From: a virus
Lineage: Duplodnaviria > Caudoviricetes
DNA: 64,000 nt
Reading direction: 5' to 3' (one strand)
Virus record (IMG/VR): IMGVR_UViG_3300021400_000063
Position numbers and translations under genes: made by a program
Shown: positions 1 to 64,000 of the stretch, one piece after another
How the letters are laid out: every line of letters begins with the position of its first letter
Numbering within the stretch: position 1 is the stretch's first letter
The notes under the pieces: generated by a model
The model's database searches: none
What the model was told of the DNA's origin: nothing
What the model saw: only the letters and a program-made list of their open reading frames with translations

Positions 1-4
1 GGCA

Positions 5-2116
5 ATGGTTACATTAGCAAAAGATTTTACAAATAACTATCCATTAATAGATGGTGCTGGTAACTGGTCTAAAGTAACTGGTGACCCTGCAGCGGCTGCA
101 CGTTATACAGAATGCCGTCTTAGTAAATTCTTTGATGACGTTTGTGAAGATATTCGTCCAGAATGTGTAGACTTTCAGCCAAATTATAATGCTAAATATC
201 AGGAACCTTGTTATATCCCATTTAAGATTCCTATGTTACTTGTAAATGGTTCATATGGAATTGCTGATTCTTATATGACTTCCGTAATGCCTCATAACTT
301 AAATGATGTTGTAGAAGTATGTAAGAAATATATCAGAGATAAATCTATTGATTTGATTGAACTCTGTGAAGATTTTTATCCAGATTGTCCTAATTACGGA
401 ATTATCACAAATGCTGAAGAAATTGAAGCTTGTTATAAATTAGGACTTCCAGCAAATGTAAAGATGAAAGCAACTCTTGAAATTAATAGGGAAGAAAATA
501 CGATCGTAATTAAAGATCTTCCTTATGGAATGACAGAATTGGATGTTTTAAATGCTTTGAAAACTCAAAACGAAAAGAAACATGCTGTTCTTAGTAAAGT
601 TATTAAACTTATCGAAATGAAAACAGAAAGAGAAGGTGAACTTCATATTGAGTATGATGTTGAATTCGATAAGAGCGCTAACATTCTTGAAGTTGCTAGA
701 GATCTTGAAAAATATTGTCTTTGTAAAACTGTTCCATGTTCAATGATTGAATTCGACGGTTCATTTGTTCATAATGTTTCTATTAAGAAAATCATTGAAA
801 AATGGTATGAAACATTATATACAACGAAGACACGAAAAATTCAGTATCAGTATAATAATATTGCTACTAGAAAACATATTATCGAAGGTATGATTAAGAT
901 TTATGATCATATTGACGAATATATTAATTTCGTAAAAACATCTTCTGGTCAGGAAGATTGTATCAGATATCTTACAAATAAACATGGACTTACTGATATC
1001 CAGTCTAAAGCTATTACAGAAATGCAGAGTTATAAGTTTAGTAAACTTTCTAAACAAACACTTATTGATCAAGTAGCAGAGCTTCAGACAAAACTCGATG
1101 AACTTGATGGAAAACTTCTTGTAATAGATGATGAAATTATTGCTGATCTTGATAAAATTAAAGCAGCTTATGGACGTCCTAGAAGAACATTAGTACAGGA
1201 TAATGATGAATTTGATGAAGCAAAATCATCAACAATTCCAATGTCTAATGGTGCTGTAATTTGGACAAGAAATCAATATTCAATCTTTGATTTAAATGGT
1301 TTACTTAATAGTAAAAATCTCATTAATGGATTACGTTCTGTTAAAGTTGATGGTAAAGCTGTAAAAGAAATTATAGGTTTGAATAATGTTAATTCGGATC
1401 TTAATTCAATTATTATGTTTACAAATGATGGAGCAGCTAAACGTATTGATGTTTCTGAAATTGTTGGTACTAATAGTTGGATTACAATTTCTGATGAGCC
1501 TATTATTAAATCAGTTATTCCTGTATCATCTGAAGATGAAAAAATCATTATCGTATCTGATGATTCTAAGATTCGTATAACAACAGTAGATCAGTTTGGT
1601 AAACAATCTGTAAAGGTTGGAGGAGTTGCTCTCGCTCAGAAATTAAATCCAAATTGTGATTATGTAATCTTTATGAATTCTAAAGGTGCTTATCATCTTA
1701 TTAAGATTTCGGATATACCTGAACTTGGAAGATCTGCAAGTGGCGTAATGATTGATTTCAATGATGATGTTAAAAATGTTGAAATGGTTCAGATTGAAAG
1801 AGATTCTGATGAAATGCTTATTTGTAGTGTAGTAGATACATCTGATGGATCTACATATGTTATGAAAGGTGAACAGAGTCTTCTTGAAGATACTAACCGT
1901 GTTAATAAACCTAAGAAGTTATTCGAATTGGATAACAATTTTAAAGTTACAAATGTAAATAAAATTGATATATCTGATAAGAATATGAAAAATCTTCTTA
2001 TTGGTAAAAACAACACCGCTACTTTAGCTAATCTAACAGTTCGTCTGTCAGATATGGGTAAGGTTCCTAAGAAAGTATCAACTGATACAGTTGGTATTGT
2101 TAGTTATAATCTATAA
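5..2116 (+). CDS. gyrA: Type IIA DNA topoisomerase subunit A (GyrA/ParC-like), probably 5'-truncated by the window edge
   Basis: YPLIDGAGNWSKVTGDPAAAARYTECRLS matches the GyrA/ParC active-site region (AAxRY catalytic Tyr); also PMLLVNGSYGIA, PHNL, IKDLPY and GRSASGV pinwheel-type motif. The usual N-terminal ~90 aa are absent. Confidence 0.93.
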   Translation: MVTLAKDFTNNYPLIDGAGNWSKVTGDPAAAARYTECRLSKFFDDVCEDIRPECVDFQPNYNAKYQEPCYIPFKIPMLLVNGSYGIADSYMTSVMPHNLNDVVEVCKKYIRDKSIDLIELCEDFYPDCPNYGIITNAEEIEACYKLGLPANVKMKATLEINREENTIVIKDLPYGMTELDVLNALKTQNEKKHAVLSKVIKLIEMKTEREGELHIEYDVEFDKSANILEVARDLEKYCLCKTVPCSMIEFDGSFVHNVSIKKIIEKWYETLYTTKTRKIQYQYNNIATRKHIIEGMIKIYDHIDEYINFVKTSSGQEDCIRYLTNKHGLTDIQSKAITEMQSYKFSKLSKQTLIDQVAELQTKLDELDGKLLVIDDEIIADLDKIKAAYGRPRRTLVQDNDEFDEAKSSTIPMSNGAVIWTRNQYSIFDLNGLLNSKNLINGLRSVKVDGKAVKEIIGLNNVNSDLNSIIMFTNDGAAKRIDVSEIVGTNSWITISDEPIIKSVIPVSSEDEKIIIVSDDSKIRITTVDQFGKQSVKVGGVALAQKLNPNCDYVIFMNSKGAYHLIKISDIPELGRSASGVMIDFNDDVKNVEMVQIERDSDEMLICSVVDTSDGSTYVMKGEQSLLEDTNRVNKPKKLFELDNNFKVTNVNKIDISDKNMKNLLIGKNNTATLANLTVRLSDMGKVPKKVSTDTVGIVSYNL

Positions 2117-2122
2117 ACGATT

Positions 2123-2152
2123 AAAAGATGGGAAGTATTATTCCCATCTTTT
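2123..2152 (+). terminator. Intrinsic terminator
   Basis: AAAAGATGGGAA-loop-TTCCCATCTTTT directly after the topoisomerase stop. Confidence 0.8.
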
Positions 2153-2154
2153 AT

Positions 2155-2163
2155 TTATATATT
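2155..2163 (+). promoter_or_regulatory. Early-type phage promoter motif TTATATATT
   Basis: Recurring intergenic motif upstream of an RBS; one of about 18 copies. Confidence 0.65.
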
Positions 2164-2195
2164 TTCATAAAAATATAGAGGAGGTTTAGTTATAT

Positions 2196-3350
2196 ATGAA
2201 ATTACCATTTTGTGAGAGTGCTCCGAAGTTTGGTTCTTCGGTAAAAGATGTAGATGGTTTTAAATCATATAACAGATTTATAGTATTGTCGTCCGTGACT
2301 TCAACTACTATTCCAAATATTCTTGAAATGTTATTTAGTTTGACGCCATTTGGTACAAGTTCTTTTGCACCAAATACAAAAAAGACAAGAGTATTAGTTA
2401 TTAATACATCAGAGGTTTATGGTTCCATTCACGGTATTGTTGATACTAGAAATAGAAATGTTTTTATTCATCATGGTGTAGCCGATTGTGATATTGAACA
2501 AATTGATGGCGATACACCTATATTGTTTACAGACATTGACTGGAATGTTATAGTTGATAAACCTGATGAAATTATGAGTGGTCCTTCTTATAAAGGATTA
2601 ACAACAGTTCAATTATCATACGATATCACTTCACGAGGATATGAAATTACTCGTGAAAGTTCAAGAGATCGAGATATTTTGATTCCTTTACCAGAATACT
2701 ATGATGAAAAAGACATGATTATGCTTGGTGGAATTGAAGAATCATACGGACAGCATTTGTTCGATTTAAATGAAGAGCAGTATGATATGAGTACTGAACA
2801 GTATGTAAATTCTTTACATAAAACAACATTGAATCAGTTGATGGATGACCATACTAAAGTATATAAATTGAATATTCGTATAGAGAATCTTTCATCTAAA
2901 ATAATTACAGATGTAAGTTATAATGAGCAATTGAATAATACTATTACTGAAATTTGTAGTGAACTTAAATATGGTTTGGAACATAGCGGATATTCATATG
3001 CTGAAATTATACTTAGTGGAAAACAAGGATATAATATAACTTTTGAAAAATTAAGGTCATATTTAAATTTGTCTCCTATCGAAGTCCGTGCTAATTTTAT
3101 GATGTTATGTGGAGATGTTGATAGAGTTAATGAAATATACATGTGCGATCAAAATGATTATTCGTTATTAATCACAATGGATCATGCAAATGTAAAAGTT
3201 TGTATTGTTGATTTAGCTCCAAATATTAACACATTTAATGTTAATAAAACAGATTCGAATGTTAAAGGTCTTTCAGAGCAATTAAAATTTAATAATCCTG
3301 GTTTATGTGAATTTCATGCTGCTATGGATAGAGATCATTCTACTTTTTAA
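2196..3350 (+). CDS. Hypothetical protein
   Basis: 384-aa ORF with GAGGAGG RBS; no recognised motif. Confidence 0.85.
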   Translation: MKLPFCESAPKFGSSVKDVDGFKSYNRFIVLSSVTSTTIPNILEMLFSLTPFGTSSFAPNTKKTRVLVINTSEVYGSIHGIVDTRNRNVFIHHGVADCDIEQIDGDTPILFTDIDWNVIVDKPDEIMSGPSYKGLTTVQLSYDITSRGYEITRESSRDRDILIPLPEYYDEKDMIMLGGIEESYGQHLFDLNEEQYDMSTEQYVNSLHKTTLNQLMDDHTKVYKLNIRIENLSSKIITDVSYNEQLNNTITEICSELKYGLEHSGYSYAEIILSGKQGYNITFEKLRSYLNLSPIEVRANFMMLCGDVDRVNEIYMCDQNDYSLLITMDHANVKVCIVDLAPNINTFNVNKTDSNVKGLSEQLKFNNPGLCEFHAAMDRDHSTF

Positions 3351-3387
3351 ATGATTTATATATTAAGAATTTAAAGAGGAGTAAAAT

Positions 3388-4515
3388 ATGAAATTAAATA
3401 CTTGGAACAAACCGACACAATTTTTAAACAATGTCGGGTTTGAATTAGAGCAAAGTAATATCTTAGAAGCACATCGATACATCTATCTATTCTTTGCTCC
3501 AGAAGACATATTGAATCATCAAAACAATACAAACATTCCGCATAATCAGATTTATGGAAAAGCTATTCAAATAAATTTGGCTATAGCGGGATCTGATGAA
3601 GAAATCAGTGTAGTTCCATGGATGAGGTGTACAAATGGAACAACAATGTATGCTTGTATGTATACTTATGATGTAATGTTTGATACAGATATATCTAACT
3701 TTGTAAGTGCAAAATTTACATTGTTAAATGGTATGGCGGTATCATCTACAAATGATTATTCATTACATAAAACAATGTCTAATGGTTCAGCATTATATTC
3801 TAAAGATTTACGTGATAAACCTGATATGAAAACTTTATTAGCAGCTAAAACTTTGGAATATGCTCCATCAGTTCCACCTCCACAGTATTATACACCAACT
3901 CATCAGAATCTTTCAGAAAATGAAGTATATTGTATAACATCATTGGAAACAGCAATTCAATTTGAAGGACAAGAACTTCTTGATGATTATACAAGAATTT
4001 CAGTAATGAATGTTTTGGATATTGATACTATGGAAAATAAAATGCGTGATAAATTGTATCAGATTAGGGCTGCTAGAAACAATCCATTATCAGGTGTAAC
4101 CACTTATGATAGTACAGCTTTATCTGATCAATTATTGTTCCAGGAATTTGAATCCATGCAAAATGGTTATACTTACATTTATGATACTAACATGGGTGTA
4201 AATATAATTAAAACTGGAAAAGCATTTATTCCATTTGGTAAATGGCAATTCCAAGAAAAAATGGTTAATGATCTTGAAACTACATTGGATAGAATTAAAT
4301 TCCATTGTAAACAGATAGAACGTGAACATGGTCCTGTAAGATTAATGTTCACACCATTGTATTTTGGAGATAAATTGGATGCGGTGTTTAAGGATTATAA
4401 TCCCGACAATCAACCAATTTTAAAGAATAATGTAAATATCGATAATGAATCGAAAATTAAGAATGAAATATCTACTGAAATTTTCGATGCACAACAATTT
4501 CAAGAAGAGGAGTAA
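3388..4515 (+). CDS. Hypothetical protein
   Basis: 375-aa ORF, AGAGGAG RBS, TTATATATT at 3356-3364. Confidence 0.85.
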   Translation: MKLNTWNKPTQFLNNVGFELEQSNILEAHRYIYLFFAPEDILNHQNNTNIPHNQIYGKAIQINLAIAGSDEEISVVPWMRCTNGTTMYACMYTYDVMFDTDISNFVSAKFTLLNGMAVSSTNDYSLHKTMSNGSALYSKDLRDKPDMKTLLAAKTLEYAPSVPPPQYYTPTHQNLSENEVYCITSLETAIQFEGQELLDDYTRISVMNVLDIDTMENKMRDKLYQIRAARNNPLSGVTTYDSTALSDQLLFQEFESMQNGYTYIYDTNMGVNIIKTGKAFIPFGKWQFQEKMVNDLETTLDRIKFHCKQIEREHGPVRLMFTPLYFGDKLDAVFKDYNPDNQPILKNNVNIDNESKIKNEISTEIFDAQQFQEEE

Positions 4516-4518
4516 AAT

Positions 4519-4737
4519 ATGCCACCAGAAGAAGTACTTACAAAAGAATTGTCTTATGAAGAATCTATAAGAAAAGATGAACGACAAAAAGTGTATGAGG
4601 AGATTATCAAATATTGTGAAGAACAAAAATCAAAATTGATGAATCTCTCCATACCTATTAGAAACATGCCAATTTCCGTATTAAATAAAGTTATCGAATT
4701 TTGTTGTGATAATGAAACTGATGAAATTAAATGCTAA
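4519..4737 (+). CDS. Small hypothetical protein
   Basis: 72 aa, GAGGAG RBS, tightly packed between neighbours. Confidence 0.75.
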   Translation: MPPEEVLTKELSYEESIRKDERQKVYEEIIKYCEEQKSKLMNLSIPIRNMPISVLNKVIEFCCDNETDEIKC

Positions 4738-4753
4738 GTTATAGGGGGATAAA

Positions 4754-5728
4754 ATGGCTTACAGAACTAAATACCACAATCTTATTTGGAATAATTATCT
4801 TAATAAAGTATTTGACTTTATTGGATTAACAACTGAAAGTTCGAGCGGATGTTCAAGAATTAAATGGGTTGGTTGTGATTATACAAAAAATAATAAACCT
4901 GTTCCTGCTTACTTTATTACTACAAAATATGATAAAGATAACAAAGTTGATGTTCAGAAAATCAATGTTCTTATTAAATCGCAGGATGAATTCTTTAACT
5001 ATAAAGCTAACAAAGATCATTATGAGTATTTCAATCCAATTATTAAAAATAAACAGATGTTGAAATTACTTCTCATGATGACACCAATTATCTATGAAAG
5101 ATATTGTATTACTGAAGATTCTGATGATGATTTGAAAGAACTTGTAGACATGATTGTTTCTGATGAACGAACTGTAACTCAGGAAGAAATTGTAAATCAT
5201 GTTAATGTAAAACAATATCCTTCTGTTACAGGAGATGATGGTGAATTAGTGTATTCATTTGGAATGGATATAACTCGTGATAATGGTGAAACGTGTCATT
5301 TTACAGCATCAAGTAAAAACAAAAGTGTTGCGATTCTTCTCCTCATGATAAAGACTATTGAACTTATCGATGGCGAAGGTCCAGATCTTGATGAAAGTTA
5401 TTTCGAACCAATTGAAACTGAAATTGAAGAACTATTTGAAGAATATGCTAAAGAAAGAGAACGTAACTATAAAGATCTCAAGAATGTTGTAATTGAGAAA
5501 GAAGTTACAGATTTCTCTCAAGATCTTTCTGAAGATGATATCGCATTTGTTAACGATACAGATGATCTCATATCTCCTAATATGTCAGCTGAAACTGAAG
5601 CTAAACTTGTTGAAGAAAATACTGATAAAACTGGAACTATTAGCCTTTCTAATGTTTATCAGAATGTTATTCCAATTATGCCAAAAGATTCAGATGATGA
5701 ACCTGAAATGGATTTTGCATTTATCTAA
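4754..5728 (+). CDS. Hypothetical protein with acidic C-terminus
   Basis: 324 aa, AGGGGG RBS, followed by terminator. Confidence 0.85.
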   Translation: MAYRTKYHNLIWNNYLNKVFDFIGLTTESSSGCSRIKWVGCDYTKNNKPVPAYFITTKYDKDNKVDVQKINVLIKSQDEFFNYKANKDHYEYFNPIIKNKQMLKLLLMMTPIIYERYCITEDSDDDLKELVDMIVSDERTVTQEEIVNHVNVKQYPSVTGDDGELVYSFGMDITRDNGETCHFTASSKNKSVAILLLMIKTIELIDGEGPDLDESYFEPIETEIEELFEEYAKERERNYKDLKNVVIEKEVTDFSQDLSEDDIAFVNDTDDLISPNMSAETEAKLVEENTDKTGTISLSNVYQNVIPIMPKDSDDEPEMDFAFI

Positions 5729-5736
5729 TAATTAAC

Positions 5737-5775
5737 AAAAGAAGTAGGAGATTAATTTCTCCTACTTCTTTTTTT
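5737..5775 (+). terminator. Intrinsic terminator
   Basis: AAAAGAAGTAGGAGA / TCTCCTACTTCTTTTTTT inverted repeat with T-tract. Confidence 0.85.
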
Positions 5776-5776
5776 A

Positions 5777-5789
5777 ACAATTTAATATA
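5777..5789 (+). promoter_or_regulatory. Late-type phage promoter ACA-N6-TATA
   Basis: ACAATTTAATATA; same spacing at 12 intergenic sites. Confidence 0.65.
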
Positions 5790-5833
5790 TCATTAATTTG
5801 ATTAATAACTGAAACCGGAGATTTACTAGAGTT

Positions 5834-6808
5834 ATGAATACTTTATTTTTGCAAACTACGACACCTAATCCTATTAGTTCAGAAGCTATTAATCAAGTCC
5901 AATCTATCGTGAATACAATGGCATCTGATGCATTTCCAAAAGCATTCGGATTCTTGTGTTTAATTGTAGTAATTATTTTTTTATTTTTAACTTTTGTTGC
6001 TAAGATTTTTGAAAAACTTCTTTCAAAAACTGAATACATTAAACTTGGCTTTTTAACATTTAAAAATAAAAAACATACAGATAATGAAACTAAAATCAAT
6101 AATCACGAAATTGATATAAATATATTTATTCGAATACTCGATGTTATAATGACTGCTGAATTAGAAAAATTCTCATCTGAAATTATAACAGCTACAAAAG
6201 ATATTCGAAAAATAGAAGATACTTACGACGATCAAGCACACAATATTTTTAACAAAACATTAAATACTGTTAAAACTGAATATCACGATAGATTATTAGT
6301 TGTTGCTATGAACACAACTGGATTTGATTTACTTAAGATTAAAAATAGTAGAGAATATTTCTTTATCTTAGACTTACTGCGAGATTTTGAAATAGATTGG
6401 CTTAAGTGTTCAAAAGAAATAACTAGACGAAATGGGTTTGTCGAATTTTTAAATGATAAAAATAAATCTAAAGATTATATTGAGGAATTGCAAGAATGTA
6501 TCTTTCAATGTATAGATTCTCGTAAACTTGATATGACTGAAATTAAACGTGATGAACTTGAAGAATCATTAAAAACTGTAAATACAGAAATGTATAATTC
6601 TCTTGAAAAGATGTTTACTAATTTAGCTAATCTTAAAAAATCAATGTTATTAAAACGTGAAGCTAAATTGAAATATATTGATGATACTGTTAAAAATTCA
6701 GCTACAAATATAATTACAATAATTAAAACACGTATTTTAAATAATATGATTAATGACACTTTACAGCTACAACATCACGAAACTTCTAAGAATAATACAG
6801 ATTTATAA
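5834..6808 (+). CDS. Single-pass membrane protein (holin candidate, unproven)
   Basis: One N-proximal TM helix FGFLCLIVVIIFLFLTFVA followed by a large helical domain; late-type promoter. Confidence 0.6.
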   Translation: MNTLFLQTTTPNPISSEAINQVQSIVNTMASDAFPKAFGFLCLIVVIIFLFLTFVAKIFEKLLSKTEYIKLGFLTFKNKKHTDNETKINNHEIDINIFIRILDVIMTAELEKFSSEIITATKDIRKIEDTYDDQAHNIFNKTLNTVKTEYHDRLLVVAMNTTGFDLLKIKNSREYFFILDLLRDFEIDWLKCSKEITRRNGFVEFLNDKNKSKDYIEELQECIFQCIDSRKLDMTEIKRDELEESLKTVNTEMYNSLEKMFTNLANLKKSMLLKREAKLKYIDDTVKNSATNIITIIKTRILNNMINDTLQLQHHETSKNNTDL

Positions 6809-6868
6809 ATATAATAAATTCACACTGATCCTAGCTTTATGCTAGGATCTTTTCTTTTTTAGGCGTTG

Positions 6869-6881
6869 ACAAACCTATATA
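6869..6881 (+). promoter_or_regulatory. Late-type phage promoter ACA-N6-TATA
   Basis: ACAAACCTATATA. Confidence 0.65.
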
Positions 6882-6901
6882 TTTATATAATGGAGTTTAT
6901 T

Positions 6902-9900
6902 ATGGGTATTAATACAAACTCATTTGAAAATTATAAAAATACTGTTGAAGCATCTGAAAAAGGTGGTTTTTTAAGTAAATTAAAAGGCTTCGGATTAGAT
7001 TCACTTGGTGGTCTTGACTCATTTATGGGAAAAGACATCATAAATGCAAATAAATTATTAAAATCTTTTAAAGGATTTAATCTCTCTGATATTCTTTCGA
7101 ATTTAGGAGGATTTTTCCAAAACTTAGCGCTTTCAGCATTAGATATGTTGAAAGATATGGGTATGGATGCCCTGAGACAACTTCAAAATGCTTCTATAAA
7201 CTTTGCATCAAATCTTGTAGAAGATTTGTATAATAATGTACGTTCGATGATGTATATTCCTGATAATGCTTTTGCTTTAACATTACAAGGTTTATATGAA
7301 GCTGGTGCAGATTTAGCATATAACGATCATTATATTCGTTCTTCAGCTTTACAAAGAGATTGGACTATAAGTTTAAAATTTATAGATGATCAATATGGTA
7401 TAGATTATAATATTCGAGATTATAAAGATCTTGAAAAAGATTTAGCTATATGTGCTGAACATTCATGCGTTAATAATTTGTACTATATATTCCGTAAAAT
7501 ATACGATCAATTAAATGATGTTCGATCTGATATAGTTGTATCAGAAACATCTTTAAAACCATATTCAAATACTATTAAAGGTTTCAAGCTTGTATCTTAT
7601 GATGAAATACCTAATTGTGATAATCTTTATGTACAAATTGGTGAAGAAAAAACTAAAATTAATAAAGATACTGAACAAGGTATAAACTTTATTCAAAATC
7701 ATAAAGATATGGATTATTATACTGAAACTATAATCGATTATGAAGGTATAGCTAATGGTTTGTATTTAGGTTATAACTATGAAACAATTGAAACTAAAAA
7801 CGATGTTGAAGCTAAATATAATGCTTATTTAGAGAATGTTAAACTTGTAAAAAATATAGAACGTTTAATGTTAGTTTATTTTAAATCATTAATAGTTCAT
7901 AGTTATACATATTTAAATGCTTCTTCTGTACAAAAATTCTTTTCTGATTTTGATACTGTTCTTTTACCTAAGTATTATGGAAAAACTGATGATAAATATA
8001 ATGGAACATACGCTTTTACACAAAATGATTGTTTAATAATGATGCCTGATTATAAAGGCAATGATGTTACTAAAAGTGATATGTATACCCAAGAATTATT
8101 AACTCAAAAAAATAATGAATATATCGCTGTATCAGGTGCTAGATCAGAAGCTTCTAAAGCTGCTATGGAAGCATTGGAAGCTAAAAATGCTGCTAAAACA
8201 ACTACAGCTTCTGCAGCAGAAGCTGGTACCACTGGAGCTATAGCTAAAATTAAAGCATTTAGAGCAAATGCAATGGAAGCCGTAGCAAAAAATCAAAATG
8301 TTTCATATACAGCTAATATTAAGAATGGAATATCTAAAACACTTCAAAATAATTCTAACAGTTTATGGAATAGATCTGGAAGTGGAATTAATGCTAAACA
8401 AGATAGTAAACGTATTTCTTCTATGTATGATCGTGATGTTGTTAAAAAATATGAACTTGTTGGAAGTTTATCTGATGCATTGGATGAGATAGATTTTTTA
8501 AATAAAGATACTGAATATATTGTTTTAAGAAATAAAAATATTAAACAAATTTATGCTCTTTTAGCTAATCCTACTATTTATGGTAATAATAGAATGGTTA
8601 ATGATTATTTCTATAAACGTTGTCAGATAAAAACAATGAATACTTTAAATCAATCATTAGCTAAGGCTGGAAGTATTTTAGGTTCATCTTACGCTGTACA
8701 AGCGCTATTTGATCTCGAAAATGCTGTTGATTCATCAGCATATGTATATCTTAAGAAAGTAGAAAACTATCTTTTAAATCCTAAAGAACACTCATATTAT
8801 GGTATGGACACTATGTTTAGTTCTGGCAATAATATGTGGACACAGTTTGGTGATTATTTTAAACAAGCATATTCCTGGGACGATTCTATAAGCGATGATC
8901 CTGAATTAGAATCTATTATTGAAAAACTTTCAGAAGTTTCAAATACAACATCTGACACTTCTTCAAAAACTAGTGTATCTGAAATTGATCCTATAAAAGA
9001 TTTAACTTCTGAAAATGGTGCTAATGGTGAAACTTATGCAGAAATATTAAATCAATTAGATTCTGAAAATACTGCAAAATTATATGTTGATAATGTTGTT
9101 AGATTTATGTCTGAAATTTCGATGTTGGATCTTAGAGATATGTTAGTTAAATATCTTACAGCTTTCTACAAATATATGAAAGCTAGAGATTATGAACCTG
9201 ATACATATTTCGAAACTCTTATTAAATCAATGTCTGGTATTGACGGAATTACACATTATGATGATTTAAATTCCAAAGTATTTAGTAAATCTACACATAA
9301 AACATTATTAGCTAATGGTAAATTCTTAGTATCTATATATGCTTTAAAGAATTCTTACAAATATTTCTTAGAGAATGAAAAAGATACAAATAAAGAAGAA
9401 CTTACTAAAATTTACAATCTTGTATTTGCTATGGGTTCAGCAGATATTCAAATGAGTGGAACTATAACAGGATTGTACAAATTTGATAAAGAGCAATTAA
9501 ATTCTCTTGTAAAAAGAAATTTCTTTACATCTATAGACCATCTTAAATCTATAAATGATAAAACTAAACCACTTATTAAAACAGCTCCAAGATATAAAGA
9601 TAATTTAACCAAATCATTTAACTATAAATTCGATTTACGTGGTATATCAGGTTATAGTTTAGATAATGATAGAATTTTATATGTACCAGAAAATAGTACT
9701 GGAGATTGGAATTCTATAGGTGTAAGTAATGATAAAGAAATTGGATCTTTCTTTTGTAAAAGTAATATAAATGGTGATGGTAACGGAATTTATAGAAGAA
9801 CTTATGAAGGAACTACTTTAAATAGAATTGATGTAGTTTCTAATTCTGGAACAAAAATCACAGATAGAGAATTCTTTGTAATTACATTTGACGATCATGG

Positions 9901-12307
9901 TGCTGTATATTTTGGTTTAAATGATATGGATACTAATAAAAACTCTATTTCAGAGACATTATATGTATACGATCAAACTAATAACAGAATAATAGGTGTA
10001 TCTGGTTTTACTGATAATCCTAAAGATTATTCATTTAAAATAGATGTATCACACAAATTATTAATTATAGCATCTAAAAAGAATAAAGGATGTTATTATA
10101 CAACATTAAATACTACGACATGTTCTAGATTATCTAGTACAGGAAGTAATCATTATTTTGTAAAATTGGAAGATAATTCTTTACTTGTTTGTCCAAAGGA
10201 TTCAAAATCTGGAATAGGTTATTTTGATATCAGTGGTAATTATGTTAATACTTGTGATTTACCAGATAATGTTTCTGCTATAACTAGAGTTAAACCGGTT
10301 GTAACTGAAACAATTGTTAATGTTCAATCATCATCAACAGATTCTTCACAATCATCTTCTAGTAGTGGAGAGTCAAGTCAACCTATAATAACTTCTACAC
10401 CTATGAATATTTATGGTGCTTTAATTAGTACTAATATTGGAGTTATTCATTTATTGGCTCTAGCACAAGTAGATACAACCACAGGTGAAACTACAGGTTC
10501 TAAAACATTATCAATGGGTAAGACTTATTCATTTGTAAGTGGAAATAGTCCATGTTATGTTTATAATAACATGAAAGTTATAGGTGTTAAAGATAATTCT
10601 AAGTTTATATGTAAAACTATAGAAGCTAAAGAACCAATGACTATTACATCTACAAGTGTTTTATTATCAAGTGAATTGTTTAAATTTGGTAATGAAATAG
10701 AAATTTTTAATCCATCATATCCTTCAGAAACTTATAATGTAGATTATATGTGTGATACTGATGATGGAATTTATACAATCTTAACTAGAACTGATTCAGA
10801 TACTAAAGAATTATATTTTATTCCTTATAAAAATGATACTGAAATAATGTATTTGATTCGTTCAGAAATAGCCAATACTGTTACTAATGTGGATGTAATA
10901 GATACTATTAATATTTCATCTTCTAAAAAACCAGTAATCATAATTTATCCAAATAAATCATTAGATTTCATTTCTATCACAACAACATCTTCTTCTATAA
11001 GTCCTTCAATAGTTGATTCTTATTTTAAAGATATAGATGATGAAATACCTTCTGATGATACATTGATTGTAAAACAAAGCGATTATGATTGGGAAAATAT
11101 ATCTGTTCCAAATGATAATAACATTTATATTCAAAATAAAAATTATGGTGTTATTTTATTTAAGAATGGTGTATCGATTCATAAATTAATGAATTATTCT
11201 AATTTAACAACTGGTGATATTACTAAAGCTGATTTATTATTTGATTATCAAATAGTTAAAGCTAAAAGTATTACATTATTTGCAAATAAATCTTCTGGAA
11301 GCAAATATGTTAAAAATGGATATGGATTATTTAAATCTGTAAATGATGGTGTAAATTATCAATATGCCGATACTTCATCATATCATGATGGTGATATTGG
11401 AAGCATGGCTTATGATAAACATCACAATTGTATCTATTTTGGAACTTATCGTGATAAAACAATTTTTAATTATGATTTCCTAGCAACAATTGCTGCTTTT
11501 GATATAGATGCTTATATATCTCAATTATCATATTATGAACTTAGTAAACTAGCTAAAAATCTAATGGAATCTTCATCAACAACAATTAATGAAGGAATTC
11601 TTGATTTATTATCTAGTAAAAATGAAGATTTATCTTTTACTTATACAATTGATGAATTATTAACTGATGTAATCGATTTATCTCTAAATACTCAAGAAAG
11701 CTGTCAAACATCATTGATGAGTTCTACATTATTTACAGAGTTAACTAATTATAAAACTGCTACTGAATTATTTGATGATGTTACAAGTGACAATTTTAAT
11801 GATGATATGACAAAAGATTTTATCACTAGTTATCCTGGAGAAATATCTATTGAAAATGAATTATTTCCTACAGATGTAGAAGATTTTTCAATAGGAGATA
11901 TTGATGATATCGATAATGATGGTGATATAGATCAAGATGATTTAAATTGGTATCAAGCATTATTAAATGGTGGAGAAATCGATACAAAACTATCATTAAA
12001 CGATTGGTTTAATAATTTAGCTAATGGTGTATATGGTAATGGAATGGGTAGTGTTCTATCATTAAGATTAACATATGATAAACGAATAAAATATTTTGCC
12101 ACATTACGAGCTAATAAATCACATTTCTTAATAAGTGGTAAATCATTATCTTCTGATGAAGTTGATTCTGATGTAGAAGGTCCTAATTCTATTATCGACC
12201 CTGCAACAGATCCAGAATCTCCAGAATATAAATGGTATCATAATACCGATTTTGCTTCTAAAGATTTTGAAAATTCTGATGAAAATGGTGAATTCTCTTG
12301 GCAATAA
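6902..12307 (+). CDS. Large probable virion structural protein (tail/baseplate-associated)
   Basis: About 1800 aa; start moved to ATG 6902 behind GGAG; late-type promoter; helical N-half, beta/Ser/Thr-rich C-half, acidic Ca-loop-like motif near the end. Confidence 0.6.
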   Translation: MGINTNSFENYKNTVEASEKGGFLSKLKGFGLDSLGGLDSFMGKDIINANKLLKSFKGFNLSDILSNLGGFFQNLALSALDMLKDMGMDALRQLQNASINFASNLVEDLYNNVRSMMYIPDNAFALTLQGLYEAGADLAYNDHYIRSSALQRDWTISLKFIDDQYGIDYNIRDYKDLEKDLAICAEHSCVNNLYYIFRKIYDQLNDVRSDIVVSETSLKPYSNTIKGFKLVSYDEIPNCDNLYVQIGEEKTKINKDTEQGINFIQNHKDMDYYTETIIDYEGIANGLYLGYNYETIETKNDVEAKYNAYLENVKLVKNIERLMLVYFKSLIVHSYTYLNASSVQKFFSDFDTVLLPKYYGKTDDKYNGTYAFTQNDCLIMMPDYKGNDVTKSDMYTQELLTQKNNEYIAVSGARSEASKAAMEALEAKNAAKTTTASAAEAGTTGAIAKIKAFRANAMEAVAKNQNVSYTANIKNGISKTLQNNSNSLWNRSGSGINAKQDSKRISSMYDRDVVKKYELVGSLSDALDEIDFLNKDTEYIVLRNKNIKQIYALLANPTIYGNNRMVNDYFYKRCQIKTMNTLNQSLAKAGSILGSSYAVQALFDLENAVDSSAYVYLKKVENYLLNPKEHSYYGMDTMFSSGNNMWTQFGDYFKQAYSWDDSISDDPELESIIEKLSEVSNTTSDTSSKTSVSEIDPIKDLTSENGANGETYAEILNQLDSENTAKLYVDNVVRFMSEISMLDLRDMLVKYLTAFYKYMKARDYEPDTYFETLIKSMSGIDGITHYDDLNSKVFSKSTHKTLLANGKFLVSIYALKNSYKYFLENEKDTNKEELTKIYNLVFAMGSADIQMSGTITGLYKFDKEQLNSLVKRNFFTSIDHLKSINDKTKPLIKTAPRYKDNLTKSFNYKFDLRGISGYSLDNDRILYVPENSTGDWNSIGVSNDKEIGSFFCKSNINGDGNGIYRRTYEGTTLNRIDVVSNSGTKITDREFFVITFDDHGAVYFGLNDMDTNKNSISETLYVYDQTNNRIIGVSGFTDNPKDYSFKIDVSHKLLIIASKKNKGCYYTTLNTTTCSRLSSTGSNHYFVKLEDNSLLVCPKDSKSGIGYFDISGNYVNTCDLPDNVSAITRVKPVVTETIVNVQSSSTDSSQSSSSSGESSQPIITSTPMNIYGALISTNIGVIHLLALAQVDTTTGETTGSKTLSMGKTYSFVSGNSPCYVYNNMKVIGVKDNSKFICKTIEAKEPMTITSTSVLLSSELFKFGNEIEIFNPSYPSETYNVDYMCDTDDGIYTILTRTDSDTKELYFIPYKNDTEIMYLIRSEIANTVTNVDVIDTINISSSKKPVIIIYPNKSLDFISITTTSSSISPSIVDSYFKDIDDEIPSDDTLIVKQSDYDWENISVPNDNNIYIQNKNYGVILFKNGVSIHKLMNYSNLTTGDITKADLLFDYQIVKAKSITLFANKSSGSKYVKNGYGLFKSVNDGVNYQYADTSSYHDGDIGSMAYDKHHNCIYFGTYRDKTIFNYDFLATIAAFDIDAYISQLSYYELSKLAKNLMESSSTTINEGILDLLSSKNEDLSFTYTIDELLTDVIDLSLNTQESCQTSLMSSTLFTELTNYKTATELFDDVTSDNFNDDMTKDFITSYPGEISIENELFPTDVEDFSIGDIDDIDNDGDIDQDDLNWYQALLNGGEIDTKLSLNDWFNNLANGVYGNGMGSVLSLRLTYDKRIKYFATLRANKSHFLISGKSLSSDEVDSDVEGPNSIIDPATDPESPEYKWYHNTDFASKDFENSDENGEFSWQ

Positions 12308-12312
12308 ATATT

Positions 12313-12340
12313 AAAGATGGAGCATAAAGCTCCATCTTTT
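12313..12340. terminator. Bidirectional terminator between convergent genes
   Basis: AAAGATGGAGC-ATAAA-GCTCCATCTTTT. Confidence 0.8.
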
Positions 12341-12343
12341 ATT

Positions 12344-13180
12344 TTATTCAGGTTTAATAATAGATTTGAAAATTTCGATATCTTCATCATAGAATGTATT
12401 ATTAATAGTAATATTCATTCTAGAATGTTCAGCAATTTTAACAAATTCTTCCATAGCAGCTTTATTTGTGAAGAAATACATCTTATTAGGAACTTTAGGA
12501 TCGTTAACATTTATTGTTGGATCATCATGACGTCCAACTATATCTTTAATAAGAGACATATAAATTCCGCAGAGAATGATATATTTATTGAATGCTGCAC
12601 CGTTATAATTAAAATCATATTCATTGATTTTATTATTTTTCATAAACATACAGAAATGATTTATAGCCATTCTGTATTCACCAGAACTTATAGTAGAATT
12701 TAAAGATGCTATTTCATCAGTCAATAAAGATAACATTTTATCTTCTGAAATAGTATTAGTTTTTGTTTTATTCAAGAATGGACAATCCTCTTTATCAAAA
12801 GAACCAAAGTTTACACCTGAGATCTGATCGATTTTAATTAAAAATGTTGAGACACCATCTATAAAATTTGGTTTATTGTTATTTTGTGTAACATATAATG
12901 CACCATTATTGTTATATGCATAGAAATAGATGAAATCATCGCCTATGAATTTAGCTTTAGCTACGAATATTGGTTGATTAAAACCGTTAACATATACTGA
13001 ATACATTAATCGTTTATTTCTTGGTTTATTACCATTAAAATCTTCAATAGCATGTAACAAATCCATAATTGTATTGTTACCATCCATAAATTGAGCTGTT
13101 AATTCTGGATCATAAAGACTGAAAGATCGATCTTTCGGATCAATAATATCTGCTGATGTTATATAAAAATTTTGTATCAT
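12344..13180 (-). CDS. Hypothetical protein
   Basis: 278 aa, AAGGAG RBS and late-type promoter on the minus strand. Confidence 0.85.
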   Translation of the reverse strand: MIQNFYITSADIIDPKDRSFSLYDPELTAQFMDGNNTIMDLLHAIEDFNGNKPRNKRLMYSVYVNGFNQPIFVAKAKFIGDDFIYFYAYNNNGALYVTQNNNKPNFIDGVSTFLIKIDQISGVNFGSFDKEDCPFLNKTKTNTISEDKMLSLLTDEIASLNSTISSGEYRMAINHFCMFMKNNKINEYDFNYNGAAFNKYIILCGIYMSLIKDIVGRHDDPTINVNDPKVPNKMYFFTNKAAMEEFVKIAEHSRMNITINNTFYDEDIEIFKSIIKPE

Positions 13181-13211
13181 AGGAAATAACTCCTTAATTT
13201 AGTTTAGATTT

Positions 13212-13224
13212 TATATTAATATGT
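13212..13224 (-). promoter_or_regulatory. Late-type promoter, leftward member of a divergent pair
   Basis: Reverse complement reads ACATATTAATATA. Confidence 0.65.
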
Positions 13225-13233
13225 CGACCTATG

Positions 13234-13246
13234 ACAAATTAATATA
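13234..13246 (+). promoter_or_regulatory. Late-type promoter, rightward member of a divergent pair
   Basis: ACAAATTAATATA. Confidence 0.65.
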
Positions 13247-13270
13247 TTCTTTATAAGAAAGGAGTAAATT

Positions 13271-13726
13271 GTGAATGAAAAAACTATTAAAAAGATTATT
13301 ATTTGTATTATTGTTGGTTTTATTTGTGCTTGCACCTTGCTTGGCACAGGAATCGGAATTGGATACAGAATTGCAACAAAATCATCAGATGGAAGAGCTT
13401 CAGAAACCATTGGAGACCTTAAATCTGACATTTCCACTCTTAAATCTGAAAAAGAACGACTTACAGACGAACGAGATAAACTTATTTCCGAACTTGCAGT
13501 TTCCAACGGTAAACTCGAATCCATTGCAACCGAACTCAAACGATGTAGTGAAGACTATGCTCAACAATCAGCTGAATACAGTAAACGAATTGAGGGAGCT
13601 AACCTTGACGTACTCGAATACAATAGAATCTACGTTGAAGGAGTCCTTGGAATCTGCGACACAATGGAAAGAACAATCAATACTATTGCAGCAACATGTG
13701 GATACGATAACACAGAAATTAAATGA
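13271..13726 (+). CDS. N-terminal TM plus coiled-coil protein (i-spanin/Rz-like candidate), overlapping the next gene
   Basis: GTG 6 nt after AAGGAG; basic N-terminus, TM helix IIICIIVGFICACTLLGTGIGIGY, heptad coiled coil, distal Cys residues. Confidence 0.65.
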   Translation: MNEKTIKKIIICIIVGFICACTLLGTGIGIGYRIATKSSDGRASETIGDLKSDISTLKSEKERLTDERDKLISELAVSNGKLESIATELKRCSEDYAQQSAEYSKRIEGANLDVLEYNRIYVEGVLGICDTMERTINTIAATCGYDNTEIK

Positions 13727-14042
13727 AGTAGTTGAAGAAAATAAGCAGATTGAAGCTGCTTTAATTTCTAATAACGAAGATGAACATAATACTAATTTAT
13801 TATTTGGTGAGGCTTTAGAGAGAGCTGAATTAGCAGAAAAACAAGTAGTTAAATTAGAACGAGCATTCGACAATGCTATAATAGGTTTTAGTATTGGTGG
13901 TACTGGAATTGGTGTTGGTACAGGAATTATGACTGCTGGAATAGTTAATGGTGAAGTAGATAAAATAATAACTGGTGCAGGTATCGATTTAGCATCAGTT
14001 GGATTCTGGTTAATAGGCCATTATGTATTTAAAATTTTCTAA
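13275..14042 (+). CDS. Exported coiled-coil protein with C-terminal Gly-rich hydrophobic hairpin (spanin-partner candidate)
   Basis: Signal peptide MKKLLKRLLFVLLLVLFVLAPCLA-QE, long coiled coil, two C-terminal hydrophobic segments. Confidence 0.7.
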   Translation: MKKLLKRLLFVLLLVLFVLAPCLAQESELDTELQQNHQMEELQKPLETLNLTFPLLNLKKNDLQTNEINLFPNLQFPTVNSNPLQPNSNDVVKTMLNNQLNTVNELRELTLTYSNTIESTLKESLESATQWKEQSILLQQHVDTITQKLNEVVEENKQIEAALISNNEDEHNTNLLFGEALERAELAEKQVVKLERAFDNAIIGFSIGGTGIGVGTGIMTAGIVNGEVDKIITGAGIDLASVGFWLIGHYVFKIF

Positions 14043-14044
14043 TA

Positions 14045-14070
14045 AAAAGGTGCGTTAAATCGCACCTTTT
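14045..14070 (+). terminator. Intrinsic terminator
   Basis: AAAAGGTGCG / CGCACCTTTT. Confidence 0.8.
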
Positions 14071-14093
14071 ATGTTTATTAAAAATAAAAATAC

Positions 14094-14102
14094 TTATATA
14101 TT
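14094..14102 (+). promoter_or_regulatory. Early-type promoter motif upstream of the tubulin gene
   Basis: TTATATATT. Confidence 0.65.
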
Positions 14103-14136
14103 TTTCACTTAATACGTATTAAGGAGGCCAACAAAT

Positions 14137-15438
14137 ATGGCAGAAGAAAATGTAAATTCAGTTGCAACTGGAAATGGAGAACCTGTAATTTCGCAGGCTA
14201 AGGCAAGACAGAAGGTAAGATTCGTAATTATTACCGAAGGTCAAGGTGGAGCTAACATTGGTATGACTCTTAAGAGTTGTTTACCAAATAATCCATACTT
14301 GATTGCCGTCAACACAAGTGATCAGGATCTTGATCAGTTGAATCTTCCTGATGCTCAGAAATTCAAAATCGGAGGTGCTAATGCTGATGGTGCTGGTAAA
14401 AACAGAAACCGTGCAAAAGCATACTTCAAAGGATATTCTGCAGATTTCCAGGGACAGAAATTCGATGCTCTTCAGACATTTGTAGCTTATTATGAAGAAG
14501 TACTGTTTCATCCTGAAGTACAGACAATCATTATCAACTGTTTCTCAGCTGATGGTGGTACTGGTTCTGGAATTGGACCTATGTTAACAACTTATCTTAC
14601 TAACTATGTTAATAAGGCTGAGAAGTTCTCATACAATGGAAAGGAATATGTTATTGATGATCTCACCAATACGGTTCCACGTCCAGTTGTAATTGGTATC
14701 GTTCCAAAATGTTCTGTATCAGCAGGTCAGCAGAATCTTCAGAATACAATTGAATGTTTCGTTGACATCCAGAATGCAATTGATAAGGGATTAGCTAACT
14801 TCTTCATCGCTGATAACAATTTACCTTCATCAGTTAAATACACAAATACTGATGAAATGTATCGTATCATCAATGCAAGAATTGCTATGCCTATTCTCAA
14901 ATTCCTTGGAATTGAAATGAACTCATCATTGAAATGTATGGATCTTCAGGATAAAGTAAACACACTTCGTATTCCTGGATGTTCAGCATTCCTTTCAATC
15001 AGCAATGAAAACAAATTCCAGTTCACAATTCCACAGGGTCAGTCTTGTAAACGTATTGTAGAAATGCTTAAGTTTACTGAAGATGGTGCAGAAGAAAAAG
15101 CTGCTAAGCAGATCCGCACAAATTATGACATTATGTCTCGTGACATCATGTCAGTATTCTTTGAACTTGATAAAATGAGTATTGATGGAGTAGATTCTAT
15201 TTCTAAAGAACTCATTGAAGAATCTATGATTGGATTCTTTGGATTCACTTCATTGAATGCTGTGGTTGAAGATCTTCGTGCAAATCTTCGTCGTTTGACA
15301 GAATCAAATGAAAAGAAAGCAGAAGTTCTTAAATCTGAATCAGTAGGTTTCTCTTCTGTAAAAGAAGATGCTGCTGCACTTCAGGATGCTTTCGGGGCAA
15401 AGACTATGTCTAATGAACAGCTTGCTGATCTGTTCTAA
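14137..15438 (+). CDS. phuZ: Tubulin/FtsZ-family GTPase (PhuZ/TubZ-like)
   Basis: GQGGANIG (T1 loop), VNTS, GADGAGKNR, SADGGTGSG (tubulin signature), DN, MDLQD (T7-like); C-terminal helical tail. Confidence 0.9.
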   Translation: MAEENVNSVATGNGEPVISQAKARQKVRFVIITEGQGGANIGMTLKSCLPNNPYLIAVNTSDQDLDQLNLPDAQKFKIGGANADGAGKNRNRAKAYFKGYSADFQGQKFDALQTFVAYYEEVLFHPEVQTIIINCFSADGGTGSGIGPMLTTYLTNYVNKAEKFSYNGKEYVIDDLTNTVPRPVVIGIVPKCSVSAGQQNLQNTIECFVDIQNAIDKGLANFFIADNNLPSSVKYTNTDEMYRIINARIAMPILKFLGIEMNSSLKCMDLQDKVNTLRIPGCSAFLSISNENKFQFTIPQGQSCKRIVEMLKFTEDGAEEKAAKQIRTNYDIMSRDIMSVFFELDKMSIDGVDSISKELIEESMIGFFGFTSLNAVVEDLRANLRRLTESNEKKAEVLKSESVGFSSVKEDAAALQDAFGAKTMSNEQLADLF

Positions 15439-15499
15439 TCCTTAAGTTATCTTAAGTACTGAAAGAGGGAACTTTAATAGTTCCCTCTTTTTTTTTCTT

Positions 15500-15539
15500 T
15501 TATATATTATTATAATGAATAGAATTTGTATGAATTCTA
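15500..15539 (+). promoter_or_regulatory. Early promoter plus conserved GTAT-loop leader hairpin (copy 1)
   Basis: TTATATATTATTATAATG followed by TAGAATTT-GTAT-GAATTCTA. Confidence 0.75.
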
Positions 15540-15562
15540 ATAACATTTAAAGGAGAAAAATT

Positions 15563-15871
15563 ATGGATGTTTTTGAAACTGTCTTAAATGATAGAAAACG
15601 AACACAAGAATTTCTTTTAAAATCTTTTTCTGAAGGAAAAATTTCTGAAGAAACATTTATTAAAATGGTTGGAGATTTTGATAGCAAATTTTATAAATTT
15701 TCAATAGCTCATGATGAGATGACTAATTATTTTAATTTAGCTAACAAATGTCTCGAAGCTTCTTCCAAACCTAAATCATTTATAGAATCTTTTAGTTCTA
15801 TAGCAGATTCATTTGTAAAAAGTGTCGATTTATTACAAGATCAACAGAATAATAAACAAACTAATACATAA
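15563..15871 (+). CDS. Small hypothetical protein in a terminator-bounded cassette
   Basis: 102 aa, AAGGAG RBS. Confidence 0.8.
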   Translation: MDVFETVLNDRKRTQEFLLKSFSEGKISEETFIKMVGDFDSKFYKFSIAHDEMTNYFNLANKCLEASSKPKSFIESFSSIADSFVKSVDLLQDQQNNKQTNT

Positions 15872-15933
15872 TTGTTTATTAGATTGGTTGTTAGAAGGGA
15901 ACTTTAATAGTTCCCTCTTTTTTTTCATCGAAA

Positions 15934-15946
15934 ACATTATTATATA
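15934..15946 (+). promoter_or_regulatory. Late-type promoter
   Basis: ACATTATTATATA. Confidence 0.65.
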
Positions 15947-15969
15947 CATTGTAAATAAGGAGTAATTTT

Positions 15970-18228
15970 ATGGCTCAGAATATAATTGATGCTACTGGTA
16001 CATCATTAGCTAATACAGCAAAATTCTTCTTTTACGTTAAAGGTTCCAAAGATTATCCTATTGATCAGGTAGTTTCTGATAAATTCGGATATGATAATAC
16101 TGGTGATGGAACATTCGCACAAACAGCTATCTTTGATACAAGTATTAAAGATATATTGATTAGAACTACTAATCCTAAACAGATTGATAATTTGTATAGC
16201 TTGTACAGCGATTCATCAAATGGTATTTCGGCCAAAAGTGAAAGAACAGGACTTAATATCCGTAATGATAGATCTCAAGAATATCTATCATCTATTATTA
16301 TTGATAATGGTAAGGTAATGTCTAATGAAGTTACCGAACCAACACGTTTTGTTGATCATATCGATCCTAACTATACAACTTTCGATGGTAAAACTTATAC
16401 ATTAGAAAATGTAAAATTATTTAAATCTGGTGGAAAAACAGAAAATAATATTTATCCTCTTGAACATATTTTTTGGCAGAAGATTTATACCATTTGTGAA
16501 TTTATTAAGAAGTATGAATCTGAAATTATCAATATGTATGTTGATAGTTCGCTTAAATATCCATCATTTATTAGAAATGCTTCAGATGAAAAACTTTCAG
16601 CTTGGTATGGTAGTTCTGAAAATGTAGCTGCCATGAAACGTGATCTCGAAGCTGAATCTGAAATCGGAAGATTTATTTCACTTTTCATTGGTAAATGTAC
16701 AGATAATAGTAAATATTTCCAAACTAAATATGAATCTGGTGAGGAAGTTATTGCTGGTGGTGCTATTAAATATAATCCTTTCCGTTGGAAGGAAATGACT
16801 GGAGACGATACTCTTCGTCATACAGATGGTGAAGCTCTCTCTATTGATGAAGAACAGGAAATGTTCTATAATTCTGAAGTTCTTAATCTTCAGTATGTTT
16901 ATGGAACTGCTAATTTTGAACCTTCATCTAAAGAAGGACGTATTAAGAAATTCTCTTTTGAAGTAAGGGCTAGTTATACAGATACTATTTCTAAGACTTG
17001 GGTAATTGTTTGTTATCTCGATCCTGATGCATTTGTTAATTCATCTAGTGTAGCACAATATGCTGTTTACACATATAATGATGAAGATATGGATGGTGTT
17101 GAAGGAGCAGCTGATGATAATTATGGAATTTATGATAACGATTATGCTAATGTTGCATCTGAATCAGCAACACTTAAAAATAATTTCGTTTCATCTCAAT
17201 CTGAATTCCAGAAAAATATAATTCAAGCTATTACAGATATTATGAAGGATGGAACTTATAAATATTATCAAGAGTTCCAGACTTTACGTGTTACACCTAC
17301 TATCGATTCTGAAAATAAAAAGAACTTAGTTTGGGATGCTGTAAATCATTCCATTATGCAGAAATTCTATATTTTCTACGGTAGTGAATCACAAGCTCCT
17401 ACATTAGCACAACAGATTGCTGCTGTAAAAGATTATATTAAGCGTCTCCATACAAGTGGTCATTGTCATCCAATGCAATATGATGATGACGGAAATATTA
17501 CTTATATTGGACATAGTGATACAGATCTTGATATGTTCTTATCTAAGATGTATCCTGAATTGTTCACTACAACAGAAGTTTATATTATTCCAACTAACAC
17601 ATTGATTAATAGTCTTGGCGACAGATTCGATCCAGATAACTATTTTGGAACTGCTAATATTGAAGATGCTCACGATCAGATTAAAAATCTTAATGGTGTA
17701 TTTAGTTTGTTCGAATACGCTTCAAACGGAAGAGCTTCTCTCGTATCTTCTGGAGAAAAACAGAAAAATCTTCCTCTTGAATTTATTCACATTGGTTCTC
17801 TTAATGGACAGGAAACTTCTGGACAAAATAGTTTGGATTTAAAATATCCAATGCCTTTGATTTGTACAGCTTTTGGTACAACAGATGCTAGGCCACTTAC
17901 AAGTCTTTCAGGTTTCGCTAATTACGAAACTAAGATTTTTAATTATAATCAATCTAATATGAACACATTCAATTATGCTGATAAGTTACAGATTGTTCTT
18001 ATTAAGCTTATGGAAGCAATGTTTACAAACGATAATAATGCAAGTTATTATTCATCAATTGCTGGTGTTAAAATTGATTACGAAATCGATAGAAATGCTG
18101 ATAGTGATTTACAAACTAGTGGTTATAAGAAAAATGTTGCTAAGTTTGTCATCAACAATGTTAACTTTACAGTTATTGCTCATAAGGGTAAAGCTTTTGC
18201 TAAATCTTTAAATTATGTAGAAGTATAA
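15970..18228 (+). CDS. Probable virion structural protein
   Basis: 752 aa, AAGGAG RBS, late-type promoter; function not recognised. Confidence 0.55.
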   Translation: MAQNIIDATGTSLANTAKFFFYVKGSKDYPIDQVVSDKFGYDNTGDGTFAQTAIFDTSIKDILIRTTNPKQIDNLYSLYSDSSNGISAKSERTGLNIRNDRSQEYLSSIIIDNGKVMSNEVTEPTRFVDHIDPNYTTFDGKTYTLENVKLFKSGGKTENNIYPLEHIFWQKIYTICEFIKKYESEIINMYVDSSLKYPSFIRNASDEKLSAWYGSSENVAAMKRDLEAESEIGRFISLFIGKCTDNSKYFQTKYESGEEVIAGGAIKYNPFRWKEMTGDDTLRHTDGEALSIDEEQEMFYNSEVLNLQYVYGTANFEPSSKEGRIKKFSFEVRASYTDTISKTWVIVCYLDPDAFVNSSSVAQYAVYTYNDEDMDGVEGAADDNYGIYDNDYANVASESATLKNNFVSSQSEFQKNIIQAITDIMKDGTYKYYQEFQTLRVTPTIDSENKKNLVWDAVNHSIMQKFYIFYGSESQAPTLAQQIAAVKDYIKRLHTSGHCHPMQYDDDGNITYIGHSDTDLDMFLSKMYPELFTTTEVYIIPTNTLINSLGDRFDPDNYFGTANIEDAHDQIKNLNGVFSLFEYASNGRASLVSSGEKQKNLPLEFIHIGSLNGQETSGQNSLDLKYPMPLICTAFGTTDARPLTSLSGFANYETKIFNYNQSNMNTFNYADKLQIVLIKLMEAMFTNDNNASYYSSIAGVKIDYEIDRNADSDLQTSGYKKNVAKFVINNVNFTVIAHKGKAFAKSLNYVEV

Positions 18229-18247
18229 TTTGTGAGGTAATTCCACT

Positions 18248-18970
18248 ATGATTGAAGAACTTGAATATGGTAAAAGCTATGCTATATACTTAAATAGTTT
18301 ATATGGTGGATATAAATCAAATGTACGAATAATTGGTAAGACTAATATAGATAATGTGGTTAGTAACAATGATGATGATTACAATATCTATAAAACTTAT
18401 TTTGAACCTGTTGGTTTAGGTCTTACCAGTTATTATTCGGCTATTAAACCGGAAACAACTATCTATATCGGATTAGTAGTAGATTCATTAGAACCTTATT
18501 CTTACACTGAAGAAAAAGTATTTATTCCAGAATCTTTAATAGATTTTGATAAAAGTGAAGAATATATTAAGGTTTCTAAAATAAGCTTCAATATCTATCC
18601 TATAGTAAGGAAATTTAGTACCGAAACAGATAGAGACGAATTTATAACAAAGACTAAAACTGAGTTATTAAATCGTGTAAAAGGTCTTATTGAATTTTGT
18701 AATCTTGATACAGAAGTTGAAAGTGATTATTCTGATTTATATATCACGAAAGAAGAATATGATGTTCTTGATACTGCTAGAGAATCTGTTTATAAATCAT
18801 TCCGAAAAAGAATGATTGAATTAGATAACGCTGCTCGTATCAAGGAAGCAAATTATAATACTAAACTTGCTGAGTTGGATTCTAAAATAAAAGAATATGA
18901 AAAAGCTAAGCAAGAAATGGAAAATACTAAGAATAAATATCAAGGTATGATTGATTTATTAGAAAATTAA
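18248..18970 (+). CDS. Hypothetical protein with C-terminal coiled coil
   Basis: 240 aa, GAGG RBS, co-oriented with the previous gene, terminator follows. Confidence 0.8.
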   Translation: MIEELEYGKSYAIYLNSLYGGYKSNVRIIGKTNIDNVVSNNDDDYNIYKTYFEPVGLGLTSYYSAIKPETTIYIGLVVDSLEPYSYTEEKVFIPESLIDFDKSEEYIKVSKISFNIYPIVRKFSTETDRDEFITKTKTELLNRVKGLIEFCNLDTEVESDYSDLYITKEEYDVLDTARESVYKSFRKRMIELDNAARIKEANYNTKLAELDSKIKEYEKAKQEMENTKNKYQGMIDLLEN

Positions 18971-19068
18971 TCAATTTTATAATGTAGGAGATTTATTCTC
19001 CTACATTTATATTTTTAATTATTAGCTTACATTTTTATATATTTAGTACTAAATAATAGGAGTCATAT

Positions 19069-21030
19069 ATGGCTGAAGAAAAAGAAACAAATGAACTGCC
19101 TTCTGAAGAGACAACTAAATTTTCTAAAGAAGCTGTTATTGAGACTGAAGGTAATCTTCCGGAAGATTCTGTTCCACCAAGACCAAGAGGTGCAAATGAA
19201 GCGATTGTAACTCTTGATGAAATGGCATTCAAAGAATCAAAACCTACAGAAATTACTGTAGAAAAAGCTAAAGAAGATGCTACAGATGTATCTACAGAAG
19301 AAATTGTAGATAATGCTATGAAAAAGGAAGATATTGATAAAATTGATGCAGAAGCAAAAGAATATCTTGAAAAGCATTCTAAAGAAGCTGAAATCGATTG
19401 GGATAAAATTGAATTCGAAGATGAAGAAAAGAATTTCCCAAAAATTTCTAAAGAAGAACTTGATGTTTTCTGTGCTATTTCTGAAGGTTTTATTGATCGT
19501 GAAGCTGTAGAAACATATATTCGTATCGCTCATGCTGATATTGAAAATTATCTTGAAGTTAAGAAGCTTGTAGATTCTGGTGAAGCTACAGAAGATGATA
19601 AAGAATATTATGATTCTCTTAGTAAATCTAAAGAAAATTCTCGTATTATTCTTGCATCTATTCAGCAGGATGGTAGAAAACTTGATAAAGAATTCAAGGA
19701 ATCTCGTATTGCTGAAGATTTGATTAAAGCTGTAACACTTAAAGCTTGTAGCGATTATATTGTAAAGAAATATCGTCTTAATAATTCATGGAGACCATCT
19801 TCTGATGAACGTTATAAGATTGATAATACAGAATTTATTAGAGATGAACTTCTCAATAAAATGTATATCGCTCCTCTTTTCCACAATATCATCGAGCGTG
19901 ATAGAATTAAATCTGAAGTCAGTTTAAAATATAACTTGTTTGGATCTAAATTTTATAATTCACATCTTGATGATTTTGCTGAAGCAGTTCGCGTTTATAT
20001 TCGTCAGGGAAAACTTGATTTCGATAAACTTACTATCGAAAAAGTTCTCTCTTCAGATATGAAGACTTTTGAATTTATGAGATTACCAATGGTTTGGGCT
20101 CTTAAACAATTCAATACAAGTATTCAGTCTGTAAAAGAATGGGAAATGACACCTGAAGAAGAAGAAAAAGTCTCTTCAAGAATGAATCCTAATAATTTGT
20201 TTGATGTTGAATTGAAGGAACTTGCTAACTGGATTGATGATACCATCGACCTTCTTCTCGATCCTTCTGTAACTGAAAATGGTATGAAACTTGCTATGGA
20301 TATTATTCAGAAAGATCCATTTACAAAGAAAATTGCTACCGATCCAAATTATGATTGGTCTAACAGTGAAAAAGTAATGATGGATATTGCTGAACTTATT
20401 CCTGAAAATGTTACAAAACAGAATTTCTCAGAATGGTCAGTTATTTATAAATATCTTCAGAAATATGAAAGATATTTCTTGTTCTATAAACTTGATGCAA
20501 CTAACAAATCTGATGAATTTGATGCCGATAAGAAACGTGTAAATACATTCAATGTTCTCTGTGGACTTGTTGAAGATTATTATATGTTTATGGTTGGTGA
20601 ACTTATCACTTCTATGAACAGTTTCTTGTATGAAGCTGGATATAATGGTGAAACACAGAATATTATGTTCTCAACAGTTATGAGTAATTTCATTTGTCAG
20701 CATGAACTTGGTTATCGTCAGAAACTTATTACTGAAGGTGAAGAACAGAATGTTTCTGGAGATGGTTTGTATAATCTTGCAGAAGATCTTCTTAAAGATA
20801 AGTTTACATATATTATCGGAAATAAAAACGATGATATTCTTTTAAAGAATGTAAATCTTATTGAAACTCGTCGTACTTACATTAAAGATTGTACAGAACT
20901 TATTCAGTTTATTCATTATAATCTTTCAGATGTTAAGAAAGGTGCAGAACATATTATTAAAGAATGTGATTTTGTACCTCAAATTAATAATAAATCTTCT
21001 AAGAAAAAATCTAGAAGAAATAGACGTTAA
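19069..21030 (+). CDS. Hypothetical protein (acidic N-terminus, basic C-terminal tail)
   Basis: 653 aa, AGGAG RBS; upstream 19029-19043 matches both promoter motifs. Confidence 0.85.
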   Translation: MAEEKETNELPSEETTKFSKEAVIETEGNLPEDSVPPRPRGANEAIVTLDEMAFKESKPTEITVEKAKEDATDVSTEEIVDNAMKKEDIDKIDAEAKEYLEKHSKEAEIDWDKIEFEDEEKNFPKISKEELDVFCAISEGFIDREAVETYIRIAHADIENYLEVKKLVDSGEATEDDKEYYDSLSKSKENSRIILASIQQDGRKLDKEFKESRIAEDLIKAVTLKACSDYIVKKYRLNNSWRPSSDERYKIDNTEFIRDELLNKMYIAPLFHNIIERDRIKSEVSLKYNLFGSKFYNSHLDDFAEAVRVYIRQGKLDFDKLTIEKVLSSDMKTFEFMRLPMVWALKQFNTSIQSVKEWEMTPEEEEKVSSRMNPNNLFDVELKELANWIDDTIDLLLDPSVTENGMKLAMDIIQKDPFTKKIATDPNYDWSNSEKVMMDIAELIPENVTKQNFSEWSVIYKYLQKYERYFLFYKLDATNKSDEFDADKKRVNTFNVLCGLVEDYYMFMVGELITSMNSFLYEAGYNGETQNIMFSTVMSNFICQHELGYRQKLITEGEEQNVSGDGLYNLAEDLLKDKFTYIIGNKNDDILLKNVNLIETRRTYIKDCTELIQFIHYNLSDVKKGAEHIIKECDFVPQINNKSSKKKSRRNRR

Positions 21031-21084
21031 TTAAATGATATCGTTGGCTTCATGCCAACGATATCTTATTTTCTTTTAAGGTTG

Positions 21085-21097
21085 ACATTTTAATATA
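21085..21097 (+). promoter_or_regulatory. Late-type promoter
   Basis: ACATTTTAATATA right after terminator 21037-21070. Confidence 0.65.
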
Positions 21098-21116
21098 TCT
21101 CTAAAGGAGACTTAAT

Positions 21117-21905
21117 ATGGCTAATGAATTAAATAGTCTTTATGATAAATATTTTAAAGAAGAATCTGACGGATCATTAATATTTAATGGTGAACGTCTT
21201 ATTGTAAGAATTCCTCCTTATTTTTATGAAAGTGGAGTAACTAGAGTAAATCAAACTATTGTAGAAACAATGGGAATTTTTGAAGGATTAATTTTTGATG
21301 ATCCTGATGAAGATGATTTAACTAAATATTCTCATAAGTTTACAATGAAGCTTCCGGCAAATATTATTATGAAGCCTTCTCATATAAATGATTCTATTCA
21401 AATTATAGAAGAAGTTGAAAATGAGACTTTGAAAAAAGAAAAATCTATAGATTTAATTTTCTTAAAAGGTGATACATTTATTGTAAATGTTAATATTGTA
21501 CAAGATTTGGATGTTTCAGATAAATACATAGATATTCTTCTTAAAGCACATATGCCTAAAACAATTACTTATGAAGAATTAGCTATATTGTGGCAAAAAT
21601 GTGCAGCTATTAATGGATCTGGAGATCTTGAATCTAACTTAGCAACATTTGAATTGATTTGTATGAATCTTACAAGAGATCCTAAAGATTATACAGTTTT
21701 ATTTAGAAATGTTTATGAAAAATATTATGCTGCTGGAATAAAAAATGGAACTATGATTAACTATGAACATATTCCTAAATATACATCAGGATTCACATCA
21801 TTAACTTCATGGGATCCTAAATATGGTATTACCGTTGCTATGGAACACACTCGTGGTGAAAATAAGAAAGATATTGTTTCTCCTATTGAGGAAGCTATTA
21901 AATAG
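21117..21905 (+). CDS. Probable extreme C-terminal beta'-like fragment of virion RNA polymerase
   Basis: C-terminal TSGFTSLTSWDPKYGITVAM...SPIEEAI resembles the RpoC end (SFLSAASFQETTRVLTEAA...LKENV); FELICMNLTRD resembles HIEVIVRQM; late-type promoter. Confidence 0.55.
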   Translation: MANELNSLYDKYFKEESDGSLIFNGERLIVRIPPYFYESGVTRVNQTIVETMGIFEGLIFDDPDEDDLTKYSHKFTMKLPANIIMKPSHINDSIQIIEEVENETLKKEKSIDLIFLKGDTFIVNVNIVQDLDVSDKYIDILLKAHMPKTITYEELAILWQKCAAINGSGDLESNLATFELICMNLTRDPKDYTVLFRNVYEKYYAAGIKNGTMINYEHIPKYTSGFTSLTSWDPKYGITVAMEHTRGENKKDIVSPIEEAIK

Positions 21906-21914
21906 GAGTTATTT

Positions 21915-22886
21915 ATGGGTATTTTTGATTACGAACGTTTAAAAAGCACAGTTAATAATTTTAGTTATAATCTTTTTAATTTTCCAGCAGATTTTTCAAA
22001 ATCTATTATTTTAGAAAATTCTTATGATGGGATAGTTTATGAAAAACGAACCACTGAGTTTATAACTTCTTATGATAGTTCTAATAAACCTGTTAAAAAA
22101 GAAGTAAATAGATTTAATCCTATACTTGATTTGAAAATTATGTCTGAAGAAAAAGCTAAAGCATTGCTTATTAAAAACGGTGCAACTCAATTTGCTTATA
22201 GAGTTAAAGAAATAGGTACTTCATCATCTGAATCTGTAGCTAATATTTCTAAATTTACTAAATTAGTTTCTAATTCAAAGTTTTTTATTCCTATTGCTAG
22301 ATCTTTACAAAAAACTAAGCCTACAAATATATTCAATGATAATATATTTAAAGTTACTAAACTTCGTGAAGATATATACTTTATAAAAGTTTCAATTAAG
22401 CAACAAGATAAACCTAGAATAAATACAATTTTAGCTGTCAATGATAGAACTTTCTGGAAACGATTTACTATAAGATATACAGATCCTATAACAAATGAAG
22501 AAACAAAATTAAATGCTAAAGATTTTGATTATAGTGCTTCAGATATAATTACCGATTGTATAAATAATCCATCTAATTTTTCTATAAAAATGTATTACAT
22601 TTATGATGAAAAAGATAGGCAAATTGAATATTTTAATACAACTTATCCTGATTTAGAAAATCCTAAGGATAGTGAAAGTTTTATAGATCCTGAAATAGCT
22701 GTAGTTGAATTTGTTGGAGTTTCACATTATAATAAACGAACTTGGTTAGCTATTCTTATTAGTGATGGTAGTGGTATAATTTATACAGATAATACCGACA
22801 TTCCTAATTTAGAATCATATAAAACTGTAAATTCTAATACATATTATGCTGGTGATGAATCAGAAATATGTATGGCATATCGATAA
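21915..22886 (+). CDS. Hypothetical protein (late operon)
   Basis: 323 aa, AGGAG RBS, terminator 22893-22920 follows. Confidence 0.8.
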   Translation: MGIFDYERLKSTVNNFSYNLFNFPADFSKSIILENSYDGIVYEKRTTEFITSYDSSNKPVKKEVNRFNPILDLKIMSEEKAKALLIKNGATQFAYRVKEIGTSSSESVANISKFTKLVSNSKFFIPIARSLQKTKPTNIFNDNIFKVTKLREDIYFIKVSIKQQDKPRINTILAVNDRTFWKRFTIRYTDPITNEETKLNAKDFDYSASDIITDCINNPSNFSIKMYYIYDEKDRQIEYFNTTYPDLENPKDSESFIDPEIAVVEFVGVSHYNKRTWLAILISDGSGIIYTDNTDIPNLESYKTVNSNTYYAGDESEICMAYR

Positions 22887-22935
22887 AATGATAAACTGAG
22901 GCATTTTAGCCTCAGTTTTTCTTTATTATTCAAAG

Positions 22936-22948
22936 ACAAATTTATATA
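22936..22948 (+). promoter_or_regulatory. Late-type promoter
   Basis: ACAAATTTATATA. Confidence 0.65.
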
Positions 22949-22965
22949 CTTACAGAGGTAACTAT

Positions 22966-24651
22966 ATGTTAGATTCAATGTCGATTAACTTAGTTAATCC
23001 TAATAAAGATATAGAAATTAATGGCTGGAAAGAAGTAACATCAACTTTATATTTTGTTCCTAGTACATCAGAATTACATCCTGAAGGAATGTTTTCTGAA
23101 GAAATATTTGGTGCTCCTGGTACAGAAGATCGTAAAACTAAATGGGGATGGGTAAATTTAAATGATGTATTTATGAATCCTCATGCTTTTTATGTTTTAA
23201 AACGATTGAAAAAAGGTATAGCAAATGATATGAAACTTGGTATCGGAAGATACTATGTTGATAAAACTGGTGAACTTACTAAAATTGATCCTGGCGAAAC
23301 TGTTCCAGCTGATGCAGTTTATAAAAATACTGGTACTGGAATTACTTGGTTGAAAGAAGCATGGCCTTATATTTCTTGGAGAATTACAAATGATATGAGT
23401 AAAGCTGCTAAAACACGTAGAAAGTGGCTAAAAGCTTATACCGTAGATGAAATTTTCTGGGATAAATTATTAATAATGCCTGCTTGGTACCGTGATGTTA
23501 AATATTCATCTGATGGAAGTTCTAAAAGAAATATTATAAATCAGTTATATGCTAAGATATTACGTTTAGCGGATATTATTAAAAATCTCGATGATATTTC
23601 ATTCATGGATGATCCAAATGAACCAAAACGTTCAATCTCTCATGTAAAAATGCAAGATGCTCTTTATGAGATTTATGAATTTTATATGAAAAAGATCGGT
23701 GGTGCTGACGGTTTTGCTAATAAATTCGTAGTTGGTAAAGCAACAGACTATGGTGCTCGTTTGGTTATTTCTCCGCCAGATTTTAACACAGAACATTATA
23801 CACAATGTGAAGCAGATTTCTTCCACTCTTCAACACCATTAGCTACAGCAGCAAATATTTTTGCTCCGTTTATGATTTTCGGCATTTCAAGATGGATTCA
23901 AAATTATGTATCTGGTAGAATATCTATTAATTATTATGATTTTGAACAAAAGAAATTAATTGAAGCTCCACTTGATAGTACATGGATTGATGAATTTACA
24001 ACAGATTCTATCAGAAATGTTTTAGACAATTATAAAAAATCTAAACATTATCGTGTAGAAAAAGTAACACTTAAAGGTGAAAATGGATTTAGAATTCCAT
24101 TAACAGTTCGTATGAATGTTGTTGATGGTAAACCATCTTTTTCTACAGATATTACAGAAGATGATGAAAATCCTAGTTCATATAGAGAACTTACATATTG
24201 TGAATTACTTTATATTGTAGCTATGGATAATATTAAAAATAAATCTATTTATAATACACGATATCCGTTGACTACATATAATAATACTTATTGTGGTCTT
24301 ATGAATATTATTCCTTGTAACGAATACACTTCTGTTTTCTTTAACGGTGTATTATATCCACGTTATCCTATTTTGAATTACAAAACATCAGAAGATATTG
24401 AAGGTATGTTTACAGATACAATGCGAATGTTCTCAACATATCTTGCTGCGATGGGTGCGGATTACGATGGTGACCAGATTTCTACACAAGGTGTATTTAC
24501 ACAAGAAGGTAATGAAGACGTTTATAAACATATGAAAGAAATTTCAAATGTTGTTGGTATAAATGGAAATGTTATGCGTGAATTCCCTAATGTTATTCCA
24601 CATGGTATTTACGGTTTAACATATATGATTCCAAAACCAGTAGCTAAATAG
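22966..24651 (+). CDS. rpoC: RNA polymerase beta' N-terminal subunit with catalytic motif (probably virion RNAP)
   Basis: EGMFSEEIFG, GKATDYGARLVISP (cf. GKRVDYSGRSVI), NTRYP, catalytic GADYDGDQ (cf. NADFDGD). Confidence 0.92.
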   Translation: MLDSMSINLVNPNKDIEINGWKEVTSTLYFVPSTSELHPEGMFSEEIFGAPGTEDRKTKWGWVNLNDVFMNPHAFYVLKRLKKGIANDMKLGIGRYYVDKTGELTKIDPGETVPADAVYKNTGTGITWLKEAWPYISWRITNDMSKAAKTRRKWLKAYTVDEIFWDKLLIMPAWYRDVKYSSDGSSKRNIINQLYAKILRLADIIKNLDDISFMDDPNEPKRSISHVKMQDALYEIYEFYMKKIGGADGFANKFVVGKATDYGARLVISPPDFNTEHYTQCEADFFHSSTPLATAANIFAPFMIFGISRWIQNYVSGRISINYYDFEQKKLIEAPLDSTWIDEFTTDSIRNVLDNYKKSKHYRVEKVTLKGENGFRIPLTVRMNVVDGKPSFSTDITEDDENPSSYRELTYCELLYIVAMDNIKNKSIYNTRYPLTTYNNTYCGLMNIIPCNEYTSVFFNGVLYPRYPILNYKTSEDIEGMFTDTMRMFSTYLAAMGADYDGDQISTQGVFTQEGNEDVYKHMKEISNVVGINGNVMREFPNVIPHGIYGLTYMIPKPVAK

Positions 24652-24662
24652 GAGTTTGACAG

Positions 24663-27600
24663 ATGCCTAAAAGTAATAATAGTAATTTAGATATTCTAAA
24701 TAATGATGCTAATCTTAGTATTTATGCGGATCATTTAGGATTAACCCCACAATTCATTCAAGATAATAGAAATCAACTTGATCGAATTGAAAAGATGGTA
24801 TCTAAGAGTTTGAAAAATACTGATGAGGATGATCCTAATTATGTATTTAATACTATGAAGCAGCTTCAAAATCTTACTAAAGAAACATTCATAGCTGATT
24901 CATATGATACATCTTTAAATAGAAATTTTGGTGGAATGTACGGAGATCCAACTACAAGAGATGGTTTTCGTATGGTATATAGCGATAATGATAATAAAGA
25001 AGATTTGGAAACTTATAATTTCCATGCTTCTATTTTTTCATCATATCGTAATCTTGTTTCAGAATATCGTAATGTAGCACGTCTTATTCCAACAGTTTAT
25101 AGATGTGCTGATATGAAAGCTAGAGATATTTTAGCAATCAATGAAATTACAAAACGTTCTGTTTCGAATGTATATGTTCCTAGTACATTAAATCCCGATG
25201 ATAATGATCCTTCAGTATTATCTGAAAACCCTATCAATGAACGTATTGAAAAAGAAATTCTTGATAGATATAGTATTGAAGATAGACTTCCTAGATATTT
25301 ACGTACTGCTCTTATTGAAGGTGCTAAACCTGTAGTTGTTTTCCCATACACAGATATTATGGAAATGGCTAAAATTAGTATGCGTAATTTCTCACAAAAA
25401 TATGCAGACTATAAGTTCAGAACTTCTGCTAATTCTACAGAAGCTTATGAAGATGTTATTTCAGATTATCATTCTAGGGAACATCGTTTAATTCCTAATT
25501 TCAATGATCCTAAATATAAAATCATGTCTACAGAATCTGTAGACGGTGAAGAAAAATTAACATTTAATAAGAAAAATTATACAGATTTAAGAGATTCAGT
25601 AATTGACAAATTCGTATCAAAAGAAGATCTTAATGAATATATGGCTCGTGGTATTGAAGATGTTACCAATAATATCGAGCGTGTTAGAAATGAAAGATTG
25701 TTTGATATTTACGGATCTAATGTAATTAATAAAACTGAAAAAGTTAATGAAGTTAATGAAAAATTCCGTGAATTCCAAGATAAAGTAAAAGTTGATGGTT
25801 CATTGTCTGAACATTTTAAAGAACAAATCTTTAATGCTGTTAAAACAATCGATAGTAATATCGAATTCTATGATCAGTCTGAATTGGCTATGGGTGTTTC
25901 TATTAATAACTTCCGTAGACTTATGCAGATGTCAGCTTATCATGAAAATCCTAAAGCTGGATTAAAAGCATTCAATGCTAGACTTCAAGATGAAAAACGT
26001 CTTAAAGAACGTGATAAGAATTATGATCAAGATCCAATAGTTAAAGATGGAATGGAAATTGATAACGGACCTAAATCAGTACTTGATGAATTCGCATCAG
26101 ATTTTTCACCTAATGAATATTCTTTATTAAACGATTGTTTGATTAAAGAATATGATGCTGAAGATGTTATTCCTGTAATCGTTGCAGGTAGACATGTAGG
26201 TTACTACATCATTGAAACTTCACCATATACAGGAAACGTTGAATCTGTAAATAAACGTAATTGTAACTTTACAGATATGTTCCTCAATCTTGGTATCAAT
26301 AATGATTTTGCTATATCTCCTTCACCAGCTACATCTGGTTCATTTGGAGCGGGTGTTCAGGGAGTTCCTATGGGTGGAATTGCTGCTGTATCAGATTTAC
26401 CTTCGGTAGGTATTACAGGCGCAGGTTCAATGGCTCTTGGAGCAGGATTGGATATAGCAGGTTTTGATGTTGGTGTGGCTGGCGATGATGCTATTCGTCG
26501 TAATAATATCATGAAAAAGATTATGTTTAATGTACTTAAACAAAAAATTCATAGACATGATATTGAAGACGATGAAACATTTATGGATACTATTATGGCT
26601 CTTATTAGAGATGGAGCTATTGTACAGAATCGTATTAAGATTATGTATATTCCTGAAAAATATATGTGTTATTTTACACCTGGTTTGGATGGAAATGGTA
26701 TTCCTGAATCATTTATGAAAAACTGTTTATTCACATGTTATGAGAAGATTCTTGTAAATATGAATAATATCATGACTCGTCTTACTCGTACAGGACAGCG
26801 TGATAAGATTACAGTTAATGTTGGTAAAGCTAAAAACTTTGGTTATTCTATCAGAGCTATTGAAAATGCTTTAACCACTCGTAAATTAAATGTTGAATCT
26901 CCATTCACTTCATTATCAAGAGTTCTTAAATCAGCATCATTGTCTGAAACAATCGTTGTACCAATTTATGATGGTGAACAATTGTTTGAATATGAAGATA
27001 TCTCACAGCATAATATGATAGATCAACAAGATGATCTTGAACAAAGATTGGAAAATGATATTGTTACACAGCTTAAATGTCCTGTAACTATTACCAATCC
27101 TTATCAAGAAGAAGATTTTGCTTCATTAGCAGCTTCTAGAAATGCTGAATATCGTTTTGATCTTATTAAACTTCAGGGAGTATTTGGTAATATTGCTACT
27201 AAATTTATCAAATTACTTATTGTTGGTTCTGGATTGTATAAGAAAATTAAAGATGGAAATAAAGATTTCTCTCTTTCAGAAATTCTTGTACGCTTTGCTC
27301 CTCCTGAAAGTTTGAATATGCAAAATGCTAATAATTTATTCGCAACCGTTCAATCTTACATCGATAATATTATTGGTATCGCTATCAATCCTGATGATAA
27401 TACTGAAGTTACCAATTCTACAAGATTTAAATTTAAACAAAAACTTTATCAGCAACTTATGCCTGGTATCGGTTTGGATAAATATATACGTCTTGCACAG
27501 AATCTTAGACCTGAAGCTAATAAAACCGCTATTGAAAACAGAATAAATAGATCGGTTAATGATCAAATTGTTAATACTGAATTCAAACCTATAATTGTTA

Positions 27601-27674
27601 CACCTGATGGTAAAGTAACAACTAATGACGGTTTGAATCAAGGTATTGGTAATGATGAAGCTGGTGGTTTCTAA
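24663..27674 (+). CDS. Portal protein (jumbo-phage type, T4 gp20-like core)
   Basis: IMTRLTRTGQRDKITVNVG resembles gp20 YRITRAPDRRVWYVDTG; LKCPVT...RNAEYRFDLIKLQ resembles LRIPLSR...RDELKF...LQ; 1003 aa; late operon. Confidence 0.7.
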   Translation: MPKSNNSNLDILNNDANLSIYADHLGLTPQFIQDNRNQLDRIEKMVSKSLKNTDEDDPNYVFNTMKQLQNLTKETFIADSYDTSLNRNFGGMYGDPTTRDGFRMVYSDNDNKEDLETYNFHASIFSSYRNLVSEYRNVARLIPTVYRCADMKARDILAINEITKRSVSNVYVPSTLNPDDNDPSVLSENPINERIEKEILDRYSIEDRLPRYLRTALIEGAKPVVVFPYTDIMEMAKISMRNFSQKYADYKFRTSANSTEAYEDVISDYHSREHRLIPNFNDPKYKIMSTESVDGEEKLTFNKKNYTDLRDSVIDKFVSKEDLNEYMARGIEDVTNNIERVRNERLFDIYGSNVINKTEKVNEVNEKFREFQDKVKVDGSLSEHFKEQIFNAVKTIDSNIEFYDQSELAMGVSINNFRRLMQMSAYHENPKAGLKAFNARLQDEKRLKERDKNYDQDPIVKDGMEIDNGPKSVLDEFASDFSPNEYSLLNDCLIKEYDAEDVIPVIVAGRHVGYYIIETSPYTGNVESVNKRNCNFTDMFLNLGINNDFAISPSPATSGSFGAGVQGVPMGGIAAVSDLPSVGITGAGSMALGAGLDIAGFDVGVAGDDAIRRNNIMKKIMFNVLKQKIHRHDIEDDETFMDTIMALIRDGAIVQNRIKIMYIPEKYMCYFTPGLDGNGIPESFMKNCLFTCYEKILVNMNNIMTRLTRTGQRDKITVNVGKAKNFGYSIRAIENALTTRKLNVESPFTSLSRVLKSASLSETIVVPIYDGEQLFEYEDISQHNMIDQQDDLEQRLENDIVTQLKCPVTITNPYQEEDFASLAASRNAEYRFDLIKLQGVFGNIATKFIKLLIVGSGLYKKIKDGNKDFSLSEILVRFAPPESLNMQNANNLFATVQSYIDNIIGIAINPDDNTEVTNSTRFKFKQKLYQQLMPGIGLDKYIRLAQNLRPEANKTAIENRINRSVNDQIVNTEFKPIIVTPDGKVTTNDGLNQGIGNDEAGGF

Positions 27675-27680
27675 ATAATT

Positions 27681-27711
27681 AAACAAGAGGGAATCTATTC
27701 CCTCTTGTTTT
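27681..27711 (+). terminator. Intrinsic terminator fused to an early promoter motif (27710-27718)
   Basis: AAACAAGAGGGAA / TTCCCTCTTGTTTT then TATATATT. Confidence 0.8.
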
Positions 27712-27738
27712 ATATATTATTATAATGAGGTGGTAAAT

Positions 27739-28236
27739 ATGAAAAGATTATCAAAAAATTATGATGTTAGATTGAGTTCTAACCTTATTGAAAGATCTAA
27801 ATATTTAGATCTTTCAAAATCTTTCGGATGGCCTGTAATACATATTCTTGGTCTGCGTTATAAGGATATCACAATGAATGGTTTGACCGAAGATAATAAA
27901 ATCTCTTCGGAAGACCTAGTAGGATTTTCTAAATCTGTTTATGAAAACAGTAAGAAATTTAGAAAATTCTGCAAACAATACTTCAAGAGAGTTAACAAAC
28001 AACTCTCTGAAGAAGCTCCAGATGGATGGTTGAAATATCATCTTTCTGGTGTTAAAAACCCACTTGCAGTTTATGCTGAACTTGGTGGGGTTGTTGAATA
28101 TGATTGTAAGAGAAAGTCTTTCATAAAGACTCTTTTACAAGCTATTCGAAACTTTTTCAAAGTTTTATGGAATTTCTATAAGGCTTTGATTAGAAAAATC
28201 ATCTATAGTTTGAAACCTGTAAAAGTTTCATATTAA
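27739..28236 (+). CDS. Hypothetical basic protein with C-terminal amphipathic helix
   Basis: ATG 27739 after GAGGTGG; single-gene early unit. Confidence 0.8.
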   Translation: MKRLSKNYDVRLSSNLIERSKYLDLSKSFGWPVIHILGLRYKDITMNGLTEDNKISSEDLVGFSKSVYENSKKFRKFCKQYFKRVNKQLSEEAPDGWLKYHLSGVKNPLAVYAELGGVVEYDCKRKSFIKTLLQAIRNFFKVLWNFYKALIRKIIYSLKPVKVSY

Positions 28237-28293
28237 TTGATGATTTTAAAAAAGAAGGAGAAATTTTAGTATCCTTCTTTTTTTTCTAAATTG

Positions 28294-28306
28294 ACATTTC
28301 TATATA
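28294..28306 (+). promoter_or_regulatory. Late-type promoter
   Basis: ACATTTCTATATA. Confidence 0.65.
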
Positions 28307-28335
28307 TTACGATTAAAACATTAGGGATAACAATT

Positions 28336-28785
28336 ATGAATTTGGCTAAAATTTTTAGTTTCGAATCATATGAATTTACACCTAAATACGCTTATAGTAC
28401 TATTAAAGATTTTACAAATAAGCATAAAAACCAAAATTCATTTGATAAATTAAAAGATTCAATGTTATCCTTAGAGCACATAAAACAAGATTCGTATGTC
28501 TTGCAAATAAATAGTGGTAATTGGGATAGATCAGTTGAATCCTATTTCTTTTCGATTTATTCTGATAAATCGGGTTATTATCTTAGAACTGATGATAATA
28601 AAATTAAACATTTTCATAATAAAGAAAATGCTTTAAAATATAATTTAGCTAAGATAATGACTAATAAATATTCTTGTGAAAAGATTCGTTATTTTTGTTA
28701 TGAATTTAATGAAATGGATGAATCTCTTGAAAGTTACGACTATATAAATTATGCCTATGATTATGGTAGGAGGATTATTATATAA
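28336..28785 (+). CDS. Hypothetical protein with KIFSFE leader (possible head-packaged protein)
   Basis: ATG 28336 after AGGGA; N-terminus MNLAKIFSFESYE. Confidence 0.75.
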   Translation: MNLAKIFSFESYEFTPKYAYSTIKDFTNKHKNQNSFDKLKDSMLSLEHIKQDSYVLQINSGNWDRSVESYFFSIYSDKSGYYLRTDDNKIKHFHNKENALKYNLAKIMTNKYSCEKIRYFCYEFNEMDESLESYDYINYAYDYGRRIII

Positions 28786-29540
28786 TGAAAGTTTCTGCTG
28801 AACAGTTTAAAAAAATACGTAAAAAGTATGAAGAAAATATTTACAAATTAATGGATGATATTGATCCTTCAGGATTTAATGCTGATACTTATAGAATAGC
28901 TTTTGCTAAAATGTCAGATAAACAATTCATTGATTTGATGAAGAAATATATAGAGCAGGATGATTTAAATCTTTTTATAGATATCAATCAACTTGAAAAG
29001 AAAAAGTCTGATAATATGACTCTTGAAAAGATTAAAGCTATTGCTGATAAATGGAAGATTAGTTTATTCGAATATGTATTTATGCCTTTTAGAAATCCTA
29101 GAGGTAAACCAATGTGTACATTAACAAAAGTACCAATTATTTACTGTCCGATTAGACGATTCTTCCAACAGATGTTGCAACATAAAAACTCTATTTCTAA
29201 TAGTAGCGATCATATTAATCCATTGACTGGACAGGTTGTACAAGAAGATAAAACTGCTTCTACTACAAACGTTCAGACTTATGCGTTAGCTGCAACAAAT
29301 CAAATTAATGCTCTTAAAGAATTTCTTGGTCCTCGTGCAGATGATCAAATAAGTAAACAACAAATGTTGAATACTATTGTATCAACTGGTGATGTTAGAT
29401 TATCTGATTTGGATATTCGAACTCACAATAAACAGGCAGTTAATACTACAGAAGTTTTCTGTAAAGCTGCTGGTCTAGAGGTTAAATTCTCTGGAAATGA
29501 TTACGGTAATATAGATTTTGGTGACAAAGATGATCAATAA
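28785..29540 (+). CDS. rpoB: RNA polymerase beta C-terminal fragment (probably virion RNAP)
   Basis: QMLQHKNSIS...NPLTGQV...QTYALAA...ALKEFLGPRADD aligns with RpoB HLVDDKMHARS...SLVTQQP...EVWALEA...TLQEMLTVKSDD. Confidence 0.8.
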   Translation: MKVSAEQFKKIRKKYEENIYKLMDDIDPSGFNADTYRIAFAKMSDKQFIDLMKKYIEQDDLNLFIDINQLEKKKSDNMTLEKIKAIADKWKISLFEYVFMPFRNPRGKPMCTLTKVPIIYCPIRRFFQQMLQHKNSISNSSDHINPLTGQVVQEDKTASTTNVQTYALAATNQINALKEFLGPRADDQISKQQMLNTIVSTGDVRLSDLDIRTHNKQAVNTTEVFCKAAGLEVKFSGNDYGNIDFGDKDDQ

Positions 29541-29991
29541 TAATAGATTATTTTCATATGAAGTTATGAATACCGAACCTATAACTATATTAAATCCTAC
29601 CGGTCTTTCTATTGGTAATTTTAATAAACCTAGTGATAAACTGATACTTGCTGTAGATTTCGATGGTACAATCGTTGATGATGCTTTTCCAAAAATTGGT
29701 AAAGTTAAACCGAATGCTATTGAATCTATAAAGTATTTACAATCCTTTGGAGTTCAAATTATCTTATGGACTTGTAGAGATGGTGAATATCTTAAACAAG
29801 CATTAGCATTTTTATTGGCTAATGGTATTAAAGTTACAAAAGCTAATGATAATTCAAATAGTATAAATTTCAAACCTTCGAAAAAGATTTATGCCGATTA
29901 TTATTTAGACGATAGAAGTTTTCCAGGATTTCCTGGTTGGAATATATTTATTGACGCTTTTAAAAACGCTTACGGAGTAAAGAATGATTAA
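29530..29991 (+). CDS. HAD-superfamily hydrolase/phosphatase (capless type)
   Basis: AVDFDGTIV (motif I), LWTCR (II), KIYADYYLDDR (III/IV); ATG 29530 gives leader MINNNRLFSYE. Confidence 0.88.
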   Translation: MINNNRLFSYEVMNTEPITILNPTGLSIGNFNKPSDKLILAVDFDGTIVDDAFPKIGKVKPNAIESIKYLQSFGVQIILWTCRDGEYLKQALAFLLANGIKVTKANDNSNSINFKPSKKIYADYYLDDRSFPGFPGWNIFIDAFKNAYGVKND

Positions 29992-30640
29992 TAATGATAA
30001 AATATTTTCTTGTGAAAATTATAATTTGAAGAATGAACAGTCGCAAGAAGGAATTAAACAAATATTCGTCGGAATAGGAATATTTTATTTAGCTTTATTC
30101 ATTTTATCTAAAATTCAAAATAAAATTAAAAAACATAATGAAGCTAAAGTAAAACAATTTACTAAAGATAATAAATTAAAATTAGAAAAATTGAAAAAAT
30201 TTGTCGATAGTTGTTTATTAGAATTTAATGAAATTTGTAAATACATTGAAAATAATTGTGAACAAATAGATTATGATAAATTGTTAAATTATGATGATAT
30301 AATTTCTCCATTCGAAAAGATTATATCAAAAAATAAAAATATTAATAATTCGATTATTCTATATCTTAATAAACATGCTAAAAAGATATCATTATATCCA
30401 CAATTTTACGATCATAATTCAATCGATTATGATGGAAAAGAATTTAAAGATTTAATGAATATCAAATTACCAAAGTTTACTAAAGAACTTTGTAATAAAA
30501 AATATAAATATTTTAAAATAATTTCTAATGAAAAAGAAATTATCGATAATATTTGTGATGGTAGATCTACAATAGAACTGAAGGTAGATTACTCAAATTT
30601 AGATATTAGTTTACTATCAGATTTTATTGATAAGGATTAA
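29984..30640 (+). CDS. Hypothetical protein with MINNDKIFSCE leader and a hydrophobic segment
   Basis: 218 aa; SQE followed by GIKQIFVGIGIFYLALFIL. Confidence 0.8.
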   Translation: MINNDKIFSCENYNLKNEQSQEGIKQIFVGIGIFYLALFILSKIQNKIKKHNEAKVKQFTKDNKLKLEKLKKFVDSCLLEFNEICKYIENNCEQIDYDKLLNYDDIISPFEKIISKNKNINNSIILYLNKHAKKISLYPQFYDHNSIDYDGKEFKDLMNIKLPKFTKELCNKKYKYFKIISNEKEIIDNICDGRSTIELKVDYSNLDISLLSDFIDKD

Positions 30641-30643
30641 TAT

Positions 30644-31399
30644 ATGATTAATAATGATAAAATATTTGCTACCGAAATGAATGTTTATGCCTGTTCTCAA
30701 GGTCTTTTTGGACCAGATGAAGGTGTTGAAACAGTTGGGGATTTTCAACTTGGTGATTGTAATAATGGTCATGAAGATCCTGATTTGGATAAAGCTGAAG
30801 AATCTAATGAAAATTTAATTTTCACAATTGATGATGAATGTTATAAATTAAAAGAATTTGAAAATGGTAAATATAATATTTTATTTGTAACTGGTTTTTC
30901 TGGTTCTGGTAAAACTACATTAGGTGGAGAATTGTCTAAAAAATATCATTGTAGTTTAATACAATTGGATGATATTATGACTCCAGATATGTTTACTGAT
31001 TCAGATTTTAATAAAATGGATCCTATAATTTGTGAATTCTTTAAAGAAAATGAATATGCTAAATTACATAGAAATGAACACAAATGTTACGATTTAGCTG
31101 AAGAATTTATTAATTATGTTATGAATAAACAATTATCTCATAAAATAATAGTTGAAGGCGTTCAAATTTGGTTATCATTAAATGATAAAGATAATATTAT
31201 TAATTATAAACAACTTAAAACTTATCCTATAATTTTCAAAGGAACTGCTGGTATAACTAGTACGATTCGTGCTCTTAAAAGAGATAAAAAGAAACGTACT
31301 ATGTATAAAATAGCTCATAAATACTCTTATATATTTACAGATAATTTGAAAATTGAAAAATTAAGAAATATGATTAAATCTGAATATGATAAACACTAA
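30644..31399 (+). CDS. P-loop kinase (nucleotide/polynucleotide kinase-like) with N-terminal extension
   Basis: Walker A VTGFSGSGKTT, IQLDD, IIVEG; leader MINNDKIFATE. Confidence 0.8.
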   Translation: MINNDKIFATEMNVYACSQGLFGPDEGVETVGDFQLGDCNNGHEDPDLDKAEESNENLIFTIDDECYKLKEFENGKYNILFVTGFSGSGKTTLGGELSKKYHCSLIQLDDIMTPDMFTDSDFNKMDPIICEFFKENEYAKLHRNEHKCYDLAEEFINYVMNKQLSHKIIVEGVQIWLSLNDKDNIINYKQLKTYPIIFKGTAGITSTIRALKRDKKKRTMYKIAHKYSYIFTDNLKIEKLRNMIKSEYDKH

Positions 31400-31463
31400 A
31401 TAATAAACTTTTGTGGTTATGCCACAAAAGTTTATATATTATAATAATGAAGAGGAGATAAAT

Positions 31464-31781
31464 ATGGAAATAAAACTAGAAAAAGAGGAATTAGAATATA
31501 TTCCTGACGGATCTATTGATTATGTATTAGATGGTGAATATTATTTATGTCATTTTCCGGAATTAGCAAGCTTACAAGGTAAAAAACTACCTTTCTATGT
31601 TATAAAATTGAAGGGTGGAGTTATTTGGTTTGTTGCTAATTTTAAAAGGGAGAAACCAAAAATAAATCCAAAATTAATAAAACGATATTCTGGAAAAACA
31701 AGAAATAATAATTGTAAAGGGATAACCATCAAATGTAATACAATGTATCATTTAGTAACAGGTGTATTTATTTTTATTTAA
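31464..31781 (+). CDS. Hypothetical protein
   Basis: ATG 31464 after GAGGAG; early motif at 31432-31440. Confidence 0.75.
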   Translation: MEIKLEKEELEYIPDGSIDYVLDGEYYLCHFPELASLQGKKLPFYVIKLKGGVIWFVANFKREKPKINPKLIKRYSGKTRNNNCKGITIKCNTMYHLVTGVFIFI

Positions 31782-31863
31782 AATGAAAGAGGGATTTTAT
31801 ATCCCTCTTTTTTTGTAAATAAATGTTTTTTTTTGATATATTATAATGATGAAGGAGATGAAT

Positions 31864-32652
31864 ATGGAAAAAGCAATTAAAAATACTAAATATGCTTTTA
31901 AAATATTTTATAATTATTTAGCACAGAATAAAGAATGTGTTAAGATAATTAAAAAGAATGATAGAAAAATTTTTAAAGGAAAAGTTAAAAATGACTTCTA
32001 TCAAAATTTGGCTATGTTATCAGATGATACTGAATGTATATCAAATGATGGACATAGAATCAAATATTCCTATTGTAGTTGGAGGGAAGCATTTTTCAAT
32101 TCGACAGATAGGAAAAACTTTAAATACTTCGCATCATTGTATCAAACTACAGGTGCGATGGCTTTCCGTATATATAATTACGGGATTGAAAGTTATGATT
32201 ATATTATATCATTAAATAGTGATGCTTATGATCATCTTTCAGATCGGATAACGTGGCTAACATTTTCACACGAAATGGGCCACTGTTTATTGGATCATCC
32301 GTCTAATCCTTTATCGGATGATGTTAAAAGAGATATAGAAAGAGAAATCGCTGCAGATAATGAAGGATTTAACTTTCTTAAACAAACAAATGTTATCGAT
32401 TTAAATGAATATAATGGTCGACAATATTTGGTTGGAGCTGAAGGATTCCGACTAAAGCATATTGCAAATTGTGGAATGGTGCTTTATGGAAAAGAAAATG
32501 TTGAAGTTATTTGTAATAGCTTTGATAAAGAACGATTAGATTGTTTAGAAGAAATTGCTAAGCGATTTATAAAATTAGATTCTGATGAAACTTATGAAGA
32601 AGATTCTGCTAGAGAATCAAACTTCGAAAAGTTTTTATCAGAAAATCTTTAA
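31864..32652 (+). CDS. Zincin-like metallopeptidase
   Basis: FSHEMGH (HExxH) with downstream EREIAAD third-ligand motif; start placed at ATG after AAGGAG. Confidence 0.7.
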   Translation: MEKAIKNTKYAFKIFYNYLAQNKECVKIIKKNDRKIFKGKVKNDFYQNLAMLSDDTECISNDGHRIKYSYCSWREAFFNSTDRKNFKYFASLYQTTGAMAFRIYNYGIESYDYIISLNSDAYDHLSDRITWLTFSHEMGHCLLDHPSNPLSDDVKRDIEREIAADNEGFNFLKQTNVIDLNEYNGRQYLVGAEGFRLKHIANCGMVLYGKENVEVICNSFDKERLDCLEEIAKRFIKLDSDETYEEDSARESNFEKFLSENL

Positions 32653-32690
32653 ATACAAAGAGAGGATATAGATCCTCTCTTTTTTTTCTT

Positions 32691-32752
32691 TTATATATTA
32701 TTATAATGTAAAGAATTCGTATGAGTTCTTAATATTATAATTTTATTAAGGA
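32691..32752 (+). promoter_or_regulatory. Early promoter plus conserved GTAT-loop leader hairpin (copy 2)
   Basis: TTATATATTATTATAATGTA-AAGAATTC-GTAT-GAGTTCTT-AATATTATAATTTTATTAAGGA. Confidence 0.8.
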
Positions 32753-32762
32753 GAAATTTTGT

Positions 32763-33179
32763 ATGAAATTTATTTTCGATCAAAAAACAAATAGTTTTCA
32801 AATGAAACTTGAACCTGAGGAATTAGAATTAGCTAAAACTAATCCTGAAAGTTTTAAAGCTTTATTAGAACAACAAAATAAAGCTAGAGAAGCTATAGCT
32901 AATAATCTTATCGAACAAATTAAAGAACAGAACAAAAGTCGATTGGAAACTGAAAAAATTCATATTGCTGAAAGAGAAGCTACTCGAAAAGCTGAATTCG
33001 AAGAACGTGAAATTAAACGTAAAGCTGAATTCGAAGAACGTGAGCAGATACGACAACAAGAACTTGAATTGGAACGTTTAAATGTTCAAAAATCTCAACT
33101 TGCTTGGGATAGAATCATTTATGGTGGAGAAGTTATATTGGATAAAGTTCTTCCAGATCAAACATCTAGTAGTTTTTAA
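32763..33179 (+). CDS. Small coiled-coil protein, paralog of 45635-46120
   Basis: Shares L..ELxLAxxNPESFKxxL..Q with 45635; 11-aa repeat RKAEFEEREIK. Confidence 0.85.
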   Translation: MKFIFDQKTNSFQMKLEPEELELAKTNPESFKALLEQQNKAREAIANNLIEQIKEQNKSRLETEKIHIAEREATRKAEFEEREIKRKAEFEEREQIRQQELELERLNVQKSQLAWDRIIYGGEVILDKVLPDQTSSSF

Positions 33180-33284
33180 AACACAATGAGAAGAAGGCTA
33201 TTTTAATTAATAGCTTTCTTTTTTTTTATTTATATATTTAAATACTAGAAAACAATAATGTGTAATATATATAGGAGAATTTAA

Positions 33285-35276
33285 ATGACTTTACTTGACG
33301 AATATAAACAGAAAGTATTCGAAACTCTTAAAACAACCTATAATGGAAAAATCAATGATGAATGGTTGAAAAATTATGTAAATGACATTGTCGAACGTAA
33401 AACAGCCGGAAAGAAATTAGTAGCTCATTGTAGAAATTTGTATAGATATGAATGGCAACTTGAAAGAGATCCAAATACAATTCCATTGGAAATTGAAAAA
33501 GATAAATTGAATATTCTTGCAAATGGTACTTTAACAGAGAATTGGAACCCTGCAAGTTATTTCATTATTACTGATTGGATGGATTCTCGTGCTGTATTTA
33601 AGAAGAAAATGCTTGAAGCTAAAAATGCAGGTAATATGGATGATTTCCGCGAATATAATAATAAACAGAATAAGGTAAAAGCTAATACTAACTCGATTTA
33701 CGGAGCTTCTACAATGCAATCCTCATTCATTTCGAATATTGATATGGGTGGATCTATTACAGCACAGGCTCGTAACTTTATTTCTGAACAAGTATTTACT
33801 ATTGAAAGATTCTTAGCTGGAAATTTTGCATTTGAAAATGTAAATGAAGTAATGACTTGGATTAATCAGATTTTTAAAATCAAAGAATCATTATTTACTC
33901 CAGAAGCTCTTTCGATTATCGATTATATTCCTACTCCAGAAGATTGTAGAACCCGTTTCATTCTTATGACTAAAGATGTTGCTGGTATTAGAAAAAGTCT
34001 TAATAAATTCACACAATCGTCTTTCTTAATGTTTGAAATGATGCCAGATTGGAAACGTATAGCTTTTTATTATGCAAACAATCCTGTAGAATTAATTAGA
34101 CGTAATAAGAAAGTTTATGATTTAGTTAATAGACTTATTGAAAATGGAATCGAATTTATCAATCCTTATGAAATTCCAGAAGGAATGAAAACTGATCTGG
34201 AACAACTTACAGATTATATGAAAATCTTTGCTTTTGCAACTGTTATTAATTATAATCGTGTTGAAAAGTATAAGACTCGTAAAAGAAAGTGTTGTGTTGT
34301 TGGAGATACAGATTCAACAATGCCATCACTTTATGAAATAGTTTTGAATACATTGAAAATATATGGTAAAGAAAATCTTATGGATGATATGAATGTACAG
34401 ATTAGAATGACGATGATATTCGTATCTTTGGTTACTACACTTCTCGATGAGTGTTGCCATAATTATGTAGAATGCTGTAATTCATTCCATCCTGAAGACA
34501 GATTCTTTATGTATATGAAAAATGAATTCTTCTTCCCAATTATTCTGTTATTCCCTGTAAAGAAAAATTATATAGGAATTCAGACTATTCAGGAAGGAAA
34601 AATGATTCCTGAAGAAGCACAGTTAGCTATTACTGGTCGTTCTTTAGGTTCATCTGGTCTCAATGAATATGTATCTACACATATCATTGATCTTCTTCAG
34701 AATATGGTTCTAAGAGCCAATAAGTATGATCCTGTAAACATTCTACATGGTGTCCATGAGATCGAAGATCATATTGATAAATCTATTCAAGAAGGAGATA
34801 AAACTTTTGGTATTTTTACAAGATACAATGGTATTAATAATATCAAAGATCCTGTAAGAACTACTGCTGCAAGAGCAAGTTGTATTTGGAATCTTTTATA
34901 TCCTGACGATTACATCGTTCCTGGAGATGCTGTATACATGTTTGATACAAATCTCATGACTGAAGAAGATCTGGAACGTATCGATCCTAAGTTCAATGAT
35001 ATAAAAGAAAAGATTAGAAAAAATGTATTTAGAGTTAATTCTTTAGGTATGGATTTTTCTAGTTTTGGTCTGAAAGCATTTGCTATTCCAGTAAATGGTA
35101 ATACTAAGAAGTTACCAGAATGGGTAATTCCATTTATTCGTACAGATTCAATGATTCAAAAACATTTACAGCCTATTACATCTTTGTATTCTTCATTATT
35201 GTTATCTCCAGCTAGATATCAAGCAGAAGGAAGTAGTACTAAGAAAATGGGCACAAGCACACTCATAAGATTCTAG
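33285..35276 (+). CDS. Family B DNA polymerase, polymerase-domain subunit (phiKZ-like split PolB)
   Basis: Motif B KVKANTNSIYG, motif C VGDTDS, KKNY; no exonuclease motifs recognised; early motif at 33230-33238. Confidence 0.88.
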   Translation: MTLLDEYKQKVFETLKTTYNGKINDEWLKNYVNDIVERKTAGKKLVAHCRNLYRYEWQLERDPNTIPLEIEKDKLNILANGTLTENWNPASYFIITDWMDSRAVFKKKMLEAKNAGNMDDFREYNNKQNKVKANTNSIYGASTMQSSFISNIDMGGSITAQARNFISEQVFTIERFLAGNFAFENVNEVMTWINQIFKIKESLFTPEALSIIDYIPTPEDCRTRFILMTKDVAGIRKSLNKFTQSSFLMFEMMPDWKRIAFYYANNPVELIRRNKKVYDLVNRLIENGIEFINPYEIPEGMKTDLEQLTDYMKIFAFATVINYNRVEKYKTRKRKCCVVGDTDSTMPSLYEIVLNTLKIYGKENLMDDMNVQIRMTMIFVSLVTTLLDECCHNYVECCNSFHPEDRFFMYMKNEFFFPIILLFPVKKNYIGIQTIQEGKMIPEEAQLAITGRSLGSSGLNEYVSTHIIDLLQNMVLRANKYDPVNILHGVHEIEDHIDKSIQEGDKTFGIFTRYNGINNIKDPVRTTAARASCIWNLLYPDDYIVPGDAVYMFDTNLMTEEDLERIDPKFNDIKEKIRKNVFRVNSLGMDFSSFGLKAFAIPVNGNTKKLPEWVIPFIRTDSMIQKHLQPITSLYSSLLLSPARYQAEGSSTKKMGTSTLIRF

Positions 35277-35289
35277 GAGGAAAGTAAAT

Positions 35290-36210
35290 ATGAGTAGAAC
35301 TAATGGAAGACGAACTGATAAATCATCGTATTCTAATCCGAAAAGCAAGGCTCGTAGCCGAAAAGAACATTCTAAGAAGGTTGATAATAAACTATATCAA
35401 TCTTCTACTAAACAGGTGAATAAAAAATCTGAAAATAAAAAGATTAAAGTAAAAACATCATCTACATATGGAAAAGTTTGTAAAAAACTTCCAGAAGCTA
35501 AAACTATAATTGCTACAGATTATTTCGAAAAATTGTATATTGAAATTCCTGTAGTCATGAAATGGTATCATAGATTATCTAAGAAATCTACACAGCTTAT
35601 TGTAAATTTCTTTACAACTAATCAATGGACTTTAGAAATGTTTAGACAAAAATACAGTGAACATTTTGTAGAAAAATTTAAGCATACTGATGAGAATGTC
35701 AAACGTATGCTTAAATCGTTATTAAAACATAATTTTAATCATAAAGAATTTTATATAAAAGATTATTTTAGTTTTGGTATATCTATAAGCGATATCTTTT
35801 TCTGTAAAAAAGATTCAGCTAATGGAAAGAAGGAATGGGTATTCGTAATGCATCTTTCAGATTTATATGATTCTTATGCTGCTTATTATAAACAGCAATA
35901 TGGTACTATACCATATTCAATCGACATTAATCATTTAATTTACAAAGATACTGATTGTAGAAAAGAATCGAATGTTGGTAATTACGGATCTATAAATAGT
36001 AGATTTGCTATCGTAAATGTAAATCCTTGCAAATATACACCTTATCCTATTCCATATAATGTTGGTATAAGATGTGTTCTTTATATTAATAATAAGAACA
36101 AAAGAAAAGCTATGGATAAAAATTATGATTATATTGAACATCAGTTTAATAAAGTTGTAATTAAAGAAATTCCATTGATTGCTACACCAGTTTCTACAAA
36201 AAGAAAATAA
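35290..36210 (+). CDS. Hypothetical protein with highly basic N-terminus
   Basis: 306 aa, AGGAGG RBS. Confidence 0.8.
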   Translation: MSRTNGRRTDKSSYSNPKSKARSRKEHSKKVDNKLYQSSTKQVNKKSENKKIKVKTSSTYGKVCKKLPEAKTIIATDYFEKLYIEIPVVMKWYHRLSKKSTQLIVNFFTTNQWTLEMFRQKYSEHFVEKFKHTDENVKRMLKSLLKHNFNHKEFYIKDYFSFGISISDIFFCKKDSANGKKEWVFVMHLSDLYDSYAAYYKQQYGTIPYSIDINHLIYKDTDCRKESNVGNYGSINSRFAIVNVNPCKYTPYPIPYNVGIRCVLYINNKNKRKAMDKNYDYIEHQFNKVVIKEIPLIATPVSTKRK

Positions 36211-36317
36211 GTATTTATAAATAAATCATAGGGAGAGCAATACTCCCTATGATTTACATTATTTTATTTTTTTATTATTTATATATTACTTCTATGTAAT
36301 AAGTGAGGTATTATATT

Positions 36318-37607
36318 ATGAATATGCGAGAAATAGTTATTGATCGAATTAGACTCAATGAAAATATGTTAGAGACTAAACCATCAAATAACTTAAAAGA
36401 ATTAGGATTTATTGATTATAAAAGAACTATTCAATTATTCATAAAAGAAATAGAAAGAATTAATGGAATACCTGATAGAAAGGTTCAAGAAATAGCAGCA
36501 TTAATAACAAATTATTCGATAGTCGATATTGATAGAGATTCTAGAATGTTTAACAAAACAGTTTATTTCTGTGATGTTGAGTTTCCTAAAGATTTAAATA
36601 TGGAAGCTATTGTTAAAAATATAGAACCTTTTATAGAAATCGCATATATTAGACCTACATATGCTTTTCAAACAAGTCATGTAGTTCGTCCAAATAGCTA
36701 TGTTGATCTGGGGCTATCAATGTGTGATTTATCGATTTCAGGTTCTTGTGGAATTATAAACTTTGCTGATAACAAAGGCGAATTTCCTAAATTTAAAGAG
36801 CAGATTTATGGTAATTCATTCAATCCTAAATTCTATAATAATATTGATGCTCGATTAGATATGCAGAAACAAAGAAGTGGAAATATTAATGAATTTGTTG
36901 ATAATAGAACCACGATATTCTGTAATACATATGGCTCGACTTCTGTTGAAAATTTTATAAATAATGAAGTGAAAACAGGGATATATATTAACAACAGGAC
37001 AAGAGCTTTGAACGATTTTATAAATGATGTATTTCAAAAACTTCTTTATATTGGTTTGGAAAAAATTGAAATTGTAATGAAAAAGGTAAATAAACATCTT
37101 GAATTCAATGTTACTAAATGTGGTTTCTTTGCTAAGTTTAACGATGATGTAAAACATGATTTCATTGAAGAAATTTTATGCATTTGTGAAAAACAAGCAG
37201 AAATTATAAATGCTAAGATTGATGAAGATTTTTATTTAGTCTATTCATTTGATACAAAATTTGCAATCCTAGATTATTTATATAATGAAGGAGGAAATGA
37301 ACGAGAAATTCGAATAACAAAACCAATCTATCATCTTTATAATGAATTCTCTATTGATACAGAAGACATTATGAATAATGTTGAATTGAATGGAGAAATG
37401 GCTAAACTTGATATGATTGAAACTGTTGAAAGAGAAGCTATGTTAAATCTTGGTTGTAGTAATAAAGATATCAAAGAAATGATTGATGTTATTACAGATG
37501 CTACAAATACAGTATTAGCTCAAATTGAAAGTTCGAATTCGGATAGAGCTCGTTTGTCCATGGATGATAAACTATGGCAAAGAAATCTCTTGGAACAGAA
37601 GAAGTAG
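36318..37607 (+). CDS. Hypothetical protein
   Basis: About 430 aa; ATG 36318 after GAGG; early motif at 36279-36287. Confidence 0.8.
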   Translation: MNMREIVIDRIRLNENMLETKPSNNLKELGFIDYKRTIQLFIKEIERINGIPDRKVQEIAALITNYSIVDIDRDSRMFNKTVYFCDVEFPKDLNMEAIVKNIEPFIEIAYIRPTYAFQTSHVVRPNSYVDLGLSMCDLSISGSCGIINFADNKGEFPKFKEQIYGNSFNPKFYNNIDARLDMQKQRSGNINEFVDNRTTIFCNTYGSTSVENFINNEVKTGIYINNRTRALNDFINDVFQKLLYIGLEKIEIVMKKVNKHLEFNVTKCGFFAKFNDDVKHDFIEEILCICEKQAEIINAKIDEDFYLVYSFDTKFAILDYLYNEGGNEREIRITKPIYHLYNEFSIDTEDIMNNVELNGEMAKLDMIETVEREAMLNLGCSNKDIKEMIDVITDATNTVLAQIESSNSDRARLSMDDKLWQRNLLEQKK

Positions 37608-37993
37608 TTAAAAAGAAACCTGGAAGAAAAAGAATAATTCCAGTTGAATCTAAAGCATTAAAATATTTCTACATTATTAAAGTAAAATTTAAAGGTAGAG
37701 ATATAGTTAAGTTTGGGATAAGCAATTCGTTTCTTAGGCGGCGTAGAGAGTACAACAACAGCGAGACTGTTGGTTACTTTTTAGATCTATTCCATCTTTA
37801 TAAATGTAATAATCCTAAACAAGTTGAAACATTAGTTAAATGGAGAATGCGTTCTCTAAAAATAAAACCAGTGTTTAAACAAGAATATTTCGAAATGGAA
37901 TATCTTGATTATATTATAGAACAGGCAAAGTATTTTGCTAATGAATTTAATATCAAATTTAAAGAAATTCAGATATCTGATATTAAAATTTGA
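37574..37993 (+). CDS. T5orf172/GIY-YIG-superfamily nuclease-like protein
   Basis: YFYIIK...VKFGIS...RRREYN...VETLVK...QEYF pattern. Confidence 0.65.
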   Translation: MAKKSLGTEEVVKKKPGRKRIIPVESKALKYFYIIKVKFKGRDIVKFGISNSFLRRRREYNNSETVGYFLDLFHLYKCNNPKQVETLVKWRMRSLKIKPVFKQEYFEMEYLDYIIEQAKYFANEFNIKFKEIQISDIKI

Positions 37994-38043
37994 TATTTAG
38001 AACGATAAATTTATATATTTATAATAAAGAAAGGAGGCCTAAT

Positions 38044-38409
38044 ATGGCTGAAACTAAAGAAAAGACAGTTGTAGATTCACTTTCAAATGATGATACAATT
38101 AAAGAACTCGAAACTCTTGGAACAAAAATTCATGATATTATCAAATCTGATGATTATAAGAAGTTTCTTGAGATCACAGAAAATTTGAATAAGAAACTTA
38201 CTACAGATAATGAAAAAATCGACAAGACTGGTAAATCTGAATACACATTTGAACAACGTACACTTATTTCTGCACAACTTTGTGCTATGGGAAATGTTGA
38301 TGCTGCTCTTGGAACACTTATGAATATTCTCGATTTAAGATATCGTGAAGAAGTTAAAGTTGCCGCTATTAAAGCTGTTGAAAAATCAGAAGATAAAAAA
38401 GATGCATAA
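38044..38409 (+). CDS. Hypothetical protein
   Basis: ATG 38044 after AGGAGG; early motif at 38011-38019. Confidence 0.8.
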   Translation: MAETKEKTVVDSLSNDDTIKELETLGTKIHDIIKSDDYKKFLEITENLNKKLTTDNEKIDKTGKSEYTFEQRTLISAQLCAMGNVDAALGTLMNILDLRYREEVKVAAIKAVEKSEDKKDA

Positions 38410-38428
38410 GCATTAAAGGAGTTTAATT

Positions 38429-38596
38429 ATGTGTGATTCAAATTCAGATAAAATGAAAGAATACGAAGAACATGCCCGTGGTAATGAAAGTCTTCGTGAC
38501 CAAATGGATGGTCGTCTTAACGAGCCTCGTTTGGAAAAATCTATGGAAAATTCCGCAGAAAATCAGCAGCGTGACCCAGCTCAATCAATGGGTTAA
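38429..38596 (+). CDS. Small hydrophilic protein (55 aa) missing from the ORF track
   Basis: AAGGAG RBS, ATG 38429 to TAA 38596, MCDSNSDKMKEYEEHARGNESLRDQMDGRLNEPRLEKSMENSAENQQRDPAQSMG; fills the operon gap exactly. Confidence 0.8.
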   Translation: MCDSNSDKMKEYEEHARGNESLRDQMDGRLNEPRLEKSMENSAENQQRDPAQSMG

Positions 38597-38610
38597 GGAG
38601 TAAAACTTAT

Positions 38611-39345
38611 ATGGCAGTTGAATCTAATGAAAATAAATCAAATCAGGTATATCATTTGTATGCTCAGATGTCTAAGACATTTTTCAGCTACAAGAAACCT
38701 GCCGATGGAAAAGCTTATGCTTTTGTAAATATCATGTATCATGATGGAAAATTGACTCTTCGTTTTAAACGTGGAATTACTTCCGAAAATGTACTTGATC
38801 TCACATGTTATCTTTCACCTGCAAAAGCTTATGATGCTGCTCGCCTTCTTGAAGGTATTATGGGTAGACGTCGTGAAGCTTATGCTGCTGGTAAGAATTA
38901 TCAGTCTGACGAAGTTTACAAGATTCCTACATCAGCTTATCGTGATGGACAGGAAGTTCCAACAGGATATCTTATAATTGATACAGAAATGTATGATGGC
39001 ATTCCAAGACTTCGTCTTTCATATCATGATCTTGAAAAGAATGATTCTGTTGAAGTTGTATTCAATTCACGTGTTCCATCAGGTGAAATCGAAGCTTCAA
39101 CAAGTCTTGATTTCAAGATTGATTATGCGGATATCGAAGCATATGAATTTGTAACAACATTCAAAGAATTACAGGATCCTCTGATTCCTATGATTTATCG
39201 TATGCAGGATGCTGCTGTTAATACAATCACCAAATATATCAGTGCTTGTTTCAAAAACTTCCATAGTGCTGGTAATAGATCTGGTGGTTATAACAATTCT
39301 TCAAATTATGGTGGTGAAGAAGAATTTGCTGATTCACCATTTTAA
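38611..39345 (+). CDS. Probable single-stranded DNA-binding protein
   Basis: Beta-rich core, G/N/S linker and acidic tail EEEFADSPF like the SSB DDDIPF tip. Confidence 0.5.
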   Translation: MAVESNENKSNQVYHLYAQMSKTFFSYKKPADGKAYAFVNIMYHDGKLTLRFKRGITSENVLDLTCYLSPAKAYDAARLLEGIMGRRREAYAAGKNYQSDEVYKIPTSAYRDGQEVPTGYLIIDTEMYDGIPRLRLSYHDLEKNDSVEVVFNSRVPSGEIEASTSLDFKIDYADIEAYEFVTTFKELQDPLIPMIYRMQDAAVNTITKYISACFKNFHSAGNRSGGYNNSSNYGGEEEFADSPF

Positions 39346-39424
39346 TAATATTTTATAAAAAATATGGAAAAGAAACTAGTTAAGTATAAACTAGTTTCTT
39401 TTTTATAAGGAGAAATATAATCCT

Positions 39425-41479
39425 ATGGATAAAATGTCTGAAGAAATGAAGACTGAAAAAGACTTCATTGAGAAGATGGAAGCTTCTAGTGTTCCTAAAG
39501 AAGCAATTCCTACAAAATCCGAAGCTGATATCGAACGTGAAAATCTTCAAATGGAAATGATGATTAAATCTAAAGAAGAATCTAAAGATGCATTCAATGA
39601 AGAAAAAGAAGATACTCCACGTGTAACTATCGATGAATTACAAGCTTCACCTGTTACTTCAGAAGCATTACACAATCTTAGTAAAGATGCTAAGATTTCA
39701 AATACTGAACCTGAAATAACACATATTAATCTTGAAATTACAGCTAAACGTCCTACTGACGATGCTCCTTGGGCTGAGGAACAAACTCCAATTCAAGAAG
39801 AAACTCCTGTAGTTAAAGACGAACTAATTGTTGAAGAAAAAGAAAATAAGAAAGAAGAATCTCCTAAAGAAGAAATTAAAGAACCTAAACCACAGGTTGT
39901 TTCTAAACCTAAAGTTGAAAAAGAAGTTTCTGTTGTATCTGCTGCAGAAGCCGCAGTTATTAAAGAAACAGAAGAAGAAAAATCACAGCTTGGAAAAGAA
40001 ATAATTACCGATGATATGGATCAGCGTGTTCGTGAAGAAAACATTGAAATCAGAAAAGCTAATGAAGCTCGTCTTGGTGAAATAGATGATGATGAACTTA
40101 CACCTGAAAAAGTAATCGATACATTCAATAATAACTATGAAGATTCTGAAGAAGTTAATAATTCCGATAATAAAGAAGTTGAAATTGTTGACGATTCTTC
40201 TGAAGATACAAAAGAAAAAGTAGAAGCTGCTATTGAAAAGGCTGCTGAAGAACCACGTGAACATAATTATTTTGGTGGCGATGGTGTACAAACAGCTTTC
40301 AAGCTTCGTACGGCTAAAGTAGCTAAAGTTCTTAGAAACATTAAACTTGAAGATACGAATTCTATTACAGCTACTGATATTTCTAAGAAAACACAGAAAG
40401 AACAGCAGAATATTTATATGACTACAGTACTTCCAACACTGCAACCTAGTTATTCAGTTGTACCATTTGTTGTTTCTGGTGTAGTTATTACAATGACTGC
40501 TTTCCAATGGGTCGATATTAAAGATATTTGTAAGATCGACGAAAAGGTAGATGAACTCGATCCTTCTTCAGATGATTACATTTATAATAAAAACCTTCTT
40601 TTCTTGGAAAAACGTGAAAAACAGATGGATATCTTCTATAAACATATTTATTCTGTATCTGGTTTTGAAAATAAACCTTCTAAACATAAGTTGTTTGGTG
40701 AAATTATCAAATTCCCAGATTTCCAACAGTTATTCTTTGCTGCTTATGCTGCTACATTCCAGAAACCAACAACTATTGGTTTAACATGTGCTACTTGTGG
40801 AGCAACACACGATCTTTCAGTAGGTTCTAAAGATCTTTGTTTCTTACTTAATAAGCACATTGAATATGATAAGCTTGCTAAATATATTAATAAGGGAGCT
40901 ATCAGTGGTTCATCTACTGCTGAAGTATATGAAGAATTCCAGAAAGAAAAAGTTGTAGAATCTGCTAATAAGATTTATCGTATTCAGCAGAAACTTCCTA
41001 TTTCTTCTTTCATTTACGAACTTCAGGTTCCTTATGTTGAACAGGCTTATGCTGCTCTTGCAGAAATTATTGAAAAATTCAGAGATAAACCTCTTGAATA
41101 TGTTGATGAAGATACAGAACAGGTTGTATCGATCGATTCAACATTTGGTTTACCAGATTATATGATTGAATTGAGAAAATATATTTATCTCAAATCTCTC
41201 ATGGTTCCACATATTGTCGATGATCAGTCTAATGCTACAAAAGTTTCATACATTAGATTCACTGATCTTGATGGTATTATTGATTCTGTTTATAATCTTT
41301 CTCCAGAAGATTATAATACACTTATGGACGATCCTCGTTTGAATTCAATTATGAATATTTCCGGTATTCGTCACCTTATTGATGGAAAACAATGTCCTGA
41401 AGAATCTTGTGGAGCAGAACTTGGCTTATTGCCTGTAGAACCTGAAACACTTTTTTTTATGATCGCGCGGCGAAACTAG
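39425..41479 (+). CDS. Probable tail/baseplate assembly chaperone with Zn-ribbon cysteines and a long acidic N-terminus
   Basis: CATCG and CPEESCG pairs, ends ...ETLFF at a T8 slippery run; about 280-aa low-complexity E/K/P N-terminus. Confidence 0.55.
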   Translation: MDKMSEEMKTEKDFIEKMEASSVPKEAIPTKSEADIERENLQMEMMIKSKEESKDAFNEEKEDTPRVTIDELQASPVTSEALHNLSKDAKISNTEPEITHINLEITAKRPTDDAPWAEEQTPIQEETPVVKDELIVEEKENKKEESPKEEIKEPKPQVVSKPKVEKEVSVVSAAEAAVIKETEEEKSQLGKEIITDDMDQRVREENIEIRKANEARLGEIDDDELTPEKVIDTFNNNYEDSEEVNNSDNKEVEIVDDSSEDTKEKVEAAIEKAAEEPREHNYFGGDGVQTAFKLRTAKVAKVLRNIKLEDTNSITATDISKKTQKEQQNIYMTTVLPTLQPSYSVVPFVVSGVVITMTAFQWVDIKDICKIDEKVDELDPSSDDYIYNKNLLFLEKREKQMDIFYKHIYSVSGFENKPSKHKLFGEIIKFPDFQQLFFAAYAATFQKPTTIGLTCATCGATHDLSVGSKDLCFLLNKHIEYDKLAKYINKGAISGSSTAEVYEEFQKEKVVESANKIYRIQQKLPISSFIYELQVPYVEQAYAALAEIIEKFRDKPLEYVDEDTEQVVSIDSTFGLPDYMIELRKYIYLKSLMVPHIVDDQSNATKVSYIRFTDLDGIIDSVYNLSPEDYNTLMDDPRLNSIMNISGIRHLIDGKQCPEESCGAELGLLPVEPETLFFMIARRN

Positions 41480-41904
41480 AAAGACTAGAAAAAGAAATAG
41501 CCGCACTCAAAGCTAAGAATGGAAAAGAAACAACAACTAATTCTACCAAAGAAGATCAAGATGATAATAACGACATATTAAACAATAATCTATTTGTGAT
41601 AATGAAGAAGAAACAGAAAAAAGTTACGCATGATGTTATGGATAAGCAATCCGATAGAATCATGCAAAATATTCTTAATGCTTCTAAGTTACTTGAAGGT
41701 CGTTTCACATTTGATCAATTGGTAGAATTGGATATTCCTAACTTTGAGAATATCGTAAATAATGAGTTTGCTAATATTGATAATTCTTACGAAGCTTTTA
41801 CTAAGAACGGAACTATCAATGCATATACTAGGAACGAAGTTATGAATATGGATAATAAAGTGTTACAAGAATTTAACCGTAAGACAACCATTAAAACACC
41901 CTAA
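41452..41904 (+). CDS. -1 frameshift extension of 39425-41479 (G/GT-type product)
   Basis: The -1 frame is open from T TTT TTT (41452-41458) to TAA 41904; no RBS before GTG 41596. Confidence 0.65.
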   Translation, partial: FFYDRAAKLERLEKEIAALKAKNGKETTTNSTKEDQDDNNDILNNNLFVIMKKKQKKVTHDVMDKQSDRIMQNILNASKLLEGRFTFDQLVELDIPNFENIVNNEFANIDNSYEAFTKNGTINAYTRNEVMNMDNKVLQEFNRKTTIKTP

Positions 41905-41954
41905 TTGTAATACTTAAATTTTTCATTTTATGATGGAGTATTAATATATTCAAA

Positions 41955-42326
41955 ATGGCAAGCAAATCTAATTTGACATTTATTGATTTCATTACTGAAA
42001 TCGCTAAAGAATGTCTTTCGAATACAGGAACTGAAGCATCACCATACGATGTTGAATTCGCTAATCATTATCAATCTCTTTATGATTTTGAAACTAATAA
42101 TAAAGCGAGAAATAAAGTTCCAGAGATTACTAAAGTAATCCAAAACAATAAAAAGAAATCTGTTATTGCAGAGTTCAAAGAATCATCTACGTTAGATGTT
42201 GATAAAATCAAATCTTATTGTGATGATCATAATCTTGAATGTGATATTCAGGATGGACACTTAAAATCTGTTACAATTAATAAAAACTCTAAAGGAGTTA
42301 TGGAGGAAAGAAAATGGGAGAAATAA
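41955..42326 (+). CDS. Hypothetical protein
   Basis: 123 aa, overlaps the chaperonin start. Confidence 0.75.
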   Translation: MASKSNLTFIDFITEIAKECLSNTGTEASPYDVEFANHYQSLYDFETNNKARNKVPEITKVIQNNKKKSVIAEFKESSTLDVDKIKSYCDDHNLECDIQDGHLKSVTINKNSKGVMEERKWEK

Positions 42327-44431
42327 ATTCTGCCGAAATGGAAAAATTTGCTAATGAAATCGATAATAAACTGGAAAACTCTCCTGAAAGTGTAATTAAA
42401 GAATCATTTAGTGGTGATTTCCAGGAAATGAATATTTCTGATATTGGTTTCGGGGAAAAGGATTACAAATCTTCAAACCCAAATATTTTGAAAAATGATG
42501 CGGTTGTTAATGAAATTAAAAAGATTTCAGCTGCTGCAGAAACAGCCATAGCTCACACAATTGGTCCTTATGCTGATAACACATTAGTTCAAACATATTA
42601 TACTCGGGAAGTTCCAGTTTATAATACTAGGGATGGTTATACAATTCTTCAGAATATGAAGTTTACACAGCCTATTCCTAATGCTATTTTCAAAATTATT
42701 CGTCAGACTTCTGAATATATGAATGAAAAGATTGGTGACTCTACATCATCTGGTATTCCTATTCAGAATGCTCTCTATACTAAACTTGTAGAAATTTTCA
42801 AAACTTCTAATGAAGGTGGATGGAAATTCTCTCCAGTTGGTATTCGAAATATTTGTAAGATCTGTGGCGATGTTATTATTAGCCACATTCGTGATAATCC
42901 AATTTATCAGAAATCTTTCAAAAAAGTAAATTCATCAGATGAACTTACTAAAGAAGAAAAAGAAGAAATCATTAAGTGGCTTTCTAAGATTGCAACTATT
43001 TCAGCAAACAATGATTATTTGACTGGTGAAAGAATTGCAAGACTTTATGAAAATAAACTTGATGGTCGTGGTGATGTAATTGTTCTTCGTTCAAATACTG
43101 AAGAAGAATATGTAAAAGAAAGTGATGCTTATGTACTTTCAATGGGATTGCTTGATCTTGAAGCTATGGCTAATACACCTGATAAGACTTCATGGGAAGC
43201 TGATAAACCATTGATTGCCATGTTTGATGGTAATCTTTATGCTACAGATCTTCCTGTATTTAAGCAGATTGTACAAACAGTTGCATTTGATATGCATAGA
43301 CCATTGTTTGTAATTGCACCACAGTATGATAAAGATATCGCAGATTATCTTCGCAAATGTATTTCTGGTACTTATTACAATTCTCTTGGTCAGGAACTTA
43401 ACGATCCTAAGTCTGATCCAGATTCTCGTCCAGCTAGAGTTGATATCGCTTGTATCGTTCTTCGTAACAAAGAAATTGCTGATGCTGCAGAATTTGATGA
43501 TCTCAGAATGATGGTACGTGCTAATCCATTCCAGACAATGTATACTAAACTTTCTCCATTTGCAGAAGATCGTGAAACACGTTGTAAACAGATTGAAGGA
43601 ATGTTTGGTACATGTGAACATATTTCTGCTGGTTATGCTGATGTTAACTTCATTGGTACAAATCCTGTTAAAGAAGAATTTGATAAGAAGATTGCTATGC
43701 TTAATGATAAGCTTGTAGCTCTTAAGAAAGCAACAAATCATTTTAATGATTGGACAGTTGCAGATCTTAATATGCGTATTGAAAAGCTTCAGTCTCGTAC
43801 AACTTACTATTATTGTGGTGGACGTACAGACAATGCTAAGTATGCAAGAAAGCTTATTATCGATGATGCTGTTCAGGCAGTTTCATCCGCTATCAAGAAT
43901 GGTGGAGTTTCAATCGGAAGTAATATCAGTGTTTGTCACTATATCGAACATAATATCAACAATCTTGTTGATGAAATTATGCAGAAGATTACAGATGCCA
44001 AACTCAATATTACTGCTGCTGAAAATTATAGCAATGTTCGTCAGATTGTAAAATTGATTCTTGAATCTATTGAATTCTCATTTGGTAATGGTTATCGCTA
44101 TGCATTATTTAATATGTATCGTGATTCTAAGAAAACTATGGCTAAATGGAGAGAATGTATTGAAAAAGAAACACCATCTGTTTACAATATCATGACAAAT
44201 ATGATTGAACAGTTTGATGGAAATGATCCTGACAATTGTACAACATTGATTGTTCCAAAAGAAACAGATGCATGTCTTATTAAAATCATTCTTGAAACTG
44301 TAGGCGATTTGTTGACTGTAGGTAATATGATTACATTACTTTCACCAAATATGGATCTTGAAGCTCTTCAGTTGAAACAGCTTGAAACTGGTGCAGCTTA
44401 TATGGCTCAGAATTCAATGATTTCAATGTAA
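42314..44431 (+). CDS. groEL: Phage GroEL-like chaperonin
   Basis: TIGPY (cf. TLGPK), TRDGYTI (TKDGVTV), IGDSTSS (GDGTTT), ATISANND, IDDAVQAVSSAIKNGGV (EDALxATRAAVEEGV). Confidence 0.88.
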   Translation: MGEINSAEMEKFANEIDNKLENSPESVIKESFSGDFQEMNISDIGFGEKDYKSSNPNILKNDAVVNEIKKISAAAETAIAHTIGPYADNTLVQTYYTREVPVYNTRDGYTILQNMKFTQPIPNAIFKIIRQTSEYMNEKIGDSTSSGIPIQNALYTKLVEIFKTSNEGGWKFSPVGIRNICKICGDVIISHIRDNPIYQKSFKKVNSSDELTKEEKEEIIKWLSKIATISANNDYLTGERIARLYENKLDGRGDVIVLRSNTEEEYVKESDAYVLSMGLLDLEAMANTPDKTSWEADKPLIAMFDGNLYATDLPVFKQIVQTVAFDMHRPLFVIAPQYDKDIADYLRKCISGTYYNSLGQELNDPKSDPDSRPARVDIACIVLRNKEIADAAEFDDLRMMVRANPFQTMYTKLSPFAEDRETRCKQIEGMFGTCEHISAGYADVNFIGTNPVKEEFDKKIAMLNDKLVALKKATNHFNDWTVADLNMRIEKLQSRTTYYYCGGRTDNAKYARKLIIDDAVQAVSSAIKNGGVSIGSNISVCHYIEHNINNLVDEIMQKITDAKLNITAAENYSNVRQIVKLILESIEFSFGNGYRYALFNMYRDSKKTMAKWRECIEKETPSVYNIMTNMIEQFDGNDPDNCTTLIVPKETDACLIKIILETVGDLLTVGNMITLLSPNMDLEALQLKQLETGAAYMAQNSMISM

Positions 44432-44487
44432 AACTTTGTGAAGTAGTATAACTTTCTTATATATTTTATATAGGAAGGAGGTTAACT

Positions 44488-44751
44488 ATGAAAGGAATTA
44501 ATGTTAACCCCCGAAGGGATTTTGTTAGTGCTAGATATGGAAAGTTTGCTTCTAGTGCTAACAAATCATCATTTGGGGCAGGAAGTAGTAGATCTTTAGG
44601 TTTTAGAAGATCTGATCCTGGACACGAATCATCTAAAAATGATTTCATGTCGAAATTAAAAAATAATTCTACACCAGGAAATGTTTATATTCCATCAAAT
44701 GGTGTCGAATCAATTAATGTCAACAATTATATTGAAAATTTGTTGATGTAA
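44488..44751 (+). CDS. Small hypothetical protein
   Basis: 87 aa, AGGAGG RBS, early motif at 44457-44465, terminator after. Confidence 0.8.
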   Translation: MKGINVNPRRDFVSARYGKFASSANKSSFGAGSSRSLGFRRSDPGHESSKNDFMSKLKNNSTPGNVYIPSNGVESINVNNYIENLLM

Positions 44752-44805
44752 ATTAATTAAAGAACGAGTTTTAATAAACTCGTTCTTTTTTTCGAGGTCA
44801 AATTT

Positions 44806-45531
44806 ATGAGAAATAATAAAACAGTTTCTCAAGATCAAGTAATTAGAGAATTATATCATTCTCTTGAAAATCTTAAAAAAGATGCTTATAAAACTATTGA
44901 AAGAATTTGGAAAAAGGTTGGTTATAAACCAGATCCTTATAGTTCAATAGATTTAATTGATGTCTTTGTAATGTTGATGTTTGGTGAATCTAAATATGAT
45001 GAAAATATTACTAAGAAAATAGATTTTAATAAAAATAAAAATCTCATCAAGAATAGTATCCTTTCAATGGGATTTGAAAATTCTATAATTATTCTTAGAG
45101 AAACTTCACATTTTGTAGAAGATTTCCTATCGAAATTTGCTGATAAATTTAGAACTCTTAACGGTAGCGATTTCAATGATCCTGATTCATATCTTACAGA
45201 AGATGAAGTGAAACGTTTAGATGAATTTATTTTTGATCAATCTTGGATGGCAACTCATTGTAATTCAAATATTATTTCAATGAGTACAATGTATAGAAAT
45301 ATTTCATCAAGACCTTTATCTAAAGTAAAACGTGATTCATTAAAAAGATATTTCTTTAATCATGTTTATGATCTTAAAAACAATGTTAAAATTTTCGATA
45401 AAGACGATATGTTCTTTGGAGAAACTAATTTAATCATGACTTTTTTTGATTATATCTGTGATTATATTTTCGGTGATTTTATTACTACTTACAATGTTTT
45501 GGACACACTTTTTAAATCATTTATTCAGTAA
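44806..45531 (+). CDS. Hypothetical protein
   Basis: 241 aa, GAGG RBS. Confidence 0.8.
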   Translation: MRNNKTVSQDQVIRELYHSLENLKKDAYKTIERIWKKVGYKPDPYSSIDLIDVFVMLMFGESKYDENITKKIDFNKNKNLIKNSILSMGFENSIIILRETSHFVEDFLSKFADKFRTLNGSDFNDPDSYLTEDEVKRLDEFIFDQSWMATHCNSNIISMSTMYRNISSRPLSKVKRDSLKRYFFNHVYDLKNNVKIFDKDDMFFGETNLIMTFFDYICDYIFGDFITTYNVLDTLFKSFIQ

Positions 45532-45564
45532 AATTAAAAGTGGACATTTTTGTCCACTTTTCTT

Positions 45565-45626
45565 TTATATATTATTATAATGTAAAGAATTTGTATAAGT
45601 TCTTAATATTATAATTTTATTAAGGA
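45565..45626 (+). promoter_or_regulatory. Early promoter plus conserved GTAT-loop leader hairpin (copy 3)
   Basis: Matches 32691-32752 except for one compensatory C-G to T-A pair in the stem. Confidence 0.8.
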
Positions 45627-45634
45627 GAAATCTT

Positions 45635-46120
45635 ATGATTTTCAACACTACTGAAGATGGTAAAGGATTCAAATGTGATTTGTCTGAAGCTGAATTAAAT
45701 CTTGCTGAAAAGAATCCTGAAAGTTTTAAAAACTATTTGGATTATCAAACAAAACTCAGAGAAGATTTTTTAGCTGATATCAGAGATCAGAAAATTCGTG
45801 AACATGAATTAATGAAACAGCAAAATGAATTAAAATATGCCGATCTCAAAGATCAGCGTGAGAAAGATCTGGAAAATATCAAAAATCAGCGTGAAAATGA
45901 TCTGGAAAATGCTAAAGATCAGCGTAATCATGATTATAGATGTCGCGAATTAGATGCTAAAGAATCAAAAGACTATAGAGATTTTGATGAAAAGCGTAGA
46001 AAAGATGCATGGGCATTTATACTAAGTGTCGGTACAGCAGCTATTAACAATTTCTGTTCAAATTATCAGATAGATCCGTTACCATCAAATGCTTCTTTAG
46101 ATAAACCAAAAGAAGAATAA
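45635..46120 (+). CDS. Small coiled-coil protein, paralog of 32763-33179
   Basis: ELNLAEKNPESFKNYL; 11-aa repeat KDQREKDLENI; hydrophobic AWAFILSVG near the C-terminus. Confidence 0.85.
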   Translation: MIFNTTEDGKGFKCDLSEAELNLAEKNPESFKNYLDYQTKLREDFLADIRDQKIREHELMKQQNELKYADLKDQREKDLENIKNQRENDLENAKDQRNHDYRCRELDAKESKDYRDFDEKRRKDAWAFILSVGTAAINNFCSNYQIDPLPSNASLDKPKEE

Positions 46121-46180
46121 ATTATTCTAAATGATTTGAAGAAGACTTATTATAATAAGTCTTCTTTTTTTCGATGAAGG

Positions 46181-46193
46181 ACAAAATAATATA
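46181..46193 (+). promoter_or_regulatory. Late-type promoter
   Basis: ACAAAATAATATA. Confidence 0.65.
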
Positions 46194-46215
46194 CTAGAAT
46201 AAGGGGAATGTTCCT

Positions 46216-48567
46216 ATGAATAATAAATATTTTGGATTTAACGATGATGATTTGATTTTCTTATTCGGTAAAAATAAAAATAAAGCTATGAAAAGTTTAG
46301 AAGCTTTATCCAAAACACATCCTGAATATACCGATTACGAAGCTCTTGATCATTTATCAAAAGGTCATGGTAGAGAAGCTTATGTAAAACTTTCAAATCA
46401 TCGTATCAAATCAGTCGAATATATGAATGCTTTTGAAATTATAGATAATAAGAAAACATTCGATCTTTCTACAACTGATGGTAAAGCTAGACATATCGAT
46501 AGAAATAAAAATCAATATGGAAAAGCTCCTAAAGATTTAAAAACAATGAATGAATTTGTTAAACGTGGATACTTCATTAATGAAGGTTACAGTCCATGTC
46601 ACAATTTAAAAGAAGACACAGAACCAAATCGTAAAGCTGCTGTAAGCAGAATGCTTTATTTAATAAGTCATAAACTTATGCATGATAAAAAAGAAGCTGG
46701 AATAGGAAATATCTCATTCCGTGGAACTCCAGGTTCTTCATTCGAAGGTTGTCAATTTATCTATAATGAAAACAGTGGAAAACTTGTTACTGATTCTATA
46801 AATCGTGGTACATGGGATTATGGTAAATTTGGAACACCTTCACATTATATGTTTGATATAGTTCCTTGGTTATCTATTGGTAATGGTTCTAATAATGAAA
46901 CTCCTGAAATGTTTATCATGAGTAATAAAGATGAACAGATGTATCTTAAAACTACTTGTACTAAAATTAAAGAATGTATTGCTAATGATTTAGGAACAGC
47001 TACAGCTAAAGCTATCAAACAAGGTATGTCTTCAGAAGCAATAGCTATAAATCCTGAATTTATTTTAAAAGAACGTAAACAAGCATATCTTAAATCTGTA
47101 GAAGAAGTTTGTTCTAACTTTGTTGAAAGATGCGATGAAATGCCTTTAAGTTTCTTAGATTCTGATTGGAATAATTATATTTCATTCTGTACATCTGTTG
47201 ATGATAAATCTCTTATTGCTGGATTAGAAATGTTTATAAATAGCATGGATAGCGATCCAGCATATCTTAAAGAACTTATCACAGATTCAAATAAATCTAA
47301 ATATAAAGAGTTCTTATTAAAGTCATCATTCATTTGTTTAAAAGATGGAACTTTAAAAGCTGGAGCAGTTGTTAAAAACGATATGCCTATAACTCTTAAA
47401 GTAAATCTTAATAAAGGATTTGTTGAGAGATTACAAAATTGTGCAAATCAAGACGTTGCTATTAAAGAATTCCATAAGATTCGTGATGAACTTATAATTC
47501 CTATTATTTCTGAAAGACTTGGTAAAATAAGCTTCAAATGTAGAGTATTGGATGACGTTACTGATACTAAAGATAGTTTTGAATCATTTATATTGACTGT
47601 AAGTCAGTTAAGAACTATTTCTAAAGAAGAAGAGATCCTTATAACAAACGCTCAGAATAAAATCAAACCAGAAGAAGAATTTGCTAAAGAAGATTTAAAC
47701 ACTTATTATGAACCTGAATATTCTACAGAAGGTGTTATAAGTGGAGTTACAATAGCTGTAGGAATTTCTACTTTAGTTCTTGGAGTAATTGGAGTTATAG
47801 TTTATCTATTTGATAAATTCCTTTGGAGCAAAAATAGAAAAATTATTCAAACTATTTCAGATAATATCAATATTATTGAAGAGCCTATTATAGCAGATTA
47901 TACTAATTATACAGCTCTTTATAATAAAGCTATGAAAGAAGGCTCATTCATCAATAGTCTATACACTATTGATAAATATGGAAAATACCAATTTACAACT
48001 GAAAATAGTGACTTTTCAAAAGATTCTTTCTTATTAGTTGATGAGACAACTTTTGCTCAGGATATTGTAAACAAATTATACTATGCTTTCAAAGAAATGA
48101 AGAATAAAAATCCTAGAGAAATAAAATCTATTTTTGATAATATCCAATACACTTATGTTCTTGCTGAAGGTAAACCATTATTAGAATTACTTAATGAACT
48201 TAATAGAAAATCTGGTAGAGTTTACGATCCTGTTACTGGTAAATATAGAGATGATGTTGATGAACATACAAAAGATTCTCTATTAATCGAAATGGGAGCT
48301 ATAAAATCTAGTTATAAATCTATTAAGAAATTAATAATTTCTGAATGTGGTAAAATGGCAAGAAAAGGTTTTGATGTAAGACCTGTTTTCTTTGTTAATG
48401 GCCATTCATATTTTAATGATGATATTTTTGCATCTAATGAACCTTATAAACTTGAAGATGTTAAGGTAGCTTTCTATTTATGTATGCATACTAGTATTAA
48501 ATATGAAAGCTTTATGAAAATTAAAGAAATTGTTGAAACAGAATTAGCTAAAGATTCTAAAAAATAA
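46216..48567 (+). CDS. Multidomain probable virion (head) protein
   Basis: 783 aa, late-type promoter, several S-x-E sites (SLE, SVE, SSE, SFE, STE), TM segment right after STE. Confidence 0.6.
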   Translation: MNNKYFGFNDDDLIFLFGKNKNKAMKSLEALSKTHPEYTDYEALDHLSKGHGREAYVKLSNHRIKSVEYMNAFEIIDNKKTFDLSTTDGKARHIDRNKNQYGKAPKDLKTMNEFVKRGYFINEGYSPCHNLKEDTEPNRKAAVSRMLYLISHKLMHDKKEAGIGNISFRGTPGSSFEGCQFIYNENSGKLVTDSINRGTWDYGKFGTPSHYMFDIVPWLSIGNGSNNETPEMFIMSNKDEQMYLKTTCTKIKECIANDLGTATAKAIKQGMSSEAIAINPEFILKERKQAYLKSVEEVCSNFVERCDEMPLSFLDSDWNNYISFCTSVDDKSLIAGLEMFINSMDSDPAYLKELITDSNKSKYKEFLLKSSFICLKDGTLKAGAVVKNDMPITLKVNLNKGFVERLQNCANQDVAIKEFHKIRDELIIPIISERLGKISFKCRVLDDVTDTKDSFESFILTVSQLRTISKEEEILITNAQNKIKPEEEFAKEDLNTYYEPEYSTEGVISGVTIAVGISTLVLGVIGVIVYLFDKFLWSKNRKIIQTISDNINIIEEPIIADYTNYTALYNKAMKEGSFINSLYTIDKYGKYQFTTENSDFSKDSFLLVDETTFAQDIVNKLYYAFKEMKNKNPREIKSIFDNIQYTYVLAEGKPLLELLNELNRKSGRVYDPVTGKYRDDVDEHTKDSLLIEMGAIKSSYKSIKKLIISECGKMARKGFDVRPVFFVNGHSYFNDDIFASNEPYKLEDVKVAFYLCMHTSIKYESFMKIKEIVETELAKDSKK

Positions 48568-48662
48568 TTATATTGGATAGGGAGATAATCCCTATCCAAA
48601 TTTTATTTATATATTTTTAAACTGCTAAGTACAAACATTATATATCGCAAAGGAGTTTTAAT

Positions 48663-50801
48663 ATGTTGTCTTTCAAAGTAAATGAATTGGTTACTAGTTT
48701 ATGCAAGAAGGAATTAGTTATTAAACTAAAAGAAATTTTTGATTATTTTACAAACAAGCGAGATTATGATATCTTTTGTGAAATAATTGAGAATTATATC
48801 CTGGATGATTATTCCAGAGCAACAAATGAAACCGTAAAGATAATATGTGAGGATGACGAAGAAGTAGAAATTACATTATTTCAGTTCCTTATAAACTTAT
48901 ACTTTCTCGAATTTAATTTCATGTACAAAATTCCAATTACAAGAGATTGGATGCAGGATATTGATGTTAACTTCTTAAAAGATTATCATAAAAATCTTGA
49001 AAAGATTTGTCAGGAAAAGATCTATCCAATTATTGAAAAGAAGAAAATTAATTCTGAAGAATGTTTTTCATTCATTCTTTCTCATATAACTGAAAGAATG
49101 GAACAGTTGTCTGAATTATTGGCAACCATTTCTTCTCCAACAATTTCAATCATCGATCTTATTGATTTCTGTGGAAGAAATAAAGAATTTGATAATCTTC
49201 TTAATACTACACTTGATGATACTAAATCATCAGCGCAGCTCGAAGCTCAGTTGAAAGAAGATGGACAGAAATTGTTCGATATTATTCTTAAAGATGAAAA
49301 TTCATGTTTGTTCCCATTTGTACAATCAAATTGTTTGTCAGTATTACAGCTTACTCAGATGTTCATTGCTGTAGGTCCACGTATGTCTATTAACAACATC
49401 GTTCTTCCCCATATTATGAAACGTTCATATTTGAATGGATTACAGAATGTTGGTGATCAGATTGCTGAATCAGAACTTGCTGCGAAAGCTCTTATTTATA
49501 AGAAAAAGTTCGTAGGTGTTTCTGGTTACATGTCACGTGAAACAAACTTAGCAGGTCTTAATAATCGTATTGATTATAAGATGAATGATTGTGGAACCAA
49601 ACACTATATTAATTATGAAGTTAAAACTCCAAAACATCTTGAATTAATAATTTCTAAGAATATCATTATGAATAATGGTAAACTTAAGAAAGTTACAAAG
49701 AACGATACTGATTTAATCGGAACAACTGTAAAACTTAGAAGTATTTGTACTTGTGCACATCCAGTTAAAGGACTTGTATGTAAAGCTTGTTACGGTAATC
49801 CACCAGACTTTAAATCTTCTTATAGAATTGGCGGTGCAACATCTACAGAAGTTGAAAACAAATTGTCAAATGCTGTAATGGCTGTAAAACATGCTGCTGG
49901 TACAAAAACTAAAGAATTTGATGATGAAGTTTTACTTTCTATATTCACAAATGATGAAAATAGATTGGTATTGAAACGTCTCGAAGATCCAGAAAATACT
50001 TCTATCATATTCGATAAAGAGTACATTGAAGATATTATCGATCGTGTTAGAAATGATGAATATGACGATTACGATGATTATGATGACGAAGAAGATGACG
50101 ATGATGATGAAGGATCTACACGTGTAGTTTCTAAAATGCTTGTCGATCTTAAAATCGTTACAAAGAAAATTGATGCTAATGGTGAACCTTATGAAGATGA
50201 ATATGTTGTAAAGCTTGATGGTTCATTCTTAACATTGTCTGAAGATATGCTTTCTGGAAATAACTTGAAAGCTATTGATATTCCGATCGATTCAGATGTA
50301 GCAGAATTGAAACTTTCAAATATTAAACCTGGAACACCAGTATTTAATATTAAATATATTACAGCTGAAACATCAAGATATCTTAAGGAACTTAAGAATA
50401 TTATTGAACGTTCTAAACCTAATTGGTATTTTAATGATCTTGATACACCATTGAATGATTTCGCTGATCTTGTAATTGAGGCAGGATTGAAGAATGAAGA
50501 GATGGTATTCTTGGAACCAATTATTTATGCTTTAACAAGAGATCAGAACAATATTCTTAAACATCCTGATTTCAGTAAAGATAATCCTGAATTTGTAGTA
50601 ATGAATTTGAAAACTGCTATATTTAAAGGTGATTTATTAAGTGCATTAGTTTATCAGGAAGTTTCTAAAACAATTAAAGATATTGATTCATTTGAACGTG
50701 ATGGAATAGGTGATGGTATTCATGATTCATCATTTAGAACAACCGTAAAACACGATTTCAATTATATGAAGAAAGCTTTAAAGAAAGCTAAGATTATTTA
50801 A
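48663..50801 (+). CDS. rpoC: RNA polymerase beta' C-terminal subunit (probably non-virion RNAP)
   Basis: Bridge helix VSGYMSRE (cf. SGYLTRR), NDCGT, LRSICTC...VCKACYG Zn site, trigger-loop-like VMAVKH; early motif at 48607-48615. Confidence 0.88.
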   Translation: MLSFKVNELVTSLCKKELVIKLKEIFDYFTNKRDYDIFCEIIENYILDDYSRATNETVKIICEDDEEVEITLFQFLINLYFLEFNFMYKIPITRDWMQDIDVNFLKDYHKNLEKICQEKIYPIIEKKKINSEECFSFILSHITERMEQLSELLATISSPTISIIDLIDFCGRNKEFDNLLNTTLDDTKSSAQLEAQLKEDGQKLFDIILKDENSCLFPFVQSNCLSVLQLTQMFIAVGPRMSINNIVLPHIMKRSYLNGLQNVGDQIAESELAAKALIYKKKFVGVSGYMSRETNLAGLNNRIDYKMNDCGTKHYINYEVKTPKHLELIISKNIIMNNGKLKKVTKNDTDLIGTTVKLRSICTCAHPVKGLVCKACYGNPPDFKSSYRIGGATSTEVENKLSNAVMAVKHAAGTKTKEFDDEVLLSIFTNDENRLVLKRLEDPENTSIIFDKEYIEDIIDRVRNDEYDDYDDYDDEEDDDDDEGSTRVVSKMLVDLKIVTKKIDANGEPYEDEYVVKLDGSFLTLSEDMLSGNNLKAIDIPIDSDVAELKLSNIKPGTPVFNIKYITAETSRYLKELKNIIERSKPNWYFNDLDTPLNDFADLVIEAGLKNEEMVFLEPIIYALTRDQNNILKHPDFSKDNPEFVVMNLKTAIFKGDLLSALVYQEVSKTIKDIDSFERDGIGDGIHDSSFRTTVKHDFNYMKKALKKAKII

Positions 50802-50881
50802 TCTATTAACTCACCAGGAATATTCCTGGTGAGTTATTTTTTTTATTTTACTTATATATTATAATTATGGAGGTAAGTAAA

Positions 50882-51160
50882 ATGGCTACAAACAAATTAT
50901 TTGCATATCTTAATGAAGGATTTGATGATGATTTTGTTACAGATTTGATTGATTATATCAAAAATAAACCTGGAACAAAATCAATAACTAGAGATGCCGT
51001 AAAACAAGATGATATTACATACGATTCAATTAAAATTGAGCGTAACAATCATCTTTCTATGTATGGTGGAACATCTTGTAGATTAGATCCTCCAGAACCA
51101 AATGTTACTGTAAGAGAATACGGTAACTGGTTATGTGATATGGTTGATAATATCATGTAA
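50882..51160 (+). CDS. Small hypothetical protein
   Basis: ATG 50882 after GGAGG; early motif at 50852-50860; flanked by terminators. Confidence 0.8.
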   Translation: MATNKLFAYLNEGFDDDFVTDLIDYIKNKPGTKSITRDAVKQDDITYDSIKIERNNHLSMYGGTSCRLDPPEPNVTVREYGNWLCDMVDNIM

Positions 51161-51253
51161 CTTTAAAAGAAGAGGAAAGCCTCTTCTTTTTTTTGTAAAC
51201 AAAATGTTTATTTTGTATATTATATTTATAAGAAAAAGTTTTAGGAGGAGATT

Positions 51254-51847
51254 ATGCTTAATATTCAACGTTGGCATTTCTTTAAAATGATTTCAGATGG
51301 TGACTTCTTTAAAGAAGGACCATCAGAAATCGATGTTAACTTTGGTGAAGATGCTCAGAAACTTCGAGCATTAGTAGCTGAATTTAATAGTATCCAAAAA
51401 GATTGGTTTCTTAAAATTGATCTTGAGGAAACTGATCTCTCTAAATGGTGGTTTAGATTTAAACCATTAAATAGAGAGTCTTTTATATTCTTCAGGAGGA
51501 AGAAGATAGAAAAGCTTAAGCTGCTCTATAATAATACAAGTTATGCTTGTAGAGCAGCTCATACTCTCTATAGTTTTGAAAATGAAATTGTAGAGAGTGT
51601 AAAGGATCTGGAGACTCTTGCTAGATGCACTACAGCTCCAGTTATTGTAGATGGTGATCCATTAACTACTAATACAAACATTTGTAAGTGGTGTGAAAAT
51701 GTGTCGCCTACTTTCTTGAAACTCTCGGTTCCAAGAAAGTTATCAGTTTTAAGCATTCTTTACGGAAAATATTTGGGAGAAGATCCTCTAGAATTTGAAG
51801 AAAAGAATGCTATTGAGGATTTTATTAAGGGAGGAAAAAATGAATAA
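51254..51847 (+). CDS. Hypothetical protein
   Basis: 197 aa, AGGAGGAG RBS. Confidence 0.8.
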   Translation: MLNIQRWHFFKMISDGDFFKEGPSEIDVNFGEDAQKLRALVAEFNSIQKDWFLKIDLEETDLSKWWFRFKPLNRESFIFFRRKKIEKLKLLYNNTSYACRAAHTLYSFENEIVESVKDLETLARCTTAPVIVDGDPLTTNTNICKWCENVSPTFLKLSVPRKLSVLSILYGKYLGEDPLEFEEKNAIEDFIKGGKNE

Positions 51848-52349
51848 AGAATCTTCTATTAAAATGATGTTGGTAGCTGCTGTAGGATTATTTCTTGCAG
51901 TAGTAATTTTTGGTATTGTAGAGATTAGACAAATCTCTACAATTCGTAAAACAGAAACTGCCTGTGGTGGAGATGGAATCTGGTTAATAGATTCTGCCAC
52001 AGGTAAAACAACATATGTTAATATGACAACGTATGTTGAAAAGCAGGTAGCTGTAAATGAAACAGCTACGACTTCTTATGGAGTTAATTACTCCAAAGAA
52101 GGTCAAATGACTCTCCTTGATGCAGATTGTGATGTAAAGGAGGCATTTGAAATTCTCGACTGTGTTAGAATGCGTGTCAAGATTAAAATTGGTGATATAG
52201 TATATCACCAAGCCTATGCCAAAGGTTCAGATGGTTATACATATCTTGTAGTAACCGATGAAAATGGCAATATCTCTAGAGATGGCGAGGGAAACGCTAC
52301 AATAATCAAGAGATGTGACTTCGCTGATTTATATCTCGGCGAAGAATAA
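51840..52349 (+). CDS. Membrane-anchored hypothetical protein
   Basis: ATG 51840 after GGAGG; N-terminal TM MMLVAAVGLFLAVVIFGIV. Confidence 0.8.
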   Translation: MNKESSIKMMLVAAVGLFLAVVIFGIVEIRQISTIRKTETACGGDGIWLIDSATGKTTYVNMTTYVEKQVAVNETATTSYGVNYSKEGQMTLLDADCDVKEAFEILDCVRMRVKIKIGDIVYHQAYAKGSDGYTYLVVTDENGNISRDGEGNATIIKRCDFADLYLGEE

Positions 52350-52474
52350 ATAAGGGTGGGAGAAATGGAATGGAAGTCATTTCTCCTTTTTTTAATTTGT
52401 TAAATTAATAAGTAAATAATTATATATTATATTTATAATAATTAAGGTAAATAATAGTCCATGGAGGTAAAGTT

Positions 52475-52663
52475 ATGGCTATGAATAAGATTAAGAAGAG
52501 CGACGTAATTAAAGTCGCTGCCGGCGTAGGCATTGGTGTTGCAGGAACACTCGCAACAGAAAAATTGGTAGTACCTGCTATCAAAAAGAAGGTAGCTGCT
52601 AAAAAGGCTGCTAAAGCTACTGTTGATGTTAACATCAACAAAAATGACTCTGATAATAAGTAA
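52475..52663 (+). CDS. Small basic membrane-associated protein
   Basis: 62 aa, GGAGG RBS, VAAGVGIGVAG segment then Lys/Ala-rich tail; early motif at 52420-52428. Confidence 0.75.
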   Translation: MAMNKIKKSDVIKVAAGVGIGVAGTLATEKLVVPAIKKKVAAKKAAKATVDVNINKNDSDNK

Positions 52664-52778
52664 TTATTTTCTGAGTCATTAAAAAATTCACGTTGGAAGG
52701 AGAGCTTTTGCTCTCCTTCCTTTTTTTATTTTTTTAAAAATTATAGAATTATATAATATACATCCGGAGGTTCGAATT

Positions 52779-54347
52779 GTGTTCGAGTCAAAAGTTATTG
52801 TAAAGAAATTTCATAACCGATATGAATTATCACCTTATGAGAAATGTAAATGGGATAAAGAAACTAGAACTAAATCTGGTACAGCTCCTAACTTAGATGA
52901 TTCATTTTGTGTATTTGAAAAGGTTATGTTACCTAAAATAGGTTTACGAACTATTAAGAAAGATAAACTTGAATTATATGATAAAGAAAAGAAAACCTTA
53001 TATCTTCCAATTGGTGTAGGTGATGAATATATTGAAGAGAAATTATATGAAGCCAACGCTCAGTGGGAAATTCACGATTTTACATCACAGATAATTAGAC
53101 CACGTGAAATAGCCTTCAATTTGGACCCAAAATACCAAATAAAGGACAAATATCAGGCTGAAGGTATCGAATTTTTAACTACTAAAAAATTATTTCATTC
53201 TAAAATCTTAGCCCTCGCCACAGGTATTGGTAAAACATTTTGTGCTATTTCAGCGGCATATAGACTTAAAGTTCCTATGTTAATCATTTCGGAAACATTA
53301 GGTGATCAGTGGTGTGAAAAGATTATCGAATATACAAATAAAGATTGCACAATTGAAAACCATATGATCAAAATGATTAAAGGTACAGATAATCTTCACA
53401 AATTGGCTCAAAGAGATTATTCTAAAAATGTAGAAGCGTTTTATATAACAACTTCATCATCTTTAGCAAGATACATAGATGTTTATGGAATGGATGGTTT
53501 AAATAAACTTTGCGATGAATTAAGTATCGGTATTGTTTGTTTTGATGAATTCCATATGCATTGGGTACAAAATGTGAAAATAAATATGGCTATAAATTGT
53601 GAGAATACTTGGTATCTAACAGCAACTCCTACTAGAACGGATAATGGTGAAAGTAGAGTTTTTAGACGTACTATGAATAAAATTCCGATTTATGGTCAAA
53701 AAACTCAAACAATTAGAAATGATATCAATTTAAGATTAATTGATTACAATACATATCCAACTGATTATGAAATACAATCTTGTATGACTTATAAAGGTTT
53801 ATCAGCTATAAACTATTGGAATTATATTTTTAATAATGATAAACGTCGTTTGTATTTACTAGGTATGATTAAAATGGTTATAGATGAATGTCTTGATAAA
53901 GAACCAGATGGAAAGATTTTAATATATTTAGCAAAGAATGAACATATCAAAACTTTCAAAGAAATGCTTGAAAATCTTTATAAAGATTCTGATATAAGTT
54001 TTGGAAATTATACAGGTTTAGTAAATAAAAATAAAAAACGATATGAAATTCGAAATAACATTATTTTTACTACTATTGGTTCTGGAGGCGTAGGTCTGGA
54101 TGTTTCAGATCTAGTAGCAACATTATCATTCGTACCTTATAGTTCTATTATAATCTCTAATCAGATGATTGGACGTTTGAGAGAATCTAAAACCAAAGAA
54201 TTATTTCATTACGATTTCATAGATACCGGTTTTAAAACAATGTATTCTCAAAGAGTTAAACGTATTCATGTATTTAGACAAAAAACAAAATCCGAAGAAG
54301 AAATAAAAATAAGTTATCAGGATGTTATCAATTATATTAGAAAATAA
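52779..54347 (+). CDS. Superfamily 2 DExH helicase (UvsW/ResIII-like)
   Basis: KYQ Q-motif, LATGIGKT (I), FDEFH (II), TAT (III), GVGLDV (V), QMIGRLR (VI). Confidence 0.92.
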   Translation: MFESKVIVKKFHNRYELSPYEKCKWDKETRTKSGTAPNLDDSFCVFEKVMLPKIGLRTIKKDKLELYDKEKKTLYLPIGVGDEYIEEKLYEANAQWEIHDFTSQIIRPREIAFNLDPKYQIKDKYQAEGIEFLTTKKLFHSKILALATGIGKTFCAISAAYRLKVPMLIISETLGDQWCEKIIEYTNKDCTIENHMIKMIKGTDNLHKLAQRDYSKNVEAFYITTSSSLARYIDVYGMDGLNKLCDELSIGIVCFDEFHMHWVQNVKINMAINCENTWYLTATPTRTDNGESRVFRRTMNKIPIYGQKTQTIRNDINLRLIDYNTYPTDYEIQSCMTYKGLSAINYWNYIFNNDKRRLYLLGMIKMVIDECLDKEPDGKILIYLAKNEHIKTFKEMLENLYKDSDISFGNYTGLVNKNKKRYEIRNNIIFTTIGSGGVGLDVSDLVATLSFVPYSSIIISNQMIGRLRESKTKELFHYDFIDTGFKTMYSQRVKRIHVFRQKTKSEEEIKISYQDVINYIRK

Positions 54348-54385
54348 TTTCCTTATATATTCTGATAATGATATGAGGTTGTCAA

Positions 54386-55042
54386 ATGAAAAACAAATTA
54401 AACATTGACAGCTTGTATAGACCAATAGCTAACTTTGGTAGTATTGGTTTAGAACATCGAGTCAATCTGTTCGAACCTTCTAAGGTTTCAGGTGAAAAGA
54501 ATGTTCCGTATAAAAAAGATTTTGTTTCGACAAAATCTAAAGGTGGGATCATTGGATTTAAATCAGTAGCTTTTCGAAATACTAAAGATTCAATAATCTT
54601 AAAAGGTGTTTCATTTAGTAAAGATGATGTTAAACGAATTCCACCATCAGTATATCTAACTTATAGTGATGTTTCTGAAATAAAACGAATATTTGCAACT
54701 GCAAGTTCGTGGTTTACTTCAGATATAAAAAATGATTTATTTCAATATGAGGATAATATTCCTTATAGAGTATCAGAAAAATACAATGAGTTATCGGTAG
54801 TTATGAATTGTAGTAGTGGATATACAGGAAGTTTCCTATCTATCCAACCGTATGTAATAACAGATTCCTTAAATAACATCGGATATCCTGGCGTAATTTT
54901 CAAATGTCAGCAAGGTGTTTTAGGAACATGTAGTCTTACAGAATTCATGTCTCTCGGTTCAATATTGATAAAAAATCTTGAAAACTTGTATGAATTATCT
55001 ATACAATTAATGAATCATTTTATGCTACAAGAGGAGGTATAA
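54386..55042 (+). CDS. Hypothetical protein
   Basis: 218 aa, GAGG RBS, early motif at 54353-54361. Confidence 0.8.
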   Translation: MKNKLNIDSLYRPIANFGSIGLEHRVNLFEPSKVSGEKNVPYKKDFVSTKSKGGIIGFKSVAFRNTKDSIILKGVSFSKDDVKRIPPSVYLTYSDVSEIKRIFATASSWFTSDIKNDLFQYEDNIPYRVSEKYNELSVVMNCSSGYTGSFLSIQPYVITDSLNNIGYPGVIFKCQQGVLGTCSLTEFMSLGSILIKNLENLYELSIQLMNHFMLQEEV

Positions 55043-55046
55043 TGTT

Positions 55047-55628
55047 TTGGAATACATATCTGAAACCAATGAGATAGTTATTCGAAAGGATGATTATCTT
55101 AGACTTGGACCAAATGGTTTCTACAAATACATAGGACAAGTAAAAACAATACATGAGGTACCTAATTCAAACTGTCTTTACAGTATGGATGGTCTTTTGT
55201 ATATAAGAAGAGTCGATCTTGAAAGGTTAAATCGAATGAAAGATATCGAGAAACCTGCAAAAGAAGTAGATGATTCTGATGAATTAGATTTGGAGGTAAA
55301 ACCTGGAGATGATTCCACATTGATTATTATCAAGGAATTGTATAAAGGTTTTACCAAAAATGCTTTTAGGAAATTATTCGATAATGATTCGGATATGAAT
55401 AATATGCGAAGAGCTATCGAAAAATCTCCGAACGGTCAGCTTTCTCTGAATAGATTCAGAGTATTGCTTAATAAGTTGGGTCTCAAATATAAGATTTACG
55501 TATTCGAAGATGATATGCCGTCGGCAAATGCGATACGTCCGTCTAATTTTGATGACAGGTTAGAAAAAATTAATTCTGATGAAAAGGAAAATATATCATC
55601 AGACGAAAGTAACGAGGAGGAAGACTAA
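55047..55628 (+). CDS. Hypothetical protein, possible HTH DNA-binding domain
   Basis: TTG start after GAGGAGG; MNNMRRAIEK...LSLNRFRVLLNKLG resembles an XRE-like HTH end (weak). Confidence 0.6.
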   Translation: MEYISETNEIVIRKDDYLRLGPNGFYKYIGQVKTIHEVPNSNCLYSMDGLLYIRRVDLERLNRMKDIEKPAKEVDDSDELDLEVKPGDDSTLIIIKELYKGFTKNAFRKLFDNDSDMNNMRRAIEKSPNGQLSLNRFRVLLNKLGLKYKIYVFEDDMPSANAIRPSNFDDRLEKINSDEKENISSDESNEEED

Positions 55629-55629
55629 T

Positions 55630-56019
55630 ATGAGTCTCGGTAAGAAAAATTCAAAAGAAGTAAAGAACACACAGCAGCCTGCAGTAACACAGAAAACAGT
55701 TGTAATTCAGCCAGTAGTAGCAAAAGAAGAAAAACCATCTCAGTATGGTGCATGGGGCTACAAGTATGTCAATGGTAAGAAACTTGTTGCAGGACTTATC
55801 AGTGAGATTCCAGCATTCTGTTCAGGTTTCAGTGCAGGTCACGATATCGCAGTATCAATTGATACTTGTCGCAAAAGTGATGTTTCTAAGAAAGACAAGA
55901 CAGCCTGCGTTTTCAAGACAGTTGGTAAAGTTGCTTTGAAAAGCGTAACTGGTGTTGTTGCTGCAAGATGTATCTATGATACAATCAGCAACGTTGTAGA
56001 TCTTTCTGATAAGAAATAA
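55630..56019 (+). CDS. Hypothetical protein
   Basis: ATG 55630 after GAGGAGG; terminator 56051-56090 follows. Confidence 0.8.
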   Translation: MSLGKKNSKEVKNTQQPAVTQKTVVIQPVVAKEEKPSQYGAWGYKYVNGKKLVAGLISEIPAFCSGFSAGHDIAVSIDTCRKSDVSKKDKTACVFKTVGKVALKSVTGVVAARCIYDTISNVVDLSDKK

Positions 56020-56132
56020 TTCTTAACACGAAATCTTTAGTTCCGGAAGTAAAGGTGTGTGGTTGTAAAACCATACATCTTTATTTTTTTCTTCTTTATA
56101 TATTATTTTTATACATCAAGGAGGGCAATAAT

Positions 56133-56297
56133 ATGAAAATAAAACAAACATTTAATCGTATTGTTACCAAACTATTTAATCCGTTAGATCATATTAAAAA
56201 TTACGAATGTGATAAAGATGGATTAGTTCCAAAGTTCAATAATAAAGGAGGAAAAAATGGACAACGGAAAAAAATCAAAAGCTGGAAAAATTATTAA
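56133..56297 (+). CDS. Small hypothetical protein
   Basis: ATG 56133 after AAGGAGG; early motif at 56096-56104. Confidence 0.6.
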   Translation: MKIKQTFNRIVTKLFNPLDHIKNYECDKDGLVPKFNNKGGKNGQRKKIKSWKNY

Positions 56298-56757
56298 AGG
56301 TTGTTTGATCGGGATTGGTGGCTTAACTACAGTTGGCTGTATAGGCTATGTGGTTAAAGAAGTAAAGCGTGAATATGATGAAACTGTAGATGAAAATAAT
56401 CGTTTACGAGATTTCATTAATGACCACGATTTTTATGAAAAAGCACAAACAAATTTCAGATCTTCAGATTATACAGAATCTACAAATGATGAAAAACCTG
56501 AAGATCTGAAATTTGATAGAAACAATCCTATTTATAAACAGTCTCCAGCTACAATGCGTAAATTAGGATTGAATCCAGATGGTACTCAACGACAGAAAAC
56601 TCAATTAGTCAAAGTCGGTGAATACATAAACGAAAATGGCTATGTTATAGAAGTTAAGGAAGATGTACCTACAGGATTAAAAATCTACAATCCTACAAAT
56701 AGAACAGTTTTATCAGAAGATGAAACTAAGGAAGAAATAGCTTATGGAAACAATTGA
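56257..56757 (+). CDS. Membrane-anchored hypothetical protein
   Basis: AGGAGG RBS; N-terminal hydrophobic GCLIGIGGLTTVGCIGYVV. Confidence 0.8.
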   Translation: MDNGKKSKAGKIIKGCLIGIGGLTTVGCIGYVVKEVKREYDETVDENNRLRDFINDHDFYEKAQTNFRSSDYTESTNDEKPEDLKFDRNNPIYKQSPATMRKLGLNPDGTQRQKTQLVKVGEYINENGYVIEVKEDVPTGLKIYNPTNRTVLSEDETKEEIAYGNN

Positions 56758-57367
56758 TAATTTTGGATCCGAATTTAAATGGACTCCTAATGACAATCAG
56801 AAGTACGCAAGTGAGACAACTAATCAGTCGCCTCGTAGGGAATTTAAACCTAATGAAGAATCTGTTAAAGTTTTATATACTGATGGTGGTTCTCGTATTT
56901 TGAATACTCCTGATGGAAAACGTTACATTGGTGCATGGTCTTTCTATGATACTGAAACAAATGAAGTTCATGGAAAAGCTGAAGACAATGCAACTAATAA
57001 TCAGATGGAATTAATGGCTGCTATTAGAGCCATCGAATACCTAAATAACAATGGTGTTCCTAAAGATAAATGGGTAACTATTTATCTTGATTCCGATTAT
57101 GTAAGATTTGGAATTTTATTCTGGACTAAGAAATGGGTTAAAAATAACTGGATGAAAATTAATAAAGACGGTCAGTCTGAACCAGTTAAAAATGTCGAAT
57201 TATGGCAAGCTCTTTATGAATTAAATTCCGAACGAAAAATTTATTGGCTTCATGTTCCAGGTCATTCTGGGGACGAAGGTAATGAAAAAGTAGATATCAA
57301 TTGTGGTATTCTCATGGATAAATTCATAGAGAATGCTGGAATTGAAATCTTAAAGAAACAATCATAA
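56744..57367 (+). CDS. rnhA: Ribonuclease HI
   Basis: YTDGG, TNNQMELMAAI, LDSDYV, VKNVELWQ, HVPGHSGDEGNEKVD; all four catalytic carboxylates present. Confidence 0.95.
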   Translation: METIDNFGSEFKWTPNDNQKYASETTNQSPRREFKPNEESVKVLYTDGGSRILNTPDGKRYIGAWSFYDTETNEVHGKAEDNATNNQMELMAAIRAIEYLNNNGVPKDKWVTIYLDSDYVRFGILFWTKKWVKNNWMKINKDGQSEPVKNVELWQALYELNSERKIYWLHVPGHSGDEGNEKVDINCGILMDKFIENAGIEILKKQS

Positions 57368-57462
57368 TTTAAAAAGAGAGGATTTATATCCTCTCTTTTT
57401 TTGTTTATTAAATATGTTAATTTATATATTATATTTATAGCTATATAAGGAGGTAAGTTAAT

Positions 57463-58557
57463 ATGGCAAAAGAATTTTTAACTGTAGAAGAAAATGCTGC
57501 AGAAATTGAAAAGATTAAATCTTCTATTTCGATGGATGATTTAAAAGAATTGAACACAATTGTTGTTCATGGTGGTACATTTCACCTTGATGATGTATCA
57601 TTTGTTGCTGAGATAATTGAGGTTCGTAATGAACTTGGAATCACAATAGTTCCAGAAATTATCAGGGTTTCAAGAAACGATGTTGAAAAAACAATTTCTG
57701 AGTTAGAAGCTCTGAATAAAAAATACATCATTGGTGATATTGGTGGTGGAGTTTTTGATCATCACGATCAATTGGTTGTTCGTAAACCTGTTATTGGTAA
57801 TTCTAGTATGCTGCATTCATTTGTAGAGAAAAAACGAATCGAACAACCTTATACAGCTTCATCAAAGCTTTGGCTTGCTATAGGGCCAAAATTAATCGGT
57901 GAAGAATTCGCATCAAGAGTTGATAAAGATTTCTTTATGGCTTTAGATGCAAATGATAATTTTGGATCAATAAAAACTGATATCATTTTTAATGGTGGAT
58001 ATCCTAAAATGCAGAATCCATTATCATTAGCTATCAACTGGATGAATGTTGATCCTAAAGACCCATTATTACAAATGGATGCTTTTATGAAAGCTGTTGA
58101 TTTTATAAGAACAATTTTCAAAGGTATGATAAGTACTTATAAGAATTTGAAAAAATCTTATGATGAAAATCATGTTGGTGAGATTGAAGAGAAAGCACAA
58201 GAAGATAAATGTGTAGCAATTCTTGATAAATATGTACCAAGTATTCTTTTCAATCCTGAAAAGGTTTACTACATTGTAGAACCTGCTAACAATCCTGGTT
58301 GGTGGCAAGTAGCTACAACTGATAGTGATGCACATCCAATAATTCGTAGAGAGTTATTAGAGGATATTAATCATCAATTATATTTGGATTTACAAAATTA
58401 TGATAAATCTGTAGATTCTGGAGAAATTCAAACACAGAAAGTCTTCTTCCATAAAACTGGTTTTTTAGCAACTTTCCCTAAAAAGGAATGGGCTGAGATG
58501 GTAGCTTATGAAAGTAGACAAGTTTGTAATAGAATAATAGTTTCTCCTAAGTGGTAA
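57463..58557 (+). CDS. MYG1-family (UPF0160, DHH-like) nuclease/phosphoesterase
   Basis: VHGGTFHLDDV, GDIGGGVFDHHDQ, LDANDN, FFHKTGFLA. Confidence 0.85.
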   Translation: MAKEFLTVEENAAEIEKIKSSISMDDLKELNTIVVHGGTFHLDDVSFVAEIIEVRNELGITIVPEIIRVSRNDVEKTISELEALNKKYIIGDIGGGVFDHHDQLVVRKPVIGNSSMLHSFVEKKRIEQPYTASSKLWLAIGPKLIGEEFASRVDKDFFMALDANDNFGSIKTDIIFNGGYPKMQNPLSLAINWMNVDPKDPLLQMDAFMKAVDFIRTIFKGMISTYKNLKKSYDENHVGEIEEKAQEDKCVAILDKYVPSILFNPEKVYYIVEPANNPGWWQVATTDSDAHPIIRRELLEDINHQLYLDLQNYDKSVDSGEIQTQKVFFHKTGFLATFPKKEWAEMVAYESRQVCNRIIVSPKW

Positions 58558-58569
58558 ACTAGTAATATA

Positions 58570-58602
58570 AAGAAGGGGGAGAATAACTCCCTCTTCTTTT
58601 TT
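58570..58602. terminator. Bidirectional terminator at the strand switch
   Basis: AAGAAGGGGGAG / CTCCCTCTTCTTTTTT between convergent genes. Confidence 0.8.
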
Positions 58603-58617
58603 TATTTGTTAAATAAT

Positions 58618-60000
58618 TTATTTAACAACTTTAATCATTGCAGCTACAGCTTTAACAACGACTTGTTCCATTTTTGTACAAACTTTAAGAGCAGAAGCTA
58701 ATACTGTAAGTGTTGTATAGAACTCAGAAGCATTACCTTTACCAATTCCTGAAATGTAAGAATTGATATTGTTTTCGAATTCTGAACAAACTCTAACCAT
58801 TACAGTGTGTGGTTTTTTAAGATCATTTGGAATTTTAGAAATAGAATCAACTACATGATTAGCCATTTCATCTTTACGCATATTATACATTTTCAAATAG
58901 TTAGATACATTTTTATGCTTATCAGGTGAGTTTTTATATGCTTCTACGTCTGTTTCCAATGTATTATCACGTGTAACACCAAAAAGACTTTGGAGTACAG
59001 CATAAGCATTGTCTGAACCTTTTTCAAATGTAAGATCTTTATTTGCAGCATCAAGTGCAGCTTTAATAGATTTAGCATCTGCACGGGCAGCAAGAGAAGT
59101 TCTTCTATCAGCAACACCCTTTACAATTGACGATGTAGCATCGATAGTTTCAATAAGAGCTTTTCCTTCTTTTTCCATAAGTTCATTTCTACGACCATTA
59201 GCAATTGACTGATCTTCTGTTTTACCATTAACTGTTTTAACTTGTCCAGCATTTCTAAGTTTAGTAGCAAAAGAATTTACAGTTGAAGATGTTTTTTCAT
59301 ATGATTGAGCGAACTTCTTAATTCCATTAGGACTAAACTTAGTGAGATCGACAAAAACTTCATAATCAAGATTAAGTTTTGTTTTTGTATTTGCTTCTCG
59401 ATTTCTAATATCACTAGCAGTTTCATTAGCTGTATTTGAATTTGAAGAACCGTTAGCATTTACATTAACGTTACCTGTATCAGTTGTTTCTGTAGTTCGT
59501 TTTCTATTAAACAAACCTTTAATTTTACTAATAAGACCCATGAAAACTTTCCAAATTTCATCAAAGAAATCTTTAATAGCTTTGAAAACGGTTTTAAAGA
59601 ATCCAAGTTTTTTAGTTTCTGTTTCTGTTCCTGGATTATCAGCAGTTTTTTCATCTCCAGTATTAACACCAGCAGCTTCAGCATTATCTTTAGCTTCAAG
59701 TGACATCATGCGACAAAGTGATTCTACAGATGTAGCAGCAGCAGTTGGAATGCCGGAACGTTTACCGTAATTAGCAGAAAGCTTTTTACACATCTTAATT
59801 TTATCAGCAGCATTCTTAGCTTCGATCATTTGGAATGTATCGAGGAATGCAAGGTTTTCTTCAGATTTAGCTAAATCAGCAGAAAGAATATCATCAAAGC
59901 CATCATATCCTTCGATAGAAGCTTTGTATGATTTTTTAGGAAGAGATACCATACCAGTACCATCCTGGTAAAGTGCTTCAAGGCTTCTTGAATTATCCAT
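58618..60000 (-). CDS. Probable internal head/ejection protein, paralog of 62309-64000
   Basis: ATG at 60000 after AAGGAG; propeptide-like region with SLE, SIE, SEE, SVE, SLE then amphipathic helix GFFKTVFKAIKDFFDEIWKVF. Confidence 0.7.
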   Translation of the reverse strand: MDNSRSLEALYQDGTGMVSLPKKSYKASIEGYDGFDDILSADLAKSEENLAFLDTFQMIEAKNAADKIKMCKKLSANYGKRSGIPTAAATSVESLCRMMSLEAKDNAEAAGVNTGDEKTADNPGTETETKKLGFFKTVFKAIKDFFDEIWKVFMGLISKIKGLFNRKRTTETTDTGNVNVNANGSSNSNTANETASDIRNREANTKTKLNLDYEVFVDLTKFSPNGIKKFAQSYEKTSSTVNSFATKLRNAGQVKTVNGKTEDQSIANGRRNELMEKEGKALIETIDATSSIVKGVADRRTSLAARADAKSIKAALDAANKDLTFEKGSDNAYAVLQSLFGVTRDNTLETDVEAYKNSPDKHKNVSNYLKMYNMRKDEMANHVVDSISKIPNDLKKPHTVMVRVCSEFENNINSYISGIGKGNASEFYTTLTVLASALKVCTKMEQVVVKAVAAMIKVVK

Positions 60001-60095
60001 GTTTAGTTTCTCCTTATAAGGAATAAAAATTTGTATATACAAATCTTATAAATGAAAACTTCATTTATAAAGATAAGGCATATTTATATAAAAGG

Positions 60096-61412
60096 TTATT
60101 TATTCATTTTATTAACCTTTTTTGCAATTTCACTTACCTGATGAGCATTAGAATTTAAACCTTCTCGATAGAGTTTACCATTTCTAGCACCAGCATGTTT
60201 TTCTTCTAGTTTAGAAATTTTTCTATCAGTAGCAGTTTGAACTTGACCATCACGGTAATCGTTTGTATCTCGTTTATACTGAGCACCATTCTTATAACCT
60301 TTATCTCGAGAAGCATTTTCAGTATCAAGCATAGACTTAATTGCTAAAACTGCTAAACGATCGATTCTAAGAATCATATCATAATAAACATTGATACAGT
60401 CGATAAAATAAGTTTTTCTACCAAGTAATTCTTTACAAGCAACATTTATACCATCCCATATAGAATCGATGATTTTAGCTTCATCAGATTTATTAGGATT
60501 GTTACTTGCTTTAAATTCTTTGATAGCATTTGATTTTGATAACTTGATATCATTCATAACCTTTCCATCTACAGTTTTACTTAAAACTGAAGAAGTCATT
60601 CCGATTACACTGAAGACATCTTGTTTATCAGAATCTGCGAGAATTCTAAAAGATTCAGGACTAGTAAATACTGAAGTTACAGAACGTCTAGAAGGATGTT
60701 CTTCTGGATTACTTACAAACATAGTTACAATCAAATGATTTGCAGGAGGATATCCTTTTAAAACCATATTTTTTGCAGTGTATCCATAAACTTCACGTTT
60801 GCCATATCTTAATAAGATATTAGCAATTTTAAATTTAGTAGCATTGAGAATCTTATCTCGCCATGAAAGTTTATTTTGGTCAACTTTCTGACCTTTTATA
60901 TTTTGACCTATGTACTCTTTAACATATCCATTTACTACAGAGATTGCACCTTCAGCTGTCGTCTTAGTTTCTAATGCCTTAGACATATCCAAAACTTGTT
61001 TAAACAACTTATTTACATCTGCTACAATATCACGAATATATTCTTGAGCTGGGCCTTTAAGAATATTTACAGGATCATCAATCATTTCGTTTTCAAAAAC
61101 GTATGAATCTGATCCATATCTTGAATATAACCCGCCTTCTACTCTATCTAAATAACGTTTATAAAAACCTAAATTCTTTCTTTGATTTTTCCAAAGTTTG
61201 AAACGTTTATTTAGATTATCTACTTTTCCTGGTAACTCTTTTAATTGATCAAAAACAGAAGGCTTTTCAGCTTTCTTAGCAGCTACCATATGTGAATTTT
61301 TTTCTACGGGTTTATTAGAAGCAGAAACTTTTTGATTTTCATTCAGTTTCTTTTTTTCTGCGACTTCCGCTTCTACAGAATATAGGAAGTCTTTATAAGA
61401 AGTCGTTTCCAT
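60096..61412 (-). CDS. Probable virion protein
   Basis: 438 aa; N-terminal FLYSVE; late-type promoter at 61430-61442 (minus). Confidence 0.6.
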   Translation of the reverse strand: METTSYKDFLYSVEAEVAEKKKLNENQKVSASNKPVEKNSHMVAAKKAEKPSVFDQLKELPGKVDNLNKRFKLWKNQRKNLGFYKRYLDRVEGGLYSRYGSDSYVFENEMIDDPVNILKGPAQEYIRDIVADVNKLFKQVLDMSKALETKTTAEGAISVVNGYVKEYIGQNIKGQKVDQNKLSWRDKILNATKFKIANILLRYGKREVYGYTAKNMVLKGYPPANHLIVTMFVSNPEEHPSRRSVTSVFTSPESFRILADSDKQDVFSVIGMTSSVLSKTVDGKVMNDIKLSKSNAIKEFKASNNPNKSDEAKIIDSIWDGINVACKELLGRKTYFIDCINVYYDMILRIDRLAVLAIKSMLDTENASRDKGYKNGAQYKRDTNDYRDGQVQTATDRKISKLEEKHAGARNGKLYREGLNSNAHQVSEIAKKVNKMNK

Positions 61413-61429
61413 AAGATACTCCCTAAAAT

Positions 61430-61442
61430 TATATTATTTTGT
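61430..61442 (-). promoter_or_regulatory. Late-type promoter
   Basis: Reverse complement ACAAAATAATATA. Confidence 0.65.
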
Positions 61443-61448
61443 TCATAT

Positions 61449-62228
61449 TTACTTGCATATTTGTTCAGAATATACATTTAATGAACAATAATTAGGTAAT
61501 GGAAGATTTTTATATTTTTCCAATACTTCATAAATTTCTTCAGTCATGCCATTATGATCTTCAGGTCCTATAATAGCTATCTTTTTAAGATTGTTATTTA
61601 TAATATATTCATAAGTTCCTTTAATATTAGGTGTTATTATACTATTATAATTTCCTTTTTTCAGAATTTCATTAAAACCACCATCAGTTTCACTATAATA
61701 GAATTTAATATTTTCTAATGGCATTTTTGTAAAAATAGCTTCTTTAAAACCTGCTCTTAACATTTCAGCATTTTTAAAATGATAAGGAAAATAAATACCT
61801 ATTCTTTCGTAAAAATTATTAATTTTAACCATAGAATTAAATACCATACTTTTTAATGATATTTCCATTATTTTCCAATAATATTTACGTTTAATTTTAT
61901 CAATTTCTTGAGGTTTTAAAACATTTTCAAAGATTTTATAAACATATTCTATACCATAGACATAATCATTTGGTCTTGTAAAGAAATGTTCAAAATCAAT
62001 TTTAGCATCAGTTTTAAATAAAGCATTAATAACTTCTATCAAACCTAAAGAGGTATATTGACAAACGTCATCCCAAAAGATTAAACATCTAATTGGTTCT
62101 TGGTTTACAACTTTATACATATCTTTAAGTTCACCATAAGTTACTTGGTTATCACCCATTTGTAAGACAGTATCATCCTTCAAATCAGGATCAACTTTCA
62201 TTTTTAAGTTAATATCATCTTCTCTCAT
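61449..62228 (-). CDS. Hypothetical protein (possibly degenerate HAD-like fold)
   Basis: 259 aa; CLIFWDDV weakly resembles HAD motif I. Confidence 0.7.
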   Translation of the reverse strand: MREDDINLKMKVDPDLKDDTVLQMGDNQVTYGELKDMYKVVNQEPIRCLIFWDDVCQYTSLGLIEVINALFKTDAKIDFEHFFTRPNDYVYGIEYVYKIFENVLKPQEIDKIKRKYYWKIMEISLKSMVFNSMVKINNFYERIGIYFPYHFKNAEMLRAGFKEAIFTKMPLENIKFYYSETDGGFNEILKKGNYNSIITPNIKGTYEYIINNNLKKIAIIGPEDHNGMTEEIYEVLEKYKNLPLPNYCSLNVYSEQICK

Positions 62229-62240
62229 TATTAATCTTCC

Positions 62241-62253
62241 TATATAATGATGT
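62241..62253 (-). promoter_or_regulatory. Late-type promoter
   Basis: Reverse complement ACATCATTATATA. Confidence 0.65.
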
Positions 62254-62308
62254 AAAATTGTAAAAAATAAAGATCCTGGAATAAACCAGGATCTTTAATT
62301 ATTTTAGA

Positions 62309-64000
62309 TTAGATATAATCTTCAGGATTTAAAAGCCAAGATTCTTCACCTTTATGTTTATTAATCTTATGCTTATAATTATCTAACAATTTCTGAGCTT
62401 TTTCAGATTTACCAGCGTCTATAAGTTTTTGAGCTTTGTTTTGAATTCCTTCTCGTTCTTTACCAGCTTTAGCAGCAGCTTTAGCAGCCTTGTTTTCATT
62501 TTTCTGTGCTATTTTAGCATCTTTTTCTCTTTGTTTATATTCATCTCTATTCTTTTTATCTAATGTTTTTTGAGCTTTATTATGTAAAACATGATCTTTT
62601 GCTAAATGGGTATTTATTTCTTTGCCAGCGGCTTTTTCATCTTTATCAAGATTTTTATTAGTAGTAAATCCATTTTCATCAGCAAATTTATTACCTTCTT
62701 TTTTACCACCAAATTTTACACGTTTAGATACATATGAATTAAAAGCCGCGCGAACATCTTTATTTGTGTTAGACATAATTGAAACGACTTTAATAGCAAT
62801 TTTAATAATGTTATTCATCATTTTGAATGTAGTCATTGTAATAGATGCCCACTGATAAACGACTAATTCATCACCATTATCATTTGTTGTTTCTCTAGTT
62901 ACCAATTCTCCAGAATTATTCATAAGTTTTCTATCTTTATGTTTTAAATAATCTTGGAATTTCTTGTCTGATTCATTAACACTTCGTTCAACATTATTTA
63001 ATGTTGTGTTAATATCAGTTAAGCCTTCAGAAACAGCTGAAATAATTTTATCTATAGCCGAAATATTATCAGTTCCATAGATATCTTTATACATAGCATG
63101 TTTATCTTTTGTAACTTTTACACAAGGGTTTCCTGTGAAAATTTGAGCATAAGCATCAGGATCATGTTCCCAAGATAATTCCATAAGACAATTTTTGAAT
63201 TCTTTATTAAATGTTGCCAATGATTCTTTTGACACAGTTCTAATAGGATTAGGAACATGACTTGTATTAGGCATCATCGTTTTAAGAACATTATAAACAT
63301 CATTAATAGATCTAATAAAACCATCATAACTTTGGCTTCCAGTTTGAAGTTTATTATTGTATTTTTCAAGATCTGATGATTGAGAACGTAAAATATTTCC
63401 TACATGTTCCAATTCTTTAGTTGCTTTTGAAAAATACCGAACACTTTGTTCGCTTATTTTGATTTTAGAATTATTAGCATCACCTTTATCAGTAGCATAT
63501 GTACTAGATGTTTCAGCCAATGAATCCCAAATATCTTTTGTATCAGCAGGTGTTAATTGTGCTAAAGCTGCACTATTATCAGATTTTGAAAATTTAGATC
63601 TAATCCAATCAATTTTTTCACGAATCCATCCAACCATTTTTTCAAACAAACGTTTGATAACCGACCAAACTTTAGATAAGAAACTATCACGTTGTTCACC
63701 AATTTTATCATTAGGTAGTTTAGCAGGATTAGCACCAGATGTTTCACCAGTAGCTTCTTTAGTAGCTGCCTCTTCGAGAGACTGTTCAATAATAAAGTTT
63801 TCTACAGATTTACCATAATTTCCAGGTACATTTCTTGTATGTACATGGAGTTTTTTCAACATCTTAATCTTTTGATCAGCATTATAAGCATCGAGTTGAT
63901 TATATGTTTCAGCAAAATTTACAAGGTTTTCTGTAGAAGCTATTTCAAGACTCATAGAATCAAAATCGCCATCGAAATTTGTTTTCTTAGTATTGAAAAG
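62309..64000 (-). CDS. Probable internal head/ejection protein; true start probably beyond the window end
   Basis: Frame stays open from 63955 to 64000 (LFNTKKTNFDGDFDS-M); ENLVNFAETYNQLDAYNADQKIKMLKKL matches ENLAFLDTFQMIEAKNAADKIKMCKKL of the paralog; SLE/STE/SVE sites; amphipathic SFLSKVWSVIKRLFEKMVGWI. Confidence 0.7.
   Translation of the reverse strand, partial: LFNTKKTNFDGDFDSMSLEIASTENLVNFAETYNQLDAYNADQKIKMLKKLHVHTRNVPGNYGKSVENFIIEQSLEEAATKEATGETSGANPAKLPNDKIGEQRDSFLSKVWSVIKRLFEKMVGWIREKIDWIRSKFSKSDNSAALAQLTPADTKDIWDSLAETSSTYATDKGDANNSKIKISEQSVRYFSKATKELEHVGNILRSQSSDLEKYNNKLQTGSQSYDGFIRSINDVYNVLKTMMPNTSHVPNPIRTVSKESLATFNKEFKNCLMELSWEHDPDAYAQIFTGNPCVKVTKDKHAMYKDIYGTDNISAIDKIISAVSEGLTDINTTLNNVERSVNESDKKFQDYLKHKDRKLMNNSGELVTRETTNDNGDELVVYQWASITMTTFKMMNNIIKIAIKVVSIMSNTNKDVRAAFNSYVSKRVKFGGKKEGNKFADENGFTTNKNLDKDEKAAGKEINTHLAKDHVLHNKAQKTLDKKNRDEYKQREKDAKIAQKNENKAAKAAAKAGKEREGIQNKAQKLIDAGKSEKAQKLLDNYKHKINKHKGEESWLLNPEDYI

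Follow-up and report, generated by a model that had tools for sequence, protein, structure and literature searches.

In this study, two long genes were found to share a single Shine-Dalgarno (SD) sequence in a 64,000-nt stretch of viral DNA (IMG/VR record IMGVR_UViG_3300021400_000063), the whole of which is called the window below. The SD, AAGGAG, was read from the sequence at positions 13259–13264 of the plus strand and is conserved in related loci. Gene A (13271–13726, plus strand, 151 amino acids) starts with GTG at 13271 after a 6-nt spacer, while gene B (13275–14042, plus strand, 255 amino acids) starts with ATG at 13275 after a 10-nt spacer and lies in the +1 frame of A. The start codons are 4 bases apart, the two open reading frames have 452 nt in common, and B runs 316 nt past the end of A. 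The original prediction had described a GTG and an ATG behind one SD in two frames, and re-reading of the coordinates and spacers confirmed this layout. It had also called the pair inverted, which is true of size, B being the larger, but not of register, because a second gene in the +1 frame that runs past the end of the first has the register of Rz1 in Rz, at the extreme of the 'overlapped' class of spanins. The shared stretch had further been described as GC-richer than its neighbours. At 36.8% GC it does exceed the window (29.4%), but the adjoining kilobase of the tubulin gene reaches 35.5%, so the overlap is not distinct from every neighbour.

The window belongs to an AR9/phiKZ-like jumbo phage from ruminant gut samples, with a multisubunit RNA polymerase and a PhuZ-like tubulin. 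A sister record (276 kb, 99% complete; G002) served as a stand-in for its full genome. In every jumbo locus the pair sits between a divergent gene for a 278-aa protein (12344–13180 in the window) and the tubulin gene, which encodes 433 aa at 14137–15438 and lies directly downstream in all cases. The RNA polymerase of the phage carrying this tubulin is closest to those of AR9-type phages. Upstream of the pair is a putative late-type promoter motif, GACA-N6-TA (13233–13244, plus strand), found in 11 of 12 loci; the late promoter consensus of AR9 is AACA-N6-TA/G (PMC5312081). In the sister genome, RACA-N6-T[AG] precedes 47 of 180 SD-led genes against 15.5 expected, and many of these are large structural or polymerase genes. 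A second GACA-N6-TA on the minus strand (13214–13225) faces the divergent gene, and the back-to-back block of motifs (13214–13244) is almost invariant across related loci. The pair is closed by a hairpin resembling an intrinsic terminator (14045–14070, plus strand), and most related loci likewise have a hairpin after the stop. Contigs from RNA runs of one bovine metatranscriptome match parts of the pair at about 90–95% identity, which is not a measure of transcription or its level. The tubulin gene is covered by RNA-library contigs from three studies.

Both frames are confirmed as real genes by their sequence. Judging from the stop density in the shifted frames of the phage's genes, the chance of 150 open codons is about 4e-5 for a +1 shift and about 3e-12 for a +2 shift, and the A/B overlap is the longest shifted same-strand open run in the window. 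When either protein was recoded synonymously with the phage's own codon usage, the other frame was open in none of 5000 trials each (mean stops 10 and 16). Codon adaptation is poor within the overlap (0.55 and 0.43) and ordinary in the free tail of B (0.74), as expected under double coding. Database searches returned 50 homologues of A and 21 of B. In all 14 related loci, at 61–90% DNA identity, the SD, the GTG-N-ATG and both open frames are kept, with the SD 4–6 nt upstream of the GTG; the GTG/ATG pair of starts is fixed in the jumbo clade, and small phages have ATG/ATG, GTG/ATG or TTG/GTG. Insertions and deletions occur in step, B exceeding A by 104 residues in each complete pair among the 14 loci read, a count that leaves out one B ended by the contig end and one misassembled B. 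The latter (P0021), in which a DNA methylase fragment replaces the C-terminus of B, was treated as a misassembly.

The original prediction had proposed to test whether both frames stay open under purifying selection in homologous loci, and this was borne out: no stop interrupts the 151-aa frame in any of the 14 loci, down to 61% identity, and selection, although modest, is seen on both proteins. For A, dNN/dSN was 0.67 (0.44–1.03) in close pairs and 0.81 (0.68–0.97) in all pairs; for B, dNN/dNS was 0.62 (0.40–0.99) and 0.82 (0.66–1.03), respectively. These ratios rest on pairwise counts of non-independent events, and two of the four intervals touch 1. Changes altering A and B together were rarer than changes altering just one, and no stop-creating change in B was found among close pairs. 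It is thus highly improbable that one frame alone is a gene across the shared stretch and the other an open shadow. The modest ratios, the variable and predicted disordered residues 25–86 of B, and the fact that A and B are known from DNA rather than from protein-level evidence would fit a shadow; the lack of stops, the concerted indels and the recoding trials argue against it, as does the conservation of both starts and both signal features. Whatever its function, the locus is a well-supported natural case of one SD serving two long out-of-frame genes. Gene callers give one frame or a 3′ fragment at such loci; on the homologous loci they returned A or B only, or A plus a 104–118-aa piece of B. 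Two further cases of long same-strand overlapping open frames occur in the sister genome (23605–24691 and 220555–221152), the first without an SD for the second frame.

Protein A has the predicted features of an i-spanin, namely an N-terminal inner-membrane helix and a periplasmic helical domain. The membrane helix spans residues ~5–31, with a hydropathy peak of 2.5 at residues 9–27, and in the structure model (pLDDT 82) residues 39–142 form a single long helix. Cys129 and Cys143 are invariant across homologues and would be available in the periplasm for disulfides. A match to PHROG 739 (Rz-like; E 0.005) is weak and at the noise level of coiled coils. The prediction had pointed to a GTGIG[IV]G motif common to A and B. 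GTGIG in the present genome's A is not conserved among A homologues, and no alignment links the A and B families (hhalign 24%); the motif was rejected as a sign of duplication.

Protein B begins with a predicted cleavable signal peptide of 24 residues, which ends in C-L-A before Q25 at a predicted signal peptidase I site. In 12 of 12 loci examined the signal has 24 residues and a small-x-small end, followed by an invariant Gln25. Cys22 occupies position −3 of the site, mostly after Pro, and is replaced by Ser in one locus (L029), indicating that B is not a lipoprotein. The absence of a canonical lipobox (LAPC), as predicted, therefore stands, but the cysteine belongs to a signal peptidase I site and not to a defective lipobox. 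The structure model of B (pLDDT 61) has a low-confidence linker (25–86), a helix (88–197) and a Gly-rich helical hairpin (203–251) ending in Phe, the hairpin being moderately hydrophobic (best 19-residue mean 1.35). Mature B contains no cysteine in the present genome, and variable ones occur in the hairpin of distant loci. Searches of Pfam, PHROG, Atlas and cultured phages gave no family for B, and a fold search of its model against viral structures gave no match at E 0.001 or better. A complex prediction for A(36–151) with B(85–200) scored 0.31, the mark being 0.32.

A pair with the same +4 start layout and a homologous B is present in a small-phage record (L180). Its B shares 33% identity with the C-terminus of our B over 64 columns (hhalign 94%) and was the top of 7863 background frames (E 1.4e-6). 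The pair comes directly after genes for a lipase, a holin-like protein and a Peptidase_C39_2; the lipase (2240–2959 of that record) is of class 3 and lies within the putative lysis cassette, ahead of the other two. A search of viral contigs for DUF261 led to two unrelated small phages in which DUF261 is followed by a small two-helix holin-like gene and this in turn by a pair that co-starts in two frames and has the same topology, with an offset of −2 in one (L057/L075) and +4 in the other (L084/L085), while no co-starting pair was present in 30 chance loci. Scanning for the start motif gave 116 sites, seven with both frames open for 60 residues and four with hydrophobic N-termini in both. All four have a C-terminally hydrophobic B and holin-like neighbours, and three are located behind DUF261, Amidase_2 or Peptidase_C39_2; as the scan selected by start layout, its value as evidence is confined to the neighbours and the C-terminal similarity. 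The look-alikes include a pair after Amidase_2 and a membrane gene (L165) and another after holin-like genes (L219), and a locus found via the A profile (L032) has the same layout beside a weak 3D-domain gene. Apart from L180 (through B) and L032 (through A), these pairs have architecture in common and no detectable sequence similarity. The B proteins of small phages carry one strongly hydrophobic C-terminal segment, and DUF261 and C39_2 may, from their position, be lysins. Two other loci came up in these searches. In Staphylococcus phage DC4, both profiles weakly matched adjacent genes, which were rejected as tandem Gln/Asn-rich anchored paralogues without a C-terminal hairpin; three such membrane-anchored proteins, annotated as hypothetical, are encoded at 7475–8980 of the contig (L110). 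Near the start motif of another contig (L132; 48% GC), a DNA-methyltransferase-like gene has an ATG 4 nt downstream from which its +1 frame stays open over 236 codons.

Linkage to lysis genes, present for the homologue L180 and the look-alikes L057, L084 and L165, is absent in the jumbo phage: no lysin or holin adjoins the pair, and the candidate lysins of the sister genome lie 69 kb or more from it. These candidates are a DUF261-like gene with its own late-type motif and conserved Cys, His and Asp motifs (62762–63391; 1345–1974 of L040), which is also a candidate host marker, a membrane-anchored M23 peptidase (222746–223351; L034) and a membrane-anchored protein with an SLT-like motif (~49425–50384), the last two being candidate wall hydrolases. 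When a pair detector was run on the 276-kb sister genome and on a 55-kb phage, each yielded a single pair; two AR9-like jumbo relatives with monoderm hosts (Bacillus and Staphylococcus) yielded none. The detector's one false positive was on the antisense strand of 46% GC DNA. Neither the sister genome nor the 55-kb phage yielded a convincing SD-led lipoprotein or any other partner for the outer membrane.

A diderm host is likely, and we infer a Treponema-like spirochaete of the gut as the likeliest candidate. The DUF261-like gene of the sister genome points to spirochaetes, although its match is below the family cut-off; the sole named relatives of the DUF261 protein of L057 are on Borrelia plasmids. 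The source of L180 is IMG genome 2781125690, which may be a termite-gut Treponema bin. The nearest cultured phages have 28% identity and monoderm hosts, and a scan of a genome collection with the M23 peptidase gave generic M23 matches only and no host. On Borrelia linear plasmids (L082, 2948–4776; L083), DUF261 lies between small genes and a BBA14-family lipoprotein gene, with no dual-frame pair; this block is possibly a differently built lysis block.

Taken together, these data make it fairly probable that A and B form a lysis module akin to a two-component spanin, in which the second subunit carries a C-terminal membrane segment in place of a lipid, probably in phages of spirochaete hosts. 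This reading is supported by the anatomy and register, which match those of a two-component spanin (PMC6139136), by the L180 homologue in a lysis cassette and the look-alike pairs at cassette ends, by the single pair in each of the two genomes that lack a convincing SD-led lipoprotein and the absence of the pair from the two monoderm-host relatives, by the late-type promoter motif, and by the DUF261-like gene of the sister genome. The spanin-like pair originally predicted survives in part, as two real envelope proteins with a lysis role backed by conservation and by the cassette position of a homologue and several look-alikes; the lipoprotein that defines an o-spanin is lacking. The pair would act as a late two-gene unit in the final step of host lysis. 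Ribosomes on the single SD may initiate at either the GTG or the ATG, so that A and B would be made from one transcript. A would be anchored in the inner membrane through the helix at its N-terminus, with a helix of ~100 residues reaching into the periplasm, probably as a dimer disulfide-linked via Cys129/Cys143. After export by Sec and cleavage by signal peptidase I, B would have the Gly-rich hairpin at its C-terminus as its sole anchor; the membrane concerned is most likely the outer one, with the hairpin taking the place of an o-spanin's lipid. The long helices of A and B may pair across the periplasm and, after a lysin has cleared the peptidoglycan, draw the two membranes towards each other and disrupt the outer one in the manner of Rz/Rz1.

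Several observations speak against this reading. Besides the missing lysin and holin beside the jumbo pair and the missing lipobox, no route is shown by which a Sec-exported helical hairpin could reach the outer membrane, the B tail of small phages is hydrophobic enough to stop normally in the inner membrane, mature B is cysteine-free in this genome, the Rz-like match of A is at noise level, most look-alikes resemble the pair in architecture and not in sequence, and the nearest cultured phages infect monoderms. A signal peptidase I site together with a C-terminal hydrophobic segment gives ordinary type I inner-membrane topology. It is conceivable, if rather unlikely, that A (by its N-terminus) and B (type I, by its C-terminus) are both inner-membrane proteins with another lysis role. 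They might, for instance, regulate the holin or lysin from the periplasm, or act as a fusogen, with the free N-terminal part of B reaching the outer membrane. The signal and tail of B, and the single strongly hydrophobic tail in small phages, fit this topology; the cassette position suits any lysis accessory, and a type I inner-membrane protein has been named as a possible i-spanin (PMC6139136, section 15). However, the hairpins of the jumbo phage and of L180 are rich in Gly and of no more than moderate hydrophobicity, and would be weak inner-membrane stops; searches of both complete genomes found no lipoprotein or other partner in the outer membrane; and Rz/Rz1 share both the terminal place in the cassette and the +1 register.

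A non-lytic envelope role in the jumbo phage, in which the pair might tether the phage factory or the tubulin spindle to the membrane, exclude superinfecting phages or form part of the virion, appears improbable. The conserved place between the 278-aa gene and the PhuZ-like tubulin gene, far from the lysins, and a late-type promoter common to structural genes would agree with it, but a terminator separates the pair from the tubulin gene, nearly all of A and B is predicted to be extracytoplasmic, and the L180 homologue lies in the lysis cassette of a small phage. For the spanin-like reading itself, it is quite possible, though tentative, that the pair represents a third spanin class, a lipoprotein-free two-component fusogen used by the phages of spirochaetes and possibly of further diderms outside the proteobacteria, with an outer subunit anchored by a C-terminal helical hairpin, both subunits made in two frames from one ribosome-binding site, and a subunit ratio set by start-codon competition. 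Such a lipid-free pair, if real, would supply a search rule and raise the question of how a helical hairpin gets to the outer membrane.

The known two-component spanins comprise lambda Rz/Rz1, which is embedded, and an overlapped class (Kongari et al., 2018; PMC6139136). The present pair has no significant sequence match to any spanin family, and no paper describing the A/B family was found in the literature searched, the coverage of which was incomplete. As in Rz/Rz1-type spanins, A is predicted to be a type II membrane protein that contains a long helix and has cysteines towards its C-terminus, the second gene overlaps the first in the +1 frame, runs past its end and is often missed by gene callers, and relatives of the pair lie at the end of lysis cassettes. 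Unlike in those spanins, B is larger than A and starts 4 nt after it from the same SD, and where an o-spanin has a lipobox cysteine it has a signal peptidase I site; B is also helical, with a hydrophobic hairpin at its end. The lipoprotein feature being absent, the pair lies outside the published definition of two-component spanins, although it probably works like one. B also resembles the unimolecular spanin gp11 of phage T1 (PMC6139136) in combining an N-terminal export signal and a C-terminal membrane segment in one chain. However, gp11 is an outer-membrane lipoprotein acting alone, whereas B lacks the N-terminal lipoprotein signal with its lipoylation cysteine and always occurs with A. B is modelled as helical, while gp11 is presumably beta-rich. 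The published criteria leave out type I inner-membrane or outer-membrane proteins as spanins, and no example of these is given (PMC6139136, section 15). The A/B family would be a candidate for such other-topology spanins, and is probably a type of spanin-like module, as yet undescribed, that breaks the outer membrane without the usual lipoprotein.

Follow-up and report, generated by a model that had tools for sequence, protein, structure and literature searches.

The window, by which we mean the whole stretch of 64,000 nucleotides that was analysed, belongs to an uncultured giant gut or rumen phage of the AR9/PBS1-like jumbo type. It contains three cassettes, each made up of a terminator, an early promoter, a hairpin leader, a ribosome-binding site and a small gene followed by another terminator. 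The initial annotation had placed 20-nt hairpins with a GTAT loop on an 8-bp stem at 15520-15539, 32711-32730 and 45585-45604, and all three are found as described. The features of the three loci are listed below.

15461..15491 (+): terminator-like hairpin with T run, directly 5' of cassette 1 (13 pairs, 5 GC, T tail)
15501..15517 (+): putative early promoter 1, 10-mer and 6-nt spacer, predicted +1 G at 15517 (AR9 consensus, PMC5312081)
15520..15539 (+): hairpin copy 1, +4 to +23 of the predicted mRNA (40.1 bits; -5.0 kcal/mol)
15521-15527 / 15532-15538 (+): core stem of copy 1, with the loop at 15528-15531
15552-15555 (+): ribosome-binding site of the P2 gene
15563..15871 (+): P2-family small early gene of 102 aa, predicted to fold as a helical hairpin (86 clusters of relatives)
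15896-15916 (+): terminator core of cassette 1, repeated past the gene
32657..32682 (+): terminator-like hairpin with T run, 5' of cassette 2
32692..32708 (+): putative early promoter 2, 10-mer and 6-nt spacer, predicted +1 G at 32708
32711..32730 (+): hairpin copy 2, C-G closing pair, one U-G pair (46.9 bits; -7.1 kcal/mol)
32733..32741 (+): conserved block in the leader, a 9-mer palindrome that also occurs within the promoter, complementary to -9..+3
32750-32753 (+): ribosome-binding site of cassette 2
32763..33179 (+): small early gene, family P1, 138 aa, with conserved N-terminal motif, coiled coil and hydrophobic C-terminal stretch
33188-33223 (+): terminator of cassette 2
45536..45561 (+): terminator-like hairpin with T run, 5' of cassette 3 (read from sequence)
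45566..45582 (+): putative early promoter 3, predicted +1 G at 45582
45573-45581 and 46148-46156: the same 9-mer, bounding the cassette 3 body
45582..46147 (+): cassette 3 body, comprising hairpin, gene and 5' half of the terminator
45585..45604 (+): hairpin copy 3, U-A closing pair, one U-G pair (45.6 bits)
45635..46120 (+): small early gene, family P1, 161 aa

Gene families and gain or loss of cassettes

The view of the downstream genes as unrelated singletons was rejected, since they group into paralogous families. The hairpin precedes three protein families, P1, P2 and P3, and leader subtypes have been exchanged between them. P1 has no annotation, and for P2, a plain helical hairpin fold, no informative fold match was obtained. 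The proposal that the hairpin might mark a mobile cassette family is borne out, in that it is tied to promoter-gene cassettes which are gained and lost between sister phages: cassette 3 is missing from the sister phage G001, an extra G001 cassette is placed at window 27727, and a 49-nt direct repeat (15466-15514 and 15896-15944) flanks cassette 1. The cassettes turn over, and the phage lineage duplicates, inserts and deletes them, probably via recombination at repeated promoter and terminator sequences. The identity of copies 2 and 3, initially put at about 65 nt, extends over about 70 nt between promoter and ribosome-binding site, with the closing pair supplying the only two bases that differ, while their proteins have diverged to 28% identity. 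The G001 orthologues of these two near-identical copies differ from each other, a signature of gene conversion.

The early promoter and the predicted 5' end

A divergent family-B DNA polymerase has its best matches in PBS1 and AR9. No RNA polymerase beta or beta' genes were seen within the 64,000-nt window; the positive matches, two beta-like and one beta'-like, are in G001, which carries two sets of beta/beta'-like genes, and it is from this sister genome that the phage is judged to encode multisubunit virion and non-virion RNA polymerases. The same 18-mer precedes all three hairpins, as the initial annotation had noted, and by its sequence this motif is an AR9-type virion-RNA-polymerase early promoter, with an AT-rich 10-mer, a 6-nt spacer and a G start. 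The AR9 early consensus is a 10-mer whose mapped start is a G six bases past it (Lavysh et al. 2017, PMC5312081, Table S2); core, spacer and starting G are the same here, whereas the region upstream of the core is A-rich in AR9 and T-rich in our phage. Among 31 exact 10-mers in G001, a G is found at the predicted +1 in 26 and a T at -1 in 28. A sigma-70 -10 box was rejected as the identity of the motif, there being no usable -35 and no enrichment of sigma-70-like matches.

Because the phage is uncultured, its starts, the G at 15517, 32708 and 45582, are predicted by homology with a distant relative, AR9. The start cannot lie any further downstream, because the ribosome-binding site begins at the predicted +1 G itself in at least eight promoters. 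On this homology with mapped starts, the stem would occupy +5 to +22 of the mRNA and form a 5'-proximal stem-loop inside the transcript, instead of lying ahead of the start site. The position of the hairpin behind the promoter is fixed: a covariance model run on the window and G001 recovers 12 copies at 39-47 bits, all 12 behind the promoter at a constant offset, and the next match (21 bits) lies inside a gene. The hairpin is found only directly behind this promoter and, as originally stated, the window's remaining early promoters (27711, 31433, 50853 and others) lack it. The ribosome-binding site starts 13-45 nt behind the stem. In one relative, L235, the hairpin is kept and the consensus promoter in front of it is absent.

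This arrangement resembles the promoter-early stem-loop (PeSL) cassettes of the T4-type phages RB49 and phi1 (Arbiol et al. 2010, PMC2839356; PMC4122927). In both, a repeated composite motif of terminator hairpin, strong early promoter and ribosome-binding site stands before small genes of unknown function, junctions of indels or replacements between sister phages fall in the repeated motif, and flanking direct repeats could excise the cassette. The PeSL promoter, however, is of the host sigma-70 type, whereas the promoter here is of the virion-polymerase type and has no -35. Moreover, the stem-loop of a PeSL cassette is GC-rich, sits inside the promoter or ahead of it and terminates upstream transcription. 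The GTAT hairpin, which follows +1, is rich in A and U and lacks a T run, and a separate GC-rich terminator lies upstream.

Pairing and conservation of the hairpin

The search of relatives that had been recommended was run and yielded 32 distinct copies, from the 276-kb sister phage and from metagenomes, with pair counts taken from 22. The element had been considered undescribed, and in agreement with this the whole window gave no Rfam match at the gathering threshold, the permissive mode returning noise of at most 17 bits at the hairpin. The assertion that every difference preserves pairing holds in all but one cell of the core stem (153 of 154 paired) and fails for the outer pair. The closing pair is U-G in nine copies, C-G in eight, U-A in four and C-A in one; the outer, eighth pair is A-U in 11, U-A in four and unpaired in seven, and because of these seven it is not reliable as a compensatory pair. 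Similarly, the stem length of 8 bp is correct for the three window copies, whereas across relatives the solid stem is 7 bp.

Classical covariation is modest, 17-22 of 500 shuffles reaching the observed values, and the substitution spectrum, which comprises wobble-compatible transitions only, is the stronger signal. All nine variable stem sites vary by transitions that retain pairing by way of G-U or C-G. Five are A-to-G changes in A-U pairs; in the G-C pair a C is replaced by U, a U becomes C only where G stands opposite, and a G facing U becomes A. The flanks, by comparison, have transversions in 23 of 28 variable columns (Fisher 1.6e-5 against the stem), and changes on the purine side outnumber those on the pyrimidine side 6:0 (p 0.016). 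The structure is thus under selection for pairing, on the plus strand and with G-U tolerated, as first suggested. The spectrum most likely reflects a single-stranded plus-strand structure, RNA, but since single-stranded DNA tolerates G-T wobble too, it is not strict proof of RNA.

Conservation extends beyond pairing. The loop is restricted to purine-pyrimidine-A-pyrimidine and changes by transitions only, and four stem pairs are invariant in the 32 copies. Diversity is 0.39 upstream of the promoter, 0.09-0.13 in the hairpin and 0.47 in the leader behind, that is, 4-5 times lower in the hairpin than in the flanking leader. According to RNAalifold, the GTAT hairpin is the sole conserved structure of the leader, although its stability is weak (-3.4 to -7.3 kcal/mol, z about -0.3 to -3, often above -2). 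One could speculate that such a hairpin is a passenger without a function of its own, kept alike by recent duplication and gene conversion of the promoter module. The 70 nt shared by copies 2 and 3 with two differences, set beside their differing G001 orthologues, and the restriction of the element to one small clade would fit this idea, but we consider it highly improbable, as conservation is asymmetric round the promoter (the diversities above) and orthologues in many metagenomes show pair-keeping transitions only, while the proteins have drifted.

The initial annotation had further proposed an extension of the stem. The complementarity exists in most relatives and in copies 2 and 3, though not in copy 1. 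A primary transcript could not contain the extended stem, because the 5' half of that stem lies in promoter DNA, ahead of the predicted start. The repeat could instead belong to a DNA element, a palindromic operator or promoter-proximal structure over the start, possibly taking in all of the imperfect inverted repeat (-9 to +35), by which a dimeric repressor or the polymerase times or limits early transcription. There is indeed an 18-bp dyad at +5..+22, with 6-bp half-sites, a 6-bp centre near which variation is clustered, and a typical roadblock position; in most copies the complementarity continues into promoter sequence that is not transcribed (9 of 12 positions versus 5.8 in shuffles), and -17..+58 folded as RNA gives -16.4 and -14.9 kcal/mol (z -4.1 and -2.9). 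We nevertheless regard this as quite unlikely. Substitutions in a palindromic double-stranded operator should be indifferent to strand, and those observed are strand-asymmetric (6:0; U to C only opposite G), for which such a site offers no reason; the extension is absent from copy 1 and its orthologue; and the helices of other early leaders, with loops of 7-30 nt, make poor protein dyads. The extension 9-mer is itself palindromic and part of the promoter, and the complementarity may result incidentally from a partial repeat of the promoter or from a scar left by recombination.

Very unlikely, in our judgement, is a translational switch, in which the pyrimidine-rich 3' arm is an anti-ribosome-binding-site held by the 5' arm, and loss or capture of the latter frees it to mask the ribosome-binding site and so shuts the gene off. 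The minimum-energy fold of the copy 3 leader does pair the 3' arm with the ribosome-binding site, in silico deletion of the 5' arm in 32 leaders lowers mean site accessibility from 0.57 to 0.34 (0.62 on deletion of the whole hairpin), and several 5'-arm substitutions raise its likeness to a ribosome-binding site. Yet the effect is zero in window copies 1 and 2 and in about half of all copies, RNAalifold shows no conserved alternative pairing, and the likeness is expected of any purine-rich stem arm.

Possible roles in early messages

The early leaders of the clade provide a wider frame. All 27 leaders of at least 45 nt (12 sequence families) have a helix starting within the first 13 nt, while 24 of 25 leaders of at most 40 nt have none and carry the ribosome-binding site near the 5' end, a contrast that is partly built in because short leaders lack room for a helix. 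When a helix of 7-8 bp or more is required to begin in the first 5 nt, 5-6 of the 12 families still qualify, against a background of 8-18% (p 0.002-0.01). The hairpins of the other early leaders are unrelated, sit at the same place and have loops of 7-30 nt. AR9 leaders with mapped starts, unlike these, follow no such leader-length rule and have no comparable conserved 5' hairpin; an unexplained motif in AR9 early 5' UTRs is reported in the supplementary figures of that study (Lavysh et al. 2017, PMC5312081, Fig. S3).

Small hairpins with a constrained 4-nt loop in phage mRNA call to mind the operators of the MS2/Q-beta coat protein and the sites of T4 RegA and gp32, and make the present element a candidate for protein recognition. 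Those sites overlap the ribosome-binding site or start codon, whereas this hairpin lies 17-50 nt upstream of the ribosome-binding site. One reading, which goes back to the initial annotation, is a sequence-specific RNA operator or tag, whose stem and loop a phage or host protein would recognise on the P1, P2 and P3 early mRNAs, joining them in a post-transcriptional regulon controlled through translation, decay, processing or localisation. In its favour, stem and loop are about as well conserved as the spacer of the promoter, against a flanking leader that diverges, loop variation is limited to transitions, three unrelated protein families with exchanged leader subtypes are headed by the same hairpin, and L235 retains it without a consensus promoter. 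We consider this possible but doubtful: a candidate binding protein was not found, P1 and P2 being without informative annotation or fold match; the hairpin is placed at least 17 nt ahead of the ribosome-binding site, unlike MS2-, RegA- and gp32-type operators; the unrelated hairpins at the same site in other leaders point to structure and not to one sequence; and part of the conservation may be owed to a recent origin and to gene conversion, as in copies 2 and 3. That the hairpin is an address tag, by which a dedicated phage or host protein reads a subset of virion-polymerase transcripts (P1, P2, P3), seems unlikely; the longer inverted repeat into the promoter might add a DNA-level layer to such reading.

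Our preferred explanation, held tentatively and at somewhat less than an even chance, is that the hairpin is a 5'-end protecting leader element of long-leader early mRNAs, within a virion-RNA-polymerase cassette. The 7-bp stem and 4-nt loop at +5 to +22 would shield 5' ends where the leader (46-78 nt) exceeds the cover given by the initiating ribosome, and would do so against 5'-end-dependent decay, through an RppH-type pyrophosphohydrolase, RNase J or RNase E/Y entry; short-leader early genes would gain the same protection from a ribosome-binding site at the start of the message. Both halves of this scheme correspond to the two classical 5' stabilisers, 5'-terminal stem-loops, as in the E. 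coli ompA and papA leaders and the B. subtilis aprE leader, and 5'-proximal ribosome binding, as in the phage SP82 polypurine element and ermC (reviewed in PMC3997798). Like the former, the element is a short hairpin a few nucleotides from the predicted 5' end, separate from and upstream of the ribosome-binding site, and other leader families carry unrelated hairpins at that place; like the latter, the same genome uses a 5'-end ribosome-binding site for short leaders. Unlike the stem-loop stabilisers, it has 3-4 unpaired 5' nucleotides, an AU-rich, weak stem and a constrained loop, and it occurs in multiple copies on RNA of a phage multisubunit virion polymerase, with a stabilising role that is predicted. 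The 3-4 nt that stay unpaired at the 5' end of the predicted mRNA are borderline for full protection, because RppH requires unpaired 5' nucleotides and BsRppH is active with two or more (PMC3997798).

Protection of the 5' end is the plainer role, and it appears to explain more of the data than a dedicated-protein regulon or an export signal. A stabiliser for which any hairpin would do nevertheless leaves the loop constraint, the four invariant pairs and the conserved block behind the hairpin unexplained: pairing is retained and unrelated hairpins occupy the same site elsewhere, yet the loop and four pairs are conserved in sequence. The constrained loop suggests that a protein may additionally read the hairpin.

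Most likely, then, the hairpin protects or marks its early messages, and its leader is a fresh example of a known design, not a new principle. To our knowledge, jumbo phages with their own multisubunit RNA polymerases have hardly been explored for control beyond transcription. Were the hairpin an address tag, a giant phage would have an early regulon that acts post-transcriptionally, or else a signal for the sorting or processing of its early messages; as a stabiliser, it would offer a compact part for expression cassettes run by multisubunit phage polymerases.

Hairpin leaders behind early promoters of an AR9-like phage

The three hairpins described in the initial annotation (15520-15539, 32711-32730 and 45585-45604) were confirmed, each with a core stem of seven pairs around a four-nucleotide GTAT-type loop and an eighth, outer pair that stands apart. 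Exactly the same 18-mer precedes all three; the window contains four exact copies of it, and allowing up to 3 mismatches gives 12 where 1.4 are expected. The consensus of the early promoters used by the virion polymerase of AR9, a distant relative, is AAATATATATTAT-(6N)-G, where dRNA-seq and primer extension place +1 at the G (PMC5312081, including Table S2). The window motif agrees with this consensus throughout, having the identical 10-mer, a 6-nt spacer and then G. Among the exact 10-mers of G001, a 276-kb contig of a sister phage, the G is found at the predicted +1 in 26 of 31 cases and a T just before it in 28 of 31, and the spacer hexamer is not constant. The predicted +1 G is itself the first base of the ribosome-binding site at eight or more promoters, with the start codon 8-13 nt further on, so that transcription starting any later would not include the full site. 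By homology with AR9, we infer +1 at 15517, 32708 and 45582, which would place the core stem at +5 to +22, with three to four unpaired nucleotides ahead of it. The predicted start thus precedes the stem, rather than lying downstream of it as would have spoken against a leader hairpin. Reading the TATAAT hexamer as a sigma-70 element was rejected: there is no usable -35, the spacer hexamer differs among other promoters, and many ribosome-binding sites begin at the predicted +1.

The cassettes, meaning the promoter-leader-gene units, have the following parts, listed with the DNA polymerase gene of the window.

Features of the cassettes and of the phage (window coordinates)
15461-15491: GC-rich terminator-like hairpin with T run, upstream of the cassette 1 promoter
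32657-32682: GC-rich terminator-like hairpin with T run, upstream of the cassette 2 promoter
45536-45561: GC-rich terminator-like hairpin with T run, upstream of the cassette 3 promoter
32763 and 45635: genes of protein family P1, with a conserved N-terminal motif, a coiled coil and a hydrophobic C-terminal stretch
15563: gene of family P2 (102 aa; family about 103 aa), a predicted helical hairpin with 86 metagenome clusters of relatives
Absent from the window: family P3 (304 aa), which matches phrog_4285
33285-35276: divergent family-B DNA polymerase, best relatives in Bacillus phages PBS1/AR9 and other jumbo phages

The order within a window unit is terminator, promoter, hairpin, a spacer of 13-25 nt, strong ribosome-binding site, small gene and terminator, and the genes behind all hairpin copies belong to P1, P2 or P3. 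Searches of Pfam, PHROGs and Atlas returned nothing for P1 or P2, and the predicted structure of P2 (pLDDT 84.5) had no fold match at E <= 0.001. The 304-aa gene occurs on two other contigs (L038:12840-13754, minus strand, and L006:9347-10261), matching phrog_4285 'transposase' with E 6e-31; its leader carries the same hairpin plus a second one, and an array of two alternating short repeats lies downstream. In contig L178, this second leader hairpin shows a compensatory change from U-A to G-C. The leader subtype mostly tracks the protein family, and the exceptions imply that leaders have been exchanged between families.

The window has a G+C content of 29% and almost every gene on one strand, and also encodes a tubulin-like protein, gyrase A, a helicase and a chaperonin-like protein. 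Megablast of the window against phage records gave no match. G001 (IMG/VR; Ga0256405_10000087) is collinear with the entire window at 93-95% identity and contains two beta-like and one beta'-like RNA-polymerase genes. On the evidence of these genes and of the DNA polymerase relatives, the source is an uncultured AR9-like jumbo phage with multisubunit polymerases of its own. Between 15000 and 34000, terminator-like hairpins are enriched five times (19 against 3.9 expected), with no enrichment of sigma-70-like promoter matches (128 against 127 expected), a combination that fits a phage not using host-type promoters.

Distribution of the hairpin and selection on its pairing

Pattern scans of IMG/VR and metagenomes, a protein-guided search for loci and the contigs on which relatives of the 102-aa protein are encoded together gave 32 distinct leader sequences; the P1 alignment was too divergent to drive a locus search. 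Nine copies occur in G001 alone. RNAalifold, applied to 19 leaders, predicts the GTAT hairpin as the sole structure. With a covariance model trained on 24 copies, the 12 copies of the window and G001 reach 39-47 bits, the next match being one of 21 bits within a gene, and across these two sequences the model finds the hairpin solely behind the promoter, at a constant offset. Comparison with Rfam gave no match at gathering thresholds and nothing but noise in permissive mode. The element is undescribed, as had been proposed, and is restricted to one small clade of jumbo phages from gut or rumen.

An IMG/VR search in which the three inner pairs were left free found no further variants, a looser IMG/VR pattern returned chance matches for the most part, and the many unrelated matches of the metagenome scan were not taken as members. 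In about 30 human-gut metagenome contigs (L151-L224) and in L169, the 10-mer, the 6-nt spacer and the G are followed, at the same offset, by a perfect 8-bp hairpin whose stem interior and loop differ from those of the GTAT family; the next ATG is not preceded by a ribosome-binding site. These were not accepted as members, given their GC of 36-37%, a frequency of one motif per 14 kb and a search pattern that forces half of the stem; they may represent chance, or a similar design used by a different group of phages. Three further observations concern the margins of the family. The distant contig L235 (590-700; JGI 3300041558) has a perfect hairpin before a P2-family gene, with the upstream early promoter degenerate or missing; the G001 leader starting at 50433 resembles a decayed copy with a 7-nt insertion; and a more distant AT-rich phage (L094, IMGVR_UViG_3300035516_000233) has the same early 10-mer at 1207 and 1849, followed by hairpins of 7-8 bp at +3, one of whose stems resembles the GTAT family with one base less per arm.

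The pairing itself is well preserved. In the seven-pair core, 153 of 154 cells are paired, and at the nine of 14 positions that vary every change is a transition that keeps the pair: A is replaced by G at five sites in A-U pairs, C by U in the G-C pair, U by C at two sites, solely opposite G, and G by A opposite U. Flanking columns, by comparison, show transversions at 23 of 28 variable sites (Fisher p 1.6e-5 against the stem), and Watson-Crick pairs have changed 6:0 toward wobble rather than mismatch (p 0.016). Even a very diverged copy, at position 8969 of L178, still forms all seven pairs despite three changes in the 5' arm. Shuffle-based covariation is modest, the observed values being reached in 17-22 of 500 shuffles, and the kind of substitution is the more informative signal. 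The claim that every difference preserves pairing fails for the outer pair, which is unreliable (A-U in 11, U-A in 4, unpaired in 7), and one copy, L171, has a C-A closing pair. As the state of the outer pair also follows two leader subtypes, its flip, initially read as compensatory, is weak evidence.

The promoter 10-mer has a nucleotide diversity of 0.01, the spacer one of 0.09, and stem and loop one of 0.09-0.13; outside these it is 0.39 immediately ahead of the promoter and 0.47 where the leader continues past the hairpin. The loop variants (GTAT, GCAT, ATAT, ATAC) differ by transitions only and keep the order purine-pyrimidine-A-pyrimidine; an inversion of the loop to give ATAC was discarded, since two transitions by way of ATAT explain it equally well. 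Taken together, these sequence comparisons indicate that the hairpin pairing is under selection. The substitutions fit a plus-strand, single-stranded structure that tolerates G-U, and, with wobble-compatible transitions and strand-asymmetric changes, RNA is the simplest reading, as first suggested; single-stranded DNA with G-T pairs is a conceivable alternative. Their strand asymmetry makes a double-stranded DNA operator less likely.

One observation favours a larger structure, formed at the DNA level or in read-through RNA: in most copies a block past the hairpin is complementary to -9 to +3 (9 of 12 positions, where shuffles give 5.8). The segment from -17 to +58, folded as RNA, gives z values of -4.1 and -2.9. 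However, copy 1 has no such extension. Covariation between promoter spacer and downstream block, checked by eye, was inconsistent. The proposed extension of the stem stands as complementarity in most copies, with its 5' half outside the predicted primary transcript.

Leader length and the role of the hairpin

We surveyed the leaders of those window and G001 promoters that start with G and are T-rich upstream. Leaders of at least 45 nt have a helix beginning within the first 13 nt in 27 of 27 cases (12 unrelated sequence families), and those of up to 40 nt have no such helix in 24 of 25, with the ribosome-binding site at +1 to +29, although the criterion is a lenient one and a helix does not fit into a short leader. 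A strict test asked for at least 7 or 8 bp of unbroken helix that begins within 5 nt; the families that pass it number 6 or 5 of 12, where the background is 17.5% or 8% (p 0.01 or 0.002), the helices of the remainder being mostly interrupted or slightly later. AR9 early leaders with mapped starts show neither an equivalent hairpin nor a long-leader helix rule, so that the rule is specific to this clade.

The long early leaders of G001 (L028-L041) include at least 11 other unrelated families of 5'-proximal hairpins, with starts for example at 32302, 193080, 238311 and 259612; 226297 and 226752; 192781 and 205865; 24809; 149383; and 43012. One of these families has a GC-rich stem of 12-13 bp at +10 in four copies, the stem interiors of which differ in a compensatory way.

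The two classical 5' stabilisers are a 5' stem-loop and 5'-proximal ribosome binding, and unpaired 5' ends are what RppH-type enzymes and 5'-dependent RNases require (PMC3997798). The most likely role of the hairpin is the protection of the 5' end of long early leaders: as a 5'-proximal stem-loop on early mRNAs, it would shield the end where the leader exceeds the reach of the initiating ribosome, and leaders of up to about 40 nt would rely instead on a ribosome-binding site placed at the 5' end or close to it. Like the start site, this function is one that we infer. The hairpin is of low stability (-3.4 to -7.3 kcal/mol), which, together with its constrained loop, four invariant pairs and three to four unpaired 5' nucleotides, disfavours a purely structural role and makes a protein-binding tag a serious rival to 5'-end protection, or possibly a function in addition to it. 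A switch occluding the ribosome-binding site was suggested by the fold of copy 3 and by average accessibilities, and was set aside because the alternative pairing is not conserved among leaders.

Gain and loss of cassettes

The initial annotation had raised the possibility of a mobile cassette family, and comparison of the window phage with G001 bears this out, cassettes having been gained or lost with junctions in promoter or terminator repeats. The body of cassette 3 (45582-46147) is missing from G001, the junction falling in a 9-mer shared by the promoter and the downstream terminator loop. In the other direction, about 415 bp are inserted in G001 exactly at the promoter at 27711 (G001 118409-117994 against window 27708-27727), forming an extra cassette with the promoter duplicated and a hairpin leader ahead of a 95-aa P1-family gene. 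Cassette 1 (430 bp) is flanked by a 49-nt direct repeat (15466-15514 and 15896-15944, 86% identical), of which the first 30 nt, comprising terminator hairpin and T run, are identical and the promoter is disrupted in the second copy; this looks like the footprint of a cassette insertion, or a substrate for excision. Elsewhere, window 30016-30622 has no counterpart in G001, which has about 850 bp of different sequence there instead.

Copies 2 and 3 are alike over about 70 nt, from promoter to ribosome-binding site, save for the two bases of the closing pair, although their proteins are only 28% identical. Since the corresponding G001 orthologues differ in their leaders, this suggests gene conversion between the two copies inside the window genome.

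Such turnover is the behaviour described for the promoter-early stem-loop (PeSL) cassettes of T4-type phages (PMC2839356). The two ideas that the design unites, the 5' stem-loop leader and the PeSL-like promoter cassette, are known; what is new is their setting, the virion-polymerase promoters of an AR9-like phage.
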